The notes beneath the pieces are model-generated. The model saw only the letters and a program-made list of their open reading frames with translations, was not told the origin of the DNA and searched no databases. From positions 1 through 41,466 of the forward strand of contig JAHLWP010000038.1 of NCBI GenBank assembly GCA_019057865.1: a stretch of 41,466 bases of DNA. The letters are read 5' to 3'. The translations under genes were made by a program, and so were the position numbers. This DNA is from Promethearchaeota archaeon (GTDB taxonomy: Archaea > Asgardarchaeota > Lokiarchaeia > Sigyniarchaeales > SOKP01). Shown here in pieces: positions 1 to 41,466 of this stretch. Positions within the stretch are counted from its first letter, which is position 1. Every line of letters starts with the position of its first letter.

Positions 1-1519
1 ACTGGTTTAATCCCGAAAAAGGGAAGGCAACATGATCCTGGTTTTGTGGGTGTTGCTGTGGCAATTGGAGTCATGATAAAGCCCCCTGTCTCTGTTAACC
101 AATGTACGCGCTATGCGTCCATTTTTTGCCAGTAAGTATCGACAATGGGGCATTTCTCTTTTCCAACAACTTTGTGATACCAAGTCCAAGCCTCAGGATT
201 ATTCCCAAATACTTGAGAATTCCAAGTATTAATCGGTTCCCCGACTGTGCCTAGGACTTTTAAAGAACTTAAGTCATGTTTCTTAACTGGTTCATCACCA
301 TATCGCATTAGAGCACGTATAGCTGTAGGAGCGGTATAAATTCCCATTTGAGATTGAAATAATCTAAAATAATGAGTTACCTTATGATGTTCGACAATGT
401 CCCAAAACCTGTATCCGTCGATAGAGTAGAAAAACTCTATATCGTCTACGTCAGGATATGTTGGAACACCTTCGAACATCAAACTTGTCGCTCCATTAGC
501 TAACGGTCCGTATACTATGTAGGAATGTCCGGTAATCCAGCCTATATTTCAGCTAAACATAAGGAATTCTTATATTCATCTGCCGTACAATACCAGACAT
601 CACCTTCATGGTAATTAAATACGATTCTATGCGTAAATGACGTATATAATATATAACCTGCTGTTGTATGTTTAACACCTTTTGGTTTTCCAGTTGTTCC
701 ACTTGTATATAAAATAAATAAAGTATCCTCAGAATCCATTGCTTCAGATTCGCATTCATCGCTCATCCCTTCAATAAAATCGTGATACCAAATATCTTTA
801 TCAGTGTGGGGAACTTCTCTGCCAGATCGTTTTACTACGATAACATGCTCTATTGTTGGAACATCATCAATAATTTGAACCACATCTGCTATTTTTGAAT
901 AGAATTTCCCTGCTCTTAAGGTTTCATCGCTGGTGAATAAGAGTCGTGAGTCAGAATCATCGATTCGGCCCTTTACAGCTTCTTTTGAGAAACCACCAAA
1001 AACTATAGAATGAATAACTCCAAGGCGAGCACAAGCAAGCATTATTATTGCTAATTCAGGAACCATAGGTAACCAAATTGTTACACGATCTCCCTTTTTC
1101 AAACCAAGTTTTTTCATACCATTGGCAACTTTATTAACTTCTCTTAATAATTCTGTGTAAGTGTAGGTTTTAACATGTCCTGGCTCGTCAGCTTCCCAAA
1201 TAAGAGCCACCGTATCACCTTTTCCAGCTTTTATATGTCGATCTAAACAGTTGTAAGCAACATTTAGTTTTCCTCCGACAAACCATTTACCAGGAAACAA
1301 TTCTGTTTTTTCCCATACTTTTTCATAAGGCTCGAACCAGTCTAGAGATTTTGCTTGTTCATCCCAAAAACCTTCCATATCTTCAATTGATTGTTTGTAA
1401 AGTTTCTTATATTCTTCTAAAGACATGCCAGATTTAGCAAATTCCTTGTTTAACTTAATAGGATCAAAAATGCGTGTTTCAGTAAGAATACTTTCCATCT
1501 TTTTGTCTTCTTCAGACAT
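1..1519 (-). CDS. acs: Acetyl-CoA synthetase (AMP-forming), intron-containing; exons 580-1519, 446-547, 371-412, 232-340, 125-201, <1-94; 3' end runs off the window
   Basis: Motifs [22 protein letters not shown] and [13 protein letters not shown]. Removing five BHB introns gives one continuous frame: [60 protein letters not shown]...GEPINPEAW...DTYWQTETGG...KPGS. Confidence 0.95.
95..124 (-). other. Relaxed BHB micro-intron 5 in acs (30 nt, contains in-frame TAG)
   Basis: ggca-aa|a-aatggacgc-atagc-gcgtacatt-ggtt-aa|c-agag. Excision restores DTYWQTETGG. Boundary ambiguous by up to 2 nt (97-126 gives the same product); central helix is weak (G-U, G-U, C-G, A.G). Confidence 0.85.
202..231 (-). 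other. Relaxed BHB micro-intron 4 in acs (30 nt, in frame, no stop)
   Basis: accg-at|t-aatacttgg-aattc-tcaagtatt-tggg-aa|t-aatcct: 9-bp intron stem, central helix with an A.G mismatch. Excision restores GEPINPEAW. Boundary can slide a few nt because taat occurs at both ends. Confidence 0.85.
341..370 (-). other. BHB micro-intron 3 in acs (30 nt, in frame, no stop)
   Basis: ggtaa-ctca-tt|a-ttttagatt-atttc-aatctcaaa-tggg-aa|t-ttatacc: central helix ctca/tggg. Excision creates a TTT codon and restores KVTHFYTAPT. Confidence 0.87.
413..445 (-). other. BHB micro-intron 2 in acs (33 nt, in frame, no stop)
   Basis: cctg-acgt-ag|a-cgatatagag-tttttcta-ctctatcg-acgg-at|a-cagg: exon helix cctg/cagg, central helix with one A.G mismatch. 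Excision gives YPDVDRFW. Confidence 0.85.
548..579 (-). other. BHB micro-intron 1 in acs (32 nt, frameshifting)
   Basis: Minus strand ttgta-cggc-ag|a-tgaatataag-aattc-cttatgttta-gctg-aa|a-tatag: 4-bp central helix cggc/gctg, two 3-nt bulges, 10-bp intron stem. Excision restores GCA GAT ATA GGC TGG (A-D-I-G-W). Confidence 0.92.
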
Positions 1520-1762
1520 AACATTTCATTTCTTTGAATTTTATTATATTTGAATTATTTTATGTTATATTTTTTGTTAATACATTAAAAATTTTAAAGA
1601 TTCATGTTCAGTCTCATCGTAATTAAAATTATTATTTTAATAAGACGAGAATAAGTCAAAAAATAGATATATTAAATCATTTTTAAACATTTTATTTATA
1701 ATTTCAAAAAAAATATATAAAGCCATATAATAATATTTAAATTATTTGAATGATTATAATAT

Positions 1763-3046
1763 TTGATTATGGATGCTAAAAAGTTGAATGGGTATATTTC
1801 CAGATATTTAACCAAACTTAAATCAAGTGAAAACAACATCGAAGAATATTATCTAAAGAAATTGACTGGATTATCACTTGGGACTCAACTATATTGTTTA
1901 CTATCAATGTGTAAGTTGTTTGAAACTGATGAACAAAGAAATATGAGTGGAAGATTTAAACCAAATAATGTAATATTGGAACATGCAGATGTAAATCAGT
2001 TGACTAAAGAGAATATATTTGATTTGTTAAGATGCAAATAGTATAAATCTCTTAAACCACAGACTCAACAATTACATATTAGAAGAATAAGACAATATCT
2101 AAAACATTCTAAAAGAGATGATTTAGAAGAATTATTACCAAAAAAATTTAAAATTGACGCAAAACAACTGAGTAAAACTGACCTAATAACAAGAGATGAT
2201 TTAGAATTAATTTTTAAATTTAGTAATTTATGGGGAAGGACTTTAGTAATGGTGATGTATGAAGGGGCATTGAGACGAGATGAATTATTAAGTATTAGAA
2301 AGAAAGATATAAAATTTGAACGTGGATATGCTATATTAAAAATTGTTCAATCAAAAACTGCTAAAAGAGACATTCCATTAGTTGAAAGCATACCTTATTT
2401 GAAAGAATATTTTGATAATAACTATTTTGAGTCAAATGATTTAATATTTCCTTATAAAGAAGCACATTTTCTAAATATGTATCTTAATGACCTTAAAAAC
2501 AAAATAGCAAAGAAATATCCCGAATGGAAGAACAAAAAAATATATCCACATTTGTTTAGACATTCAAGATTGACAGAATTGGCTTTATCAAAACTTAATG
2601 AACCCCAATTGAGAAAAATAGCAGGGTGGACAGCAAATTCTGATATGCCTAAAATTTATTTTCATTTAGATGATAGTGATATAATTAGTATTATGACAAA
2701 TAATGCAGTACAAAAACCAGAACCAAAAAGCGTTAAATTAGTTATATGTCCCGTCTGTAATATTGAAAATACAGAGCAAAGTACTTTCTGTTGGAAATGT
2801 AATAATATACTCAATGAAGAAAAGAGAAAAGAAGCTGGAATACAATTAATTACGCAATCAGATGAAATAAGAGAACTAAAGAATAAATTGAATGGTATGG
2901 AGAAAATAATTTTAATGTTAGAGGGGTTGTATACTCATCAAATAATCAAAGATAAATACCCAGATATTGAAATTGATAAAGATATCAATGTAACAAATAT
3001 AATTACAAAAGAATTCAATAAAATGTTTGAAAAAGATAAGGAATAA
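1763..3046 (+). pseudogene. Tyrosine recombinase/integrase with C-terminal Zn ribbon, interrupted by one in-frame TAG at 2039-2041
   Basis: ORFs 1763-2041 and 2249-3046 share a frame that is open between them. Catalytic motifs YEGALRRDEL, SKT, HLFRHS, GW...MPKIYFH; CPVC...CWKC. Confidence 0.85.
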
Positions 3047-3091
3047 TTAATTTTTTTTGTACAATCATTTTCATTTCTTCTTTTTTGGTTC

Positions 3092-3571
3092 TTAGCTTCC
3101 TTTAGTTCTCCTTTCACAAATCAATTTATAAATACCAAAAACAAAACAAATTAAAGAGGGTATAAAAAAAATAAGAACAACAGGAACTATCAACAAATAA
3201 ATCAAAGAATACTTTAAAGCAAAAATAATTTGTGAAGTTAAGAACAGAGATGTAAAAATAAGAATTGGTAAGCTTACTGCAATAATTAAATAATATATAT
3301 ATCTCCTGTTATTACCATATAATGATTTATATTTTACTATACCATATAAACCAATAGGAATAAGAAATAAACTCACAAAAAACATCATATATATATAAAT
3401 TACTAATAATCCCAATACTAAGAATATCAATCCAATAATAAGTAATGCAATCGATAAATAGTATATTTGTTTATTTTTCTTATCGATCATTTTTATATCA
3501 TCAGAATTCATACCTTCACTCTCATCTTCCTTTTCAGAAATACTCTTCACCATGAATCTTAAATTATCCAA
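3092..3571 (-). CDS. Hypothetical membrane protein (about 4 TM)
   Basis: 159-aa ORF with four hydrophobic segments. Confidence 0.6.
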   Translation of the reverse strand: MDNLRFMVKSISEKEDESEGMNSDDIKMIDKKNKQIYYLSIALLIIGLIFLVLGLLVIYIYMMFFVSLFLIPIGLYGIVKYKSLYGNNRRYIYYLIIAVSLPILIFTSLFLTSQIIFALKYSLIYLLIVPVVLIFFIPSLICFVFGIYKLICERRTKGS

Positions 3572-3641
3572 TTTTGTAAATAATCCTATAATTATAATTT
3601 TGGATTATTTATAAATACATTTAATCATTCATATGAATTGG

Positions 3642-3671
3642 ATAATCATTTAGACATGTTTAGATGATTAT
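3642..3671. repeat. 30-bp imperfect palindrome
   Basis: ataatcattta-gacatgtt-tagatgattat; arms match at 10/11 positions. Confidence 0.7.
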
Positions 3672-3777
3672 TTTCGAGTTTTGAATCAATTTTTCAAAAA
3701 TCCCCGTACCCTTAATAGACAGATGATTGAAAAAAATGTATTTTTTTGTCCATATTATTTATCAAAAAAAAGTGAAA

Positions 3778-4137
3778 TTATACTGCTCCTAATATCTCTA
3801 TTATTGCTCTTAATGTCGTTAAATAATCTTGAGCCTGTCTTCTTGTTACACCAATTTTATTTATTGTATAATCATCTAAATCTTGAACAGACAAAGCATC
3901 TAAAAGACATAACATTCTCTGACAACCAAATTCCATATGTCTAAAATCAAACACTCTTGGCTTGGCAATCACTTTCTTTTCAAACTCAATCATATCAGAT
4001 GATATAATTTCAGCAAACTTAATTAATTTTTTGAAGCATTTTGTATTCATCTTTTTTATAGCATTGCTTCTTTTTTTATCTATTTTTTCTAACATCTTTA
4101 ACCCTCGTTTTACTTTTTCTTTCTTTGCCATAACCAA
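3778..4137 (-). CDS. Hypothetical protein, possible C-terminal HTH
   Basis: 119-aa ORF overlapping the upstream gene; INKIGVTRRQAQDYL resembles an HTH. Confidence 0.55.
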   Translation of the reverse strand: MVMAKKEKVKRGLKMLEKIDKKRSNAIKKMNTKCFKKLIKFAEIISSDMIEFEKKVIAKPRVFDFRHMEFGCQRMLCLLDALSVQDLDDYTINKIGVTRRQAQDYLTTLRAIIEILGAV

Positions 4138-4613
4138 TATTCGAAGTTGCCTGTTATTTTTCCAGCATGAATGGCGTTTTTATTGGTTTCTTTTTCGAAT
4201 TGGCACATTAGATTAGTTTTGGGCTTATTCCACACTTGTCCTTTTTTGTGTTTACTTTTTGGCTTACTCCGAGGTTGTCTTTTTTTATGTTGTGGCTTTC
4301 TTACTTTTGTTAATGGTATTTTATTCAACTCTACTTCTAATCTTTTAATCATATATTCTATATGTCTATTTATGTGAATTTGAACCCTTACTGGTAATTT
4401 ATTAAGAAATTTTGGATGATACTGGTTCATAACATTATAGACTAATTTTTGATAAATTTCTATTCTATAATATGATCTATCATAATATCCTTTAGCTGGT
4501 GGTTTAATTGGATTAATTGGTATCTTGATTTTTTCTCTTATATCAACTTTTTTATCTAAAACTCTATTTAAATGAATTATAATATCTTTAATTCCATGTA
4601 TAGCAGCCGATAT
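4110..4613 (-). CDS. Basic hypothetical protein, probably extending upstream of the called ATG (4430) to an ATA start
   Basis: Frame stays open for more than 60 protein-like codons upstream (ISAAIHGIKDIIIHLNRVLDKK...) with no ATG/GTG/TTG. Confidence 0.5.
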   Translation of the reverse strand: MSAAIHGIKDIIIHLNRVLDKKVDIREKIKIPINPIKPPAKGYYDRSYYRIEIYQKLVYNVMNQYHPKFLNKLPVRVQIHINRHIEYMIKRLEVELNKIPLTKVRKPQHKKRQPRSKPKSKHKKGQVWNKPKTNLMCQFEKETNKNAIHAGKITGNFEYWLWQRKKK

Positions 4614-4979
4614 AATAAATATAATAAATATGAAAGAATATTTGAGTTGAAATTAAGAAAAAAATTGTTTATTTAATTTTTTTATTATTAATTCTAAATC
4701 TTAGAGAAGATTAAAAGAATTATGATATATATTGAATTATTGTTGGGTATTCTATTATTATAATTTAGAGTGTAGTGTTAGAAGTTAAATAATAAGTTAT
4801 ATATCTTTCGAGTATCGGGAAATAACAGGTATTTTTGAATATGTTCTTAATTTTTTATAATATATAATTATTGATATTTATTTGAAAAGAATCGATGAAA
4901 AAATAGGTAAAAAATAGATTTTTTGAAAATTTCAAATATATTTTTCAAAATTAATTTAAATACAGATCTTAAACTTAAA

Positions 4980-5369
4980 CTAATCTTTTTTTGAAACCTT
5001 TTGGGAAATATCTGTTGGATATTCTCTTTCTTTATAATTCTCAAATCTCTTTAGTGTATCATTTATATTCTCTAATCTATATTCTAAATCATCAATTTTA
5101 TCGACAATTTTTGCAAGATTCGTATCAGGTCCTTCAATAATATTCTTAGCACTTTTTCTATTATCTGCTTTTATAGCTAACTTATGAACAGCATCATCAA
5201 ATACTTTCCGATCAATTTCATTTTTGCGAAATTTTTCAATTTTCTTAGCGAGTTTATTGATTTTCCAATTACTTAATATATACTTAATAGCAGCGACCGA
5301 CGTAATAAATAATAAAATTAAGGAAATTATTTGAACAATTAAATTAAGAACTTCAATTTCAAGTGTCAT
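4980..5369 (-). CDS. Hypothetical protein, N-terminal TM plus coiled coil
   Basis: 129-aa ORF with a hydrophobic N-terminus. Confidence 0.6.
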   Translation of the reverse strand: MTLEIEVLNLIVQIISLILLFITSVAAIKYILSNWKINKLAKKIEKFRKNEIDRKVFDDAVHKLAIKADNRKSAKNIIEGPDTNLAKIVDKIDDLEYRLENINDTLKRFENYKEREYPTDISQKVSKKD

Positions 5370-5510
5370 TTTTAAAAAGTGGATAATTTGTTTTTTAGTT
5401 AATAAATTATTGAAATGCTATTTAATAATTGTTATTAATTGAGAAATTATTCAAGTCTTTACCTTCATCAGATAAATTAAATCGTTTGTAAAAGTCTTTA
5501 AACACTAATT

Positions 5511-5655
5511 TTAATTTTCTGACTTTTCTTCAGAATCAAGAATTTCTTTAGCTTTATCTCTAAGAATTTCATTAAGAAATTCAGCTGTTGACCTATAACC
5601 CAATTCAGGATGGTTATTCAAATACTTCTTAAAAACTTCAAATATTCTACGATTA
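5511..5655 (-). pseudogene. Ribbon-helix-helix (CopG-like) gene remnant
   Basis: IFEVFKKYLNNHPELGYRSTAEFLNEILRDKAKEILDSEEKSEN* aligns by eye with the ORF at 11084-11260; no N-terminal strand or canonical start in frame. Confidence 0.55.
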
Positions 5656-5744
5656 TTTTAGAATCACAAATACATAAAAAATTAAAATTAATATATCTTA
5701 AATTATTGTAAGATAAAAAAGACAAAAAATGGAAGTGAAATTAT

Positions 5745-6512
5745 TTGGAGCTTGAAAATATTTTTAATATTGGATGCCTTTTGGGGAATTGTAAAATATG
5801 GACAATATCACCTAAACCTTTTGACTCTCCTTTTTATCAGACAATACTAATCCCTTTAAATATACTAAAAAACAAATTAGAAAATTTAGAAATCCAAGAA
5901 TATGGTAATGAGGTAATAGATATTCTTAAACAAAAAAAAGACAATGAAGAAGAACTGAGTAAAAAAGATATTGAGAAATTAAATAAACGCCTAAAACAAT
6001 TACTTAAAGAATTAATAGAAAATTTAATTAAAAGAATTCCTATTTGGGAAGACAGAATTATTAATGAGTTGATTAAAATTAAAGTAGTGAAGTTATCTAC
6101 TGATACAATTCTAAATCCAGAAAAACTTTCACTTGGAGCAGAATTATTTTTCGATATAAAAATTTGGGATAAAATGTCAAATCTTGAGAAAGATGACTTA
6201 GATGACGGTTGTCGGTGTATTTCATTACAAGCGTGGACTCCAGCTGCGATGATTACAATGAGGGTTATAGAATCGGTTTTAAGAAATTATTACCAGAAAA
6301 TTACTTCAAATGATCCAGTAGGTAAAATGTGGGGATCTATGTTAATTGAATTGAAAAATCATCAATCTGCTAATCAAAAATTAGTTGAATATTTTGATTA
6401 TCTTAAAGATATTAGAAATTCAATCCAACATCCTGATGTAAGATTTTCACAATTTGAAGCTGAAGATACTTTTCATCATGCAATTCATATTTTAAATACA
6501 TTTTATTCTTAA
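5745..6512 (+). CDS. Hypothetical protein with C-terminal HEPN/DUF4145-like domain
   Basis: AAMITMRVIESVLR helix and an Rx4H motif (RNSIQH). Confidence 0.6.
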   Translation: MELENIFNIGCLLGNCKIWTISPKPFDSPFYQTILIPLNILKNKLENLEIQEYGNEVIDILKQKKDNEEELSKKDIEKLNKRLKQLLKELIENLIKRIPIWEDRIINELIKIKVVKLSTDTILNPEKLSLGAELFFDIKIWDKMSNLEKDDLDDGCRCISLQAWTPAAMITMRVIESVLRNYYQKITSNDPVGKMWGSMLIELKNHQSANQKLVEYFDYLKDIRNSIQHPDVRFSQFEAEDTFHHAIHILNTFYS

Positions 6513-7210
6513 TTTTATATACATTTTTTTACTTTTATTTTATAATATGTTTTAATTAGCAGGGAAGAAACTAACAAAAAAATTTTTAGTCAGTATTTTT
6601 CGCAACAATAAATTATTATTATGATATATTCATTTCAACGCCAAATTCAGTTTCAAGATTTAATCTTGAAGTTGAAATTTCATCAACTATTTTTATTGAT
6701 GGGCTATCTATTTTTAAAATCTTCTGTTTAACTAATAAATTCAAACTTGAATTAATAATGGATTATCGAAACATCATTCAAAAAAAATATGTACAAATTG
6801 ATGATAGATTGAAAATTTTTGGAATGAATTATATTTATTCTTTGTTCTAAAAATTCTAAATTTTTTTGCCTTATCCACTTCAATTTCTTGATATTAATTT
6901 TTTGATAAAATCGTGTTTTTGACATTCTCACACTGTCTACTCTTTTAAATTAACATAAAATACACCATCGAGTAGACACGGTCTAATCCCTATGTAATCG
7001 ATTTTTTATTTAATATATATATTTTGGAGATCAAACTATATGAAATAAAGAATTTTAGTTTTCATATAAATCCAAATCTGTTTGTAGATTAACTGAAAAG
7101 CTACATGAACATATGGATTTATATATGATAACATTTTCTAATTATTTAATAAAATTTATTTTAAAAACCAATGATTAAAATAATCAAAATTAAAGTTGGA
7201 GGTATAGAAT

Positions 7211-7621
7211 ATGACAAAAAATGAAAAAGAAGTAAAAAAGAAAGTCCAATTGACTCTTAACGGTTTAAAAACTGGTATGGTCATTAAAGATTTGCACGGG
7301 GAAGATGTAGAAATCACAGAAAATTTAGTGGAACAGATGAAAGCATTTGAAAAAGATACTAAGAAATCAGCGATTTGGAGAAATAGAATAACAGGGAACT
7401 TCTTATTGTACAAATGGACAAAAGAAAATCCAGAAGAGAAGAAAATTAAAGAAGTTATTGAGGAAGAGTTAGAGGAAGCAATAGAGGAAGAAGTAAAAGA
7501 CGAAGAAAATATGTTATTGGATTGTATTGCTGATTATAAAGTAGAATATAATGTAAAGACGGTTAAAACAGATTCCAAAAAGTTCAAAGCCTTTTTTGAG
7601 AAATGGAAGAAAGAGAATTAA
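7211..7621 (+). CDS. Hypothetical charged protein
   Basis: 136-aa ORF, GGAGGT SD upstream, T-tract downstream. Confidence 0.7.
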   Translation: MTKNEKEVKKKVQLTLNGLKTGMVIKDLHGEDVEITENLVEQMKAFEKDTKKSAIWRNRITGNFLLYKWTKENPEEKKIKEVIEEELEEAIEEEVKDEENMLLDCIADYKVEYNVKTVKTDSKKFKAFFEKWKKEN

Positions 7622-7943
7622 TTTTTTTTCTTCAAACAAATTGTTTTATATTATTAGTTATTCTTTTTTTGCTTTTGTAGCCTTTTTTCTAAAAGTTCTA
7701 ATTCTTAAATATTTTTGTAGAAATCGTGTTTTTTTCTCTCAAATTAGAATAAAAATGAAGATTTAAATTAACTAGTTTTATTATATTAATGTCTTTATAG
7801 AGCTCTCTATAAGAATCCCTATAAGAATATATTTTAATTAAATTACAAAAACTAACAATTAAATTAATTTTTTTTATTGTAAGATGTTTGAAATTATCAA
7901 ACTCCAATTAAAATAAAAATATAAAAGAGGAAGTGATAAATAA

Positions 7944-8264
7944 ATGTATTTTAAATTACATGGAAGAAGATTCATATTATTAGGAATATGGTTATTTTTA
8001 ATGAGTTTATTAATATTTATATGGTTTATTAATTATTTTATCATAAATATTTTGTTATACTGTATAATTTTTATAGTATGTGCTGGAGTTCTTTTAATAA
8101 AAATAATAAATTCCTTTAAAATTAGTATTGATTGTATACATCTCCCTCTTTTTTTTATAATCCCTTTTATTATTATATGGTTTGTTTGGTATTTTTATGA
8201 TTTTATAATTTTTAATATAATTTTTGTTATATGTGATTTAATAATTGTAATAAAAATCTATTAA
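7944..8264 (+). CDS. Hypothetical membrane protein
   Basis: Hydrophobic 106-aa ORF with GAGGAAGTGA SD. Confidence 0.5.
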   Translation: MYFKLHGRRFILLGIWLFLMSLLIFIWFINYFIINILLYCIIFIVCAGVLLIKIINSFKISIDCIHLPLFFIIPFIIIWFVWYFYDFIIFNIIFVICDLIIVIKIY

Positions 8265-8325
8265 TATTTTATTTAAAAGACATTCAAAATTTTCTTTTCT
8301 AAGAAGTGGATAATAAAAAAAGGAG

Positions 8326-8847
8326 GTGATAAAAAGGGTGAGTGAAATAAAAATATCTAATAACGATATAGGCATATCTGGTGAATTCTATATAGCACAT
8401 GTATTAGCTAAGCATGGATTTAAAGTTAATGTGTCATTAGGCAGAACAGAAGGATTTGATTTATTTGTCCAGAATCCAAATGGTGTGAATATAACTATTT
8501 CAGTTAAGACCACTCGGTTAAAGACAAGTAAGTCCTTTATAATGGGGAAAAGAGCTGATACATTAATTAACGAATATTTATTCTATGCTTTTGTTAGGTT
8601 AAATCTACCAGATGATATTCCAGAATTTTGGATAATTCCCTCTACAGTGGTTGCACCTATGATTAGAGAATCACATTTAATCTGGTTGAAAACACCAGGA
8701 AAGAATGGTGTAGCACATAAAGACACTTCAATGAGGGTATTACATTTGGATAATCATCAACTTTTCCCTAAAAACTGGGAAGAACAATTAGTTCGTTTTA
8801 AAAGTAATATAGAATCATTAAAAGAATTAAAACCAAACAGGAGGTGA
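8326..8847 (+). CDS. PD-(D/E)XK-family endonuclease-like protein (true start may be GTG at 8338)
   Basis: GISGEFYIAHVL...GFDL...ISVKT restriction-fold signature. Confidence 0.7.
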   Translation: MIKRVSEIKISNNDIGISGEFYIAHVLAKHGFKVNVSLGRTEGFDLFVQNPNGVNITISVKTTRLKTSKSFIMGKRADTLINEYLFYAFVRLNLPDDIPEFWIIPSTVVAPMIRESHLIWLKTPGKNGVAHKDTSMRVLHLDNHQLFPKNWEEQLVRFKSNIESLKELKPNRR

Positions 8848-8851
8848 TAAA

Positions 8852-9115
8852 ATGAGTAGAACTATAAGACCATTGCCGATAGGATTATTAGTTGTGTTTG
8901 TAGTTATTGGTGTTGTATTTTTTATTAGTGCTGCTTATTGGAACTGGATTATGAGTGAACAAGAAATTAAAGAACTTATTAAATTAGATACTACGGGATT
9001 TAGTAAGAATTTAGTTGATTTCTTTTTCTCATTCTTCATAGCTATGGGGATTATTTTCTTAGTACTTGGATTAATATTATATCTAATGAGCTTTGAATAT
9101 GAATGGAGAGATTAA
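8852..9115 (+). CDS. Small 2-TM membrane protein
   Basis: GGAGGTGA SD and two hydrophobic helices. Confidence 0.6.
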   Translation: MSRTIRPLPIGLLVVFVVIGVVFFISAAYWNWIMSEQEIKELIKLDTTGFSKNLVDFFFSFFIAMGIIFLVLGLILYLMSFEYEWRD

Positions 9116-9121
9116 AATGAG

Positions 9122-9571
9122 GTGAGAAAAATATCAGAAACGCCTGAAATTGAAATAATATTAAATAGTGAAGAATTAGATTGGTTAGATTATGGAAATG
9201 GTTTTTGTTCTTTAGATGATTTACCCAGAAAAGATTATAATGATATTTCTTGGGCTGTAAAAGAAAAATTAAGAGTTTCATATACAAAAGAAGCAGAGCT
9301 AAAAGATGAATATAAAATAAAACTAACAAAAAAAGAAATTGATTATATCCAAGAAATCCTTACAGATTTAATCTGTGATGAATATCATTACTGGAATAAT
9401 TCAATAATAAATCTTGATAAATCAGAAATAAAAGTGAAATTAGTTTACCAAGAAACTCTTAATGAAATTATTGAATCTATACCTATGACTAACAAGATTT
9501 TTAAAAAATTAGGAATACCAATTCTTACATTAGATTTTATTAAAAACAAACCAGAATACCAAGAAAATTAA
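9122..9571 (+). CDS. Hypothetical protein
   Basis: 149-aa ORF in an operon-like run. Confidence 0.6.
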   Translation: MRKISETPEIEIILNSEELDWLDYGNGFCSLDDLPRKDYNDISWAVKEKLRVSYTKEAELKDEYKIKLTKKEIDYIQEILTDLICDEYHYWNNSIINLDKSEIKVKLVYQETLNEIIESIPMTNKIFKKLGIPILTLDFIKNKPEYQEN

Positions 9572-9601
9572 ATTACAAATAGAGGAGGTGGTTAAAAAAG
9601 A

Positions 9602-9949
9602 ATGAGCAAATATGATTTAAAACCATTCAATAAAAGGAGTATACCTAAGTTTGAATTTCCAAATGGGAAAATAGAATACGGTGAGTTAATAGATGAAGTT
9701 TATGTTGATAGTAGAGACATAGATGAGAATACGACAGGTGTTATTTATAGGAATTTAGTTCAGAAAATTAGATTAGAAGAACATTTGGAAACATTCAGAT
9801 TCTGCTATTATACCATAAATCTCGATAATGATAATCCAAGTTGGAGATATAAACAACATGCTTTAATGGTTACCGAGGAACAACTCAAAGAACTATTCAA
9901 TAAAATGATTAAGAAAGGATGGTTAAACATAGACATTAAATTCATTTAA
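9602..9949 (+). CDS. Hypothetical protein
   Basis: 115-aa ORF, GGAGGTG SD, T-tract after the stop. Confidence 0.65.
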   Translation: MSKYDLKPFNKRSIPKFEFPNGKIEYGELIDEVYVDSRDIDENTTGVIYRNLVQKIRLEEHLETFRFCYYTINLDNDNPSWRYKQHALMVTEEQLKELFNKMIKKGWLNIDIKFI

Positions 9950-10242
9950 TTTTTTTTTCTTTAAACTTGAGTTGAATTAAATTATATTAAAATTACTTAA
10001 TTTCATATCAAAATCTATTCGAAATTTATTTAATATTGGATTTTTGGACAATAATATTAAAGATTTTATATATTCATCTAATTTAATGATATTACCGAAT
10101 TTTTTTTCTTTTATCATTATTGTTTAATGGATTAATAATTTCCAAAAGAAAAATTTAAATATTCACAGAGCCTTAGTATGCGTGGAGGTTATTTTAGATG
10201 TTTATAAGAATAAATTAATAAAAAATAAGGAAGTGATAAAAA

Positions 10243-10854
10243 ATGGTTGTAAATAAGGAGTATTATGAAGAGATAAGACAAACTGATGGGTTTTTTATAC
10301 CATCAATGAAAATGTTAATAGAAGACCAATATGAATATTTAACAGATAAAAAATCTCATAAATTAAGTGAAGTTGTAGAATATTTTTCCAATCTATATAA
10401 TCTTTCTAAAGAAGAAAGGAAAAAATGTAATACAGGATCAATCGAACCTCTAATAAAATTTAGAATACGAAGGAATTATGAATTTTTAATGTTAAATGGG
10501 TTTGTTATACGACCAGCTCCAGCAACATTTCAAGCAACTGATTTTATAGATGAGTGGATTAAGTATGATAAACATGAACTAAGTAGTGATTATATTATCA
10601 AATTTAAATATAATTATCCAGAACTTATGAAGAAAATTAGGGTTATTGAGAAAATTATTTCAACTAATTCTTACGAAAATAATAATAGAACAATTAAGAA
10701 TTGTAGGTCTAAAAAAAATGAATTTTTAAATTTTTTAATTGCCACAATAATAGATTATGATGTTCCAGATAATAGAATTAGAGAAGTAATAGAATATGCT
10801 TTAGACTTGAATTATAATACTAATAATGAAAGAGATATTGTCCCTCTTATATAA
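10243..10854 (+). CDS. Winged-helix protein resembling the Mrr N-terminal domain
   Basis: LTDKKSHKLSEVVEYFSNLYNLSKEER...FRIRRNYEFLMLNGFVIRPAPATFQAT matches the Mrr_N pattern; no Mrr catalytic domain recognised. Confidence 0.6.
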   Translation: MVVNKEYYEEIRQTDGFFIPSMKMLIEDQYEYLTDKKSHKLSEVVEYFSNLYNLSKEERKKCNTGSIEPLIKFRIRRNYEFLMLNGFVIRPAPATFQATDFIDEWIKYDKHELSSDYIIKFKYNYPELMKKIRVIEKIISTNSYENNNRTIKNCRSKKNEFLNFLIATIIDYDVPDNRIREVIEYALDLNYNTNNERDIVPLI

Positions 10855-11083
10855 ATATTAATGGTCACATAACTTTTTTTATTGAAAATTAAAAAAAATT
10901 TATTCATTTAATTTCTTTCTTATATTAATTCAATATTTTTTCTTTTTATTTGAGCCTAAGTCTAAATCTAACAATTCTTAAAATTATATTCAAAACTTTT
11001 ATGGGACATTAATGGTTTCATAAAAATCATAGTATTGAATTTTTGATGATTTAGAAAATTAGGAATAGACAAACATAAATTTT

Positions 11084-11260
11084 TTAATCTTTTTCTTTTT
11101 TTGTTAGTAAAACTTCTTGTGCCTTTAATCTAATTACTTCTTTTAAGTACATTGAAACATTAGTATAACCCAATTGTGGATTTGACTCAATATATTCTTT
11201 AAACACATGATATAATGCTCTGGGAATTTTCAAGTCATATTTTTCAGTTTTAGAACTCAT
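11084..11260 (-). CDS. Ribbon-helix-helix (CopG-like) regulator, 58 aa, below the ORF-track cutoff
   Basis: MSSKTEKYDLKIPRALYHVFKEYIESNPQLGYTNVSMYLKEVIRLKAQEVLLTKKEKD*; strand-helix-GY-helix pattern; divergent from the ParB-like gene. Confidence 0.7.
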   Translation of the reverse strand: MSSKTEKYDLKIPRALYHVFKEYIESNPQLGYTNVSMYLKEVIRLKAQEVLLTKKEKD

Positions 11261-11471
11261 TATGTGTTAAATAAATCACAGAATTATAAAAATCTTTCAT
11301 TTTATCATACAAATTTATCAAAAAAGTAAATTTTCCTTATGAAAAATATATGAAAATCATCAGATGATAAAACTCTACATAAATAACAAATTATATTCTA
11401 TTTATCTGACAAAAAGGATTAAATAATAATTCAATTATCTTATAAATGTTATAAATCAAAAATTTAAAAAA

Positions 11472-12677
11472 GTGAAAAAAATGACAGAAACAAAACAATA
11501 TTTATTCCATGAGTTGTCTTCATATCTTCCATTATTAGAAGGTGAAGAATTTGATGATTTAGTAGAGGATATTAAACAACATGGACAAATAGAGCCTGTC
11601 ACTCTTTATGAAGGTAAGATACTTGATGGGAGAAATCGGTATAGAGCTTGTAAGATATTAAAACAAGAATTAATAATAAGAGAATGGAAGCCAAGTAAAG
11701 CAACTGGATCTACACCGTTACAGTATGTTATCAGTGAGAATATTATGAGAAGGCATTTAAATGCTGCGCAAAAGACGGAAATTGGGCTATTGTTATATGA
11801 TGAGATCGCAAAGCAAGTAGAAGAAGAACGAAGAAAAAAGCAAAGTGAAACAATGAAAGAACAATATAGAAAAGGTGAACGGGAAAGTATAGGAATAGGT
11901 TCTATAATTAAAGATAAATCAATAATTACACCAAAAAAAGACGATTGGACATCTACTGCTAAACAGGTTGCCCAGAAAGTTAGAGTTAAACCTGATATGA
12001 TAAAAAGAGGTAAGAAAATTAAAGAAGTCATAGCCAAAGACGATAAGGAAATTGAAGAAATGTGGGAGGATGCTAAAAGAGGAGAAACGACTGTAGGTGC
12101 GGTATATAAGGAAGCTCTGGAGAAGGAAATTATTGAGGAACTACCTCCAGATTTAAAAGAAGAAGTAAAGAAGGAGAAAGCTAAAGTCAAAAAAGCTAAA
12201 AAGGAAAAATCTACTTATAAACCAAAAATTACAGCAAGAAAAGCCCAAGCTATAAAAGATTTACCCAAAGATGTACGAAAAGCTGTAGTACATTCAAAAG
12301 CGGAAATAACAATTGAAGAAGCTGAAGCAATTGCTGAAATTCCAAGTGAAATTCTAAGAAAACAAGAAATAGTTGAACGTGAAAGAGCAAAGGAACGACA
12401 ATTATCAGAAGTTAAAAAGAAGAAAGATTTGGCAGAAGGAAAAATAATACCTAAACCCAAATTTTTTGATAAAGATGTCAGTAAAATAGAAACAGTTAGA
12501 AGTATTTGTAAAAATGCAGTTGAAACTCTTACTATAGCTGGCTTAGAGGGTTATGGTGATTTAGCCAGGAAAGAATGTATCAAAATGATGAAAATTCTAT
12601 TTGAACATCTAAGAAAAGAATTAAAGAAAGCAGGAGAAGTGGCACCTAAAAAGGTGATAGAAATTGGCACAGATTAA
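11472..12677 (+). CDS. ParB/Srx-like N-terminal domain protein with HTH and charged C-terminus
   Basis: LVEDIKQHGQIEPV...ILDGRNRYRAC...VISENIMRRHL, typical of MGE ParB-like proteins. Confidence 0.85.
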   Translation: MKKMTETKQYLFHELSSYLPLLEGEEFDDLVEDIKQHGQIEPVTLYEGKILDGRNRYRACKILKQELIIREWKPSKATGSTPLQYVISENIMRRHLNAAQKTEIGLLLYDEIAKQVEEERRKKQSETMKEQYRKGERESIGIGSIIKDKSIITPKKDDWTSTAKQVAQKVRVKPDMIKRGKKIKEVIAKDDKEIEEMWEDAKRGETTVGAVYKEALEKEIIEELPPDLKEEVKKEKAKVKKAKKEKSTYKPKITARKAQAIKDLPKDVRKAVVHSKAEITIEEAEAIAEIPSEILRKQEIVERERAKERQLSEVKKKKDLAEGKIIPKPKFFDKDVSKIETVRSICKNAVETLTIAGLEGYGDLARKECIKMMKILFEHLRKELKKAGEVAPKKVIEIGTD

Positions 12678-13344
12678 AGTTGAAGATGTTAAAGAAGTTA
12701 TTACTGAAATGCTTAATCAGAATCAAATAGTTAATAAAGATTCCATATGTATGTATATGGGTCTTGACCCCATTGAATGTTATCCACCCACAGAGGAAGG
12801 AGGAATGCCCAAGTATATCTACAATAACAACACTATATATGGATGTATAAATAAGCTTAGACAGTTATGTATAGAATGGCGAAATAAAAAAAAAGAATAT
12901 TATGAAGAATGGAAATCCGATTTTAAAAAGGCAGCAAAATGGGATCCAAACTTAAGAAAGCTGATTATGCATAATACTGTTATGACCTATAAAACATTCT
13001 TTGATAAGAGAATGGAATCATTAAACTTGTCGAAGGGTATGTTTTTAATACCAGTTAAAATAAAAATTGGGATAAATTCCATTACAACATATATAAAGCC
13101 AAATAAAGAAGAAGAGAGAAGATGGGCTATAAGAAATTCTGAATCTAAAGGAAAGGGATTCAGAACTACTCTGATTACAGGTGGCGAATTAGGATATATT
13201 GATTTAGATAGAAGCACACGAAAATTCTTAGATAAACTGGGTTCTGGGAAGTTTTTGAAATATAAAAAGATAGAATCCGAAGATTTGGATTCAGAAGAAG
13301 AAATCGAAAGGGAGAATGAAGAAATTGAAGGAGAGATCCAATAG
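12664..13344 (+). CDS. Hypothetical protein overlapping the ParB-like gene
   Basis: 226-aa ORF, AGGTGA SD, 14-nt overlap. Confidence 0.65.
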   Translation: MAQIKVEDVKEVITEMLNQNQIVNKDSICMYMGLDPIECYPPTEEGGMPKYIYNNNTIYGCINKLRQLCIEWRNKKKEYYEEWKSDFKKAAKWDPNLRKLIMHNTVMTYKTFFDKRMESLNLSKGMFLIPVKIKIGINSITTYIKPNKEEERRWAIRNSESKGKGFRTTLITGGELGYIDLDRSTRKFLDKLGSGKFLKYKKIESEDLDSEEEIERENEEIEGEIQ

Positions 13345-13573
13345 GATCAATTATGATCATAATCCATATAAAGATCTTTTTAATCCCTTAAACCTTAGAC
13401 CAATAGAAGTTGTTACTGAACTTTTGTCCAAGGAGAAGGATCCAGTACTTTTTAAAAAATTACGATATGAAAAACGACTCATATATTTAGATTGGTTTTG
13501 GACTAATGCCATCGATTTTGAAACATTCAAAAAACTCATTAAAGGATATATAATTTTATTTAATTTTATTTAA
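13316..13573 (+). CDS. Small hypothetical protein
   Basis: 85-aa ORF in an operon-like run. Confidence 0.45.
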   Translation: MKKLKERSNRINYDHNPYKDLFNPLNLRPIEVVTELLSKEKDPVLFKKLRYEKRLIYLDWFWTNAIDFETFKKLIKGYIILFNFI

Positions 13574-13587
13574 TTATTTTTTTTTTT

Positions 13588-13956
13588 TTGATTGAAATGA
13601 CATTTATATGCTGGTTTTGTCGTAGGGAAATAATAATTAAATTTAAGAATGCAGATATTGGTATTTGCTGGAAATGTGGCAAAGAATTTGGTCCTTACGC
13701 TGCTGAAAGTAGAAGCAATAAGGATCCAAGTATCTGGAAATATTGTTCTAAGGACTGTAGGTATCCAAAATTTTGTGATGATAAATGTGAGGCGTCTTTT
13801 AGAAAAATATTGAAAAAGTGGCATAGAATGTTAGATTATACTTATATGAGATCGAATGGAATTGAGAAAGCAAAAATTCGAATTTATAAATATGGTATAC
13901 TAACAATATTGGGTATTCTTATTATTTTTATTATTATTCATTCTATGTTAATGTAA
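13588..13956 (+). CDS. Cys-rich Zn-finger protein with C-terminal TM
   Basis: CWFC, CWKC, CSKDC and C-x3-C motifs; hydrophobic tail. Confidence 0.6.
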   Translation: MIEMTFICWFCRREIIIKFKNADIGICWKCGKEFGPYAAESRSNKDPSIWKYCSKDCRYPKFCDDKCEASFRKILKKWHRMLDYTYMRSNGIEKAKIRIYKYGILTILGILIIFIIIHSMLM

Positions 13957-14079
13957 ATGACTAAAGAATTATATTGTTCTGAATGTGGTGTTCCGTTGGG
14001 TGATCTTAAAACTTCTGGTTGGTATTATTGTCCTATATGTGATGATATGAAATATTTTATAAATGGAGATGATAATTGA
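13957..14079 (+). CDS. 40-aa Zn-ribbon microprotein
   Basis: MTKELYCSECGVPLGDLKTSGWYYCPICDDMKYFINGDDN*; ATG directly follows the upstream stop. Confidence 0.65.
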   Translation: MTKELYCSECGVPLGDLKTSGWYYCPICDDMKYFINGDDN

Positions 14080-14150
14080 TAATTTTATCATCAAACTTTA
14101 CATGTAATAAATATTAAAAATAATTAAGATTTATAAAAGAGATATGAAAT

Positions 14151-14390
14151 ATGAGTACTATAAAAGAAATTATGTCCATAGGAGAAATAGAGGATGATAT
14201 TAAACAAGTAAAAGATTTATGGAGCAAAATCATAGATAAATATAATGATAAATTTTCACATACTTCGATATATAGTGAGTTTTTATGTGATGATGAAAGA
14301 TCAAAGGTGGCAAGAGATATCTTCAGAAATTTAGATCAATATGTAAGTATAATCAAAAAATATTATTATATGGAAATACACAGTACTTAG
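14151..14390 (+). CDS. Small hypothetical protein
   Basis: 79-aa ORF. Confidence 0.5.
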   Translation: MSTIKEIMSIGEIEDDIKQVKDLWSKIIDKYNDKFSHTSIYSEFLCDDERSKVARDIFRNLDQYVSIIKKYYYMEIHST

Positions 14391-14768
14391 TAAGTTACTT
14401 AACCTTTTGGATTTTTATGATAATTTACATTGGAATTTATTATTCTCAACATTATTTATTTAAAAATTAATATCAAAGTAAACTCATAAATGTTTGAATA
14501 TGTAAATTCAAAACTCTTAATGGAAAATGATAGTTTTTTGAAAATTGGAATTTTATATTTTAGTGATTTTAAAAAATTAAAATCTTTATATAATCTATAT
14601 TTTTGAAGATCCCTTTAAATTTTTTATATCCTTACAGATACTTGAAAAAAAAATTATTATATTCATACATATATTATCAAAAAAATTATATGGATAAAAG
14701 AGGATATAATAAATTTATTCAATATAATTTTAATAAAATAAAATCTATTTTTAGCTTGAGCATTTAAA

Positions 14769-16679
14769 ATGAAAAATTCAGATTTTCTAGATCTTGATTG
14801 GAGAGAGAAGTGGAAAGAAAAAGAGATTACAGCAGAAGAAGCAATTAGAAAAATAATCCCAGGTAATAGAGTGTTTATAGATTCAGGGTGTGCAGAACCA
14901 AAGTTATTAACTATGGAATTAATAAAGCATTCAGAAAAGCTAATCGATACTGAAATCCTCCATTTTTTAACAATAGGTCCTGAGAAATATTTCAAGGATA
15001 AGGCAGAAGATCTCTTTCGACATAACGCACTATTTATTGGAAAAACTCTTCGTGAGGAAATAAACAAGGGTCAAGCTGATTATACACCGATTTATGCAAG
15101 TGAAATCCCATCATTATTTATAACTGGGAGAAAACATATTGATGTAGCTCTTATACAAATAACCCCTCCGGGTCCTTATGGATTTTGTTCCTTAGGAATT
15201 AATGTAGACATAGCGAAACCAATAACCCAATCATCAAATCTTACTATTGCTGAAATTAACCCTCAAATGCCAAGAACGTTAGGCAATAGTTTTATTCATA
15301 TGAAAGAAATTGATTATTTTGTTTATAATGATACTCCTTTACTCGAATTTCATTTTGACGAACCAGATGAAATTGCTAAGGGAATAGGACAGAATCTAGC
15401 AAATTTAATTGAAAACAAATCAACTATTCATATTGGTTTTGGTGATTTGCCAAATGCTGCCTTAAAATTTTTAGGTGAAAAAAAAGATTTAGGAATGCAT
15501 TCTCATTATATCACAGATAATATAATACCTCTTATTGAGGAAGGAGTTTTAACATGTAGGAAAAAGAATTATCATCCAGAAAAAATTATAACCAGTTTTG
15601 CTTTAGGAACTAAGAAATTATATAATTTTGTAAATAATAATCCCTACATCGAGTTTCATCCATCTGATTATGTTTGTAACCCTAGATTTATTGGAATGAA
15701 TAAAAAACTAGTTTCAATAAATTCTGCTCGGCAAATCGATCTAACTGGACAGGTAAATGCTTCTACAGAAGGATATCGATTTTATTCTGGACTTGGTGAA
15801 ACTATTGATTTTATGAGAGGCGCCGCTTTTTCTAAAGGGGGTAAACCGGTTATAATTATACCTTCAACATCTCGAGATGGTAAAAAATCAAGAATAGTCT
15901 CTCATTTAGATGAAGGGGCGGGGATAATGTTATCTCGAGGAGATGTGCATTATATAGTAACTGAATGGGGTGTTGCTTATCTTCATGGTAAATCAATTAG
16001 AGAAAGGATACTTGAATTGATTTGTATTGCCCATCCAAAATTCCGTCAATCACTATTAGATGAGGCCAAAAAACTAAATTATGTATATTCTGACCAGTTG
16101 CTTCCATGTGATGATAATGGGAATATTTGTCTATATCCCTCTCAGTATGTAACTATTTATGAAACACACAATAAACAGAAGATAAGAATACGCCCTGTTA
16201 AAACTACGGATGAACCATTATTAAGAGATTTGTATTACTCATTGAGTGAGAGGGATAGATATTTAAGATTTTTTGAATTAAAAAAAGAATTTACTCATTC
16301 TAAAACACAATTTGAAGTAAATATTGATTATAACAATGTTTTTTCCATTGGAGCATTTATAGGTGAAATTGGAAATGAAAAGATGATAGGAAATGCTACT
16401 TATTATTTAAATCCTAAATTAAATATGGGAGAGTATAGTTTCCTTGTGAGAGATGATTATAGAGGCAAAGGAATTGGTGGATTTCTCTATCAACAAATAA
16501 TCATTATTGCAAAAGAAAGAGGATTAAAAGGACTCTATGGAAATATACATATTCAAAATAAAAGTGCTGTTAGAATTATTCAAACAGGTGGATATACTAA
16601 AATAACTCCGCCAACTGAGATTAATGGAAAAGAGCTGTTCTATGAAGTCTTTTTTGATAAAGAAGATTCAACTAATTGA
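14769..16679 (+). CDS. Acetyl-CoA hydrolase/transferase fused to a C-terminal GNAT acetyltransferase
   Basis: ADYTPIY, GFCSLGINVD, DLTGQVNA, SGLGETIDF.RGA, YIVTEWGVA; GNAT part YYSLSERDRYLRFF and VRDDYRGKGIG. Confidence 0.9.
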   Translation: MKNSDFLDLDWREKWKEKEITAEEAIRKIIPGNRVFIDSGCAEPKLLTMELIKHSEKLIDTEILHFLTIGPEKYFKDKAEDLFRHNALFIGKTLREEINKGQADYTPIYASEIPSLFITGRKHIDVALIQITPPGPYGFCSLGINVDIAKPITQSSNLTIAEINPQMPRTLGNSFIHMKEIDYFVYNDTPLLEFHFDEPDEIAKGIGQNLANLIENKSTIHIGFGDLPNAALKFLGEKKDLGMHSHYITDNIIPLIEEGVLTCRKKNYHPEKIITSFALGTKKLYNFVNNNPYIEFHPSDYVCNPRFIGMNKKLVSINSARQIDLTGQVNASTEGYRFYSGLGETIDFMRGAAFSKGGKPVIIIPSTSRDGKKSRIVSHLDEGAGIMLSRGDVHYIVTEWGVAYLHGKSIRERILELICIAHPKFRQSLLDEAKKLNYVYSDQLLPCDDNGNICLYPSQYVTIYETHNKQKIRIRPVKTTDEPLLRDLYYSLSERDRYLRFFELKKEFTHSKTQFEVNIDYNNVFSIGAFIGEIGNEKMIGNATYYLNPKLNMGEYSFLVRDDYRGKGIGGFLYQQIIIIAKERGLKGLYGNIHIQNKSAVRIIQTGGYTKITPPTEINGKELFYEVFFDKEDSTN

Positions 16680-18111
16680 TTAATCAGCTAAAAAAACTCA
16701 AAAAAACTTCTAAAAGGCTTTTTTATGAAGGAGTTAATAGAATGAAACTTATCTAAATTGCTAAAATTTAAATCTAAATTAAAATACATTTATTTGCTTT
16801 TTTAATAAAGATTTTAAATAAAAATTAGAAGGTGATCTAAATAGTTATTATAAATTCTGAAGGCAAATTTGATGACAATTATTATCTTATAGATGGAATG
16901 ACAATGGGATTACCCAAATTTCTTTCAATTTACATTGTTGAAAACAATGGTATGCGACTAATGATTGATGTTGGGGAAGCATTAAAAGCTCGAACAATCA
17001 TAAAAAAACTCAAAGATTTCGGTCTTTATCCTATTCATAAAATCCTCTTGACTCATTCTCATTGGGATCATGCTCAAGGGCTCTCAAAATTGGTTAACCT
17101 AATGAAAGACTTGGATGTAGAAATTTTAGCTTCAGAAAACGCGGTTGAAAATTTAAAACATCCAGAAAAAACGATTGAAGGATACGAGGGAATTAAGTCA
17201 TATCCTTTTGAAGAAGAGGTTACACCATTGAGAGAAGGTGATTTCATAGATTTAAATGGATTAGAATTAGAGATCAAGAATTTTTTTGGGCATACGATGG
17301 ATTCTATTGGAATTTTTGACAAAACAAATAGAAATATATTCGCAGGAGACGCATTCATTATGAGATTAGCCCAAGATGCTTTTTTTATACCTCTCATGCC
17401 CCCTGATTTCCATGAACAAGAACTCCTCAAGACTTTTGTTAAATTACGAGAAATGAGAAATGAGTTGAACTCCATCTCTTTAGCTCATTTTGGAGTATGG
17501 AAAGATAATCACTTTGAACAAATTTTAAATGAAATGGAAGATCTCTACTTTAATACAAAAACCTCACTAATAGAATGGTATAATGAAAATCCATCAATTG
17601 AGGTTATAACTGGTAAGTACTGTAGAAAATTTTTGTCCGCCTCTAAATTTTGGAACGAGAAAGTATTTGCATTTCTTATAGATTATATGATAAACGGTTT
17701 AAAGTTGAGTGGGTTTATTGAAGGAGAAACAACATTATATTAATTGACCATATTCACTTTATTTCTAAAAAGCAATCTTTCTTACTCAATTATCCCAAGG
17801 TCTTTTAATAGTATTAACATAATTACTCTAGTTATTCCTGGATCAGCTTGACTTTTAGTTTTCCCTATAAACCTCTCTATTAACAAACTTCTTGGTTGTA
17901 CTGACCAGTAGGTTAAATGCGTGAAATGTAGAAATACATCATTCGAAATATAGTTGACGTAAAATGACAGATCTAATTGCCTTTTATTTATATTGTCCCT
18001 ATTGTCAAAAGTCAGATATAGGATTTTCATCAATTATTCAATTATTACAAGTAAAAAAAGCACATTTGTTATCACCAAGAATTATTTTATGAAGTCTTTT
18101 TTGATAAAGAA
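16641..18111 (+). repeat. 24-bp perfect direct repeat (16641-16664 and 18088-18111) duplicating the 3' end of the hydrolase-GNAT gene
   Basis: tatgaagtcttttttgataaagaa at both sites; the second copy translates QELFYEVFFDKENSME* versus KELFYEVFFDKEDSTN*. Confidence 0.85.
16841..17743 (+). CDS. Metallo-beta-lactamase fold hydrolase, probable ATA start at 16841 (first ATG at 16898)
   Basis: THSHWDH, GHT, AGD, LAHFG motifs; GGTGA SD 5 nt before the ATA. Confidence 0.88.
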   Translation: MVIINSEGKFDDNYYLIDGMTMGLPKFLSIYIVENNGMRLMIDVGEALKARTIIKKLKDFGLYPIHKILLTHSHWDHAQGLSKLVNLMKDLDVEILASENAVENLKHPEKTIEGYEGIKSYPFEEEVTPLREGDFIDLNGLELEIKNFFGHTMDSIGIFDKTNRNIFAGDAFIMRLAQDAFFIPLMPPDFHEQELLKTFVKLREMRNELNSISLAHFGVWKDNHFEQILNEMEDLYFNTKTSLIEWYNENPSIEVITGKYCRKFLSASKFWNEKVFAFLIDYMINGLKLSGFIEGETTLY

Positions 18112-18175
18112 AATTCCATGGAATAAATAAACAATATTTTTATCTTTCTTCTTTAATTATCAAATTTGTTGATTT

Positions 18176-18988
18176 ATGAGATTTAAATTTACAGATTTTC
18201 ATGTTCACACAAGAGGTTGGAGTGTAGATGTTGCAGAAAATGGTCCTACTTTTGAAGACTATATAAAAGCTGCCGAAGAGCACCAAATTAATGTTTGTTT
18301 TCTTGATCATTATGAACTTTATTACATTGAAAATGATAAGGCTAATCCTTTTTATGGTGGTAAAATCGACGATTATCTTGAAGAGATTGATAAATATAAA
18401 GAAACATATGATTTTATACTCAGCGGTTTAGAAGTTGAATATTATGAGGATAAAGAGATTCAACTACTTGAATTAATGGATGATTATAGGAAAGAATTTG
18501 ATTTTATTGGAGGATCTATTCATGAATGGATCATTGGTTATCCAATTACAACAAAAGAGGGTTTAACAAGCTTATTAGAAAAAAAGCCAATAAAACAAAT
18601 TATTGATGAATATTTTAAAGTTAGTGAGAAATTGATTAATTCGAATATTTTTAAGAATATCTGTCACATTGATACTATTTTTCGTTATATTAATAATAAT
18701 GATTTAAAACCTACAGATGATTGTGACGTTTCTGATAATCGAATAATAAATTTAGGTCGTTTATGTATAAAAAATAGAATCAAAATAGAATTGAACTTAT
18801 CTGGATTGAGGTTTCCAATAAATAGGACATTTCCTTCCTTGCATGTTGCGAGCCAATTAAAGAATGAGGGAGGAGAATTTTTTGTAGGTTCTGATTCACA
18901 TTCAATTGAATATTTCGAAAAACAAATTCCAGAAGTAAAAAAAGCATATAATTTTTTAAATTCAATTAAAAAAAATAAATTAATATAA
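18176..18988 (+). CDS. PHP-domain histidinol-phosphatase-like protein
   Basis: DFHVHT, LDH, GLEVEY, GSIH, HID, GSDSH motifs. Confidence 0.85.
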   Translation: MRFKFTDFHVHTRGWSVDVAENGPTFEDYIKAAEEHQINVCFLDHYELYYIENDKANPFYGGKIDDYLEEIDKYKETYDFILSGLEVEYYEDKEIQLLELMDDYRKEFDFIGGSIHEWIIGYPITTKEGLTSLLEKKPIKQIIDEYFKVSEKLINSNIFKNICHIDTIFRYINNNDLKPTDDCDVSDNRIINLGRLCIKNRIKIELNLSGLRFPINRTFPSLHVASQLKNEGGEFFVGSDSHSIEYFEKQIPEVKKAYNFLNSIKKNKLI

Positions 18989-18990
18989 GC

Positions 18991-19719
18991 ATGGAATCAA
19001 GCGAATTTATATCAAGAGTGGATAAATGGGATCAAAAAATCATTCTGAAATATAATGGAATAGGAGGAAAAGCATTTACATATGTATTAAAGCCAATTTC
19101 ATTTCTAGGGAGAGAAACATTATGGATTTCTTTAATAGCATTTTATTTATTAATATGGTATGACCCATTTTTACTTGCACATTTCTCTGCTATATTCTTG
19201 AACGGATTTATTTTAATATTTTCAATTAAGCAAATGGTTAAAAGATCAAGACCTTTTGAAAGATTTAATGAAAATGAATTACAGGTATTGGAACGTAAGC
19301 CCATTTCCAAGAGTTTTCCTTCTTGGCATTCATATAATGTTGTTTCTTATGGCTTGTTATTTGGTTTTTTACTAAATTCACCTTTGGTTATAATTCTTAT
19401 GTTGTTTATTGCTACCGTAGTATCTTTTTCAAGAATTCAAATAGGAGTTCATTATCCTACTGATGTAATTTTTGGTTATTTTCTGGGAATTATTGGCTTT
19501 ATTTCTGCAATTTATATAGTTTCTCCATTATTAAATATGCTCTTAATATATTTTGAACAGTTTACTACACAAGATATTCAATACCAACAAATTAATACAA
19601 TGTTATTTAAAAACTTCTGGTATCTATTTTTGTGTATTGGTATTTTTTTAGGAATATTTTTATTAGCTATATCAAGAATAATTAAAGAATACCTTAAAAA
19701 AAATAGTACGTATTCCTAA
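18991..19719 (+). CDS. PAP2 family membrane phosphatase
   Basis: K-x6-RP, SFPSWH, SRIQIGVHYPTDV. Confidence 0.9.
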   Translation: MESSEFISRVDKWDQKIILKYNGIGGKAFTYVLKPISFLGRETLWISLIAFYLLIWYDPFLLAHFSAIFLNGFILIFSIKQMVKRSRPFERFNENELQVLERKPISKSFPSWHSYNVVSYGLLFGFLLNSPLVIILMLFIATVVSFSRIQIGVHYPTDVIFGYFLGIIGFISAIYIVSPLLNMLLIYFEQFTTQDIQYQQINTMLFKNFWYLFLCIGIFLGIFLLAISRIIKEYLKKNSTYS

Positions 19720-20987
19720 AGATCTAAACGTTTTTTCTTCGCAAACAAGTCTTTTAACTCATCTAGAACCCGTAATCTTGTATTTTCCCTTGCTCCTACT
19801 TTAGCTTGATCTGGGTTAGCAATTCCTATTGGTATGCCACTTTGAGCCACTTGAAATGCTCCTGATTCTATAGCTCGGAGGCGGCTATCGATATCATTTA
19901 ATTGTTTAGCCAGACTTTCAGATAGACGAATAATAACGTTCATGGTTTCTTCTAATGTCTTACCAAGACCATCTACCTTTCTAAGTGTGGGATCAGCTAA
20001 AGAATGGGTATTGCTCATTATCTTTTTTATATATTTAGCAAATTGAGGTTCATGGGAAATCATTGAATATATTGAAGTTAAATAAATCTCGATATCAAAA
20101 GTAAAATCTTTCTTTTGTAATAATTCATTTAATTTCTCCTTTAAAAGCTCAATATTCAATAAAATTTCAGGATCTTTCTTCAAATCAGGATCAAATTTGT
20201 GTATAAAAACTATAATATATGGATTCTCTTCTAAGGCTATTATTAAATCAATAACTTTATCAAAATAGTCTAGTGCTTCATCAAATCTATCTGGATCTTG
20301 GACGTCAATAAGATAAATTAAAAGATCTAATTGTAGAAAGTATTGTTCTGGATTTTCTAAATATCGTGTTCTGTATTCCTTTTGGCCTCCTAAATCCCAG
20401 ATATAGAGGGAAAGCTTGTCACTGCCCACATTCATTCGATAAACTCCTTTTGTTGGTTGCGTCTTGATCAAATCACTTACACCTAAACGTCCTCCTAGTT
20501 TGGATAAGGAAGCTGTTTTACCAGCATTATCCAGTCCTGCTACTACAATCTTTTGTGCTTCAGTTCCAAAGTCTCTTGTATCAGCTTCAAGATTTGTAAT
20601 TATGGAACTTATTGTAATTGCTTTTTTCAAATTTCTTTCAAGTGTAGGATATTTTTCTTTAAGCTCCTCGATTTTTATTGATAAATTTTCTTTCATTTCA
20701 GATACTGTTGATGGATCCTCTGCATCTTCAAGGAATTTAATTATACTTTCAAACGGGTTTTCTTTGTTTAATTTTGAAATTTCACCAATCTTAGAAATTT
20801 CTAGCAATTCTTTTACTATATTTGATTCTTCTTTATTTAAGAATTTAAATGAATGAATTGGTAATTTTAAAATATCATCTAAAGTTTTTAGTTTGTTAAT
20901 CTTAGAATCTTTAGGATCTAAGAATTTAGAAAATACATTTATCACACTAGAAAAATCTGTTTCCGTTTTAGCCATTTTAGTAATCAA
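19716..20987 (-). CDS. Arf-like small GTPase with long N-terminal extension and C-terminal coiled coil
   Basis: G1 GLDNAGKT, G2 PTKG, G3 WDLGGQ, G4 HKFD. Confidence 0.9.
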   Translation of the reverse strand: MITKMAKTETDFSSVINVFSKFLDPKDSKINKLKTLDDILKLPIHSFKFLNKEESNIVKELLEISKIGEISKLNKENPFESIIKFLEDAEDPSTVSEMKENLSIKIEELKEKYPTLERNLKKAITISSIITNLEADTRDFGTEAQKIVVAGLDNAGKTASLSKLGGRLGVSDLIKTQPTKGVYRMNVGSDKLSLYIWDLGGQKEYRTRYLENPEQYFLQLDLLIYLIDVQDPDRFDEALDYFDKVIDLIIALEENPYIIVFIHKFDPDLKKDPEILLNIELLKEKLNELLQKKDFTFDIEIYLTSIYSMISHEPQFAKYIKKIMSNTHSLADPTLRKVDGLGKTLEETMNVIIRLSESLAKQLNDIDSRLRAIESGAFQVAQSGIPIGIANPDQAKVGARENTRLRVLDELKDLFAKKKRLDL

Positions 20988-21185
20988 ACTTTCTTATTAA
21001 TTATATTATGTTAAAATAATTTTTATTATTATTTATTAAACTTTTTAGATACTAGTTAAAAAGATAAAGATTTAAATTTTCACACCCGTTTTTAATCTAG
21101 ATCAAAATTTAAATATTTAGTTTATTTTAAATATAATACGAAGAAAGAAAAATTCCAATATAATCATTTAATTCTTTAAATTATT

Positions 21186-22109
21186 ATGCCATCACATTTT
21201 GAAGACGATGAATTTTTTGGGGATATAGGAGAGGAAGAACCCTCTTGTTGCGATAGTCCAAAACTGAGTCAGGAGGATGGATTCTATGTTTGCTTAAATT
21301 GTGGATTTGTATATTCGAGAATACTTGATGATAGCCCTCGCAGAGCTTTTACTCAAGAAGAGATCCAAAAAAGAAAAAGTAATGAAAGGGTTTACAGCCC
21401 AATTGGCCCAAGAACAATTATAAGAGGAAGTAGAGACGCTAGAGGAACATTATTAAGTCCAAAATATAAATCTAAATTTAATAGACTAGCTAAAATTCAT
21501 AGATCGTTGACTACAAGTTATGAGAGAAATTTATGGATTGCGTTACCAAACCTACAACGCTTACAAAAAAGACTAGGAATTCCTGATACTGTTGCGGAGG
21601 ATGCGCTTAGAATCTATACTCAAACTGTAAAAAAGAAATTAACAATGGGGAGAAGTATTGATACTTTACTTTCAGCTTCAATTTTCGCCGCCTTAAGAGT
21701 GCATGGTATTCCAAGAACAGTTGAAGAAATAACAAAGGTCGCACAGATACCAAAAAAGAAAGTTATTAAAAGTTATAGACTAATACTCATGGAAATACTT
21801 CCTAAATTAAATTTAAAAGTACAACATTTCTCGCCAATACGCTATGTTGATAAATTTAATGATGAATTAAAACTTTCTATGCAATGTAGAAATATAGCTG
21901 TTAAAATAATTGAAAAAGCTAAAGAATCCGGATTTAACTCAGCAGGAAAAGACCCTAAAGGAATTGCTGCTGCAGCAATATATATTGGTTCGAAAATCTG
22001 CACTGAAAATCGAACTCAGAAGGAAATAAGCAAGTTAGCACGTGTTACTGAAGTTACTTTAAGAATGAGAGTAAAAGATTTGCAAAAATATGCTAGCATT
22101 GTTGAATAA
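21186..22109 (+). CDS. tfb: Transcription initiation factor IIB
   Basis: N-terminal Zn ribbon (VCLNCG) and two cyclin repeats (GRSIDTLLSASI, GKDPKGIAAAAIY, RTQKEI...VTEVTLR). Confidence 0.92.
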   Translation: MPSHFEDDEFFGDIGEEEPSCCDSPKLSQEDGFYVCLNCGFVYSRILDDSPRRAFTQEEIQKRKSNERVYSPIGPRTIIRGSRDARGTLLSPKYKSKFNRLAKIHRSLTTSYERNLWIALPNLQRLQKRLGIPDTVAEDALRIYTQTVKKKLTMGRSIDTLLSASIFAALRVHGIPRTVEEITKVAQIPKKKVIKSYRLILMEILPKLNLKVQHFSPIRYVDKFNDELKLSMQCRNIAVKIIEKAKESGFNSAGKDPKGIAAAAIYIGSKICTENRTQKEISKLARVTEVTLRMRVKDLQKYASIVE

Positions 22110-22110
22110 T

Positions 22111-25100
22111 TTAAGATTCAGTTTCAATTAATATCAATTCTTTCTCTTCTTCAAATAATGGTAAAATCTCTAGCATCTCATTAATTTTTGGCAAAAATTT
22201 ATCCATTTTATATGATTTAACATCAATTAAAAACAAGATTAACAAGATATAAAGGGTATCTTCAACTAATTTTCTATTTATTCCTAAACTATTTAAGAAA
22301 TTATTCACGTTATCTCTAATGAGTTGTATAGATTCTCCTGCTTTTAATAAAGATAAACCATGGAGAAGTATTAATAGCGAACTAGTATTATAATCTTGTC
22401 TTTTAGAAATTGTAATAGCTAAATCAAAATATTTTTTACCAGCTTTTTTGAATTCTTTTATTTCTAATAAGCCCAAAACGTCAAAATAATATCGTTTTCT
22501 CATAGCTTTTCGTTTATTATAAAAATCACTTTTATCTCTTCGGATATCTACTGTTTTAGATTTTATTTTGGCAAATCTTTGATCTAATTCTATCAATAAT
22601 TTTGATAATTCACCATACTCCTTTCTTGATAATACTCCTTTTACTTCTTCTTCATAAATTTCTTCACCTAAAAGAGATTTCAATACTGTAATCTCAGGTT
22701 CGAATAGAACTAGTTTTTCAATAAGGAGATTTAGAGTAAACTGAAAAATTTTATTCTCCTCACTTTCAATTGCTAAGTAAAGATAGTTCATAATTTCGAC
22801 TTCAGGTAAAGTTTCTATATAAGGTCCTAGACCTTTAAGATATTTTTCAAATGTTTTTTTAGCAGTTTGAACATTTTCATTAATTAAAATTATTGAACCC
22901 AAAATTAAACTGATTGCAGCTTGCTTATAGAATTTCTTTTCAATGAGTTTAGGAAGAGTATCTAAATAAGAGATTGAAGCATTAAGATATTTTTTATTTG
23001 AAATATCTTCCAAGGCAAGTCTCCAATATTGGTTTTTCATCAATTTTCTTTTTGCAATGTCTGATTTTTCTTTTTGAATTGAATTTGCTAATTTTTTAAT
23101 TTTTCTTTTAACTTCTTCTGTTTCTGCTACTTGTTCAATAGTTTTTTCACGTTTTACCTTTTTTTGGTAATCCTTACCTAAATAATCATAAAGAAATTTC
23201 AATTCTTCTTCGAATAGTGGTAAATTCTCTATATAGGAGATTGCCTCTTTAAGTTTAGGTTTATCTTTAAGTTTCTCTAATTCTATTATGTATTCTATTA
23301 ATTTTATTGGAAAACTTTCAGAAATAAGTTTCCATAAATTAGATAGCTCTTTTTTCGTTTCATTGAATAGTGTAGTAATCTCTTGAGTTTTATTTTGTTT
23401 CATCAGTATTAGACTAGCTATAACTAAAGAAACGCCGCCTAAATTATACTTTTTATTTTTAAAATGTCTAAAAATATTATTTCTATATATTTCTACAGCT
23501 TTATCGTATTCTATATTTTTTAAAAAATTTAAAGCATCGTTAAAATATGCTCTTTTAAATGCTTTCCTTTCTTTTAATTGTTTTTCTTGGTCAAGTAATG
23601 CTTCTTGTCCTTTAGTTTTAACAATTGGTAACCTTTCTTTTAAGATTTCTGCTTCCTTTTTCTTTTCTGCTTCCTTAGATTCACGAGCACTTTTTTCTGC
23701 TTCAAGTTTAGCAATTTTTTTATGCATTTCTGTTTTAAATTCCTTACTTTCAATTCTATCATTATAGACATGGGCGTTATGTAGATCATTTAAATCTATA
23801 TAAATTTCAACGATCTTCTTATATATTTCATCTAAATTAATTTTTAATCGTTCTTCCTTATCAAGATACTTTGAAATAATATTTTCGATTTTTTTTATTA
23901 ATATTGTTGCTTGATTAATCCCAGAGAGGTTTTCTTCACTTTCCAAAACCCTCAAAGCTTCCTTTTTGATAATTTTTATAAAAAGAAGACTTATTTGTTT
24001 TGATTCATCATAAAGCAATTGATTTCTGAAAATTCTATTTGAATTCTCAAAAATACTTTCATTTCTTTTATGAGTCTCTTGTTTCTTAATTTCTTTCAAT
24101 TTTAGTATGTATACAGGATAAACTCTTGTTAAATATTTTTTTTTCATATCTTTTGTAAGATCTTCATATATTACAAAAAAATCTTCAAATATTTTTGCAT
24201 CTAATAACACATCTAAAGATTTTGTTAAGATTTGGTGGCTAATATCTTCTTTACCAATAATTTTAAGATAATTAGCTTGATTTTTAAGAATATTTGCTGC
24301 ATTTAAATGTTCATTTAGCTCAATTAAATTATTAGCTTCTTCGATTTTCTGAGAATTTATGTCCACAATAATATTTAATTCAGCTTCTACAAATTCACCA
24401 AGTAAATCTACTCCTTTTTTAAGATTTTCCTCTATTTCCTTTTTCTTTGATTCTTTATACTCATCTTCTGCTATTGAACTTAATTTTGTTACTTTTTTCT
24501 TTAACTTTAAAGAACTTAATTTACTAATTAAAATCGTAGAAATACCAAAATTATATTCTTTAAGAAATAAGGTTATCAATTTTTCCAATATTGAATCTAG
24601 ATTTTTCTTTTGTACATTATATGATTCCCACATATTTTCAATTTCATCATAAGTTTGTTTTGCGGCATAAATCTTATTTTGATTAACCTGTTCCTTTAAG
24701 ATTCTTATTAATATATCACTTAATTTTTCTGTTAATTTTTCTATTTCTTCAGATAGTCCCTCGCGTTGGTATTTATCTATTGCTCGATATAATTGTTCTC
24801 TTGCCGATTCATAATCATTTATGCTTACCAAGAAATCCCCTTCATCTCTAATTTTTTCTGAGATCTCCTTCAGAATAGTCAAGATTTCTTTATGGGGTAA
24901 ACTTTCGAGAATTCTAAACGCATTTTCAACCCTACAAGCGGAAATCCAAGAATTGATTGATAATCTAAAAGTCTCATGAATTATTTTCTCATCCCTTAAT
25001 TCAATGCTTGACCATTGTGCTGCTTTTTCGTATATTCTCGCTGCTTTTTCATATTTCCCTTTATTAAATAACCGATTACCATCAGTAATCATTGCCTCAG

Positions 25101-25845
25101 CATATAACTTTTTATAATTTATTGATTTTTTTCTGTCAACTCTTTCTAAAATTTTGCTTGCTTCTAAATATAAGTTGAGTTTTGAATAGAGATAAGCTGC
25201 TTGGTCACAAAGGATAAAATATTCTTCTTTATTGTAAATATCGGCAATAAGAGCTGCTTTTTTTACAGCTTGAGCAGCATAATAATAATTTTTGTTATCA
25301 TAGTAAATATTTGCCATTTGGATAAATATTGGAAATCTCATCCATGCATTTTCAATATTTAATGGAGAATCACCATTAATCATAGCTAAACATAGAGCTT
25401 GAAGTGCTTGATGAAAATTTCTAGGATTTAAATTTACAAACGCTTCTAAACTGGGATAATTAACCCAAATGGTTTCCAATAAGTCATTTACTGACATTGG
25501 TAAAACACCATTTTGATCATAAAAAATTATAACTGTTGGTATATCTCTCTTAACCAAAAATATATCGGGAAGAAGCATCTTGAATTTTTCAAATTCTCCT
25601 ACTTCCAAAGGATTTAAAAAGTAAACAATTCCGTCAGCAGTAGGAAGTAGCTCATCAAAATCAGCTGCAATATTTGTAATAACATCAACTTCTAAATCGC
25701 AATAATCTTCTAAAACCCTTATTTCCCTATACCATTCGTTATAAGATTCTTTTTCTTCTCCAATTTCATTAAAAGCTTCAGAAATATAAAGGTTAGATAT
25801 TTCTGGATTGCGGGAAAAGATCAAGATTTTGAAAATGTATCTCAT
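22111..25845 (-). CDS. 1244-aa alpha-solenoid (TPR/SNAP-like) protein, possible degenerate GTPase-fold N-terminus, three C-terminal repeats
   Basis: Helical TPR-like patterns (YEKAARIYEKAA); repeats ending LPLFEEE, LVLFEPE, LPLFEEE. Confidence 0.75.
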   Translation of the reverse strand: MRYIFKILIFSRNPEISNLYISEAFNEIGEEKESYNEWYREIRVLEDYCDLEVDVITNIAADFDELLPTADGIVYFLNPLEVGEFEKFKMLLPDIFLVKRDIPTVIIFYDQNGVLPMSVNDLLETIWVNYPSLEAFVNLNPRNFHQALQALCLAMINGDSPLNIENAWMRFPIFIQMANIYYDNKNYYYAAQAVKKAALIADIYNKEEYFILCDQAAYLYSKLNLYLEASKILERVDRKKSINYKKLYAEAMITDGNRLFNKGKYEKAARIYEKAAQWSSIELRDEKIIHETFRLSINSWISACRVENAFRILESLPHKEILTILKEISEKIRDEGDFLVSINDYESAREQLYRAIDKYQREGLSEEIEKLTEKLSDILIRILKEQVNQNKIYAAKQTYDEIENMWESYNVQKKNLDSILEKLITLFLKEYNFGISTILISKLSSLKLKKKVTKLSSIAEDEYKESKKKEIEENLKKGVDLLGEFVEAELNIIVDINSQKIEEANNLIELNEHLNAANILKNQANYLKIIGKEDISHQILTKSLDVLLDAKIFEDFFVIYEDLTKDMKKKYLTRVYPVYILKLKEIKKQETHKRNESIFENSNRIFRNQLLYDESKQISLLFIKIIKKEALRVLESEENLSGINQATILIKKIENIISKYLDKEERLKINLDEIYKKIVEIYIDLNDLHNAHVYNDRIESKEFKTEMHKKIAKLEAEKSARESKEAEKKKEAEILKERLPIVKTKGQEALLDQEKQLKERKAFKRAYFNDALNFLKNIEYDKAVEIYRNNIFRHFKNKKYNLGGVSLVIASLILMKQNKTQEITTLFNETKKELSNLWKLISESFPIKLIEYIIELEKLKDKPKLKEAISYIENLPLFEEELKFLYDYLGKDYQKKVKREKTIEQVAETEEVKRKIKKLANSIQKEKSDIAKRKLMKNQYWRLALEDISNKKYLNASISYLDTLPKLIEKKFYKQAAISLILGSIILINENVQTAKKTFEKYLKGLGPYIETLPEVEIMNYLYLAIESEENKIFQFTLNLLIEKLVLFEPEITVLKSLLGEEIYEEEVKGVLSRKEYGELSKLLIELDQRFAKIKSKTVDIRRDKSDFYNKRKAMRKRYYFDVLGLLEIKEFKKAGKKYFDLAITISKRQDYNTSSLLILLHGLSLLKAGESIQLIRDNVNNFLNSLGINRKLVEDTLYILLILFLIDVKSYKMDKFLPKINEMLEILPLFEEEKELILIETES

Positions 25846-26077
25846 ATCGCATTTTTATAAAAATTATAAAATTTTTTTTTAATACTTATTGTATAAATAA
25901 TTATGATTCTTTTTTATTTTTATTTTATAACAAGGAACTATATTGATTACAATTAACTCATAAAATTAAGAGTATAAAACTTATGATAAAATTTATTATT
26001 AGTAGGGCTCTTTTAAATATAATTATTTAAATTCAAGTATTTATAAAAATTTTTAAGGACAAATCGGAGATTCAACA

Positions 26078-26740
26078 TTGGATTACATTGAAAGGAATTA
26101 TCATATTATTGAACAAAGAATGATTGAGCAAATGGAACACTCTATAGAATTAGGAAGACAATTAATTGAGACAGAATTGGATACAGGGTTATTAAATTTT
26201 ATCGTAAAACCTATAGTAAAGACTTTTTATGATTTATGGGCTAAAAATGATGCAAGGTCTGGAACTTTGAAACAAATTAAAATTACTCTAGATAGCGGTA
26301 AAGAATTATTACTTAATGGCAATTTAGAACAAAATCTTGATAAAATTGTTGAAGAAAACTTTCCAAAATTTTTTGAAGCTGATCAAACGCATACTCAATG
26401 CTCGAAAACACATCAAAATTATAAAAGAATAAAACAAGTTGCAAAAGAAACGTTTATGAATTATTTGAAAGAAGTGATAAAGCTTTTAGAAGTAAAGGAT
26501 GATGTAGAAAATTATGGAGACTTATGTCGGGTAGCATTTCCTTCCAGAAAAATAGCTGAAGAGAATTTAATGAGACAGTTAGATTGTACAGAAAAAGGTA
26601 TTGTAATAGTTGAAGAGGATCTTTCAATTCTTAAAATCCCATTAGGACGGAAAATTATTGTCAAAGCACTTAGACGAGGTCTTGAGTTAACTAAAAAAGA
26701 ATTTATTAATGCTTTAAATGATACATATAATCAAAAATAA
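26078..26740 (+). CDS. Hypothetical protein, tandem paralog A
   Basis: Aligns end to end with 26851-27510; GGAG SD before TTG. Confidence 0.8.
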   Translation: MDYIERNYHIIEQRMIEQMEHSIELGRQLIETELDTGLLNFIVKPIVKTFYDLWAKNDARSGTLKQIKITLDSGKELLLNGNLEQNLDKIVEENFPKFFEADQTHTQCSKTHQNYKRIKQVAKETFMNYLKEVIKLLEVKDDVENYGDLCRVAFPSRKIAEENLMRQLDCTEKGIVIVEEDLSILKIPLGRKIIVKALRRGLELTKKEFINALNDTYNQK

Positions 26741-26850
26741 TTAAACTATTAATTTTATAGTTGATTTAAAATAATATAAGTTCTATTTTTCTTAAAACAG
26801 AATAATGAAGATATAAATTATACTTGATCAGTCCTGTTGGAGAATAACTC

Positions 26851-27510
26851 ATGAATTATTTGGATAGAAACTATAAAATCTTAGAACGAAGAATGATTGA
26901 TCAAATGCAAATTTCACTCAATTATGGAAAATCCCTTATTGATTCTGAATTGAATGTTGGTGCTCTAAATTTTGTTGTAAAACCAATTGTAATATCATTT
27001 TATAAGTATTGGTCTGATAAAGATGCTAAAGTGGGAACATTAGAACAAATTAAAGTAACGCTTGATTCTGCTAAAGAACTTGTAGTAAATGGAGATCTTT
27101 CAAAAGAAAAATTGGATAAAATTATTGTAAAGAATTTTCCAATCTACCTTAAAAATGATCAAACGGATAAGCAGTGCCGACAAGATCACAAGAATTATCT
27201 AAGACTCAAAGAAGTAACAAAAAAATGCTTTGAAACACAGGTTGAAGAAAGTTTCTTATTTTTGAAAGTTGAGGAAGATATTAAAGATTACAGTGAATTA
27301 TCGAGAGCAGCATTTAAATCAAAAGAAAAAGCATATCAAGCTTTAAAGCGTCAGTTAGACTTTAATGAGGAGGGTATTTCGATTGTAGAAGAAGATGATT
27401 CAATTTTAAAAGTTCCTATGGGCAAAAATATAATTTTAAAAGTACTTCGAAAGGGATTTGAACTTACAAAAAATCAATTAATAGAAGAGCTTGACCACAT
27501 TTTTAATTAG
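26851..27510 (+). CDS. Hypothetical protein, tandem paralog B
   Basis: Shares LNFxVKPIV, GTLxQIKxTLDS and IVEEDxSILK with paralog A. Confidence 0.8.
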   Translation: MNYLDRNYKILERRMIDQMQISLNYGKSLIDSELNVGALNFVVKPIVISFYKYWSDKDAKVGTLEQIKVTLDSAKELVVNGDLSKEKLDKIIVKNFPIYLKNDQTDKQCRQDHKNYLRLKEVTKKCFETQVEESFLFLKVEEDIKDYSELSRAAFKSKEKAYQALKRQLDFNEEGISIVEEDDSILKVPMGKNIILKVLRKGFELTKNQLIEELDHIFN

Positions 27511-27557
27511 AACAAGTAAAATGTTATAAATTCTACAAATAAGCATTTGATATTATC

Positions 27558-28604
27558 TTGATTGAAGAAGCTAATGGAAATGAACAAAAAACCCTGTTAA
27601 GAACAGTTTTTTTAAATATCTTAATTAATATTTTCATTATTATGACCTATGTATATATTTCAGAACCTTTTGGATCAATCTCAACCAGTTTTATTAAAAG
27701 CCAAGATTTTGAAATAGAATTTGGAGTGACACTGCTAATTTTTACATTTCTATCTTTTCTAGCAGGATCTTATCATGGATTTATAGCCGGTTTTTTAGGT
27801 GAATTACTATTTCAACTAGCTTTTTATCATGAATTATATCTTGAGTGGTGTCTAATTGTTGCTATTTTAGGTTTTTTATGTGGCATATACAAGTATAAAC
27901 CTTTAAAATATCAAGAAGGAATGAAAACTTATTATACGTTTATTATACTAATTGCTATTTCGTTTTTGATGACTGGTATTATCATTTTGTTTTATTACAT
28001 ATTCCATCATAATGAATTTAGTAACGAAACTATAATTCAAAATTTTGGTTTTAAATTTTTTATGCAATCACTTATTTCAATTATTTTTATAATTCCTCTG
28101 CTTCTAGCGTTATATGATTGGATTTTAGCCAAGGATGAAAAATTTATATATAATATGCTCTTAACTCATCATCCCGTTTCAGCAAGTGACCATACTTTTT
28201 ATTTTAAATTTGGGAGAACCAGAATTTTTCTATGTTCGAGGTGTTCTGGAGTAATTCTAGGTGGGATTATTGCTCTATTTTCAACCTATTTAATAGAAAA
28301 TATATTTAATTCTGGATTTAGTCCTGAATTGGCAGTAATTTTATGTATTGTGCTCCCAATACCAGGACTGACGGATTGGGGAACACAAAGGTTATTATTA
28401 AGGAAAAGTACAACAACTTCAAGGTTATTTACAGGATTTATTATTGGAAATGCCTTGCATTTTATATCGTTGACAGAAAAGTATTATTTTTTTATCTTAT
28501 TCTTAATTATGTTTTACTTCAGTATTTTCTTTCTACTTGTATATTTAGGCCACAAAAAGGAATTGAAATTATTAAAAGTCGAAGTTGATGGATTTTCTTC
28601 TTAA
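27558..28604 (+). CDS. Membrane protein, ECF S-component-like region fused to a DUF2085-like domain
   Basis: GSYHGFIAGFLG; HH...LCSRCSGVILG, DWGTQ...SRLFTG. Confidence 0.65.
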   Translation: MIEEANGNEQKTLLRTVFLNILINIFIIMTYVYISEPFGSISTSFIKSQDFEIEFGVTLLIFTFLSFLAGSYHGFIAGFLGELLFQLAFYHELYLEWCLIVAILGFLCGIYKYKPLKYQEGMKTYYTFIILIAISFLMTGIIILFYYIFHHNEFSNETIIQNFGFKFFMQSLISIIFIIPLLLALYDWILAKDEKFIYNMLLTHHPVSASDHTFYFKFGRTRIFLCSRCSGVILGGIIALFSTYLIENIFNSGFSPELAVILCIVLPIPGLTDWGTQRLLLRKSTTTSRLFTGFIIGNALHFISLTEKYYFFILFLIMFYFSIFFLLVYLGHKKELKLLKVEVDGFSS

Positions 28605-28661
28605 GAACAAATTGAATAATTTAATATTTCTCTTATCGATAAAAAATTATAAATAATCTAG

Positions 28662-29201
28662 ATATTAAAAAGGAAGGTTTCAAAAACGGAAAACATAATA
28701 TTTATTCATGGACTTGAAAGTTCTGGTCGTGGATTCAAAGCTCTATATTTAAAAAGGCAATTACTTGAGATATTAACACCTAGTTTCATAGAATTCACAT
28801 CAGGTATATCATATAAAATTTTATTGAAAAAGAGGATGAATCAATTAATTGAAATTTTAAAAAATAAAGAATCTTGGATAATTATTGGATCAAGTTTTGG
28901 AGGATTAATGGCAGTACTTTATACATGTCAATATCCTTTCAAAATCAAACATCTGATTCTTCTTGCCCCTTATTTAGCTATTCCCGAACTAGATCCTAAA
29001 AATTTTTCAAATTTACCTCTTAACATTCCTATAATTATTTATCACGCTAGACAAGATAAAATCGTTTCAATGAAAAAGTCTCGAGCAAGAGCAGAACAAC
29101 TTTTCTCCAATATTACTTATCATATAATTGAAGATGATAACCATAAACTCCAATCCACTGTACAAAGAATAAATTGGAAAGAATTGATTCAACATATTTA
29201 A
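28662..29201 (+). CDS. Alpha/beta hydrolase (YqiA-like esterase), non-canonical (probably ATA) start upstream of the called TTG at 28824
   Basis: GSSFGG nucleophile elbow, LLAP, Asp and His; the IFIHGLESS motif lies in frame upstream of any ATG/GTG/TTG. Confidence 0.8.
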   Translation: MLKRKVSKTENIIFIHGLESSGRGFKALYLKRQLLEILTPSFIEFTSGISYKILLKKRMNQLIEILKNKESWIIIGSSFGGLMAVLYTCQYPFKIKHLILLAPYLAIPELDPKNFSNLPLNIPIIIYHARQDKIVSMKKSRARAEQLFSNITYHIIEDDNHKLQSTVQRINWKELIQHI

Positions 29202-29338
29202 CTTAGAAAATTGAAATTTGGAATTTATTATCTATTTCTCTTTTTACAACAATTTTTAAAAACTGGACTCCATTTTTTTTAAAATTAATCATTAACATCA
29301 TTTTATTAACATTTAAAAATCTAAAAAGTGTAATAAAG

Positions 29339-29857
29339 ATGGATTGGAATAATATTGCTGATAAAATTTTTTTATGGTATAATGAGTTTATAGAATGGTA
29401 TTTAGTACAACCTAATTATGGTCAGATATTAGTAATAATTGGGATTGTAGCACTTTTAGCAATTTTAATAACTCTTGTTTATTATCTGATAAAAGGTATT
29501 AGTTATTTAGTTTACTATGCTATTAAGGGGGTCTATTATCTTCTCAAGGGTGTTGGCTTTGGTTTTTATAAATTATGTGAAGGTTTTTACTATTTAATAT
29601 CAGGTGAACCAAAGCCTAAAAAGCAAAAACAGAATCTAATCCCCCAAAATAAACAATCTAATGGGCAATATGAAGAACCTTACAGATTAATGGAAATAGT
29701 TCAACATAATATTATATATTGCAATGAGTGTGGAAATAAATTTTCTGAAAAAATGCATAATAATTTAAAAATCAATGGAATTGCTTTCTGTGTACATTGT
29801 GGAAAAAGATTTGAATTAAACGAAACTCCAAAACACACAATTTCTATTTATCCTTAG
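29339..29857 (+). CDS. Membrane protein with C-terminal Zn ribbon
   Basis: TM segment, CNECG...CVHCG. Confidence 0.75.
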   Translation: MDWNNIADKIFLWYNEFIEWYLVQPNYGQILVIIGIVALLAILITLVYYLIKGISYLVYYAIKGVYYLLKGVGFGFYKLCEGFYYLISGEPKPKKQKQNLIPQNKQSNGQYEEPYRLMEIVQHNIIYCNECGNKFSEKMHNNLKINGIAFCVHCGKRFELNETPKHTISIYP

Positions 29858-29933
29858 TTAAATTTTATGCTAAAATCAAAAAAAATTAAAATAAGCAAAT
29901 AAAAACAATATTATATAGGTGTAATTAAAGAGA

Positions 29934-31535
29934 ATGTCAAAAAAATTGTTTGTATGCCGTGAATGTGGATATGTTTTTCCAGAACAACTATTTCATTTAA
30001 TAGAACAAAATATTCAAGTATATTGTGAAAGATGTGGTTCGCCATTTATTCTAGAAGGAATTGAATTTAAACCAGCACCTGTTCCATATAGGAGAAAAAC
30101 ATTACCTTCTCCATTAAGCATATCACAAAAAGATTCAACTGCACTAAATAAGATAATCCAATTTTTAAACAGAATTGCTTTTATCCCTTTATTTATATTC
30201 ACTATCGTTAGTTTTGGTTTAATTTTTGGAGTAATTTTTGATCCCGATAATTGGTTTGATATTTTTTTCAGACACGCTCTTCAAGGAATTATTGGTCTTT
30301 TCATTTTAATATATGATAGAGCTTATATCTCACCAAAAATAAAAGAAAGAAAATTTAATGTCATATTTATTGATGCCTTCAGTTGGGGAATTTTAGGTTG
30401 TGTACTTTACGGTACAGGCGTAATTGTTCTTATTAAGGGCATATTTATAATGCTCTATGTTATAACTGATCGAGAAAATAAAGACTTTAAAGCTTATAAT
30501 TTTGGATTACTTATTAAAAATTCATTAAATTATTTTTCAGCTAAAGCTGGTTTGTTAATAATTTTATTAGGAATATATGGTGTTTATATTGGTGAATTGT
30601 ATTTAGTATCAAATGCCGCTAGAGTAATAATTATAGAATATCCTGTTTATATAGAACTATCTCCTATGCTATTAGCCTTAATTGTCTTACTAATAATAAC
30701 ATTAATAGCAATTATAATAGACTCTAAGTCAAAGCATAAAATTAAGGAGAAAAGAGAATTTAAAATACGAGATGCAGTTCCTGTAATTATTCGCGGAATA
30801 TTTAGTACAATATTTTTTGCGGCTGGTATTTTTATTCTACTGAAAGGAATACTTCTGTTTTTCCTTACTTTTGGCAAACCTTCTGAAATTAGAAAAGTTA
30901 TTCCTAAAGAAGAAAAACAAGTATATTATTCTCCGCCATATAAACAAATTGAGCCACCAGATAGAGTTATTCCTGAAGAAAAAGAAGTTGAGTTTGAAGA
31001 ACCTTCTAAACCTATTATTAGTCAGCCACTCTCAGCATTTCCGCCCGAGGATAAAGTTTTAAAGATTGAGCAACAAAAAGATGTAACGCTTGAGTTAGGT
31101 AGAATTGAAAAAGAAGATAAGAAAAAATATAAAAAAGAAAAAGAAAGAAAGGAAAAAGAATACGAATTAAAGCTCCATGAATCTCTTTTACCAGTAAAAA
31201 ATGAGAAGGATAAGAAATTAGTACAACACTATTTCTCAAAAATTTTTGCGGTATTATCTAAGGATTTAAGACAACAAATAATTAATTTAAAAATCCCAAA
31301 AAAAGAGAAAAAGGAATTATTAGATGAACTTGTCTTTTTAACGAAGGAAGAACAAGTTAAATACATTGAAGCCTTAGTTAGTTTATATGAAGAAATACCT
31401 CATAAACTAATAGAAAGAATCCGAAAACTCCCTAATGTTAAACCTAAACATTATGATAAAATTGTGACCCAATTGAAATATATGGATGCTAAAGAGCAAA
31501 TAAGGTTCATACAATTTTTAGAGGAAAACGCCTAA
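29934..31535 (+). CDS. Zn-ribbon plus multi-pass membrane protein with soluble C-terminus
   Basis: CRECG...CERCG, several TM helices, charged linker. Confidence 0.75.
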   Translation: MSKKLFVCRECGYVFPEQLFHLIEQNIQVYCERCGSPFILEGIEFKPAPVPYRRKTLPSPLSISQKDSTALNKIIQFLNRIAFIPLFIFTIVSFGLIFGVIFDPDNWFDIFFRHALQGIIGLFILIYDRAYISPKIKERKFNVIFIDAFSWGILGCVLYGTGVIVLIKGIFIMLYVITDRENKDFKAYNFGLLIKNSLNYFSAKAGLLIILLGIYGVYIGELYLVSNAARVIIIEYPVYIELSPMLLALIVLLIITLIAIIIDSKSKHKIKEKREFKIRDAVPVIIRGIFSTIFFAAGIFILLKGILLFFLTFGKPSEIRKVIPKEEKQVYYSPPYKQIEPPDRVIPEEKEVEFEEPSKPIISQPLSAFPPEDKVLKIEQQKDVTLELGRIEKEDKKKYKKEKERKEKEYELKLHESLLPVKNEKDKKLVQHYFSKIFAVLSKDLRQQIINLKIPKKEKKELLDELVFLTKEEQVKYIEALVSLYEEIPHKLIERIRKLPNVKPKHYDKIVTQLKYMDAKEQIRFIQFLEENA

Positions 31536-31537
31536 AA

Positions 31538-32422
31538 ATGTCGCTTGAGAAAAGAAGAGAAACCAATGGAATTAATAAAGAGGAATTATTAGAGGAAAGT
31601 CCATTTAGGCGCTCAGATTTTTCTCCTCTTGAATTAAAAGAGGAAAAAGAAATATTAAAAGCACCAATTTCAGAAGATTTAACGGAAATTGAAAAAGATA
31701 TATTAGAAATTGCAAAGGAAATATTAAAATTAAAACGTTATGCTGCTGAATTTGAGATCGAGTCAGAAACTCAAATACAAAAGTATCCAATAATTGAGAA
31801 ATTATATGCAAAAAGTATTGCAAAGCTTTCTTATAAGAAGGGATATAGTAAAGAAGAAATCTTTCTTGCAATTCGAAGTTTAGAAGAAAAGAATTGGATA
31901 GTTACAAACGAAAGAAGGACGAAATTAGAAATTTTAAACAACAAAAAATTAATGAATATTTTAAAATATATTGAAGACCATCCAGGGATTCATGCGAGAA
32001 ATGAGAGAATTCAAAAAGAGTTAAAAATCACACGAACACCATTTTTAAAACATGTTATGACTTTAGAAAGATTTAAACTTATTAGATCAAAAAGAATTGG
32101 TAAAACTCTTCATTACTTTTTAAAAGATCTCTCAGAAGATCATGATAAATATAAAATAATCTTTTTAAATCCAATGATTCCTAAAATTATTGAGGAATTC
32201 TTTAAAGATGAGTCTATAACAATTTCTGCGATTGGAGAAGCGCTTGATATTTATTCAGGTACAATTCAATATCATATTAACAAATTAAAAGAATTAGACC
32301 TTGTAAAAACCGCCAAAAACCAATCAGGCAAAAGAATTCATTTAGTAAATATCGAAATATTAAAGAAATATAACAAGTTTTTTAAAGAACCTGATTTTTC
32401 TAGATTATTACGAGGGCTTTAA
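31538..32422 (+). CDS. Multi winged-helix (ArsR-like) transcriptional regulator
   Basis: ILKYIEDHPGIH, and ISAIGEALDIYSGTIQYHINKLKELDLV. Confidence 0.8.
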   Translation: MSLEKRRETNGINKEELLEESPFRRSDFSPLELKEEKEILKAPISEDLTEIEKDILEIAKEILKLKRYAAEFEIESETQIQKYPIIEKLYAKSIAKLSYKKGYSKEEIFLAIRSLEEKNWIVTNERRTKLEILNNKKLMNILKYIEDHPGIHARNERIQKELKITRTPFLKHVMTLERFKLIRSKRIGKTLHYFLKDLSEDHDKYKIIFLNPMIPKIIEEFFKDESITISAIGEALDIYSGTIQYHINKLKELDLVKTAKNQSGKRIHLVNIEILKKYNKFFKEPDFSRLLRGL

Positions 32423-33289
32423 TTAAATAAGTTGTTTAACTTTGGGTAATACCTTAGTTAATAATTCTATTGCATTATCTATCCCATTTTCCATATCAGG
32501 ATGAATCTCATTTGAATTAAGTAAATCGTATTTCGGATGTCCGGGTAAGTCTGATACAGAAAGGATTGACACTGTTTTAAGATTAAACAATATCCCTAAT
32601 AAGAATAATATAGAAGATTCCATGTCTATTCCCTGTACGTTTATTGATTTCAACGCTCTCAAAAATTCTAAAGTTTCGCAAAATAAAGCATCAGTGGTCC
32701 ATAATTTCACATTTCCTTTAACTCTATCAGGTAAAAAGGAAACTCCTTTAGTTAAACATAAATCTTTTAATATCTCATTGGGTTTAGATATGAATATAGT
32801 ATGATTTCCAGCAATAATGTTTTGAAATCTAGCTAAAGGATTCGAAATAGAATCTAATTGATTTGCCAACCAAGGATTCGCTCTAATATAATTCGAACAC
32901 GTTCCATCATCACAATAAGCTAATTTTGGGATTAGTATGTCCCCTATATTGATTGATTCAATCCCTCCGCAAAAATCAATTCTTATTATTACCTTTGTTT
33001 TGCAACGTTTTAAACATTCCATTGTCAAAGCACAATTAGGAGCTCCAACTAAGGAACGAATTACACTAACTCTTATATCATTTATAGTACCATTATAAAC
33101 TCTACCGTAATTCCTTTTATTTTGAAGTTTACTTAATATTTTTTTCATTACTAATTTTACTGCAGGAAGTATAACAATCTCATTTATATTAGATGGACTA
33201 GTTTCTAATAACATCCTAACTATCTTTTCATCTACGCTGATAAACTTTAGTCCGAGATTTAATAATTCACTTTTTATTCTATTTAGCAT
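32423..33289 (-). CDS. Nucleoside phosphorylase (PNP/UDP family)
   Basis: VGAP, IIRIDFCGG, GDILI, DDGT, WTTDALFCET, IDMESS, VSD. Confidence 0.82.
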   Translation of the reverse strand: MLNRIKSELLNLGLKFISVDEKIVRMLLETSPSNINEIVILPAVKLVMKKILSKLQNKRNYGRVYNGTINDIRVSVIRSLVGAPNCALTMECLKRCKTKVIIRIDFCGGIESINIGDILIPKLAYCDDGTCSNYIRANPWLANQLDSISNPLARFQNIIAGNHTIFISKPNEILKDLCLTKGVSFLPDRVKGNVKLWTTDALFCETLEFLRALKSINVQGIDMESSILFLLGILFNLKTVSILSVSDLPGHPKYDLLNSNEIHPDMENGIDNAIELLTKVLPKVKQLI

Positions 33290-33598
33290 TTTAAATTAGT
33301 TTATTAATTGTTAAATATGAATAAACTTATCCCGGATCATATTTAAAATTAATATTAATTTTCTCAATATTAAAACTTCATGTTGAATTCAACTATAAGT
33401 TGCTCGACATGGAAAAATCATTTTTATTAAACTTTTAGCCAGTAAATAAAAAGATTTCAAATCTTTTTGGTTATAATTTAAAAGTACTCTCCTAATTACT
33501 AACAAACTTATAATTTGTAAGAAATTAAATTTAATATGTTGGTATAATAGATATATTTATTATAGCTAATGAGAAATTAGAATTCAAAGGATACTCAA

Positions 33599-34891
33599 AT
33601 GAAAAATCATTTTATCATTGATAACAAAATAACAAATGAATTTGTTGAGAAATACACAAAAACAACATATAGAATTATAGGTAAAAATAAACATTCTCTC
33701 ATCAAACCATGTCATTGGTTAGAACAGAGACTGATGACAGGAAGAGATAATAGAAACTGTTATAAAGGAGTTTTCGGTATAAAAAGTCATAGATGTTTAC
33801 AAAATACACCTTCTCTACCTTTTTGTAATCATCAATGTGTATTTTGTTGGAGAGATATAGAAATTGGCTCTCTTGGAGCGGATTTCGTTGTTGAGCCAGA
33901 TGAGCCAAAATTTTTAATTGATGAAATGATACGCCACCAGCAAGATATTATAAAAAATCATTTACCGTTAAGACGTTATTTGGATAATTATGAGATAATG
34001 ATTGATATTCTTTATTATATGCTTCTTAATTCATCTGAAAAACATAATGTAAATTTACTCTCAAATAAAATTCGTGTATCCAAAAATAAAATAGAACGTG
34101 CGATCAATTTACTAAAAAACCAAGAATATGTTAAACCTAAAGATCAATCACAGCTATATTTTGAACTTGACAATGACTTCAAATGTTGTATTGAATCAAG
34201 AGATGAAATTGAATTACTGATCAGCAGAGAACTAACAACTCCAGATGAAATCATGCAAACACATAGTGAAGCGATGTCTCCGAACCATGCTGCAATTTCT
34301 TTAGATGGAGAACCATTATTATATCCACGAATTTCCGAATTTGTCCATGAATTTAAGAAACTTAATATGACTACTTTTATTGTAACGAATGGTACATTAC
34401 CAGAAAAGATAGGAGAATTAGATCCATTACCTAGTCAATTATATATAACATTACCAGCCCCAAATGAGGAAATATATAAAAAGACTTGCCGTCCAATGAT
34501 TAAAAATGGCTGGAAAAAAATTAATGAAAGCTTAAATTTAATTGAATCACTAGCTTGTAGAACATTGGTGAGATTAACTGCTGTAAAAGATCTTAATTTC
34601 AAGGACCAATATATTAAAGAATATATTAAAATTATTGAAAAAGCGAACCCAAACTTTTTTGAAATTAAAGGATTTACTTTACAAGCTAAAGCATTATTAA
34701 TAAAAGAGCGATTAAAAAGTGATAAACCCCTTCAATCTTATTTTCCAGAATACAATTATTTGGAAGAGATTGCATTAAAATTTGAAGAATTAAGCGGATT
34801 CCCTCTTATCTATAAAAACAAAGCAAGTAGAGATTTTTTATTCGCAATAAACTGGGATAAAGATAAAGATCCAAAAATAATTAATCCTTAA
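33599..34891 (+). CDS. taw1: tRNA wyosine synthesis radical SAM enzyme Taw1/TYW1 with an internal insertion
   Basis: HSLIKPCHW, CYK, SHRCLQ, CNHQCVFCWR, HAAISLDGEP, TFIVTNG. Confidence 0.9.
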   Translation: MKNHFIIDNKITNEFVEKYTKTTYRIIGKNKHSLIKPCHWLEQRLMTGRDNRNCYKGVFGIKSHRCLQNTPSLPFCNHQCVFCWRDIEIGSLGADFVVEPDEPKFLIDEMIRHQQDIIKNHLPLRRYLDNYEIMIDILYYMLLNSSEKHNVNLLSNKIRVSKNKIERAINLLKNQEYVKPKDQSQLYFELDNDFKCCIESRDEIELLISRELTTPDEIMQTHSEAMSPNHAAISLDGEPLLYPRISEFVHEFKKLNMTTFIVTNGTLPEKIGELDPLPSQLYITLPAPNEEIYKKTCRPMIKNGWKKINESLNLIESLACRTLVRLTAVKDLNFKDQYIKEYIKIIEKANPNFFEIKGFTLQAKALLIKERLKSDKPLQSYFPEYNYLEEIALKFEELSGFPLIYKNKASRDFLFAINWDKDKDPKIINP

Positions 34892-34904
34892 TCTATTATG
34901 CTTA

Positions 34905-35000
34905 ATGAGCTCGATATGGGAAGATAAAGTAAATATAGATAAGTTTGGAGAAGCTTACAGGGAATATATGAAAAGAGTGAAGCTCTGGGGAATTTTTTAA
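34905..35000 (+). pseudogene. C-terminal remnant of an ICMT/PEMT-family methyltransferase
   Basis: WEDKVNIDKFGEAYREYMKRVKLW matches the family's E..L...FG..Y..Y...V C-terminal signature. Confidence 0.55.
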
Positions 35001-35638
35001 AACATTTTATATAAAAATTTTAAAATTATTTCTTTTAATTTTTCAATATTTATCTTTTGTAAAGCTGAAAATTCTAGATATGGAATTTCTGCTTTGTTAT
35101 GGAATTCATGGTCATCTAAATGAACTAAATTTAATTTATATATCTCTGCTGATTCAATAAATAATTTAATACTTTTAGATTTATCAAGATTAGATACTTT
35201 GTCTATTTTATTAAAAATTAATAAAATGGGTATATCAAATTCTCGTAAAAATTTTATCAATTCAAAACTTAAGGGTACAGTTTCTTGATTATGAATAAAA
35301 TACTTTTCAATCTCGTCTTTAATTCTTAAAATATTAATAACTACCAAGCCGAAAAAATAATCTTGATGATGTTTCTCAATATGTATAACAATTTGCTTCT
35401 TAATATGCTCTTCTCGTCTATGACTAACCCGTCTAATATATCCAAAACCAGGAAGGTCTACTATTTTATAAGACAAATCAGTTTGGGTAATAGGTTTTAT
35501 TAATAAGGTACTTCCAGGACGCTTTCCTATCTTACCTTTAAACTTTCGTGGATTTGGAAGTAAAAGTCTTGTTATTGAACTTTTTCCTACATTAGAATTT
35601 CCAATAATTGCCAATAAGGGTTTTTCATTCATGCTCAA
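34997..35638 (-). CDS. engB: EngB/YihA-like GTP-binding protein
   Basis: GNSNVGKSS, PGST, VDLPGFG, NKID, SA. Confidence 0.82.
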   Translation of the reverse strand: MSMNEKPLLAIIGNSNVGKSSITRLLLPNPRKFKGKIGKRPGSTLLIKPITQTDLSYKIVDLPGFGYIRRVSHRREEHIKKQIVIHIEKHHQDYFFGLVVINILRIKDEIEKYFIHNQETVPLSFELIKFLREFDIPILLIFNKIDKVSNLDKSKSIKLFIESAEIYKLNLVHLDDHEFHNKAEIPYLEFSALQKINIEKLKEIILKFLYKMF

Positions 35639-35661
35639 ATAATTATTTACATAAAATCCTA

Positions 35662-36540
35662 CTAAAAATCGAGAAAATCATCTTTAAGAAATTCTTTAAA
35701 CATTTTTTTCTTTTCTTCCTCTTTAATAACAGGTCTAGTGCTTATTGGTTCACCAGCTTCCTCTAACAGTTGTGTTAATTCTTTTATATTCACATTAACT
35801 TTAAATTTACTATCTCTTAGAAAACGTATTACTTTTTTATTATTTAATGATAATCTTAAAAGATAACCTAAACCAAAATAAAATTGATGTTCTGGGATGG
35901 GATCAATTGGAGATTTACTTGTTACTTCTTTTAATACATCATAAAGTAATCCCTTTGAAGCAATATAATCTTCTACATTAAAAACTAAATAATATAAAGC
36001 ATGATACCAAATCTTTTCTCGTTTTTCTTTAAGATAGTTAAGAAGTTTTTCGGGAGTTACAATTTCCACTTTTTCTAATTCTTTTCTTTTTGCTAATTCT
36101 TCCTTAATTCTTTGCTCTAATTCTGTGGGAAGAGTATGAGGTTTAAATTCTGTTTCTGCTTCAGATGGAACCAGTTCCTCCTGTTTAACACTCTCTATAG
36201 CTTCTTTCATATCCCTTAATTCATCCATATCAATTTCATCCATATCAGAAAAATCTGAAAGCATGCTTTCTTTCATTCCCTTTTCTTGTTCTATTTCAGT
36301 TATAATTTCTGAGTCGTCTGTTATTTCAGATATTTTATCATTTGTTAATTCCTCCATCTCTTTTACTTTTGCTATTGCATCTTGCATTTCTTGAAGTTCT
36401 TCTATATCTAAATCATCCAAATCTGAAAAATCAGATTTTAGTGTTTCCATTTCGCTTAAATAAGCTTGTAGGTCGTCTCCTTCTCCTTTTTCCTCTTTCT
36501 CATTTATAGATTCATGTCTTTCTTCTTGATTTTCATTCAT
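35662..36540 (-). CDS. Hypothetical protein, acidic repeat N-terminus plus globular C-terminal domain
   Basis: 292-aa ORF with a duplicated SDFSD..D..EL..M..AI..VK motif. Confidence 0.75.
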   Translation of the reverse strand: MNENQEERHESINEKEEKGEGDDLQAYLSEMETLKSDFSDLDDLDIEELQEMQDAIAKVKEMEELTNDKISEITDDSEIITEIEQEKGMKESMLSDFSDMDEIDMDELRDMKEAIESVKQEELVPSEAETEFKPHTLPTELEQRIKEELAKRKELEKVEIVTPEKLLNYLKEKREKIWYHALYYLVFNVEDYIASKGLLYDVLKEVTSKSPIDPIPEHQFYFGLGYLLRLSLNNKKVIRFLRDSKFKVNVNIKELTQLLEEAGEPISTRPVIKEEEKKKMFKEFLKDDFLDF

Positions 36541-36768
36541 AATATCTTCTATTTAGTTAGTAGGCATTTTATTCAATTTTTTCTATATTAATATTAGTTC
36601 TTTAATTCTTTAAATATTAATATTCGTATAATTAAAATTAGAAAACGTTAACTTTATTATGAAAAAAAAGAAAATCTTGGAGAAAATATTAAAGTCTATA
36701 AGAAAAAACTTAAAAATCGTAAAATTAAAAAATCTTCCTAACTACTTAATATATGGTGAAAATTTAAA

Positions 36769-37476
36769 TTGATTTCTTATTCTGGTTTGCTTGATGGATT
36801 ATCAGCAACAGGTGTTATTATATCTTCCTGTGTTTTTGGATCACTATTTTTTTACAAATCATTAAAATTAAAGGCAAAGTTACTTACTATTGCAGGTATA
36901 ATGACATTTTTTGCAGGTCTTTTTTATTTAGGTCCATTTTCTGACTTTATGTCTATTTTATTGACTGGAGATAATTTGGAAAACCCTGTAACAATTGGTA
37001 TATATGGAAGATTAAGCTATATGTGGGTTGCTCCAAGTCTTATATGCGCTATGTATATTGGGGCGGAACTCATTAAACCCGATAAAAAATGGTTTATTGT
37101 ATCAATCTATATTATTTTGGGGATAATTTTTGAGTTATTTCTATTTTTTAATACGATGCATTCTTTTACTTTTATATTGAAAAATCCTGGAGAAGACCTA
37201 ATTGATGCTAGTTTTGTTTTTGGACATCCCACATTCCTACTTATTGCTATTTTTTTACTTTCCATTCTAATCTTTAATGGATTTGGGTTTTTGTATAAGA
37301 GTTTTCAATCAACAGGAATGTTAAAACGCAAATTTTTATTTTTATCATTAGGATTCTTAACTTTTGTAATAGGTGGAACAGGTGATTCATTAATTAGTCC
37401 AGGGGTAACTTTGGTTTTTGTAAGATTCTTAATGGTTATTAGCTCATGGGTTTTGTATTTAGGCTTTAAGAAATAA
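36769..37476 (+). CDS. Multi-pass (about 7 TM) membrane protein
   Basis: Seven hydrophobic segments; GGTGA SD before TTG. Confidence 0.75.
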   Translation: MISYSGLLDGLSATGVIISSCVFGSLFFYKSLKLKAKLLTIAGIMTFFAGLFYLGPFSDFMSILLTGDNLENPVTIGIYGRLSYMWVAPSLICAMYIGAELIKPDKKWFIVSIYIILGIIFELFLFFNTMHSFTFILKNPGEDLIDASFVFGHPTFLLIAIFLLSILIFNGFGFLYKSFQSTGMLKRKFLFLSLGFLTFVIGGTGDSLISPGVTLVFVRFLMVISSWVLYLGFKK

Positions 37477-37621
37477 AGAGTTGTAAGGAATTAATAAAAA
37501 AAGTAAAGATCTTAAGTAAATCTCTTTTAAATCATCTTACTTTCTTATTTTAATATATTTTAAATCGTGTAATTTAAAGTTAATAACTTTATATAAAAAA
37601 AAATAAAAATTTAAAGCTTAT

Positions 37622-38038
37622 TTAACTATTTCTTTCTCGTGTTTTTGACTTATCAATAAATAAGTTTATGTATTCATCTTCAAATTTTATATGTTAATAT
37701 TTAATATTTAATAATTCACCCTTTCTTAATGCCCCCTCATATAAAACCATTAATAATGTTCGCATTTTTGAATTACAATGCTTTAAAATTTGCTTTAATT
37801 CAATTCTATTAATTAATTCGTTTTTATTCAATTCCTTAATGGCACTGTTATATTGTTCTGGATGACATAATTTTGCTAGCTCATTTTTACCTGAAAAATC
37901 AAAAGATTTTTGTAAATGTATTAATTGTAGTTTTTGCGAATCTCCTGCTAAGCTATTAAACCAGCTACTTTGTAGAATTTTAAAAAAATCTTTTTTAACG
38001 TTTTCAAATTTTAGTATAATTAAAATTACTCTAAACAT
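37622..38038 (-). pseudogene. Tyrosine integrase remnant related to 1763-3046
   Basis: RTLLMVLYEGALRKGELLNIKY*HIKFEDEYINLFIDKSKTRERN; internal TAA and no HxxR/Y region. Confidence 0.8.
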
Positions 38039-38052
38039 TAATTCACTTTAAG

Positions 38053-38760
38053 ATGGATAAATTAAATTTAGAACACTATAAAGGAATCATCTTTGACCTA
38101 GATGGAGTCATTTACGATATTACAGATGCAATCACTAAAGCTGTCGATGATGGAATAGAAAAATATCAATTAAAGGTTAACCGTGATGCTGTCATGGAAG
38201 AAATTGCCCATTTAATCGAAGAAATCCAAAATTATCCCGTCCCTAAAATACTATTAAATTCTTACGAGTTACTTAAAATAAACTCTTTGGAAGGACTCAG
38301 TTTCTTCAAAAAATTACGTATAGCTATTTTTTTATTTAACCAGTTTAATAAATATAGAGAAGAAGCAACCATATTTAATGGTATAGATGATTTAATTTCA
38401 AAATTATCAAAAAGTTTAAAATTAGCCATATTAACCAATAATAAAAGTCAATATGCTGAAGAAGTATTAGAGAAATTTAATTTAACTAGATATTTTGGAA
38501 CTATAATTGGATTTAACGAAGTATCAGAAGTTAAACCTAGTCCTGAAGGAATTCTCAAGATTCTTGAAAAATGGAAGATTAAATCCTCAGAAGCTATTTT
38601 CATAGGGGATATGACAACTGATATTGAAGCAGGTAAAAATGCTAATGTTAAAATGATATGTGTTGCTAGTGGGCTAGCTCAAAAAGAAAATTTAAAGGAG
38701 CATAATCCAGATTACCTTATTGATAATACAGCTGAACTAAAACAGCTTTTTAATTTATAA
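38053..38760 (+). CDS. HAD-family phosphatase (phosphoglycolate phosphatase-like)
   Basis: FDLDGV, LTN, KPSP, IGDMTTD. Confidence 0.9.
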   Translation: MDKLNLEHYKGIIFDLDGVIYDITDAITKAVDDGIEKYQLKVNRDAVMEEIAHLIEEIQNYPVPKILLNSYELLKINSLEGLSFFKKLRIAIFLFNQFNKYREEATIFNGIDDLISKLSKSLKLAILTNNKSQYAEEVLEKFNLTRYFGTIIGFNEVSEVKPSPEGILKILEKWKIKSSEAIFIGDMTTDIEAGKNANVKMICVASGLAQKENLKEHNPDYLIDNTAELKQLFNL

Positions 38761-38809
38761 TTTTTAAAAAAAATCTTTAAAATAGTAGGAGTAGAATTTT
38801 TAAAAAATT

Positions 38810-41092
38810 TTAAGTTCTTTTATAGATAAATCTCTCCCAGCTTTTAGTACTTGGCATCTCTAATGGCATATTTTTCCTTTTTCGAATTTCTAAAATAAGA
38901 TCTTCTTCCAAAGAAGGTGGTACTTTCTCAAATCCCTTAAATTCATAACCAAAGAAAGCTCGCCCCTGCGTTGAACTTCGAATTTCATCCGCTATCCCTA
39001 TAATTTCGGCAGCTGGAATTTGTCCTTGAATTCTTACATATTCCCTTTCAGGGATGACATTGTTTATTCGACCTCGATGGCGATTAATTATTGAATTTAC
39101 CCCCGCTTCAGTTCCTTGAGGAGTTTTTACATCTATTCGCTGGATTGGCTCATAAAGATGAGGATCGGCGTTTAACATTGCGAGAGAGAAAGCAGAATAA
39201 CTCATACTGGCAGTCTGTGCATATTGCGTATGTCTAGGGTCTTCGTGTATGACAGCGTCTGTGAACACAGCTTTAATGCCCATAGCTGGTTCTTTAGCTA
39301 TGATACATTCACTAAGCCAATTTCTAAAAGCACTCACAAGATCATTTTTTATTCTATCAAATCTTTGTAATCCAGAAGTTCCATTTACTAGAACATTTCC
39401 TTTAAAAACATCAATAATACGTCTAGCTTCTTTTGTATCCCAACCTGCTTCTTCCCTTAAAATCTGGGCACGTTCTTTTTCATTCTGTAAATCAGTAATT
39501 TTACCCTCATCAATTAATTCTTCAGTTTTTTCATCTAATGGTTCTATGTATAACAAAAGTCGATTATGAGCATTTGATGATTTGGTATGAAATTGTTTAC
39601 TTTTTGCATTAATTTTTTCTCGGTATACTATGATGGGTTCTCCTATATCAATTTTTACTTGATTGTTTATTCTTTTTGTCAAAATTTCAATTTGTAAGGG
39701 ATCGATTCCGCTAAGAATGTATTCCATTGATTCTTTATCAAGACGAAATTCTGCTGTTGGATCTGCTTGTATCCACTTCCCAACAACCTCCCCTAATTTA
39801 CCAAGGTCATGTGGATCTTGGGGTTTAATACTTCTTGATACAACAGCTTTACAAGCATAATGGATTTTTTCAAAAGTAGGGATTTTGCCAATTTCTTCTT
39901 TATCTTTTGGGATCATTTCATTATGTATAAAAGTCTCTCCAGAAGGACAAATGAATCCATATAAAGCAAAGAGATTTCCCGCTGGTATCTTAGGAATGTC
40001 CAAAAGATCTGTTATTTCCATAACACCTAATCTTTTTACCCGATTTGAAGTTCGACTTCCAAGTAGATAAATTGAGTCAGTTTGATTAAAAGTTCCAGAG
40101 AAAACGCGTCCAATCAAAGTTGCTGCATATTGACGTCTTGGGTCCAAAAATATTTTTGTAATCATCCCATATAATGGTCCGCTAGAATCACATTTTTGCA
40201 ATGATTGCCCCAGTTCTGAGTTCAAATCTCCTCCCCAGAGATGGGGAATTCTATATTTAGATGCACTAACAGGATCAGGTAGATGATCAACAACCATTCT
40301 TAACATCGGCTCATCTAATGGTAGATTCTCTCTTAACCATTCTATGTCTCCCTCGTTGTATTTAACAAAAACATCCTGAGGTTTAAGGTTTTTTTCTAGT
40401 AAGATCTCATATGTAAAACCCCACCCATGTTTGGCTGAACCACAGGCTACAGAATTCTTCGCAAAATCAACTCCCCAATTTGAACCTTCAGGTCTCACTT
40501 TCTTAATTAACTCATTGACTTCATTTGTAATTTTATCAATTCTTTCGAAAGTGTCCTTTGGACTAAGTCTTAGTTCACTAATTAATCTATCAACTTTATT
40601 TATAAAAAGGACTGGTTTACAGTATTCTTCGCCTACTGCGAGTCTAATATTAGTTTCGGTTTGCGTCATAACACCCTCAAGGGCATCAACTAGAATTATA
40701 GCACCATCTGAACCTCTGAGAGCTCTTGAAACTTCTCCTGTAAAAGAAATATGCCCTGGTGTATCATTCAATTGAAAAATGTAGGGTTCATTATCGTCCG
40801 GCTTTCTAAGGTCTTGAAATGCAAGTAAAACTACACTTGTGAAGATGGTAATCCCTCTTTCCTGCTCCTCGTCTTTCAGTAAACTAAGTATATCTTAATT
40901 TAAATCTGAATCGGTCATTTGGAGCTGGCCAGCATCCTCTTCCCTCATAAGTCCAGCTCGGCGCAGGAGATAATCTGTAGCTGTGGTTTTACCATGATCT
41001 ATGTGCGCTGTTATTGAGAAAATTCTTTTTTTCTGATATGAGCCAGAAGTGACTAACCTGGCGATCTCCTCAGGATTCTTTACCTTTACTAT
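38810..41092 (-). CDS. Elongation factor 2 family GTPase (likely the divergent paralog aEF-2p), intron-containing; exons 40904-41092 and 38810-40873, 750 aa, probable ATA start
   Basis: AHIDHGKTT, EQERGITI, DTPGH, NKVD, GRVFSG, YRE, STQGRA. Non-canonical SGIDPLQ (normally GMGELH) and HEDPRHTQ (normally HxDxxHRG). No rps12/rps7 next to it. Confidence 0.92.
40874..40903 (-). other. BHB micro-intron in the EF-2 family gene (30 nt, contains in-frame TAA)
   Basis: tcag-at|t-taaattaag-atata-cttagttta-ctga-aa|g-acg: perfect 4-bp central helix tcag/ctga and 9-bp stem. Excision gives TDSDDEEQERGITI with canonical spacing. Confidence 0.92.
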
Positions 41093-41466
41093 CGTTTTTC
41101 ACCAATATTTAATTATTCGTGTTTATAAATTTAGCGTTTGTATTATTATAAAATTCTTATATTGAAACTAATGAAAAAAATATGTTAAATCATAAAAGTT
41201 TTATGAATATAGGCTATAAACTGGATCTACAAAGAAAATAAGTGAAATTTTAATAAAGCCAAATAATAATTAAAATACCTGCTCCCTGCAGGAGCGTTTC
41301 TTAACAATGATACAGAAAAAATGCATGGGGTTTTGATGTTATCTACAAATCGAAAACCTCTTGACGTCTCTTTTCGTGCGAATCCGTTTGCAGTAATAAA
41401 TAACGATCCTAATATAATTATCTGAGGATTAAATGACGAAGAAATTAATTATATCAAAGAAGCTTA

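Follow-up and report, generated by a model that had tools for sequence, protein, structure and literature searches.

Can an acetyl-CoA synthetase gene (acs) that is interrupted by five short inserts encode a normal enzyme? The question was raised by contig C82 (hereafter the window; the whole stretch of 41,466 nucleotides was analyzed), which belongs to a genome of 4.26 Mb (G000; 99.7% complete, 5% contamination). The textbook view of archaea is that their protein genes are uninterrupted. The initial annotation had explained the inserts as tRNA-type bulge-helix-bulge (BHB) introns of an Asgard-like organism, and the relatives of this acs were found in Promethearchaeota (Loki-type Asgard) MAGs. 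As judged from sequence, the probability that the five inserts are BHB introns spliced by the endonuclease EndA and by RtcB was estimated at about 85%.

Interrupted structure of acs

The acs gene lay on the minus strand, from position 1519 to position 1, and was truncated by the contig end at position 1. Its 5′ part was open for 313 true ACS codons, followed by 12 insert-encoded codons and a stop, and contained ACAS_N and AMP-binding domains according to the open reading frame and Pfam. The continuation in frame 2 matched solved ACS structures with an E-value of ~1e-33, the alignment being interrupted at inserts 2–4 by gaps of 11, 10, and 10 residues. The gene had five disruptions of 30–33 nt, all within positions 95–579, as the initial annotation had placed them: insert 1 caused a frameshift, insert 5 carried an in-frame TAG, and inserts 2–4 were in frame without a stop. 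The internal exon lengths given there (102, 42, 109, and 77 nt) were also recovered. The features are given below in the order of the gene; L047, L074, and L077 are assemblies with inserts at identical sites.

acs exon 1, 580..1519, minus strand: 940 nt; start codon 1519-1517; encodes ACAS_N and the initial portion of the AMP-binding domain (open reading frame, Pfam).
acs putative intron 1, 548..579, minus strand: 32 nt; frameshift; strict hBHBh′; central helix CGGC/GCUG, 4/4; inner hairpin of 10 bp; outer helix of 5 bp; site common to L047 and L074, with different interiors.
acs exon 2, 446..547, minus strand: 102 nt (IGWITGHSY...PTYPDV).
acs putative intron 2, 413..445, minus strand: 33 nt; in frame, no stop; central helix 3/4 (A.G); L047 has instead a 42-nt BHB insert 6 nt upstream.
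acs exon 3, 371..412, minus strand: 42 nt.
acs putative intron 3, 341..370, minus strand: 30 nt; in frame, no stop; central helix CUCA/UGGG, 4/4; site common to L047.
acs exon 4, 232..340, minus strand: 109 nt (...GEPI).
acs putative intron 4, 202..231, minus strand: 30 nt; frame kept, stop-free in G000 but interrupted by an in-frame TAG in L077; inner hairpin of 9 bp; central helix 3/4 (A.G).
acs exon 5, 125..201, minus strand: 77 nt.
acs putative intron 5, 95..124, minus strand: 30 nt; in-frame TAG; central helix 3/4 (A.G; A-U in L074 and L077); in 8 of the ~55 orthologs examined.
acs exon 6, first 94 nt, 1..94, minus strand: TETGGF...; continues on G000:C39.

The last 222 codons of acs lay on contig C39, which had an exact 55-nt overlap with C82 and no more inserts in its part of the gene. 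The inserts fell within the core motifs FYTAPTA, GEPINP, and WQTETG. Their removal gave a continuous protein in which the ACS motifs were back, including GEPINPEAW and YWQTETGG. The predicted junctions included ACGGCAG joined to ATATAGG and ACTCATT joined to TTTATACC. In a search of the whole genome with the AcsA model, the three acs pieces scored 366, 310, and 194 bits; the next paralog scored 280 bits, and the cut-off was 725 bits. By these scores, no gene of this genome other than acs, its pieces taken together, reaches the AcsA level.

Gene calling rendered acs as a 325-aa fragment plus pieces. The gene adjoins the contig end and an integrated element of 12.9 kb.

BHB geometry and the predicted splicing reaction

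The boundaries of the inserts were set first by protein alignment to ACS structures, and the BHB fit was examined afterwards. Under the BHB rule, as stated for cbf5, the 5′ exon pairs with the intron 3′ end in a central helix of 4 bp, each strand of which is followed on its 3′ side by a bulge of 3 nt; cleavage comes behind the second nucleotide of the bulge (PMC2738675). This register fitted at all five alignment-set boundaries, and shifted registers with the same product failed. Two 3-nt bulges on opposite strands surrounded the central helix in every case. Introns 1 and 3 had a full helix (4/4), and introns 2, 4, and 5 had 3/4 pairs and an A.G at the helix end, the pattern that had originally been described; in the site-5 copies of L074 and L077 the helix was back to 4/4. 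Given the A.G mismatch, introns 2, 4, and 5 are classed as relaxed rather than strict BHBs on their predicted pairing, a point against the intron reading. The inner intron hairpin had 8–10 paired positions at every site, with a longest run of 10. The outer exon-exon helix had three to five of its first five pairs and was weakest at intron 4.

A cut after the second bulge nucleotide had been claimed to restore the ACS motifs. At all five junctions, this cut restored both the frame and the motifs, with no residue gained or lost relative to intron-less orthologs. Across the whole genome, just 0.19% of (position, length) pairs passed the loosest BHB criteria (674,196 / (2 × 4,263,694 × 41)), so the presence of a BHB at five of five preset boundaries was far beyond chance.

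The folding of isolated fragments of 58–61 nt was calculated with RNAfold. For most acs introns, the BHB lay 1.3–11 kcal/mol above the minimum free energy, and symmetric internal loops or other pairings were preferred over it. The z-scores against shuffles were modest, from -0.8 to -2.2. The fact that the BHB is not the minimum-free-energy fold of most fragments is a weak point against the intron reading. BHB motifs are recognized by protein, not by thermodynamics alone.

In the proposed mechanism, the last four exon nucleotides before a 2-nt overhang would pair with four nucleotides near the intron 3′ end and form the central helix. The helix would have 3-nt bulges on opposite strands, with an intron hairpin of 9–10 bp inside and a short exon-exon helix outside. 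EndA, consisting of a catalytic alpha and a His-less beta-like subunit, a type known to accept a broad range of substrates, would cut each bulge behind its second nucleotide. The exons would then be ligated by RtcB, which would probably also circularize the introns of 30–33 nt. The product would be an mRNA for a normal ACS of ~660 aa.

The genome contained the enzymes for such a reaction. Two EndA genes were found, on G000:C71 and G000:C69. One kept Tyr, His, and Lys and was closest to the catalytic subunit 3P1Z_B of the Aeropyrum pernix heterotetramer. Because Ser stands at the catalytic His position in the second, this protein is predicted to be a structural beta-like subunit of the heterotetramer type. 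RtcB was encoded by one intact gene. Both the splicing of cbf5 and the use of relaxed BHB motifs have been linked with EndA of the heterotetramer type (PMC2738675, PMC5829648). ARAGORN found 30 tRNA genes, at least 18 of them intron-bearing, with tRNA introns of 11–61 nt. These counts are in line with the report that Asgard tRNA genes are heavily interrupted (PMC11291895); many non-canonical intron positions and repeated gains have also been described for them (PMC11291895; bioRxiv 10.64898/2026.10.13.758758).

Inserts in related genomes and competing explanations

Among ~55 congener orthologs with 77–95% protein identity, ~47 were uninterrupted, with a frame of 661–662 aa, including the closest, G012 (95%). 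Seven other assemblies, from unrelated studies, had inserts at identical sites. Alignment of acs from sister genomes, a check named by the initial annotation, thereby revealed precise presence and absence. An assembly artefact, which had been named as a possible refutation, was excluded because independent assemblies carry inserts at the same sites. The inserts of the relatives were distributed as follows.

L047: sites 1, 3, 4, and 5; a 42-nt BHB insert 6 nt upstream of site 2; an extra site after nt 1429.
L074: sites 1, 4, and 5; an extra site after nt 1515.
L077: sites 4 and 5.
L034, L058, L071, and L078: site 5 only.

Across the genus, acs had at least eight distinct intron positions, all of them at conserved motifs past nt 940. 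Orthologous inserts had almost unrelated interior sequences, and the pairing was kept. At site 5 (eight copies), five of nine hairpin pairs were changed on both sides, and 82.6% of cells were paired compared with 33–47% with slid partners. At site 4 (four copies), six of nine hairpin pairs were changed on both sides, and 81.9% of cells were paired compared with 25–54% with slid partners. The covariation scores were 0.345 for site 5 and 0.574 for site 4, against 0.04–0.19 in the slid controls. The same insert was open in some genomes and contained stops in others, so the insert sequence cannot be selected as protein. More distant orthologs had genuine coding insertions, which were conserved as peptides, unlike the acs inserts. 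In orthologs from other families of the order (52–58% identity), no inserts were found at the acs sites, and peptide-conserved coding insertions occurred elsewhere only.

In the tree of the acs 3′ segment, G000 grouped with L074 (support 93), and intron-bearing alleles were scattered. The tree requires seven changes, and its well-supported branches force at least two; neither a single gain with many losses nor lateral spread was shown by this tree. By this comparison of alleles, the putative acs introns are gained, lost, or moved rapidly within one genus.

The acs locus was a mosaic. Identity to G012 was 93–100% at the nucleotide level up to ~nt 880 of acs (dS 0.145) and then 77–82% over the intron-bearing part (dS >2). 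The acs 3′ end on C39 was 85% identical to G012 and the DNA downstream of it 77%, compared with 89–97% for the rest of the window. This switch in divergence reflects either allele replacement by recombination or a chimeric contig. In a chimeric C82, a strain close to G012 would have contributed exon 1 and the remainder of the window, and a second, more distant congener in the sample would have contributed the last ~640 nt of the contig (from ~nt 880 of acs, with all five introns) and C39. The introns may be real in that case, and the five-intron allele would be unlinked to its present promoter and genome, a consequence considered rather doubtful. Besides the fall in identity within acs and the values for C39, such an origin is suggested by the exact overlap of C82 and C39, which is typical of an assembly-graph branch, and by the contamination of the bin. 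However, the switch lies inside the contig and not at its end, and allele replacement driven by recombination gives the same pattern. The exon flanks of intron 1 matched other intron-1-bearing alleles, not G012, at synonymous positions, as expected for co-conversion, and L047 independently has six introns on one contig. A chimera is regarded as rather unlikely. Under allele replacement, which is one of the two readings, the intron-rich segment would have entered by recombination together with its flanks, a path by which introns could spread. The mosaic does not call the introns themselves into question: all five inserts are found within 485 nt on a single contig and turn up again in independent assemblies.

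The frameshift insert, the stop insert, and the position of the gene at a contig end beside the integrated element would also be expected of a decaying pseudogene with hairpin-forming insertions (small palindromic or mobile elements) and no splicing. This explanation is very improbable. The dN/dS of acs exons 2–6, another check that had been named, was 0.02–0.07 in every comparison and did not correspond to neutral decay; no lesions in acs were found besides the five inserts. These ratios indicate strong purifying selection on the acs exons. Even between lineages whose synonymous divergence is saturated, the inserts are retained at identical sites, with compensatory changes in their stems. No additional copies of any insert were found in the 4.26-Mb genome, where each matched only itself over its full length, and the genome has no other AcsA. 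Nor would a pseudogene account for the exact BHB register other than as a coincidence.

Retention of the inserts in the mRNA was also considered; the in-frame inserts would be translated as loops of 10–11 aa, and the frame-breaking ones would be skipped by ribosomal bypassing. Bypass elements, such as T4 gene 60 and the byps of Magnusiomyces mitochondria, are short hairpin inserts of tens of nt within conserved coding sequence; the gene stays functional although its frame is broken. They need matching take-off and landing codons and leave the mRNA intact. The acs inserts are like bypass elements in that all form hairpins and some break the frame, and the absence of stops from inserts 2, 3, and 4 in this genome would permit their translation. 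Unlike bypass elements, they have no matching take-off and landing codons and have an exact BHB register. Direct repeats at the boundaries were 0–2 nt long at introns 1, 2, 3, and 5; at intron 1, the take-off codon would be GCA, and the triplet 32 nt downstream is TGA. The insert peptides were unconserved, being open or interrupted by stops according to the genome, and loops of 10 aa are unlikely inside the FYTAPTA, GEPINP, and WQTETG motifs of a solved fold. Translation or bypassing of the inserts has, in our estimate, only a slight chance of being correct.

Two further candidates were rejected: a repeated mobile hairpin element (MITE- or RPE-like), with each insert matching only itself in the genome, and a group I or group II self-splicing intron, which has a ribozyme core of hundreds of nt compared with the simple hairpins of 30–33 nt found here.

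From the geometry, the junctions, the conservation of sites, the covariation, the selection on the exons, and the enzymes, we infer that cleavage and ligation of the acs transcript very probably occur.

Putative introns in other genes and relation to known systems

The window was aligned with syntenic DNA of G012 and G041, of which 27 kb was comparable. One further insert was found, in a paralog of EF-2.

EF-2 paralog putative intron, 40874..40903, minus strand: 30 nt; switch-I region; in-frame TAA; ~40 kb from acs; absent in the syntenic G041 gene.

This insert had a perfect UCAG/CUGA central helix. Its minimum-free-energy fold was the canonical BHB, which was the case for the EF-2 intron only. 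A leuS-like gene on C49 was fragmented, and at least two of its breaks were BHB inserts at conserved LeuRS motifs; the rejoined junctions were GMPAE to NAAI and GNFV to IYEYGAGAVMAVPAHD.

Both strands of the genome were scanned for BHB geometry with intron lengths of 20–60, where excision had to join two otherwise broken open frames. Over the whole genome, the pass rate of the canonical 3/4/3 geometry was equal to those of eleven control geometries, with no rise with stricter structure. Among the strict matches, acs intron 1 alone was convincing. A shift of both cut sites was an invalid control, as it preserved the frame relation. The scan gives no count of introns, because adjacent genes and AT-rich hairpins swamp the signal. 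The initial annotation had further proposed that protein genes of this organism are intron-dense. This was supported in part, as the EF-2 paralog and the leuS-like gene also have putative BHB introns, but the genome-wide scans showed no excess over the control geometries.

The nearest comparison is the BHB intron in the pre-mRNA of cbf5 (pseudouridine synthase) of Crenarchaeota, the splicing of which was shown by cDNA (Watanabe 2002; Yoshinari 2006; Yokobori 2009, PMC2738675), whereas that of acs is predicted from sequence. Both are short BHB introns in coding sequence, cut between the second and third bulge nucleotides. In both, the motif is often relaxed and tied to a hetero-oligomeric (alpha-beta) endonuclease, and loss is lineage-specific. 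However, the cbf5 case is a single intron at a single position of one gene, in another phylum, while five were found here in the metabolic gene acs, with at least eight sites in the genus. Unlike in cbf5, presence and absence in acs differ between genomes that are 95% identical in protein, and other genes of the genome are hit too.

The BHB introns of archaeal tRNA and rRNA have the same motif, similar sizes, and presumably the same EndA/RtcB machinery. The acs introns differ from them in that the host is an mRNA: codons form the exon side of the motif, and the frame is kept only if splicing is accurate to the nucleotide. Haloferax volcanii HVO_1309 has a BHB intron in its 5′ UTR, which is cut by the splicing endonuclease and excised as a circle; it is a single case, and cbf5 was named in 2020 as the only other mRNA example (PMC7714728). 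The HVO_1309 intron is likewise an mRNA BHB intron, but it lies in the untranslated leader, whereas those of acs lie in coding sequence.

Within the literature that was searched, which holds few subscription journals, BHB introns in coding sequence were described for crenarchaeal cbf5 only, and none were described for protein genes of Asgard archaea; a prior report may exist. The Asgard intron papers that were found concern tRNA genes, and introns of protein genes were not reported there (PMC11291895; bioRxiv 10.64898/2026.10.13.758758). What is new here is that a known mechanism would act on a different class of host RNA, with unprecedented density and turnover.

We consider it somewhat probable that Promethearchaeota have a dynamic population of endonuclease-spliced micro-introns in ordinary protein genes. 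These introns would occur several per gene at conserved motifs, would be gained, lost, or shifted between close relatives, and would move between alleles with their exon flanks in a homing-like co-conversion. Gene callers split or truncate such genes, and metabolic reconstructions of Asgard MAGs would be biased in consequence. If five exact splicing events are needed for acs, the tRNA-splicing machinery would be able to maintain multi-exon mRNAs, with fast turnover between close relatives. Intron gain, sliding, and load before the spliceosome would become directly testable. If the reading is true, the closest archaeal relatives of eukaryotes would have a working exon-intron architecture without a spliceosome.

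DNA adjoining acs and its extra copies

A long stretch of the window lies immediately upstream of the acetyl-CoA synthetase (ACS) gene, acs. It was absent from the syntenic DNA of two relatives, G012 (the closest) and G041, and its flanks were contiguous in both. Since a tyrosine-recombinase (Phage_integrase) gene forms its start, the stretch is probably an integrated element. Apart from two shorter stretches with no counterpart in either relative, the DNA of G012 and G041 around these stretches was collinear with the window.

about 1752-14669: 12.9-kb stretch upstream of acs
1763-3046: integrase frame, broken by one in-frame TAG at 2039-2041
17788-18035: unmatched stretch of about 250 nt
22594-23070: unmatched stretch of about 480 nt

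Contig C48 of the same genome carried additional, incomplete copies of the 3' end of acs (37787-38050 and 36569-36733). One covered residues 572-659 with 95% protein identity to the ACS of G012, and two TAA codons were reported within this match. The copies may have been left behind by a rearrangement or by an acs-targeting element, and could explain the assembly break. The acs orthologs of other families of the order (L025-L032) had two peptide-conserved coding insertions in common, both absent from acs in the window's genus.

after residue 304: about 11 aa, 'CLIDLKG...'
after residue 415: 7 aa, 'GEKPVGR'

Bulge-helix-bulge inserts in other protein genes

Bulge-helix-bulge (BHB) inserts were also located in an EF-2 paralog in the window and in a leuS-like gene on contig C49 broken up by several short inserts.

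window about 38810-41040, minus strand: EF-2 paralog gene
window 40874-40903, minus strand: canonical 30-nt BHB intron in its switch-I region
C49 5000-8000, plus strand: leuS-like gene
C49 5260: 28-nt BHB insert
C49 6048: 30-nt BHB insert

The EF-2 paralog intron contained an in-frame TAA, and the syntenic gene in G041 lacked this intron. Contig C87 carried another EF-2 copy, which was uninterrupted. Conserved LeuRS motifs were rejoined across both C49 inserts, and a separate, intact archaeal leuS was present at C1:28378-31242.

Interrupted tRNA genes

Across the whole genome, which is 99.7% complete, ARAGORN detected only 30 tRNA genes. Introns occurred in 18 of these and measured 11-61 nt, except for two of 876 and 1582 nt. 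Introns at non-canonical positions probably caused many tRNA genes to escape detection by ARAGORN.

Follow-up and report, generated by a model that had tools for sequence, protein, structure and literature searches.

Putative bulge-helix-bulge micro-introns in the acs and EF-2 genes of a Promethearchaeota archaeon: resemblance and turnover

Two unrelated protein-coding genes of a Promethearchaeota archaeon, a Loki-type member of the Asgard group, are interrupted by inserts of 30 to 33 nt, and the resemblance between two of these inserts raises the question of whether such elements are copied from one gene into another. The window, which is the whole stretch of 41,466 nt that was analyzed, holds two host mRNAs: that of acs with five micro-introns and that of an EF-2 family gene with a sixth.

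Six inserts in two host genes

acs encodes acetyl-CoA synthetase in six exons (1..1519, minus strand), carries the Pfam domains ACAS_N and AMP-binding, and is truncated at the window start. Exon 1 of the EF-2 family gene (40904..41098, minus strand) provides 65 open codons upstream of its intron, including the P-loop AHIDHGKTT, and exon 2 (38810..40873, minus strand) contains the domains GTP_EFTU, EFG_III, EFG_IV, and EFG_C. All six inserts are on the minus strand.

acs intron 1 (548..579) is a frame-shifting insert of 32 nt with the layout 1+10+5+10+4+2, which reads A-TGAATATAAG-AATTC-CTTATGTTTA-GCTG-AA from 579 to 548 and has AATTC as its loop. Its excision joins WYCTAD to IGWITGHSY, and the join is identical in 15 intron-less congeners. 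The central helix CGGC/GCTG is paired with its own exon at 4 of 4 positions, one of them a wobble, and the fold z-score is -2.33. acs intron 2 (413..445; 33 nt) is in frame and stop-free, has an irregular stem with a 2-nt bulge, a 6-nt loop, and the 3' end AT, and pairs at 3 of 4 central positions (fold z-score -1.26). Excision yields PDVD|RFW, which matches every congener. acs intron 3 (341..370; 30 nt) has the layout 1+9+5+9+4+2, the loop ATTTC, and the 3' end TGGGAA; its central helix CTCA/TGGG is fully paired (4/4), and excision restores the KVTH|FYTAP of the congeners. acs intron 4 (202..231; 30 nt) shares the loop AATTC with intron 1 and the 3' end TGGGAA with intron 3. Its 9-bp stem is perfect, its central helix is paired at 3 of 4 positions, and its removal produces GEPIN|PEAW, as in the congeners. 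acs intron 5 (95..124; 30 nt) carries TAG in frame and has the loop ATAGC, a fold z-score of -2.52, and three of four central pairs; the spliced product TYWQ|TETGG again matches the congeners. The EF-2 intron (40874..40903; 30 nt) carries TAA in frame, has the layout 1+9+5+9+4+2 with the loop ATATA, and reads T-TAAATTAAG-ATATA-CTTAGTTTA-CTGA-AA from 40903 to 40874. Its central helix TCAG/CTGA is paired with its own exon at 4 of 4 positions, the fold z-score is -3.00, and its removal restores the QMTDSD|DEEQERGITI found in congeners that lack the intron.

The original prediction had described these inserts as lacking an ORF, as ending in AA with 5-nt loops in five of six cases, and as sharing TGGGAA in acs introns 3 and 4 and the recurring loops AATTC, ATTTC, and AATTC. 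All of these descriptions proved correct; the three loops belong to acs introns 1, 3, and 4, acs intron 2 is the exception in end and loop, and the recurrence of the loops is far beyond chance.

Two 3-nt bulges on opposite strands flank a 4-bp exon/intron helix in these inserts, and the minimum free energy folds of acs intron 1 and the EF-2 intron display this bulge-helix-bulge (BHB) motif. The junctions predicted from the bulge register coincide with the uninterrupted orthologues at all six sites (15 congeners for acs, intron-less congeners for EF-2). The genome encodes two genes with an EndA domain (PF01974; C71 and C69) and one RtcB (PF01139; C75), and Asgard archaea have been reported to possess a broad-specificity (alpha-beta)2 EndA (PMC5829648). 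Judged from sequence, the six inserts are predicted to be real BHB (tRNA-type) micro-introns that interrupt two mRNAs. Once transcribed, the six bases at the end of the exon, namely the 4-nt helix strand and two bulge bases, would anneal to the 4-nt strand close to the 3' end of the intron, and this pairing would create the two 3-nt bulges around the 4-bp helix. A two-subunit splicing endonuclease would then cleave both bulges, and RtcB would ligate the exons. The sole RNA run with any match to the window (X20) covers positions 804-1027 and 1242-1291, which belong to acs exon 1 only. A descriptor scan for BHB hairpins combined with an ORF-joining test was set aside as unspecific (508 matches versus 477 at random positions), since the boundaries of genes can pass for joins.

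Resemblance between introns and its possible sources

acs intron 1 and the EF-2 intron had been predicted to be homologous and to have spread between unrelated genes by copying. Every sequence statement behind this alignment was verified, and 24 of 33 columns are identical (73%). Read from the loop outward, the stem pairs are GC AT AT TA AT TG AT AT GT TA in acs intron 1 and GC AT AT TA TG AT AT AT TA in the EF-2 intron; as described, one complete A-T pair and a G.U to A-U substitution set them apart, the same U.G wobble is kept in both, and the 4-nt match to the host exon is complete in both. Three of the five loop bases differ, and the 3' helix strand is shifted.

When 26 curated mRNA introns are compared in all 325 pairs by full-length identity, this pair ranks first, with a per-pair P of 0.002-0.007. 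The family-wise P for the best pair is borderline, at 0.063-0.065 with structure-preserving shuffles and 0.093 with column permutation. Similarity to matched shuffled hairpins had been set beforehand as the refuting comparison, and it is exceeded only at this family-wise level of 0.06-0.09. Ten pairs score 5 or more versus 3.6 expected (P = 0.007), and none of the 325 pairs reaches 80% identity. tRNA introns were left out of the test set because ARAGORN identified only 30 tRNAs and most of the introns it assigned were implausible. MAFFT alignment of eight introns of equal length scattered them across 74 columns. Among Asgard tRNA introns, chance matches have been reported as common at 70% (10.64898/2026.10.13.758758). 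The likeness of acs intron 1 and the EF-2 intron is most likely the result of a common blueprint, low-complexity composition, and chance, and one intron was probably not copied recently into the other gene.

This blueprint consists of about 30 nt with a 9-10 bp AU-rich stem on a U-A foot, A-rich bulges, and a pentaloop that begins with A and usually ends with C. Of 12 introns that distinguish this genome (G000) from its sister species (G012), 11 have the A..C pentaloop, versus 5.3% of 531 genomic decoy hairpins (P about 1e-13). The four loop-proximal base pairs TAAG/CTTA recur in four introns, namely acs intron 1, the EF-2 intron, an intron of leuS (C49:6130), and one of the sister species (G012 L153:4382), with a P of 3.5e-4 that is post hoc, as the motif was picked after the data had been seen. 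Of the predicted intron family, the claim that the members have more in common than random AT-rich hairpins holds for the loop motif and the TAAG/CTTA group, whereas neither the homology of acs intron 1 with the EF-2 intron nor a spread between unrelated genes by copying is supported.

Descent of these four introns from one ancestor that moved between genes is considered unlikely. An example of a route would be reverse splicing into an mRNA with a pairing 4-nt site, followed by reverse transcription and recombination. Such descent is favored by the top rank and per-pair P of the acs intron 1/EF-2 pair, the common stem top, and the finding that acs intron 1 is nearer to the EF-2 variant of its own genome than to other EF-2 variants; its 3' stem matches EF-2 type A at 9 of 9 positions and type B at 6 of 9. 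A precedent is the transposition of tRNA introns in Thermoproteales (Fujishima 2010, as cited in PMC4090602 and 10.64898/2026.10.13.758758), and one ORF with an RVT_1 domain is present in this genome. In contrast, the identity is only 73%, with the loop and helix-strand differences noted above, and the family-wise P is borderline. G000, G001, and G041 carry orthologous EF-2 introns without any sequence difference, although G000 and G001 are far apart on the exon tree; therefore, a recent copy is expected to be much closer than 73% and indeed near-identical.

The original prediction had proposed a search for near-identical copies at other loci and for a co-occurring reverse transcriptase; no such copies turned up in the sequences searched, and reverse transcriptases are scattered sporadically across the genus. 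BLAST of 25 introns against the genome and 2.4 Mb of the sister species (compared over 2.37 of about 3.5 Mb) gave best non-self matches no better than shuffles, and no copy at 80% or more was found anywhere searched. The acs intron 1 hairpin with three mismatches had one non-hairpin match in 54 genus genomes, equal to the reversed-control count. The match to this intron in G018:C88 was rejected as neither a hairpin nor inside an ORF, and two JGI metagenome matches to its stems were in unrelated contexts and within the rough chance estimate. A match to the degenerate EF-2 pattern that is conserved in more than 15 genomes was also taken as chance, since the independent matches equal the reversed-control count. 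This conserved match is flanked by ATGATG and CTGA boxes, belongs to no ORF, and resembles a C/D-box sRNA. Reverse transcriptases occur in G000, G012, G001, and G018 and are missing in G016 and G003, that is, in two of five congeners checked, without a pattern. In addition, only 1.5% of Asgard tRNA introns fall in 80%-identity families, versus 0.6% of shuffles and 28% in Thermoproteales (10.64898/2026.10.13.758758). It is likewise doubtful that the subset with the apex TAAG-AWWTM-CTTA forms an ORF-less mobile family that seeds new sites in unrelated protein genes, with targets chosen by 4-nt pairing, and whose intron-bearing segments spread between species by recombination. If true, such a family would mean that the lineage closest to eukaryotes has its own, prokaryotic counterpart of intron proliferation.

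Common origin, instead of a constraint, could account for the loop motif. The old EF-2 loops vary freely between species (ATATA, ACATA, ATTTA, ATCTA, GCTTA, and others). One DNA-level process might make hairpins with an A-W-W-T-C apex, so that the likeness stems from their making and not from descent or selection, and older introns such as that of EF-2 would later drift; this explanation is rated as quite improbable. It agrees with the motif in 11 of the 12 introns by which the two species differ, with the varied loops of the genus-wide EF-2 intron, and with the fact that three loops with their closing G read GAATTC and one reads GATATC. On the other hand, introns do not resemble the flanks of their own sites in direct or inverted orientation, the genome and 2.4 Mb of the sister species yielded no donor sequence, no candidate enzyme emerged, and the divergent tracts described below mean that introns differing between species may be old. 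The idea that the flanking exon was duplicated locally, in direct or inverted form, to give rise to the introns was rejected, with own-flank scores equal to other-flank scores.

That the inserts are not introns and are instead REP- or MITE-like hairpin DNA elements, or assembly errors, which break or lengthen the genes, is scarcely credible: three acs inserts are in frame without stops and in principle translatable, but the same inserts are present without gaps in contigs of three independent sediment metagenome studies, the frame-shifting 32-nt insert and the two stop-bearing inserts sit in genes whose exons change mainly at the third position of codons in the spliced frame (68 of 87 differences between acs exons 2-6 and those of G012, with 91.5% amino-acid and 79.5% nucleotide identity), the BHB register fits to the base, each insert sequence is unique and lies inside conserved coding sequence, repeated copies are absent, junction sequences show no consistent target duplications, and the genus variants of the EF-2 stem contain an A-T/G-C compensatory pair.

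Turnover and divergent DNA tracts

Intron content changes quickly between species, and micro-introns come and go among relatives. The five acs introns are missing from 15 congeners. Of 54 genus genomes, 15 have the EF-2 site occupied, and an exon tree of 19 congeners requires at least seven gains or losses there. Over 1.78 Mb aligned between G000 and G012, about 19 introns are found only in G000 and 6 only in G012.

The differences between G000 and G012 are located in locally divergent DNA. In acs, identity to G012 is 95.9% in exon 1 and drops to 79.5% in exons 2-6; the change occurs about 100 nt upstream of intron 1, and the less similar tract covers all five introns. Gain of the five acs introns after the split at 96% identity was dropped as an explanation in view of this putative recombination breakpoint. 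Within 100 nt of 23 polymorphic introns, median identity is 83-85%, versus 94.3% genome-wide and about 93-95% beyond 300-900 nt (Mann-Whitney P = 1.5e-9), for loci that are not independent (five in acs, two in leuS). Other indels of 24-39 nt are also found in less conserved DNA, with a median flank identity of 87.5%. The low identity near polymorphic introns could simply reflect more time for intron changes in divergent tracts. This pattern suggests either an exchange of gene segments or a longer separation of the tracts.

In the proposed mechanism, gene segments with or without introns would be exchanged by homologous recombination, with recombination as the presumed vehicle, and introns would also be lost precisely. 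Taken together, it is rather probable that the six inserts are real BHB micro-introns whose likeness results from blueprint and chance and whose turnover proceeds through recombined segments and precise loss. If recombination is the cause, introns would move between lineages without intron-encoded machinery. What looks like a burst of intron gain can be one recombination event, and "insertions" of 30 nt that keep the frame in Asgard proteins may be unrecognized introns. Three testable leads emerge, namely the strong common loop signature, the small group with the same stem top, and the intron differences in divergent DNA.

Comparison with known intron systems

Homing of group I and group II introns is accompanied by co-conversion of flanks. 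The micro-introns resemble such introns in their patchy presence at one homologous site, in identical copies in distant lineages, and in the differences of intron-adjacent exon sequence between intron-plus and intron-minus alleles. In contrast, they are simple hairpins of 30-33 nt, too small for a ribozyme or ORF, and contain no homing endonuclease or reverse-transcriptase gene. Ordinary homologous recombination or exon pairing constraints can also produce the flank pattern.

In the searchable literature, BHB introns in protein-coding genes are documented for cbf5 only, in the pre-mRNA of Crenarchaeota (PMC2738675). Both cases are short BHB introns in a protein-coding gene that are gained or lost among relatives. 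The cbf5 intron is removed by tRNA-splicing enzymes, whereas splicing of the acs and EF-2 introns is predicted. Moreover, here five introns of about 30 nt occur in one gene and one in EF-2, in an Asgard archaeon and in hosts unrelated to RNA modification.

Like these micro-introns, the tRNA introns of Thermoproteales are ORF-less BHB introns; the cited accounts describe many non-canonical sites and movement limited by BHB formation. In Thermoproteales, 28% of introns belong to families with 80% identity or more across tRNA types (10.64898/2026.10.13.758758), whereas here none of the 325 pairs reaches 80% and the hosts are mRNAs.

A further comparison is the preprint on repeated gains of Asgard tRNA introns (bioRxiv 10.64898/2026.10.13.758758), which concerns the same lineage and the same intron type. 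It reported that BHB-competent sites acquired introns many times in individual lineages, that families produced by copying were absent, and that neither mobile elements nor reverse transcriptase were associated with the introns, and it left the arrival route open. That study covers tRNA genes only and does not contain the word "mRNA", whereas the present introns are located in protein-coding genes. The present analysis adds to it a loop signature and the association of intron differences with tracts of divergent DNA.

BHB character of the six inserts

The window, contig C82 in a genome of 4.26 Mb and 87 contigs, is AT-rich (GC ~26%), and two of its minus-strand genes carry short inserts. The acetyl-CoA synthetase gene acs (position 1519 to the window start; Pfam ACAS_N and AMP-binding) contains five, acs1 (579..548, 32 nt), acs2 (445..413, 33 nt), acs3 (370..341, 30 nt), acs4 (231..202, 30 nt) and acs5 (124..95, 30 nt), and the EF-2 family gene (~41098 to 38810) contains one (40903..40874, 30 nt). 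In 15 orthologues of the same genus, acs is one open frame of 661-671 aa that reads CTAD|IGW, PDVD|RFW, KVTH|FYTAP, GEPIN|PEAW and TYWQ|TETGG at the five sites, exactly as predicted by excision of the inserts in the bulge-helix-bulge (BHB) register. The junction in EF-2 genes lacking the intron is TDSD|DEEQERGITI. All six inserts are hairpins (fold z-scores -1.3 to -3.0) whose 3' end provides a 4-nt strand complementary to four exon bases that precede the 5' cut by two bases, with 4/4 pairs in acs1, acs3 and EF-2 and 3/4 in acs2, acs4 and acs5. Of the 87 differences between acs exons 2-6 and the sister species G012, 68 are at third positions of codons in the spliced frame, which is preserved only with the 32-nt acs1 taken out. 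The acs inserts are gap-free in contigs from three independent sediment studies, in which no intron-less joint was seen; the single RNA run covers exon 1 of acs only and thus no splice junction. In matching contigs of sequencing runs X3, X6 and X9, none of the 40 listed variant positions (of 90, window 1-1600) falls inside the acs introns (155 nt within 95-579; ~4 expected), which, with 40 of 90 positions listed, is only a hint that intron sequence is conserved.

Immediately upstream of acs lies a phage-integrase-family (tyrosine recombinase) ORF (2249-3046, plus strand). The surrounding stretch (~2000-8000) has a GC of 23-25%, below the rest of the window, and may be an integrated element. 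Elsewhere, a 636-aa ORF (14769-16679, plus) joins acetyl-CoA hydrolase/transferase N- and C-terminal domains to a C-terminal GNAT acetyltransferase domain, and a 1244-aa ORF occupies 22111-25845 (minus).

Intron likeness and the search for copies

The original prediction regarded acs1 and the EF-2 intron as homologous members of a mobile family, and all its sequence statements on the six introns are correct. The stems of this pair are set apart by one whole A-T pair and a single change from G.U to A-U; they share a U.G wobble, and the central-helix strand of each intron matches its own exon. TGGGAA ends both acs3 and acs4, the loops AATTC, ATTTC and AATTC recur, and five of the six introns combine an AA end with a 5-nt loop.

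For a comparison set free of bias, 2.37 Mb of G012 was compared with this genome (1.78 Mb aligned), and 28-34 nt indels fitting the BHB register within continuous ORFs were collected, yielding ~19 introns specific to this genome and 6 specific to G012. The pair acs1/EF-2 was the best of 325 (identity 24/33, 73%), and none reached 80%. Shuffles preserving each hairpin's pairs and composition gave P = 0.007 for this pair and 0.065 (alignment score) or 0.063 (identity) for the best pair of the set; permutation of base-pair and loop columns in ten canonical introns gave 0.002 for the single pair and 0.093 for the best one. Pairs scoring at least 5 were in modest excess (10 observed versus 3.6 expected, P = 0.007). 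By these figures, the likeness of acs1 and EF-2 is neither plainly above nor plainly level with that of matched random hairpins, the outcome that would have refuted the original prediction.

Five-base loops of the form A..C occur in 11 of 12 introns versus 5.3% of 531 decoy hairpins with matching architecture from genomic DNA (P ~1e-13), and loops fitting A[AT][AT]TC in 8 of 12 versus 1.3%. Four loop-proximal pairs, TAAG/CTTA, are common to acs1, EF-2, a leuS insert (C49:6130) and a G012 intron (L153:4382), with a column-permutation P of 3.5e-4 for a group picked after viewing the data. These loop and stem-top features show one blueprint and perhaps a sub-class among the introns, and they cannot separate constraint from descent. 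The leuS insert (approximate borders) forms the hairpin TTTTGTAAG-AATTC-CTTACAAAG; its region (C49:5260-6160) holds four inserts relative to G012 at a flank identity of only ~67%, and the two leuS copies may not be simple orthologues.

Near-identical copies at other loci were found neither in this genome and G012 nor in 54 genus genomes and JGI metagenomes. The best non-self BLAST matches of 25 introns, in this genome and the 2.37 Mb of G012, did not exceed what their shuffled versions gave, and the acs1 hairpin with up to three mismatches had one genus match, the control level. That match was rejected (no hairpin, outside an ORF), as were two JGI matches in unrelated contexts. No likeness of introns to their own flanks was found. 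A preprint on Asgard tRNA introns (10.64898/2026.10.13.758758) comes to the same negative finding and notes that chance matches are common at 70% identity. The only RVT_1 match in this genome (43.9 bits) is at C11:10261-10734 (plus), within a 1033-aa ORF on a contig of 25% GC.

Intron distribution and probable exchange of gene segments

The EF-2 site is occupied in 15 of 54 genus genomes. In a tree built from the exons of 19 congeners, genomes with the intron are dispersed, every one next to an intron-minus sister, and at least seven changes are required. The intron is identical in this genome, G001 and G041; this genome and G001 are distant on the tree. One stem pair varies between A-T and G-C. 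Alleles with the intron have in common the 3' exon bases GA[CT]GAGGAGCA, able to pair with upstream GCTCC; at the positions of these 3' exon bases, intron-minus alleles mostly have GATGAAGAACA. The congener G018 (L038, minus) has a second 30-nt insert in the P-loop (ITAH | 30 nt, two stops | IDHGKTT, AA end), ~130 nt upstream of the shared site and absent from other congeners in which this region was read. A 30-nt sequence resembling the EF-2 intron (22/30) is conserved in more than 15 genus genomes (L203-L217, e.g. L205:4371-4400, minus), outside ORFs and flanked by ATGATG and CTGA boxes like a C/D-box sRNA; in several congeners its distance to EF-2 is ~30 kb; the resemblance was taken as chance.

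The acs genes of this genome and G012 are 95.9% identical in nt 1-940 and 79.5% identical in exons 2-6, switching ~100 nt upstream of intron 1, and in the 3' part the two genomes are no longer sisters. This breakpoint and the lost sister relation suggest that one recombination event made all five introns differ together, and that they are not five recent insertions. In the DNA up to 100 nt away from 23 polymorphic introns (loci not all independent), median identity is 83-85% versus 94.3% genome-wide (P = 1.5e-9), returning to ~93-95% beyond 300-900 nt. Divergent tracts could simply have had more time to change, and other indels also lie in less conserved DNA.

On balance, a common blueprint plus chance probably accounts for the likeness of the introns, whose differences would be carried between species by homologous exchange of gene segments with or without introns. 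A true mobile family is unlikely: acs1/EF-2 ranks first among the 325 pairs and high-scoring pairs are in excess, but the EF-2 intron changes slowly between species, which disfavours a recent copy at only 73% identity. What survives of the original prediction is a real common signature with a dynamic distribution; homology of the pair and copy-type mobility are not established (maximum-pair P 0.063-0.093, no copies). For the predicted removal of such introns, this genome has genes for two EndA-domain proteins and for RtcB, consistent with the broad-specificity (alpha-beta)2 EndA reported for Asgard archaea (PMC5829648).

Follow-up and report, generated by a model that had tools for sequence, protein, structure and literature searches.

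The acetyl-CoA synthetase (ACS) gene of this Promethearchaeota archaeon is interrupted by five short inserts, I1 to I5, which are likely to be bulge-helix-bulge (BHB) mini-introns of the ACS pre-mRNA. Three of them, I2, I3 and I4, are in frame and stop-free, a state that would be due to chance, and the frequency of lengths divisible by three (3n) would come from a single 30-nt plan. Judged from the sequence, I2, I3 and I4 are very probably tRNA-type introns unseen by gene callers. The DNA analyzed (the window, 41,466 nt) is the entire contig C82 of a genome of 4.26 Mb, 29% G+C and 87 contigs. The 5' 1519 nt of the gene occupy positions 1..1519 of the minus strand, with the start codon at 1519. 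The gene reaches the contig end at base 1, and the rest of it lies on contig C39 (24628 to 23963), joined via a 55-nt contig overlap.

Inserts were called by DNA alignment to 20 same-genus orthologues, and all five (32, 33, 30, 30 and 30 nt) were missing in 20/20. A protein search against 40 relatives gave an orthologue match of 267 nt where 360 nt are found here, within unbroken frames of about 661 aa, and the ACS gene minus the five inserts encodes an intact 660-aa protein. Four boundaries were set by orthologue alignment together with the BHB fit, all on the minus strand: I1 (548..579, 32 nt) shifts the frame and splits CTAD/IGWITGH, I2 (413..445, 33 nt) splits PDVD/RFWD, I3 (341..370, 30 nt) splits VTH/FYTAPT, and I4 (202..231, 30 nt) splits GEPI/NPEAW. 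I5 (30 nt, minus strand) is in frame with a TAG and splits YWQ/TETGG; it was placed at 95..124 by the BHB register and at 97-126 by alignment, with an identical product. The sixth intron of the window, also of 30 nt and containing a TAA, lies at 40874..40903 (minus) in the EF-2 gene (38813-41092, minus), where it splits QMTDSD/DEEQERGIT; the gene has EF-2 Pfam domains. Beyond CTAD, the first ACS ORF (542..1519) runs out of frame to its end. The second (111..482, minus, 123 aa) reads GVPTYPD..., translates through I2, I3 and I4, and stops after YWQ. The original prediction had described introns 2, 3 and 4 as 33, 30 and 30 nt long, stop-free and read through by the ORF, and each of these points was confirmed; the interval that it gave, 202-445, is bounded precisely by the I4 end and the I2 start. 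The 123-aa ORF bears out its claim that the three are invisible to annotation, and five of the six introns are indeed divisible by three, the 32 nt of I1 being the sole exception.

The geometry scored was the canonical one: a 4-bp helix, two exon bases, the cut, one intron base, a hairpin, the 4-bp partner strand, two bases and the second cut. All five ACS inserts fitted it, and did so at the sole registers from which the orthologue sequence is recovered. The exon directly upstream of each insert pairs with the 3' end of the insert to form the central helix (H), and the insert's own hairpin forms h'. The splicing endonuclease cuts after the second bulge nucleotide. The cuts implied by the 3-nt bulges give back the orthologue reading frame exactly, so that the BHB boundaries coincide with those derived from the orthologues, and the position of the cut within the bulge agrees with PMC12397907. 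I1 folds as a canonical hBHBh' (H 4/4, h 5 bp, h' 10 bp), and I3 has H 4/4, h 4 bp and an h' of 3 bp, a mismatch, then 5 bp. The central helix has three of four pairs, the relaxed form, in I2 (h 4 bp, h' 5 bp), I4 (h' 9 bp) and I5 (h 2 bp, h' 4 bp, a mismatch, then 4 bp). The outer helix h of I4 is absent in the canonical register and forms only with a widened 3' bulge (relaxed BHB). The EF-2 intron has H 4/4, h' 9 and E -8.2. BHB-constrained fold energies were -11.9, -4.9 and -13.4 kcal/mol for I2, I3 and I4, and in the same scan 0/3000, 21/3000 and 0/3000 random genome positions, respectively, were as low; by its energy, I3 thus stands out only moderately (0.7% of the null). In-frame indels of the ordinary kind that separate this genome from its congener had BHB energies of about 0 or worse. 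For I2 and I3, the predicted intron status rests on this geometry and energy, on their absence from orthologues and on the company they keep.

Short hairpin inserts within a coding sequence, missing from a conserved protein, are also the mark of programmed translational bypass, in which ribosomes hop over the insert. Bypass elements, such as that of T4 gene 60 and the byp elements of yeast mitochondria (byps of Magnusiomyces), depend on take-off and landing codons that match, and their insert is not removed from the mRNA. Two to four bases are repeated at the boundaries of I1, I2, I4 and I5, as this explanation would have it. However, the boundaries of I3 have no repeat of any kind and therefore offer no matching take-off and landing codons, and the pairing of the exon with the insert 3' end through 3-nt bulges, which suits a splicing endonuclease, has no role in bypass. 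We consider bypass extremely improbable.

Inserts at the same sites are found in relatives. The family survey covered 135 genomes, with an ACS orthologue in 96; among these 96, the stretch from I2 to I4 contains inserts in just five others. Eleven further members of the family have inserts at sites matching those found here, and the 12 intron-bearing genomes represent three genera. Site A (I1, codon 313, 32 nt) is occupied in four genomes (ours, G143, G137 and G066), site B (I2, codon ~347-349, 33 nt) in ours and G138, and site B', about 6-11 nt upstream of B depending on the register (codon 345), in G143 and G066, with 42 and 60 nt. Site C (I3, codon 361, 30 nt) is shared by ours and G143, site D (I4, codon 397, 30 nt) by five genomes, and site E (I5, codon 422, 30 nt) by all 12. 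Two further sites are site F (codon 477, 30 nt), with a stop, in G143, and site G (codon 505, 32 nt) in G137 and G138. In-frame stops are absent at sites B, B' and C and not applicable at A and G. They vary at the remaining two shared sites: two of the five genomes (G070 and G066) have a TAG at D, and stops are found in 10 of the 12 genomes at E, leaving two stop-free. With the inserts removed, the eleven other intron-bearing ACS genes each show either an intact ORF of about 660 aa or a frame that stays open as far as the end of the contig.

The hairpin interiors are almost wholly different between genomes, and the pairing is nonetheless kept. At site A, 89.5% of cells are paired versus 26-37% in slid controls, with 8 pairs changed on both sides; the corresponding values are 97.5% versus 21-55% with 7 such pairs at site D and, computed on the ten aligned of the 12 genomes, 88.7% versus 31-47% with 6 such pairs at site E. 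The helices at sites A, D and E are thus kept by compensatory change. I2 and its single homologue (G138) keep the fold, with 87.5% paired, and I3 and its single homologue (G143) reach 94%, with slid controls at 21-50% and one double change, although comparisons of two sequences are uninformative on covariation. One ACS gene in the family (L179, G143:C25:1-2222) has six inserts of 32, 42, 30, 30, 30 and 30 nt, four of them in frame and stop-free, so that an ORF caller would miss most of what interrupts it. Stop-free in-frame ACS inserts number two in G137, one in G138 and one in G066.

These comparisons bear on whether I2, I3 and I4 could be true translated insertions, or introns so often retained that an ACS isoform with three extra loops is made. 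The open frame through all three would allow it, as would the stop-free homologues at B, B' and C in G138, G143 and G066. Nevertheless, the three inserts split invariant ACS motifs, and nearly all orthologues, as well as an intronless allele from other studies, are without them. At site D, where G070 and G066 have the TAG, changes are paired across the hairpin and are not codon-like; at site E, stops predominate; and I2 to I4 have their architecture in common with the frame-breaking I1 and I5 of the same gene. Translation of the inserts is quite unlikely on this evidence. If I2 to I4 are BHB introns, as we favor, their in-frame, stop-free condition would be a chance state of a noncoding hairpin and not a selected one, since roughly 40% of randomly phased readings contain no stop and, at one and the same site, homologous introns gain or lose stops.

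The frame shift in I1 and the stop in I5 could instead mean that the ACS gene is dead and has accumulated small palindromic (MITE-like) DNA insertions that are never removed; the inserts are hairpins, and an intronless allele is present in the population. This is very improbable, given that, apart from the inserts, the ORF of about 660 aa has stayed intact in twelve genomes from three genera and that the exon dN/dS versus relatives is 0.01-0.17. Moreover, the insert ends covary with the exon in a manner that keeps the central helix, and the same element occurs in essential single-copy genes such as EF-2.

The enzymes that splicing of BHB introns would call for are encoded in the genome, namely, a pair of EndA-family ORFs (208 and 214 aa), located at C71:81890 and C69:38574, and an RtcB ligase (561 bits). 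The two EndA-family genes suggest a two-subunit enzyme, which we infer to be of the broad-specificity kind. Such an endonuclease would cut the ACS pre-mRNA in the bulges, and RtcB would join the exons. In a metatranscriptome containing part of the ACS gene, coverage was confined to positions 804-1027 and 1242-1291, outside all introns. A metagenome scan with a 20-mer across the 3' junction of I3 returned 45 matches, none of which continued into the ACS exon.

The ACS introns are recent, polymorphic DNA features and not an artefact. The intron-bearing form is present in independent assemblies of public runs from three other studies, with gapless contigs covering 256-631, and an intronless allele was also found in two of those three studies (one contig). 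The intronless contig skips 32 nt at I1, 63 nt over I2 and I3, and 30 nt at I5. It differs from our sequence at 22/1009 positions upstream of I1 (~98% identical) and at 17-19 of about 100 positions in the exon stretches that separate the introns. The same mosaic appears in comparisons with G012 (L025) and G088 (L184), where identity is 92-100% over codons 1-300, falls to 65-83% between I1 and I5 (window 97-579, codons ~313-422), and returns to ~90-100% at codons 481-560. From this drop in identity, the block carrying I1 to I4 looks as if it was imported by recombination from a diverged ACS allele. No nuclease gene was found beside the intron-bearing block. The contig break in the ACS gene (window 1 / C39:24630) lies about 95 nt downstream of I5, and the assembly graph may have broken there because the sample contained alleles both with and without the introns. 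Two fragments resembling the ACS C terminus occur on another contig (C48:37787-38053 and 36569-36733), with 91% and 59% identity to orthologue residues 570-659; they may be remnants of a second ACS copy or reflect strain heterogeneity (contamination estimate, 5%).

Intron lengths were examined beyond the window by a census in which every ORF of this genome and of a one-contig congener (G006) was searched against the other genome, without use of the BHB motif. Inserts were recorded both inside and between matches, and match ends were extended to catch short exons. The census covered 2.8 of the 3.34 Mb of G006 (84%), and it detects introns present in one genome, not those common to both. After curation, it comprised 35 introns of 26-36 nt: three of 28 nt, three of 29, 17 of 30, six of 31, three of 32, and one each of 33, 34 and 36. 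One census-recovered gene (C49:5259-6160, plus strand) has four inserts (28, 34, 30 and 28 nt) within 900 nt. The original prediction had proposed plotting lengths against the 3n expectation, and a 3n bias is present (19/35; p = 0.009 versus one third), but the excess is wholly due to 30-mers; among the other introns, 3n lengths are depleted (2/18; p = 0.03). Given the 3n share of the census, five 3n introns out of six in one window have a probability of 0.15.

The 30-mers are built alike, with 1 nt followed by a 9-bp stem with its 5-nt loop, the 4-nt helix strand and a final 2 nt. Independent introns, for example those in the window at 202-231, 341-370 and 548-579, have in common a loop of consensus RWUUC at intron positions 11-15 (TTC in 12-13/17), and GAATTC stands at several hairpin apexes. 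The shared loop may reflect common descent or recognition by some protein.

The original prediction had left two readings of the 3n bias side by side, a preferred 30-nt geometry and a tolerance of incomplete splicing. Under the second, 3n lengths would be selected, as with coupled transcription and translation an in-frame intron is tolerated when splicing fails and so persists. Besides the census excess itself, the ACS family offers some encouragement for selection: six of its eight sites are 3n, including the 33-, 42- and 60-nt inserts, and 11 of its 19 3n introns are stop-free, compared with 0-2/15 in other genes. We tentatively attribute this last difference to shared ancestry and small numbers. 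In the census, however, only 3-5 of the 17-19 3n introns are stop-free, which is not above the random-phase rate of 0.41, and 14 carry in-frame stops. An unspliced mRNA would be truncated anyway in these 14, and a 3n length therefore gives no tolerance of missed splicing.

Introns of similar size also appear to be present in tRNA genes. For seven or eight class I tRNAs, the Rfam matches are 101-104 nt long, versus 72-74 nt for intronless ones, which indicates introns of ~29-30 nt, sized to ~1 nt from the Rfam spans, in an untranslated RNA too. The genome is rated 99.7% complete, and only 28 tRNA matches were found with Rfam and 18 with aragorn, many with spans of 101-107 nt (e.g., C77:33526-33628, C39:493-595 and C23:125994-126095); its tRNA genes are heavily interrupted and under-detected. 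The aragorn intron lengths themselves were set aside as unreliable, with 18 tRNAs only and boundaries ambiguous by ~2 nt. A scan for BHB motifs across the genome, combined with a test for ORF fusion, was likewise rejected: the lengths were flat, false positives at gene junctions dominated, and there was no usable 3n excess within ORFs.

Since the excess comes from 30-mers only, the stop-free share is not above chance and the tRNA introns are of similar size, frame selection is not supported. The depletion of 3n lengths other than 30 nt and the in-frame stops leave tolerance of incomplete splicing as an unlikely source of the bias, and the sharp 30-nt mode favors the alternative that the excess would stem from one 30-nt building plan of the intron class. 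Consequently, the 3n pattern shows no translation-linked selection and is unfit as an argument on the coupling of splicing and translation. A further idea is that the 30-nt mini-introns form a size-locked mobile family, with a 9-bp stem and an RWUUC loop, that spreads as DNA in Asgard populations through recombination of intron-bearing gene blocks and whose in-frame, stop-free members are retained in some transcripts. We regard it as distinctly doubtful; if true, optional splicing would let one gene yield two isoforms, amounting to primitive alternative splicing among the archaea most closely related to eukaryotes.

As I2 to I4 behave as BHB introns and go unseen by ORF annotation, some lineage-specific "insertions" of 8-13 aa in Asgard proteins would be introns. 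How many was estimated by comparing this genome with its congener and testing each stop-free, frame-keeping insert of 24-39 nt for a BHB fold. Such a fold was found in 3-4/44 inserts of this genome, three of them in ACS, and in 0-1/41 in the reverse direction, near the expected false-positive rate. The suggestion that short Asgard insertions could be unrecognized introns therefore holds for some of them, but the effect is small.

In-frame archaeal mRNA introns are already known from cbf5, the pseudouridine synthase gene, whose pre-mRNA in Desulfurococcales and Sulfolobales contains BHB introns of 16-44 bp (Yokobori 2009, PMC2738675). Those of 33, 36 and 39 bp keep the frame and were ignored or misread by annotators (Yokobori 2009, PMC2738675); for the cbf5 intron, that paper cites Watanabe 2002 and Yoshinari 2006. 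In both genes, short known or predicted BHB introns lie at a catalytic motif within the coding sequence, some of them frame-keeping, and those of cbf5 are removed by the tRNA-splicing enzymes. Whereas in Crenarchaeota a single gene, cbf5, has a single intron whose splicing has been demonstrated by experiment, the present case would comprise five introns in an Asgard metabolic gene, known from sequence. The ACS introns also differ in being size-locked at ~30 nt, in numbering up to six (G143), and in being polymorphic between alleles that are ~98% identical in their 5' half. In the literature searched, archaeal mRNA splicing by tRNA enzymes is confirmed for cbf5 only, and our search found no description of mRNA BHB introns in Asgard protein-coding genes.

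Archaeal tRNA genes offer a second comparison: the motif and presumably the enzymes are the same, introns have been gained recently and repeatedly, and standard annotators tend to miss them, although the host RNA here is an mRNA. The tRNA genes of Thermoproteales contain multiple, noncanonical BHB introns. The tRNA introns of Asgard families have been described (bioRxiv 10.64898/2026.10.13.758758), with protein-coding genes mentioned only as neighbors by which tRNA loci were matched and no mRNA introns reported. The diverged mosaic block bounded by the outermost introns, together with the coexistence of intron-plus and intron-minus alleles, also resembles group I intron homing with co-conversion of exons. 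Unlike group I introns, the 30-nt introns neither contain nor adjoin a ribozyme or an endonuclease ORF, and the mosaic pattern alone points to transfer. With bypass elements, the ACS inserts have in common that they are short hairpins in a coding sequence, missing from the protein; I3 has no matching codons.

With ACS, a gene of central metabolism in an Asgard archaeon is predicted to have five such introns, of which three escape ORF-based annotation. Deposited Asgard proteomes may therefore contain spurious loops of 10-20 residues within catalytic motifs, which would affect alignments, predicted structures and arguments built on indels. Such introns can be screened for simply, by combining indels versus a congener with BHB-constrained folding. 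Alleles with and without the introns, together with the mosaic block, would provide a natural system for studying intron gain in archaea.

Beside the ACS gene, the window contains a phage-integrase-family gene (1763-3046, plus strand) with one in-frame TAG at 2039-2041. Its Pfam match (PF00589) falls after the TAG, and the gene could be a pseudogene, a case of read-through or something else.

What the first reader, a model, noticed from the sequence alone, without database searches (positions are those of the whole stretch)
40874..40903. Sixth BHB micro-intron, with a stop codon, in the switch-I region of an EF-2 family gene
Seen: a 30-nt hairpin with an in-frame TAA separates the P-loop exon (AHIDHGKTT) from the rest of the gene. 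It has a perfect tcag/ctga central helix and 3-nt bulges, and excision yields a full 750-aa protein. Inference: the phenomenon is not specific to acs and is probably genome-wide. Gene callers would annotate a truncated 653-aa protein lacking G1.
Basis: partly seen in the sequence, partly recalled or inferred. Interest (0 to 1): 0.88.

Follow-up and report, generated by a model that had tools for sequence, protein, structure and literature searches.

The report
tRNA-type mini-intron splitting Asgard EF-2 gene
The gene for the essential translation factor aEF-2 in this Asgard (Loki-type) archaeon is interrupted by a 30-base insert shaped exactly like an archaeal tRNA intron. The protein can very probably be made only after the messenger RNA is cut and rejoined, and near-identical strains lack the insert, so it was gained or lost very recently.

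Summary
On the minus strand, window 40903-40874 is a 30-nt insert with an in-frame TAA between the P-loop and the RGITI/switch-I part of an aEF-2 gene.

- **Exact insert.** Thirty-four intronless orthologues from the same genus join the two flanks exactly at GATTCAGAT|GA. So do two strains that are 98.3% identical to this one.
- **Fold.** The RNA forms a bulge-helix-bulge: a 4-bp helix UCAG/CUGA, 3-nt bulges AU|U and AA|G, a 9-bp inner hairpin, and a distal exon-exon helix GCUCC/GGAGC. Cutting after the second bulge nucleotide reproduces the orthologue junction.
- **Conservation.** At least 19 genomes or contigs carry a homologous insert. The stems are conserved or covary, the loop varies, and the exons are intact (dN/dS 0.04-0.09).
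- **Exon constraint.** Synonymous exon sites inside the helices are fixed only in insert-bearing alleles.
- **Shifted copy.** One relative has the intron 6 nt upstream, with a compensating ACAG/CUGU helix.
- **Enzymes.** The genome encodes two EndA paralogues and RtcB.

No RNA data bridged this junction, so splicing is inferred (about 0.88). In print, only cbf5 and one Haloferax 5'-UTR are reported to be spliced this way. This scan has already noted the same phenomenon on other DNA: other genes of this genome and many other Asgard genomes, some with RNA support.

The parts
41122..41129 (-). TATA-like box (tttataaa) about 30 nt upstream of the first codon; putative promoter
   Evidence: Read from the sequence. 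Inference only. It is conserved in same-species strains L063 and L064.
40904..41092 (-). aEF-2 exon 1: 63 codons including the P-loop AHIDHGKT. The first codon is ATA where orthologues have ATG.
   Evidence: Pfam GTP_EFTU.
40921..40925 (-). 5' strand (GCUCC) of the distal exon-exon helix h
   Evidence: MFE fold. Paired in 97% of cells. Present together with its partner only in intron-bearing alleles.
40906..40909 (-). 5' strand (UCAG, exon) of the central 4-bp helix H
   Evidence: Invariant in 17 of 17 aligned intron-bearing copies. It is ACAG in the copy shifted by 6 nt.
40903..40905 (-). 5' bulge AU|U, with the predicted cut between 40904 and 40903
   Evidence: Geometry. The cut equals the exon end defined by intronless orthologues.
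40874..40903 (-). 30-nt BHB micro-intron
   Evidence: It is the only indel against 98.3%-identical strains. It is absent from 34 same-genus orthologues and present at this site in 15.
40895..40897 (-). In-frame TAA inside the intron
   Evidence: Conserved in all copies as part of the 5' stem strand.
40880..40902 (-). Inner hairpin h': 9-bp stem (40902-40894 with 40888-40880) and 5-nt loop (40893-40889)
   Evidence: Two pairs show compensatory double changes and the loop is variable.
40876..40879 (-). 3' strand (CUGA, intron) of the central helix H
   Evidence: It is CUGU in the shifted copy L068.
40873..40875 (-). 3' bulge AA|G, with the predicted cut between 40874 and 40873
   Evidence: Geometry. 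The cut equals the exon 2 start in intronless orthologues.
40864..40868 (-). 3' strand (GGAGC) of the distal exon-exon helix h. It contains two of the three synonymous differences from the intronless sister strains.
38810..40873 (-). aEF-2 exon 2: 687 codons plus stop, covering switch I/G2 (RGITI) to the C-terminus
   Evidence: It is 686-687 intact codons in all 29 loci examined.
38810..40771 (-). The 653-aa ORF (TTG start) that ORF finders report; it lacks G1 and G2
   Evidence: A 653-aa database entry for an orthologue exists.

Best explanation

**Proposed mechanism.**
1. After transcription, exon nucleotides UCAG pair with intron nucleotides CUGA to form the 4-bp central helix.
2. This helix is flanked by two 3-nt bulges (AU|U and AA|G). 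A 9-bp intron hairpin (h') and a distal exon-exon helix (GCUCC/GGAGC) hold the fold.
3. The archaeal splicing endonuclease EndA cuts after the second nucleotide of each bulge. Here EndA is a probable alpha-beta heterotetramer.
4. RtcB joins the exons to give ...GAUUCAGAU|GACGAGGAG..., which restores ...QLQMTDSD|DEEQERGITI... and a 750-codon reading frame.

**Shown.** The geometry, the exact boundaries, conservation and covariation, the exon constraint, intact host genes, and presence of the enzymes.

**Inferred.** That cutting and joining happen in vivo.

**Second inferred layer.** The intron is evolutionarily mobile at this site. This strain most likely gained it recently by transfer of a short DNA patch from an intron-bearing allele. 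The patch comprised the intron plus about 9-11 nt of downstream exon and at most 24 nt of upstream exon.
For: 1. **Exact insert.** In 34 intronless same-genus orthologues and in all other-family orthologues, exon 1 residue 63 abuts exon 2 residue 1. Against strains L063 and L064 (98.3% identical over 4067 nt), the only indel is these 30 nt.
2. **BHB in register.** H = 4 bp, bulges of 3 nt, h' = 9 bp. Fold z = -4.1. Shuffled inserts reach H=4 and h'>=3 in 9e-4 of trials.
3. **Structure conserved in 17 aligned copies.** 97.1% of cells are paired, against at most 48.6% when the partners are slid. Two pairs show double compensatory changes (GC<->AU, UA<->AU). The covariation score exceeds all 500 shuffles. 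The loop is the most variable part.
4. **Shifted copy.** L068 carries a homologous 30-nt intron 6 nt upstream, after ACAGAU. Its 3' helix strand is changed to CUGU, so that H = ACAG/CUGU. This is exon-intron covariation of the central helix.
5. **Exon synonymous sites.** Those inside H and h are fixed in 13-14 of 14 intron-bearing alleles but vary in 34 intronless ones. Neighbouring unpaired synonymous sites vary in both groups. A complete GCUCC/GGAGC helix goes with the intron in 7 of 7 independent contrasts on the gene tree (p = 0.016).
6. **Host gene is functional.** Exon 2 is intact in all 29 loci. dN/dS is 0.04-0.09 while synonymous sites are near saturation (pS 0.64-0.71) between intron-bearing species. 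An orthologue was found in 41 of 41 relatives and 53 of 54 genus genomes. The only paralogue is 33% identical.
7. **Machinery.** There are two EndA paralogues. One has the Tyr, His and Lys catalytic residues in its motif; the other lacks the His. There is one RtcB. ARAGORN finds introns of 11-61 nt in 16 of 28 tRNA genes.
8. **Same kind of insert elsewhere.** Relatives carry such inserts at AH|IDHGKT and ID|HGKT of this gene. Five are present in acs in this window.
9. **Recent gain.** On the gene tree the 8 intron-bearing rows need 7 changes. The own intron is 30/30 identical to that of G001 and G049, whose exon 2 protein is only 79% identical. Three synonymous differences from the sister strains fall within 9 nt downstream of the intron, and none in the next 265 nt. 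The Poisson probability is about 5e-4, my calculation.
Against: - No RNA evidence for this junction. The public RNA contigs that matched came from relatives, and none bridged 40904/40873.
- The outer helix next to the 3' bulge has only one pair (U-A) before an internal loop. The 3' cut site is therefore less well framed than in a strict hBHBh' motif.
- Covariation rests on few events among related sequences.
- The gene has ATA at the start position, which could be read as a lesion. However, intronless sister strains and another species share it.
- Co-transfer of the intron with its flanks could inflate the exon-helix association.
Confidence: 0.88

Rival explanations
1. Programmed translational bypassing. 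The 30 nt stay in the mRNA and the ribosome hops over the hairpin, as in phage T4 gene 60 or the 'byp' inserts of Magnusiomyces mitochondria.
For: The insert is short and forms a stable hairpin with an early stop codon. The flanking codons GAU and GAC are both Asp, so one peptidyl-tRNA could in principle re-pair. No RNA data exclude it.
Against: - A hop from GAU to GAC would lose one Asp from the invariant DSDDEEQ.
- The stop is not adjacent to the take-off codon.
- Bypassing does not predict a 4-bp helix between two 3-nt bulges in register with the insert ends. It also does not predict the compensating ACAG/CUGU change in the shifted copy.
- The sister insert at AH|ID has non-matching flanking codons, CAU and AUU.
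Confidence: 0.03
2. Inactivating insertion. This strain's EF-2 allele is a pseudogene or a non-functional population variant captured in the assembly.
For: There is an in-frame stop, no canonical start codon (ATA), and near-identical strains without the insert.
Against: - The same insert sits in at least 19 genomes or contigs with fully intact exons and dN/dS of 0.04-0.09.
- The insert itself is conserved with compensatory changes although synonymous sites are saturated.
- ATA is shared with intronless strains and another species.
- The only other EF-2-like gene is 33% identical and lacks the conserved domain IV loop.
Confidence: 0.04
3. The gene is expressed as two polypeptides (a roughly 65-aa P-loop piece plus a C-terminal piece), or the TAA is read through and the ten extra codons are translated.
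For: Gene callers annotate a 65-70-aa ORF plus a 671-674-aa ORF in relatives.
Against: - No start codon lies between the TAA and the conserved DEEQERGITI (G2). The first one gives a 653-aa product without G1 and G2.
- Substitutions in the insert follow base pairing, not codon positions, and the TAA is invariant as part of the stem.
- TAA is an ordinary stop elsewhere in this window.
Confidence: 0.02

Closest known systems
BHB intron in the cbf5 (pseudouridine synthase) pre-mRNA of Crenarchaeota (Watanabe 2002; Yokobori 2009, PMC2738675)
   Same: It is a short BHB intron inside an archaeal protein-coding sequence. It disrupts a catalytic region, so it must be removed. It is removed by the tRNA splicing endonuclease and ligase. 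Its distribution is patchy, with lineage-specific loss.
   Different: - The host gene (aEF-2) and the phylum (Asgard/Promethearchaeota) differ.
- Here several positions lie within about 110 nt of one gene.
- Presence or absence differs between 98.3%-identical strains.
- One copy is shifted by 6 nt.
- Flanking synonymous sites change together with the intron.
- Splicing is shown by RT-PCR for cbf5 but not for this junction.
BHB intron in the 5' UTR of Haloferax volcanii HVO_1309 mRNA (Schwarz 2020, PMC7714728)
   Same: It is an mRNA substrate of the archaeal splicing endonuclease, verified in vivo and in vitro. That paper states that cbf5 was until then the only other mRNA case.
   Different: That intron lies in an untranslated region of a euryarchaeon. 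The one here interrupts the reading frame with a stop codon.
BHB introns of archaeal tRNA and rRNA genes, including the heavily interrupted tRNA genes of Asgard archaea (bioRxiv 10.64898/2026.10.13.758758)
   Same: The motif and cut positions are the same. Sizes are similar: ARAGORN reports tRNA introns of 11-61 nt in this genome. Two EndA paralogues fit the (alpha-beta)2 type that the preprint reports in 44 of 60 Asgard genomes. The preprint also reports repeated gains.
   Different: The host here is an mRNA, so splicing must precede or compete with translation. That preprint has no occurrence of 'mRNA' and one of 'protein-coding', used only for neighbouring genes.
Unconventional cytoplasmic splicing of HAC1/XBP1 mRNA in eukaryotes (IRE1 endonuclease with RtcB or Trl1 ligase); from my own knowledge, not tested here
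   Same: It works alike. A small intron (26 nt in XBP1) is defined by RNA stem-loops, cut by a protein endonuclease, and sealed by an RtcB-type ligase. This changes the reading frame of an mRNA.
   Different: The endonuclease is different (IRE1, not EndA/TSEN) and so is the RNA motif. That splicing is regulated by stress. There is no evidence of regulation here.

Membership tests
Archaeal bulge-helix-bulge (BHB) intron | [quoted passage not shown] | tested here: met
   UCAG/CUGA with bulges AUU and AAG. All four pairs are intact in 17 of 17 aligned copies.
Archaeal bulge-helix-bulge (BHB) intron | Cuts after the second nucleotide of each bulge give the functional exon junction | tested here: met
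   The predicted junction GATTCAGAT|GACGAG equals the junction of intronless orthologues and sister strains to the base. The boundaries cannot slide.
Archaeal bulge-helix-bulge (BHB) intron | Flanking helices h (exon-exon) and h' (intron) on either side of the bulges | tested here: inconclusive
   h' is a 9-bp helix. Next to the bulge, h is only one U-A pair, followed by an internal loop and a 5-bp GCUCC/GGAGC helix. This fits the relaxed HBh' class, not the strict hBHBh' class.
Archaeal bulge-helix-bulge (BHB) intron | Splicing endonuclease and RNA ligase encoded by the organism | tested here: met
   PF01974 gives two hits above the cut-off (C71 and C69). PF01139 RtcB gives one hit, E = 1.7e-168. 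The ORFs were read.
Archaeal bulge-helix-bulge (BHB) intron | Intron absent from the mature RNA | not testable with these tools
Archaeal/eukaryotic elongation factor 2 (aEF-2) | Five-domain translational GTPase architecture with G1 (AHIDHGKT) and G2 (RGITI) | tested here: met
   Pfam hits GTP_EFTU, EF-G_D2 (below its cut-off), EFG_III, EFG_IV and EFG_C. The best solved relatives are archaeal EF-2, E = 1.7e-137 over the full length.
Archaeal/eukaryotic elongation factor 2 (aEF-2) | Conserved domain IV tip with the diphthamide His in the context H-R-G | tested here: inconclusive
   The His is present, but the context is HEDPRHTQYAQ rather than HRG. The paralogue on C87 lacks the loop altogether. 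Diphthamide genes were not searched.

The most novel reading that the evidence does not exclude
BHB micro-introns of Asgard archaea are actively mobile elements of protein-coding genes. Three observations fit this reading. The EF-2 intron entered this strain after it split from 98.3%-identical sister strains, carried on a patch of only about 40-65 nt from an allele of a distantly related species. It can relocate between neighbouring NCAGAU sites, with a compensating change in its own helix strand. It makes synthesis of an essential translation factor depend on the tRNA-splicing machinery. If this is general, the closest archaeal relatives of eukaryotes would be undergoing an ongoing spread of protein-spliced introns through their coding genes.
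Probability: 0.5. Interest if true: 0.85.

Novelty: new member of a known kind. Interest (0 to 1): 0.72.

Why it matters
- **Beyond what is in print.** In the papers I could search, endonuclease-type splicing of an archaeal coding sequence is documented only for cbf5, plus one Haloferax 5'-UTR. Here the interrupted gene is the essential translocase aEF-2, in the archaeal group closest to eukaryotes.
- **Annotation.** Gene callers split or truncate these genes, as the 653- and 671-674-aa database entries lacking the P-loop show. In-frame, stop-free introns would be read as lineage-specific insertions.
- **Evolution.** Three observations make gain, loss and relocation of protein-spliced introns directly testable: strain-level presence or absence, synonymous changes that travel with the intron, and the 6-nt shifted copy.
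- **Cell biology.** In a cell without a nucleus, the message must be spliced before or in competition with translation.

Tried and rejected
- **RNA evidence.** One run search and one read-laying run returned only short contigs from relatives. None bridged 40904/40873, so nothing can be said either way.
- **Genome-wide scan.** I scanned for the BHB geometry combined with ORF merging. Observed counts were close to chance expectation, for example 5 against 3.4 at L=30 and 9 against 4.6 at L=31. The loose motif is frequent in 29% GC DNA, and adjacent genes mimic split ORFs. The scan did recover this intron and one acs intron but gives no genome-wide number.
- **Copies of the intron elsewhere in the genome.** None with 6 or fewer mismatches in 30 nt. 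It is not a dispersed repeat.
- **Long conversion tract.** The cluster of 11 differences at 41006-41046 against L063 matches the intronless L003 (47 of 50 nt), not the intron donors. It is a separate recombination patch, not part of the intron transfer.
- **G060's longer open frame.** It is a 59-codon in-frame insertion or duplication in exon 2, not a micro-intron.
- **The TAA in G005's paralogue.** It comes without an insertion.
- **Other intron types.** Group I, group II and spliceosomal introns were rejected: 30 nt is too small, and the ends are UU...AA with no GU-AG.
- **Assembly artefact.** Rejected, because independent assemblies share the insert.
Full report
**What is there.** The window is a whole 41,466-bp contig (C82) of a 4.26-Mb genome with 29% GC. 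The genome encodes Gtr1/RagA- and Arf-type small GTPases. Its EF-2 relatives are labelled Promethearchaeota/Lokiarchaeota in public records. It is therefore an Asgard archaeon.

On the minus strand, an EF-2 family gene runs from 41092 to 38810. Read in frame, it gives ...SITAHIDHGKTT...QLQMTDSD, then ten extra codons LN*DILSLLK, then DEEQERGITIF.... The ten codons are window 40903-40874, and the TAA is 40897-40895. ORF finders report only a 653-aa ORF (38810-40771) that lacks G1 and G2. Pfam finds all five EF-G/EF-2 domains across the read-through. The best solved relatives are archaeal EF-2, E = 1.7e-137. The genome has one other EF-2-like gene (C87), which is 33% identical and lacks the domain IV tip loop.

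**The insert is exact.** I searched 40 relatives and then the whole genus. The orthologue was found in 41 of 41 and 53 of 54 genomes. In the intronless ones, the last codon of exon 1 (GAT) directly abuts the first codon of exon 2.

Fifteen genus genomes carry a 30-nt insert at exactly this place. Three more metagenomic or NCBI contigs do too (L065-L067). A fourth (L068) carries a homologous insert 6 nt upstream.

The most telling comparison is with two contigs of the same species: L063 (an NCBI assembly) and L064 (a JGI metagenome). They are 98.3% identical to the window over 4067 aligned bases, promoter region included. Their only indel against the window is these 30 nt.

**The fold.**
- Exon nucleotides UCAG (40909-40906) pair with intron nucleotides CUGA (40879-40876).
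- Each is followed by three unpaired nucleotides, AU|U and AA|G.
- Between them lies a 9-bp hairpin with a 5-nt loop.
- Cutting after the second bulge nucleotide, the rule for archaeal BHB introns, removes exactly 40903-40874.
- My scanner scores it H=4, h'=9 and proximal h=1.
- The MFE fold adds a distal 5-bp exon-exon helix, GCUCC (40925-40921) with GGAGC (40868-40864). Its z-score is -4.1, and 0 of 200 shuffles fold as well.
- Shuffling the 30 nt between fixed flanks gives an in-register BHB in 9e-4 of trials (h'>=3) or 1.3e-4 (h'>=6).

Because the outer helix next to the 3' bulge is a single pair, this is the relaxed HBh' type. That type is the substrate class of (alpha-beta)2 and epsilon2 endonucleases (PMC5829648, abstract seen).

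**Conservation and covariation.** In 17 aligned copies, 97.1% of cells in the proposed pairs are standard pairs. This falls to 31-49% when the 3' partners are slid by 1-3 columns. Two h' pairs change on both sides (GC<->AU and UA<->AU). The covariation score exceeds all 500 shuffles (the 14-sequence version is). The 5-nt loop is the most variable stretch.

Synonymous sites between intron-bearing species are near saturation (pS 0.64-0.71), while dN/dS is 0.04-0.09. A neutral 30-nt insert would therefore have diverged far more than this one has, and the host genes are under strong purifying selection. Exon 2 is an intact 686-687 codons in all 29 loci.

**The shifted copy.** In L068 the intron sits after ACAGAU, not after the next hexamer UCAGAU. 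Its stems match the others in 8 of 9 positions per strand. Its 3' helix strand reads CUGU instead of CUGA, so H = ACAG/CUGU. RNAfold recovers H, the 3-nt 5' bulge, the 9-bp hairpin and the GCUCC/GGAGC helix. This is covariation between an exon nucleotide and an intron nucleotide of the central helix. Neither a junk insert nor ribosomal hopping predicts it.

**Exon constraint.**
- Third-codon positions inside H and h, and at the bulge, are fixed in 13-14 of 14 intron-bearing alleles. They vary in the 34 intronless genus alleles.
- Neighbouring third positions outside the structure vary in both groups.
- The intron-bearing alleles use G/C-ending codons (CAG, CTC, GAG, GAG) where intronless alleles mostly use A/T-ending ones.
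- On a tree built from exon 2 without its first 90 nt, a complete GCUCC/GGAGC helix accompanies the intron in 7 of 7 independent contrasts (p = 0.016).
- If the intron and its flanks travel together by recombination, these contrasts are not fully independent. Either way, the helix belongs to the unit.

**Machinery.** The genome has two EndA-domain genes above Pfam's cut-off and one RtcB. One EndA ORF keeps a Tyr...His...Lys pattern (VVYKKGPGLEHS...RKK). The other lacks the His. By my knowledge of the Y-H-K catalytic triad, this suggests a catalytic alpha subunit and a structural beta subunit. That matches the two-paralogue pattern a 2026 preprint reports for most Asgard genomes. ARAGORN finds only 28 tRNA genes, 16 of them with introns of 11-61 nt, so this enzyme has many substrates of similar size.

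**Dynamics.**
- On the gene tree the 8 intron-bearing rows need 7 changes and are no more clustered than shuffled labels.
- The window's intron is 30/30 identical to that of G001 and G049, whose exon 2 protein is 79% identical. Together with flanking exon, 65 consecutive nucleotides are identical.
- The window's nearest relatives all lack the intron and read GAT GAA GAA at the start of exon 2: L063, L064, G012 (95% aa identity) and G063.
- The window reads GAC GAG GAG there. These three differences lie within 9 nt, and there are none in the next 265 nt, against a background of 70 substitutions in about 4040 nt. The Poisson probability is about 5e-4, by my arithmetic.
- The region 31-100 nt upstream is closest to L063 (68 of 70), not to the intron donors (52-54 of 70).

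The simplest reading is a recent gain by transfer of a very short DNA patch from an intron-bearing allele. The alternative is loss in every sister lineage with convergent flank decay, which needs more events. I found no copy of the intron elsewhere in the genome. Movement is therefore allele-to-allele at this site or its neighbour, not transposition. No nuclease gene lies next to EF-2 in this window.

**Rivals.**
- *Translational hopping* would delete one Asp from the invariant DSDDEEQ. It does not explain the BHB register or the ACAG/CUGU change. The sister insert at AH|ID has non-matching flanking codons.
- *A pseudogene* is contradicted by at least 19 intron-bearing genes with intact, strongly constrained exons.
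- *Split expression or read-through* is contradicted by the absence of a start codon before G2 and by stem-wise substitution patterns.
- *An assembly artefact* is excluded by independent assemblies.

**What is missing.** RNA evidence is missing. Laying four runs gave contigs from relatives only, and none crossed the junction. My genome-wide BHB-plus-ORF scan was uninformative. The gene also has ATA where orthologues have ATG (41092-41090). Intronless sister strains and G063 share this, and a 750-aa NCBI entry (P0010) whose N-terminus matches G063's gene begins with Met at that codon. I therefore treat it as an unusual start, not as decay, but it is unresolved.

**Known or new.**
- Papers I could search report endonuclease splicing of archaeal mRNA only for cbf5 in Crenarchaeota and for a 5'-UTR intron in Haloferax. 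The 2020 paper says so explicitly.
- A 2026 preprint on Asgard tRNA introns has no occurrence of 'mRNA'.
- This scan has already noted the same phenomenon many times. It was noted in other genes of this genome, in acs on this window, and in 57 notes from at least 41 genomes. Some follow-up agents reported RNA contigs with the intron removed. I did not check those notes.

Mechanistically this is a new member of a known kind. Four points go beyond cbf5: the host gene is an essential translation factor, four insert positions lie within about 110 nt, presence or absence differs at strain level, and one copy is shifted with compensation.

Noticed in passing
window 1-1525, minus strand: An acetyl-CoA synthetase gene (Pfam ACAS_N and AMP-binding), cut off by the contig end, shows five extra stretches of about 30 nt relative to the usual ACS motifs. 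One causes a frameshift (548-579; BHB found by my scan). One carries a stop. Three are in frame without stops.
   Followed up: partly
window 41090-41092, minus strand: The codon at the orthologues' start Met is ATA, and no in-frame ATG, GTG or TTG precedes the P-loop. An out-of-frame GTG lies 8 nt upstream. The same ATA and upstream sequence occur in same-species strains L063 and L064 and in G063 (L056). G013 (L022) also has an Ile codon there. A 750-aa NCBI entry (P0010) whose N-terminus matches G063's gene begins with Met at that codon.
   Followed up: partly
L012, L041 and L042 (G018, G041, G069): P-loop codons of the EF-2 orthologue: A second 30-nt insert with two or three stops lies between AH and IDHGKT. 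H is GCGC/GCGU and the inner hairpin has 4-9 contiguous pairs in two copies (one by my contiguous count in L042, where RNAfold draws an offset 8-bp hairpin). A compensatory change is seen (UAUAUUGAG/CUUAUUAUA against UAUAGUGAG/CUUACUAUA). G018 carries both introns. Some of the 702-aa entries, and the 720-aa entry starting at DHGKTT, in the protein database probably reflect this intron; others (P0001-P0006) are explained by the ATA start instead.
   Followed up: partly
L066 (NCBI contig), about 150 nt upstream of the switch-I intron: A 31-nt insert lies between ID and HGKT of the P-loop. This is a third position in the same motif. Its central helix has one A.G mismatch (AUAG/CUAG).
   Followed up: no
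window 41006-41046: There are eleven differences from the 98.3%-identical strain L063 within 41 nt of exon 1. In this stretch the window matches the more distant G012 (47 of 50). It looks like a separate short recombination patch.
   Followed up: partly
G000:C87:17930-19912 (L002): A second EF-2-like gene, 33% identical and about 730 aa, has a normal P-loop but no conserved domain IV tip loop. It was found in most relatives searched. In G005 it carries an in-frame TAA without an insertion.
   Followed up: partly
whole genome G000: ARAGORN detects only 28 tRNA genes, 16 of them with anticodon-loop introns of 11-61 nt. Many tRNA genes are probably missed because of non-canonical or multiple introns.
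   Followed up: no
L065 1-204: In one intron-bearing metagenomic contig, the gene upstream of EF-2 (794 aa) has a faint LAGLIDADG_3 hit. No such gene lies next to EF-2 in the window.
   Followed up: no
L069 (G060), exon 2 of the EF-2 orthologue: A 59-codon in-frame insertion or partial duplication follows residue 175 of exon 2. It is not a micro-intron and could be an assembly artefact.
   Followed up: partly
window 2249-3046, 5745-6512, 19716-20987 and 22111-25845: Four other genes caught my eye. The first is a phage-integrase-family gene. The second has a weak HEPN match. The third is a 423-aa Gtr1/RagA- and Arf-like small GTPase. The fourth is a 1244-aa ORF without any Pfam match.
   Followed up: no
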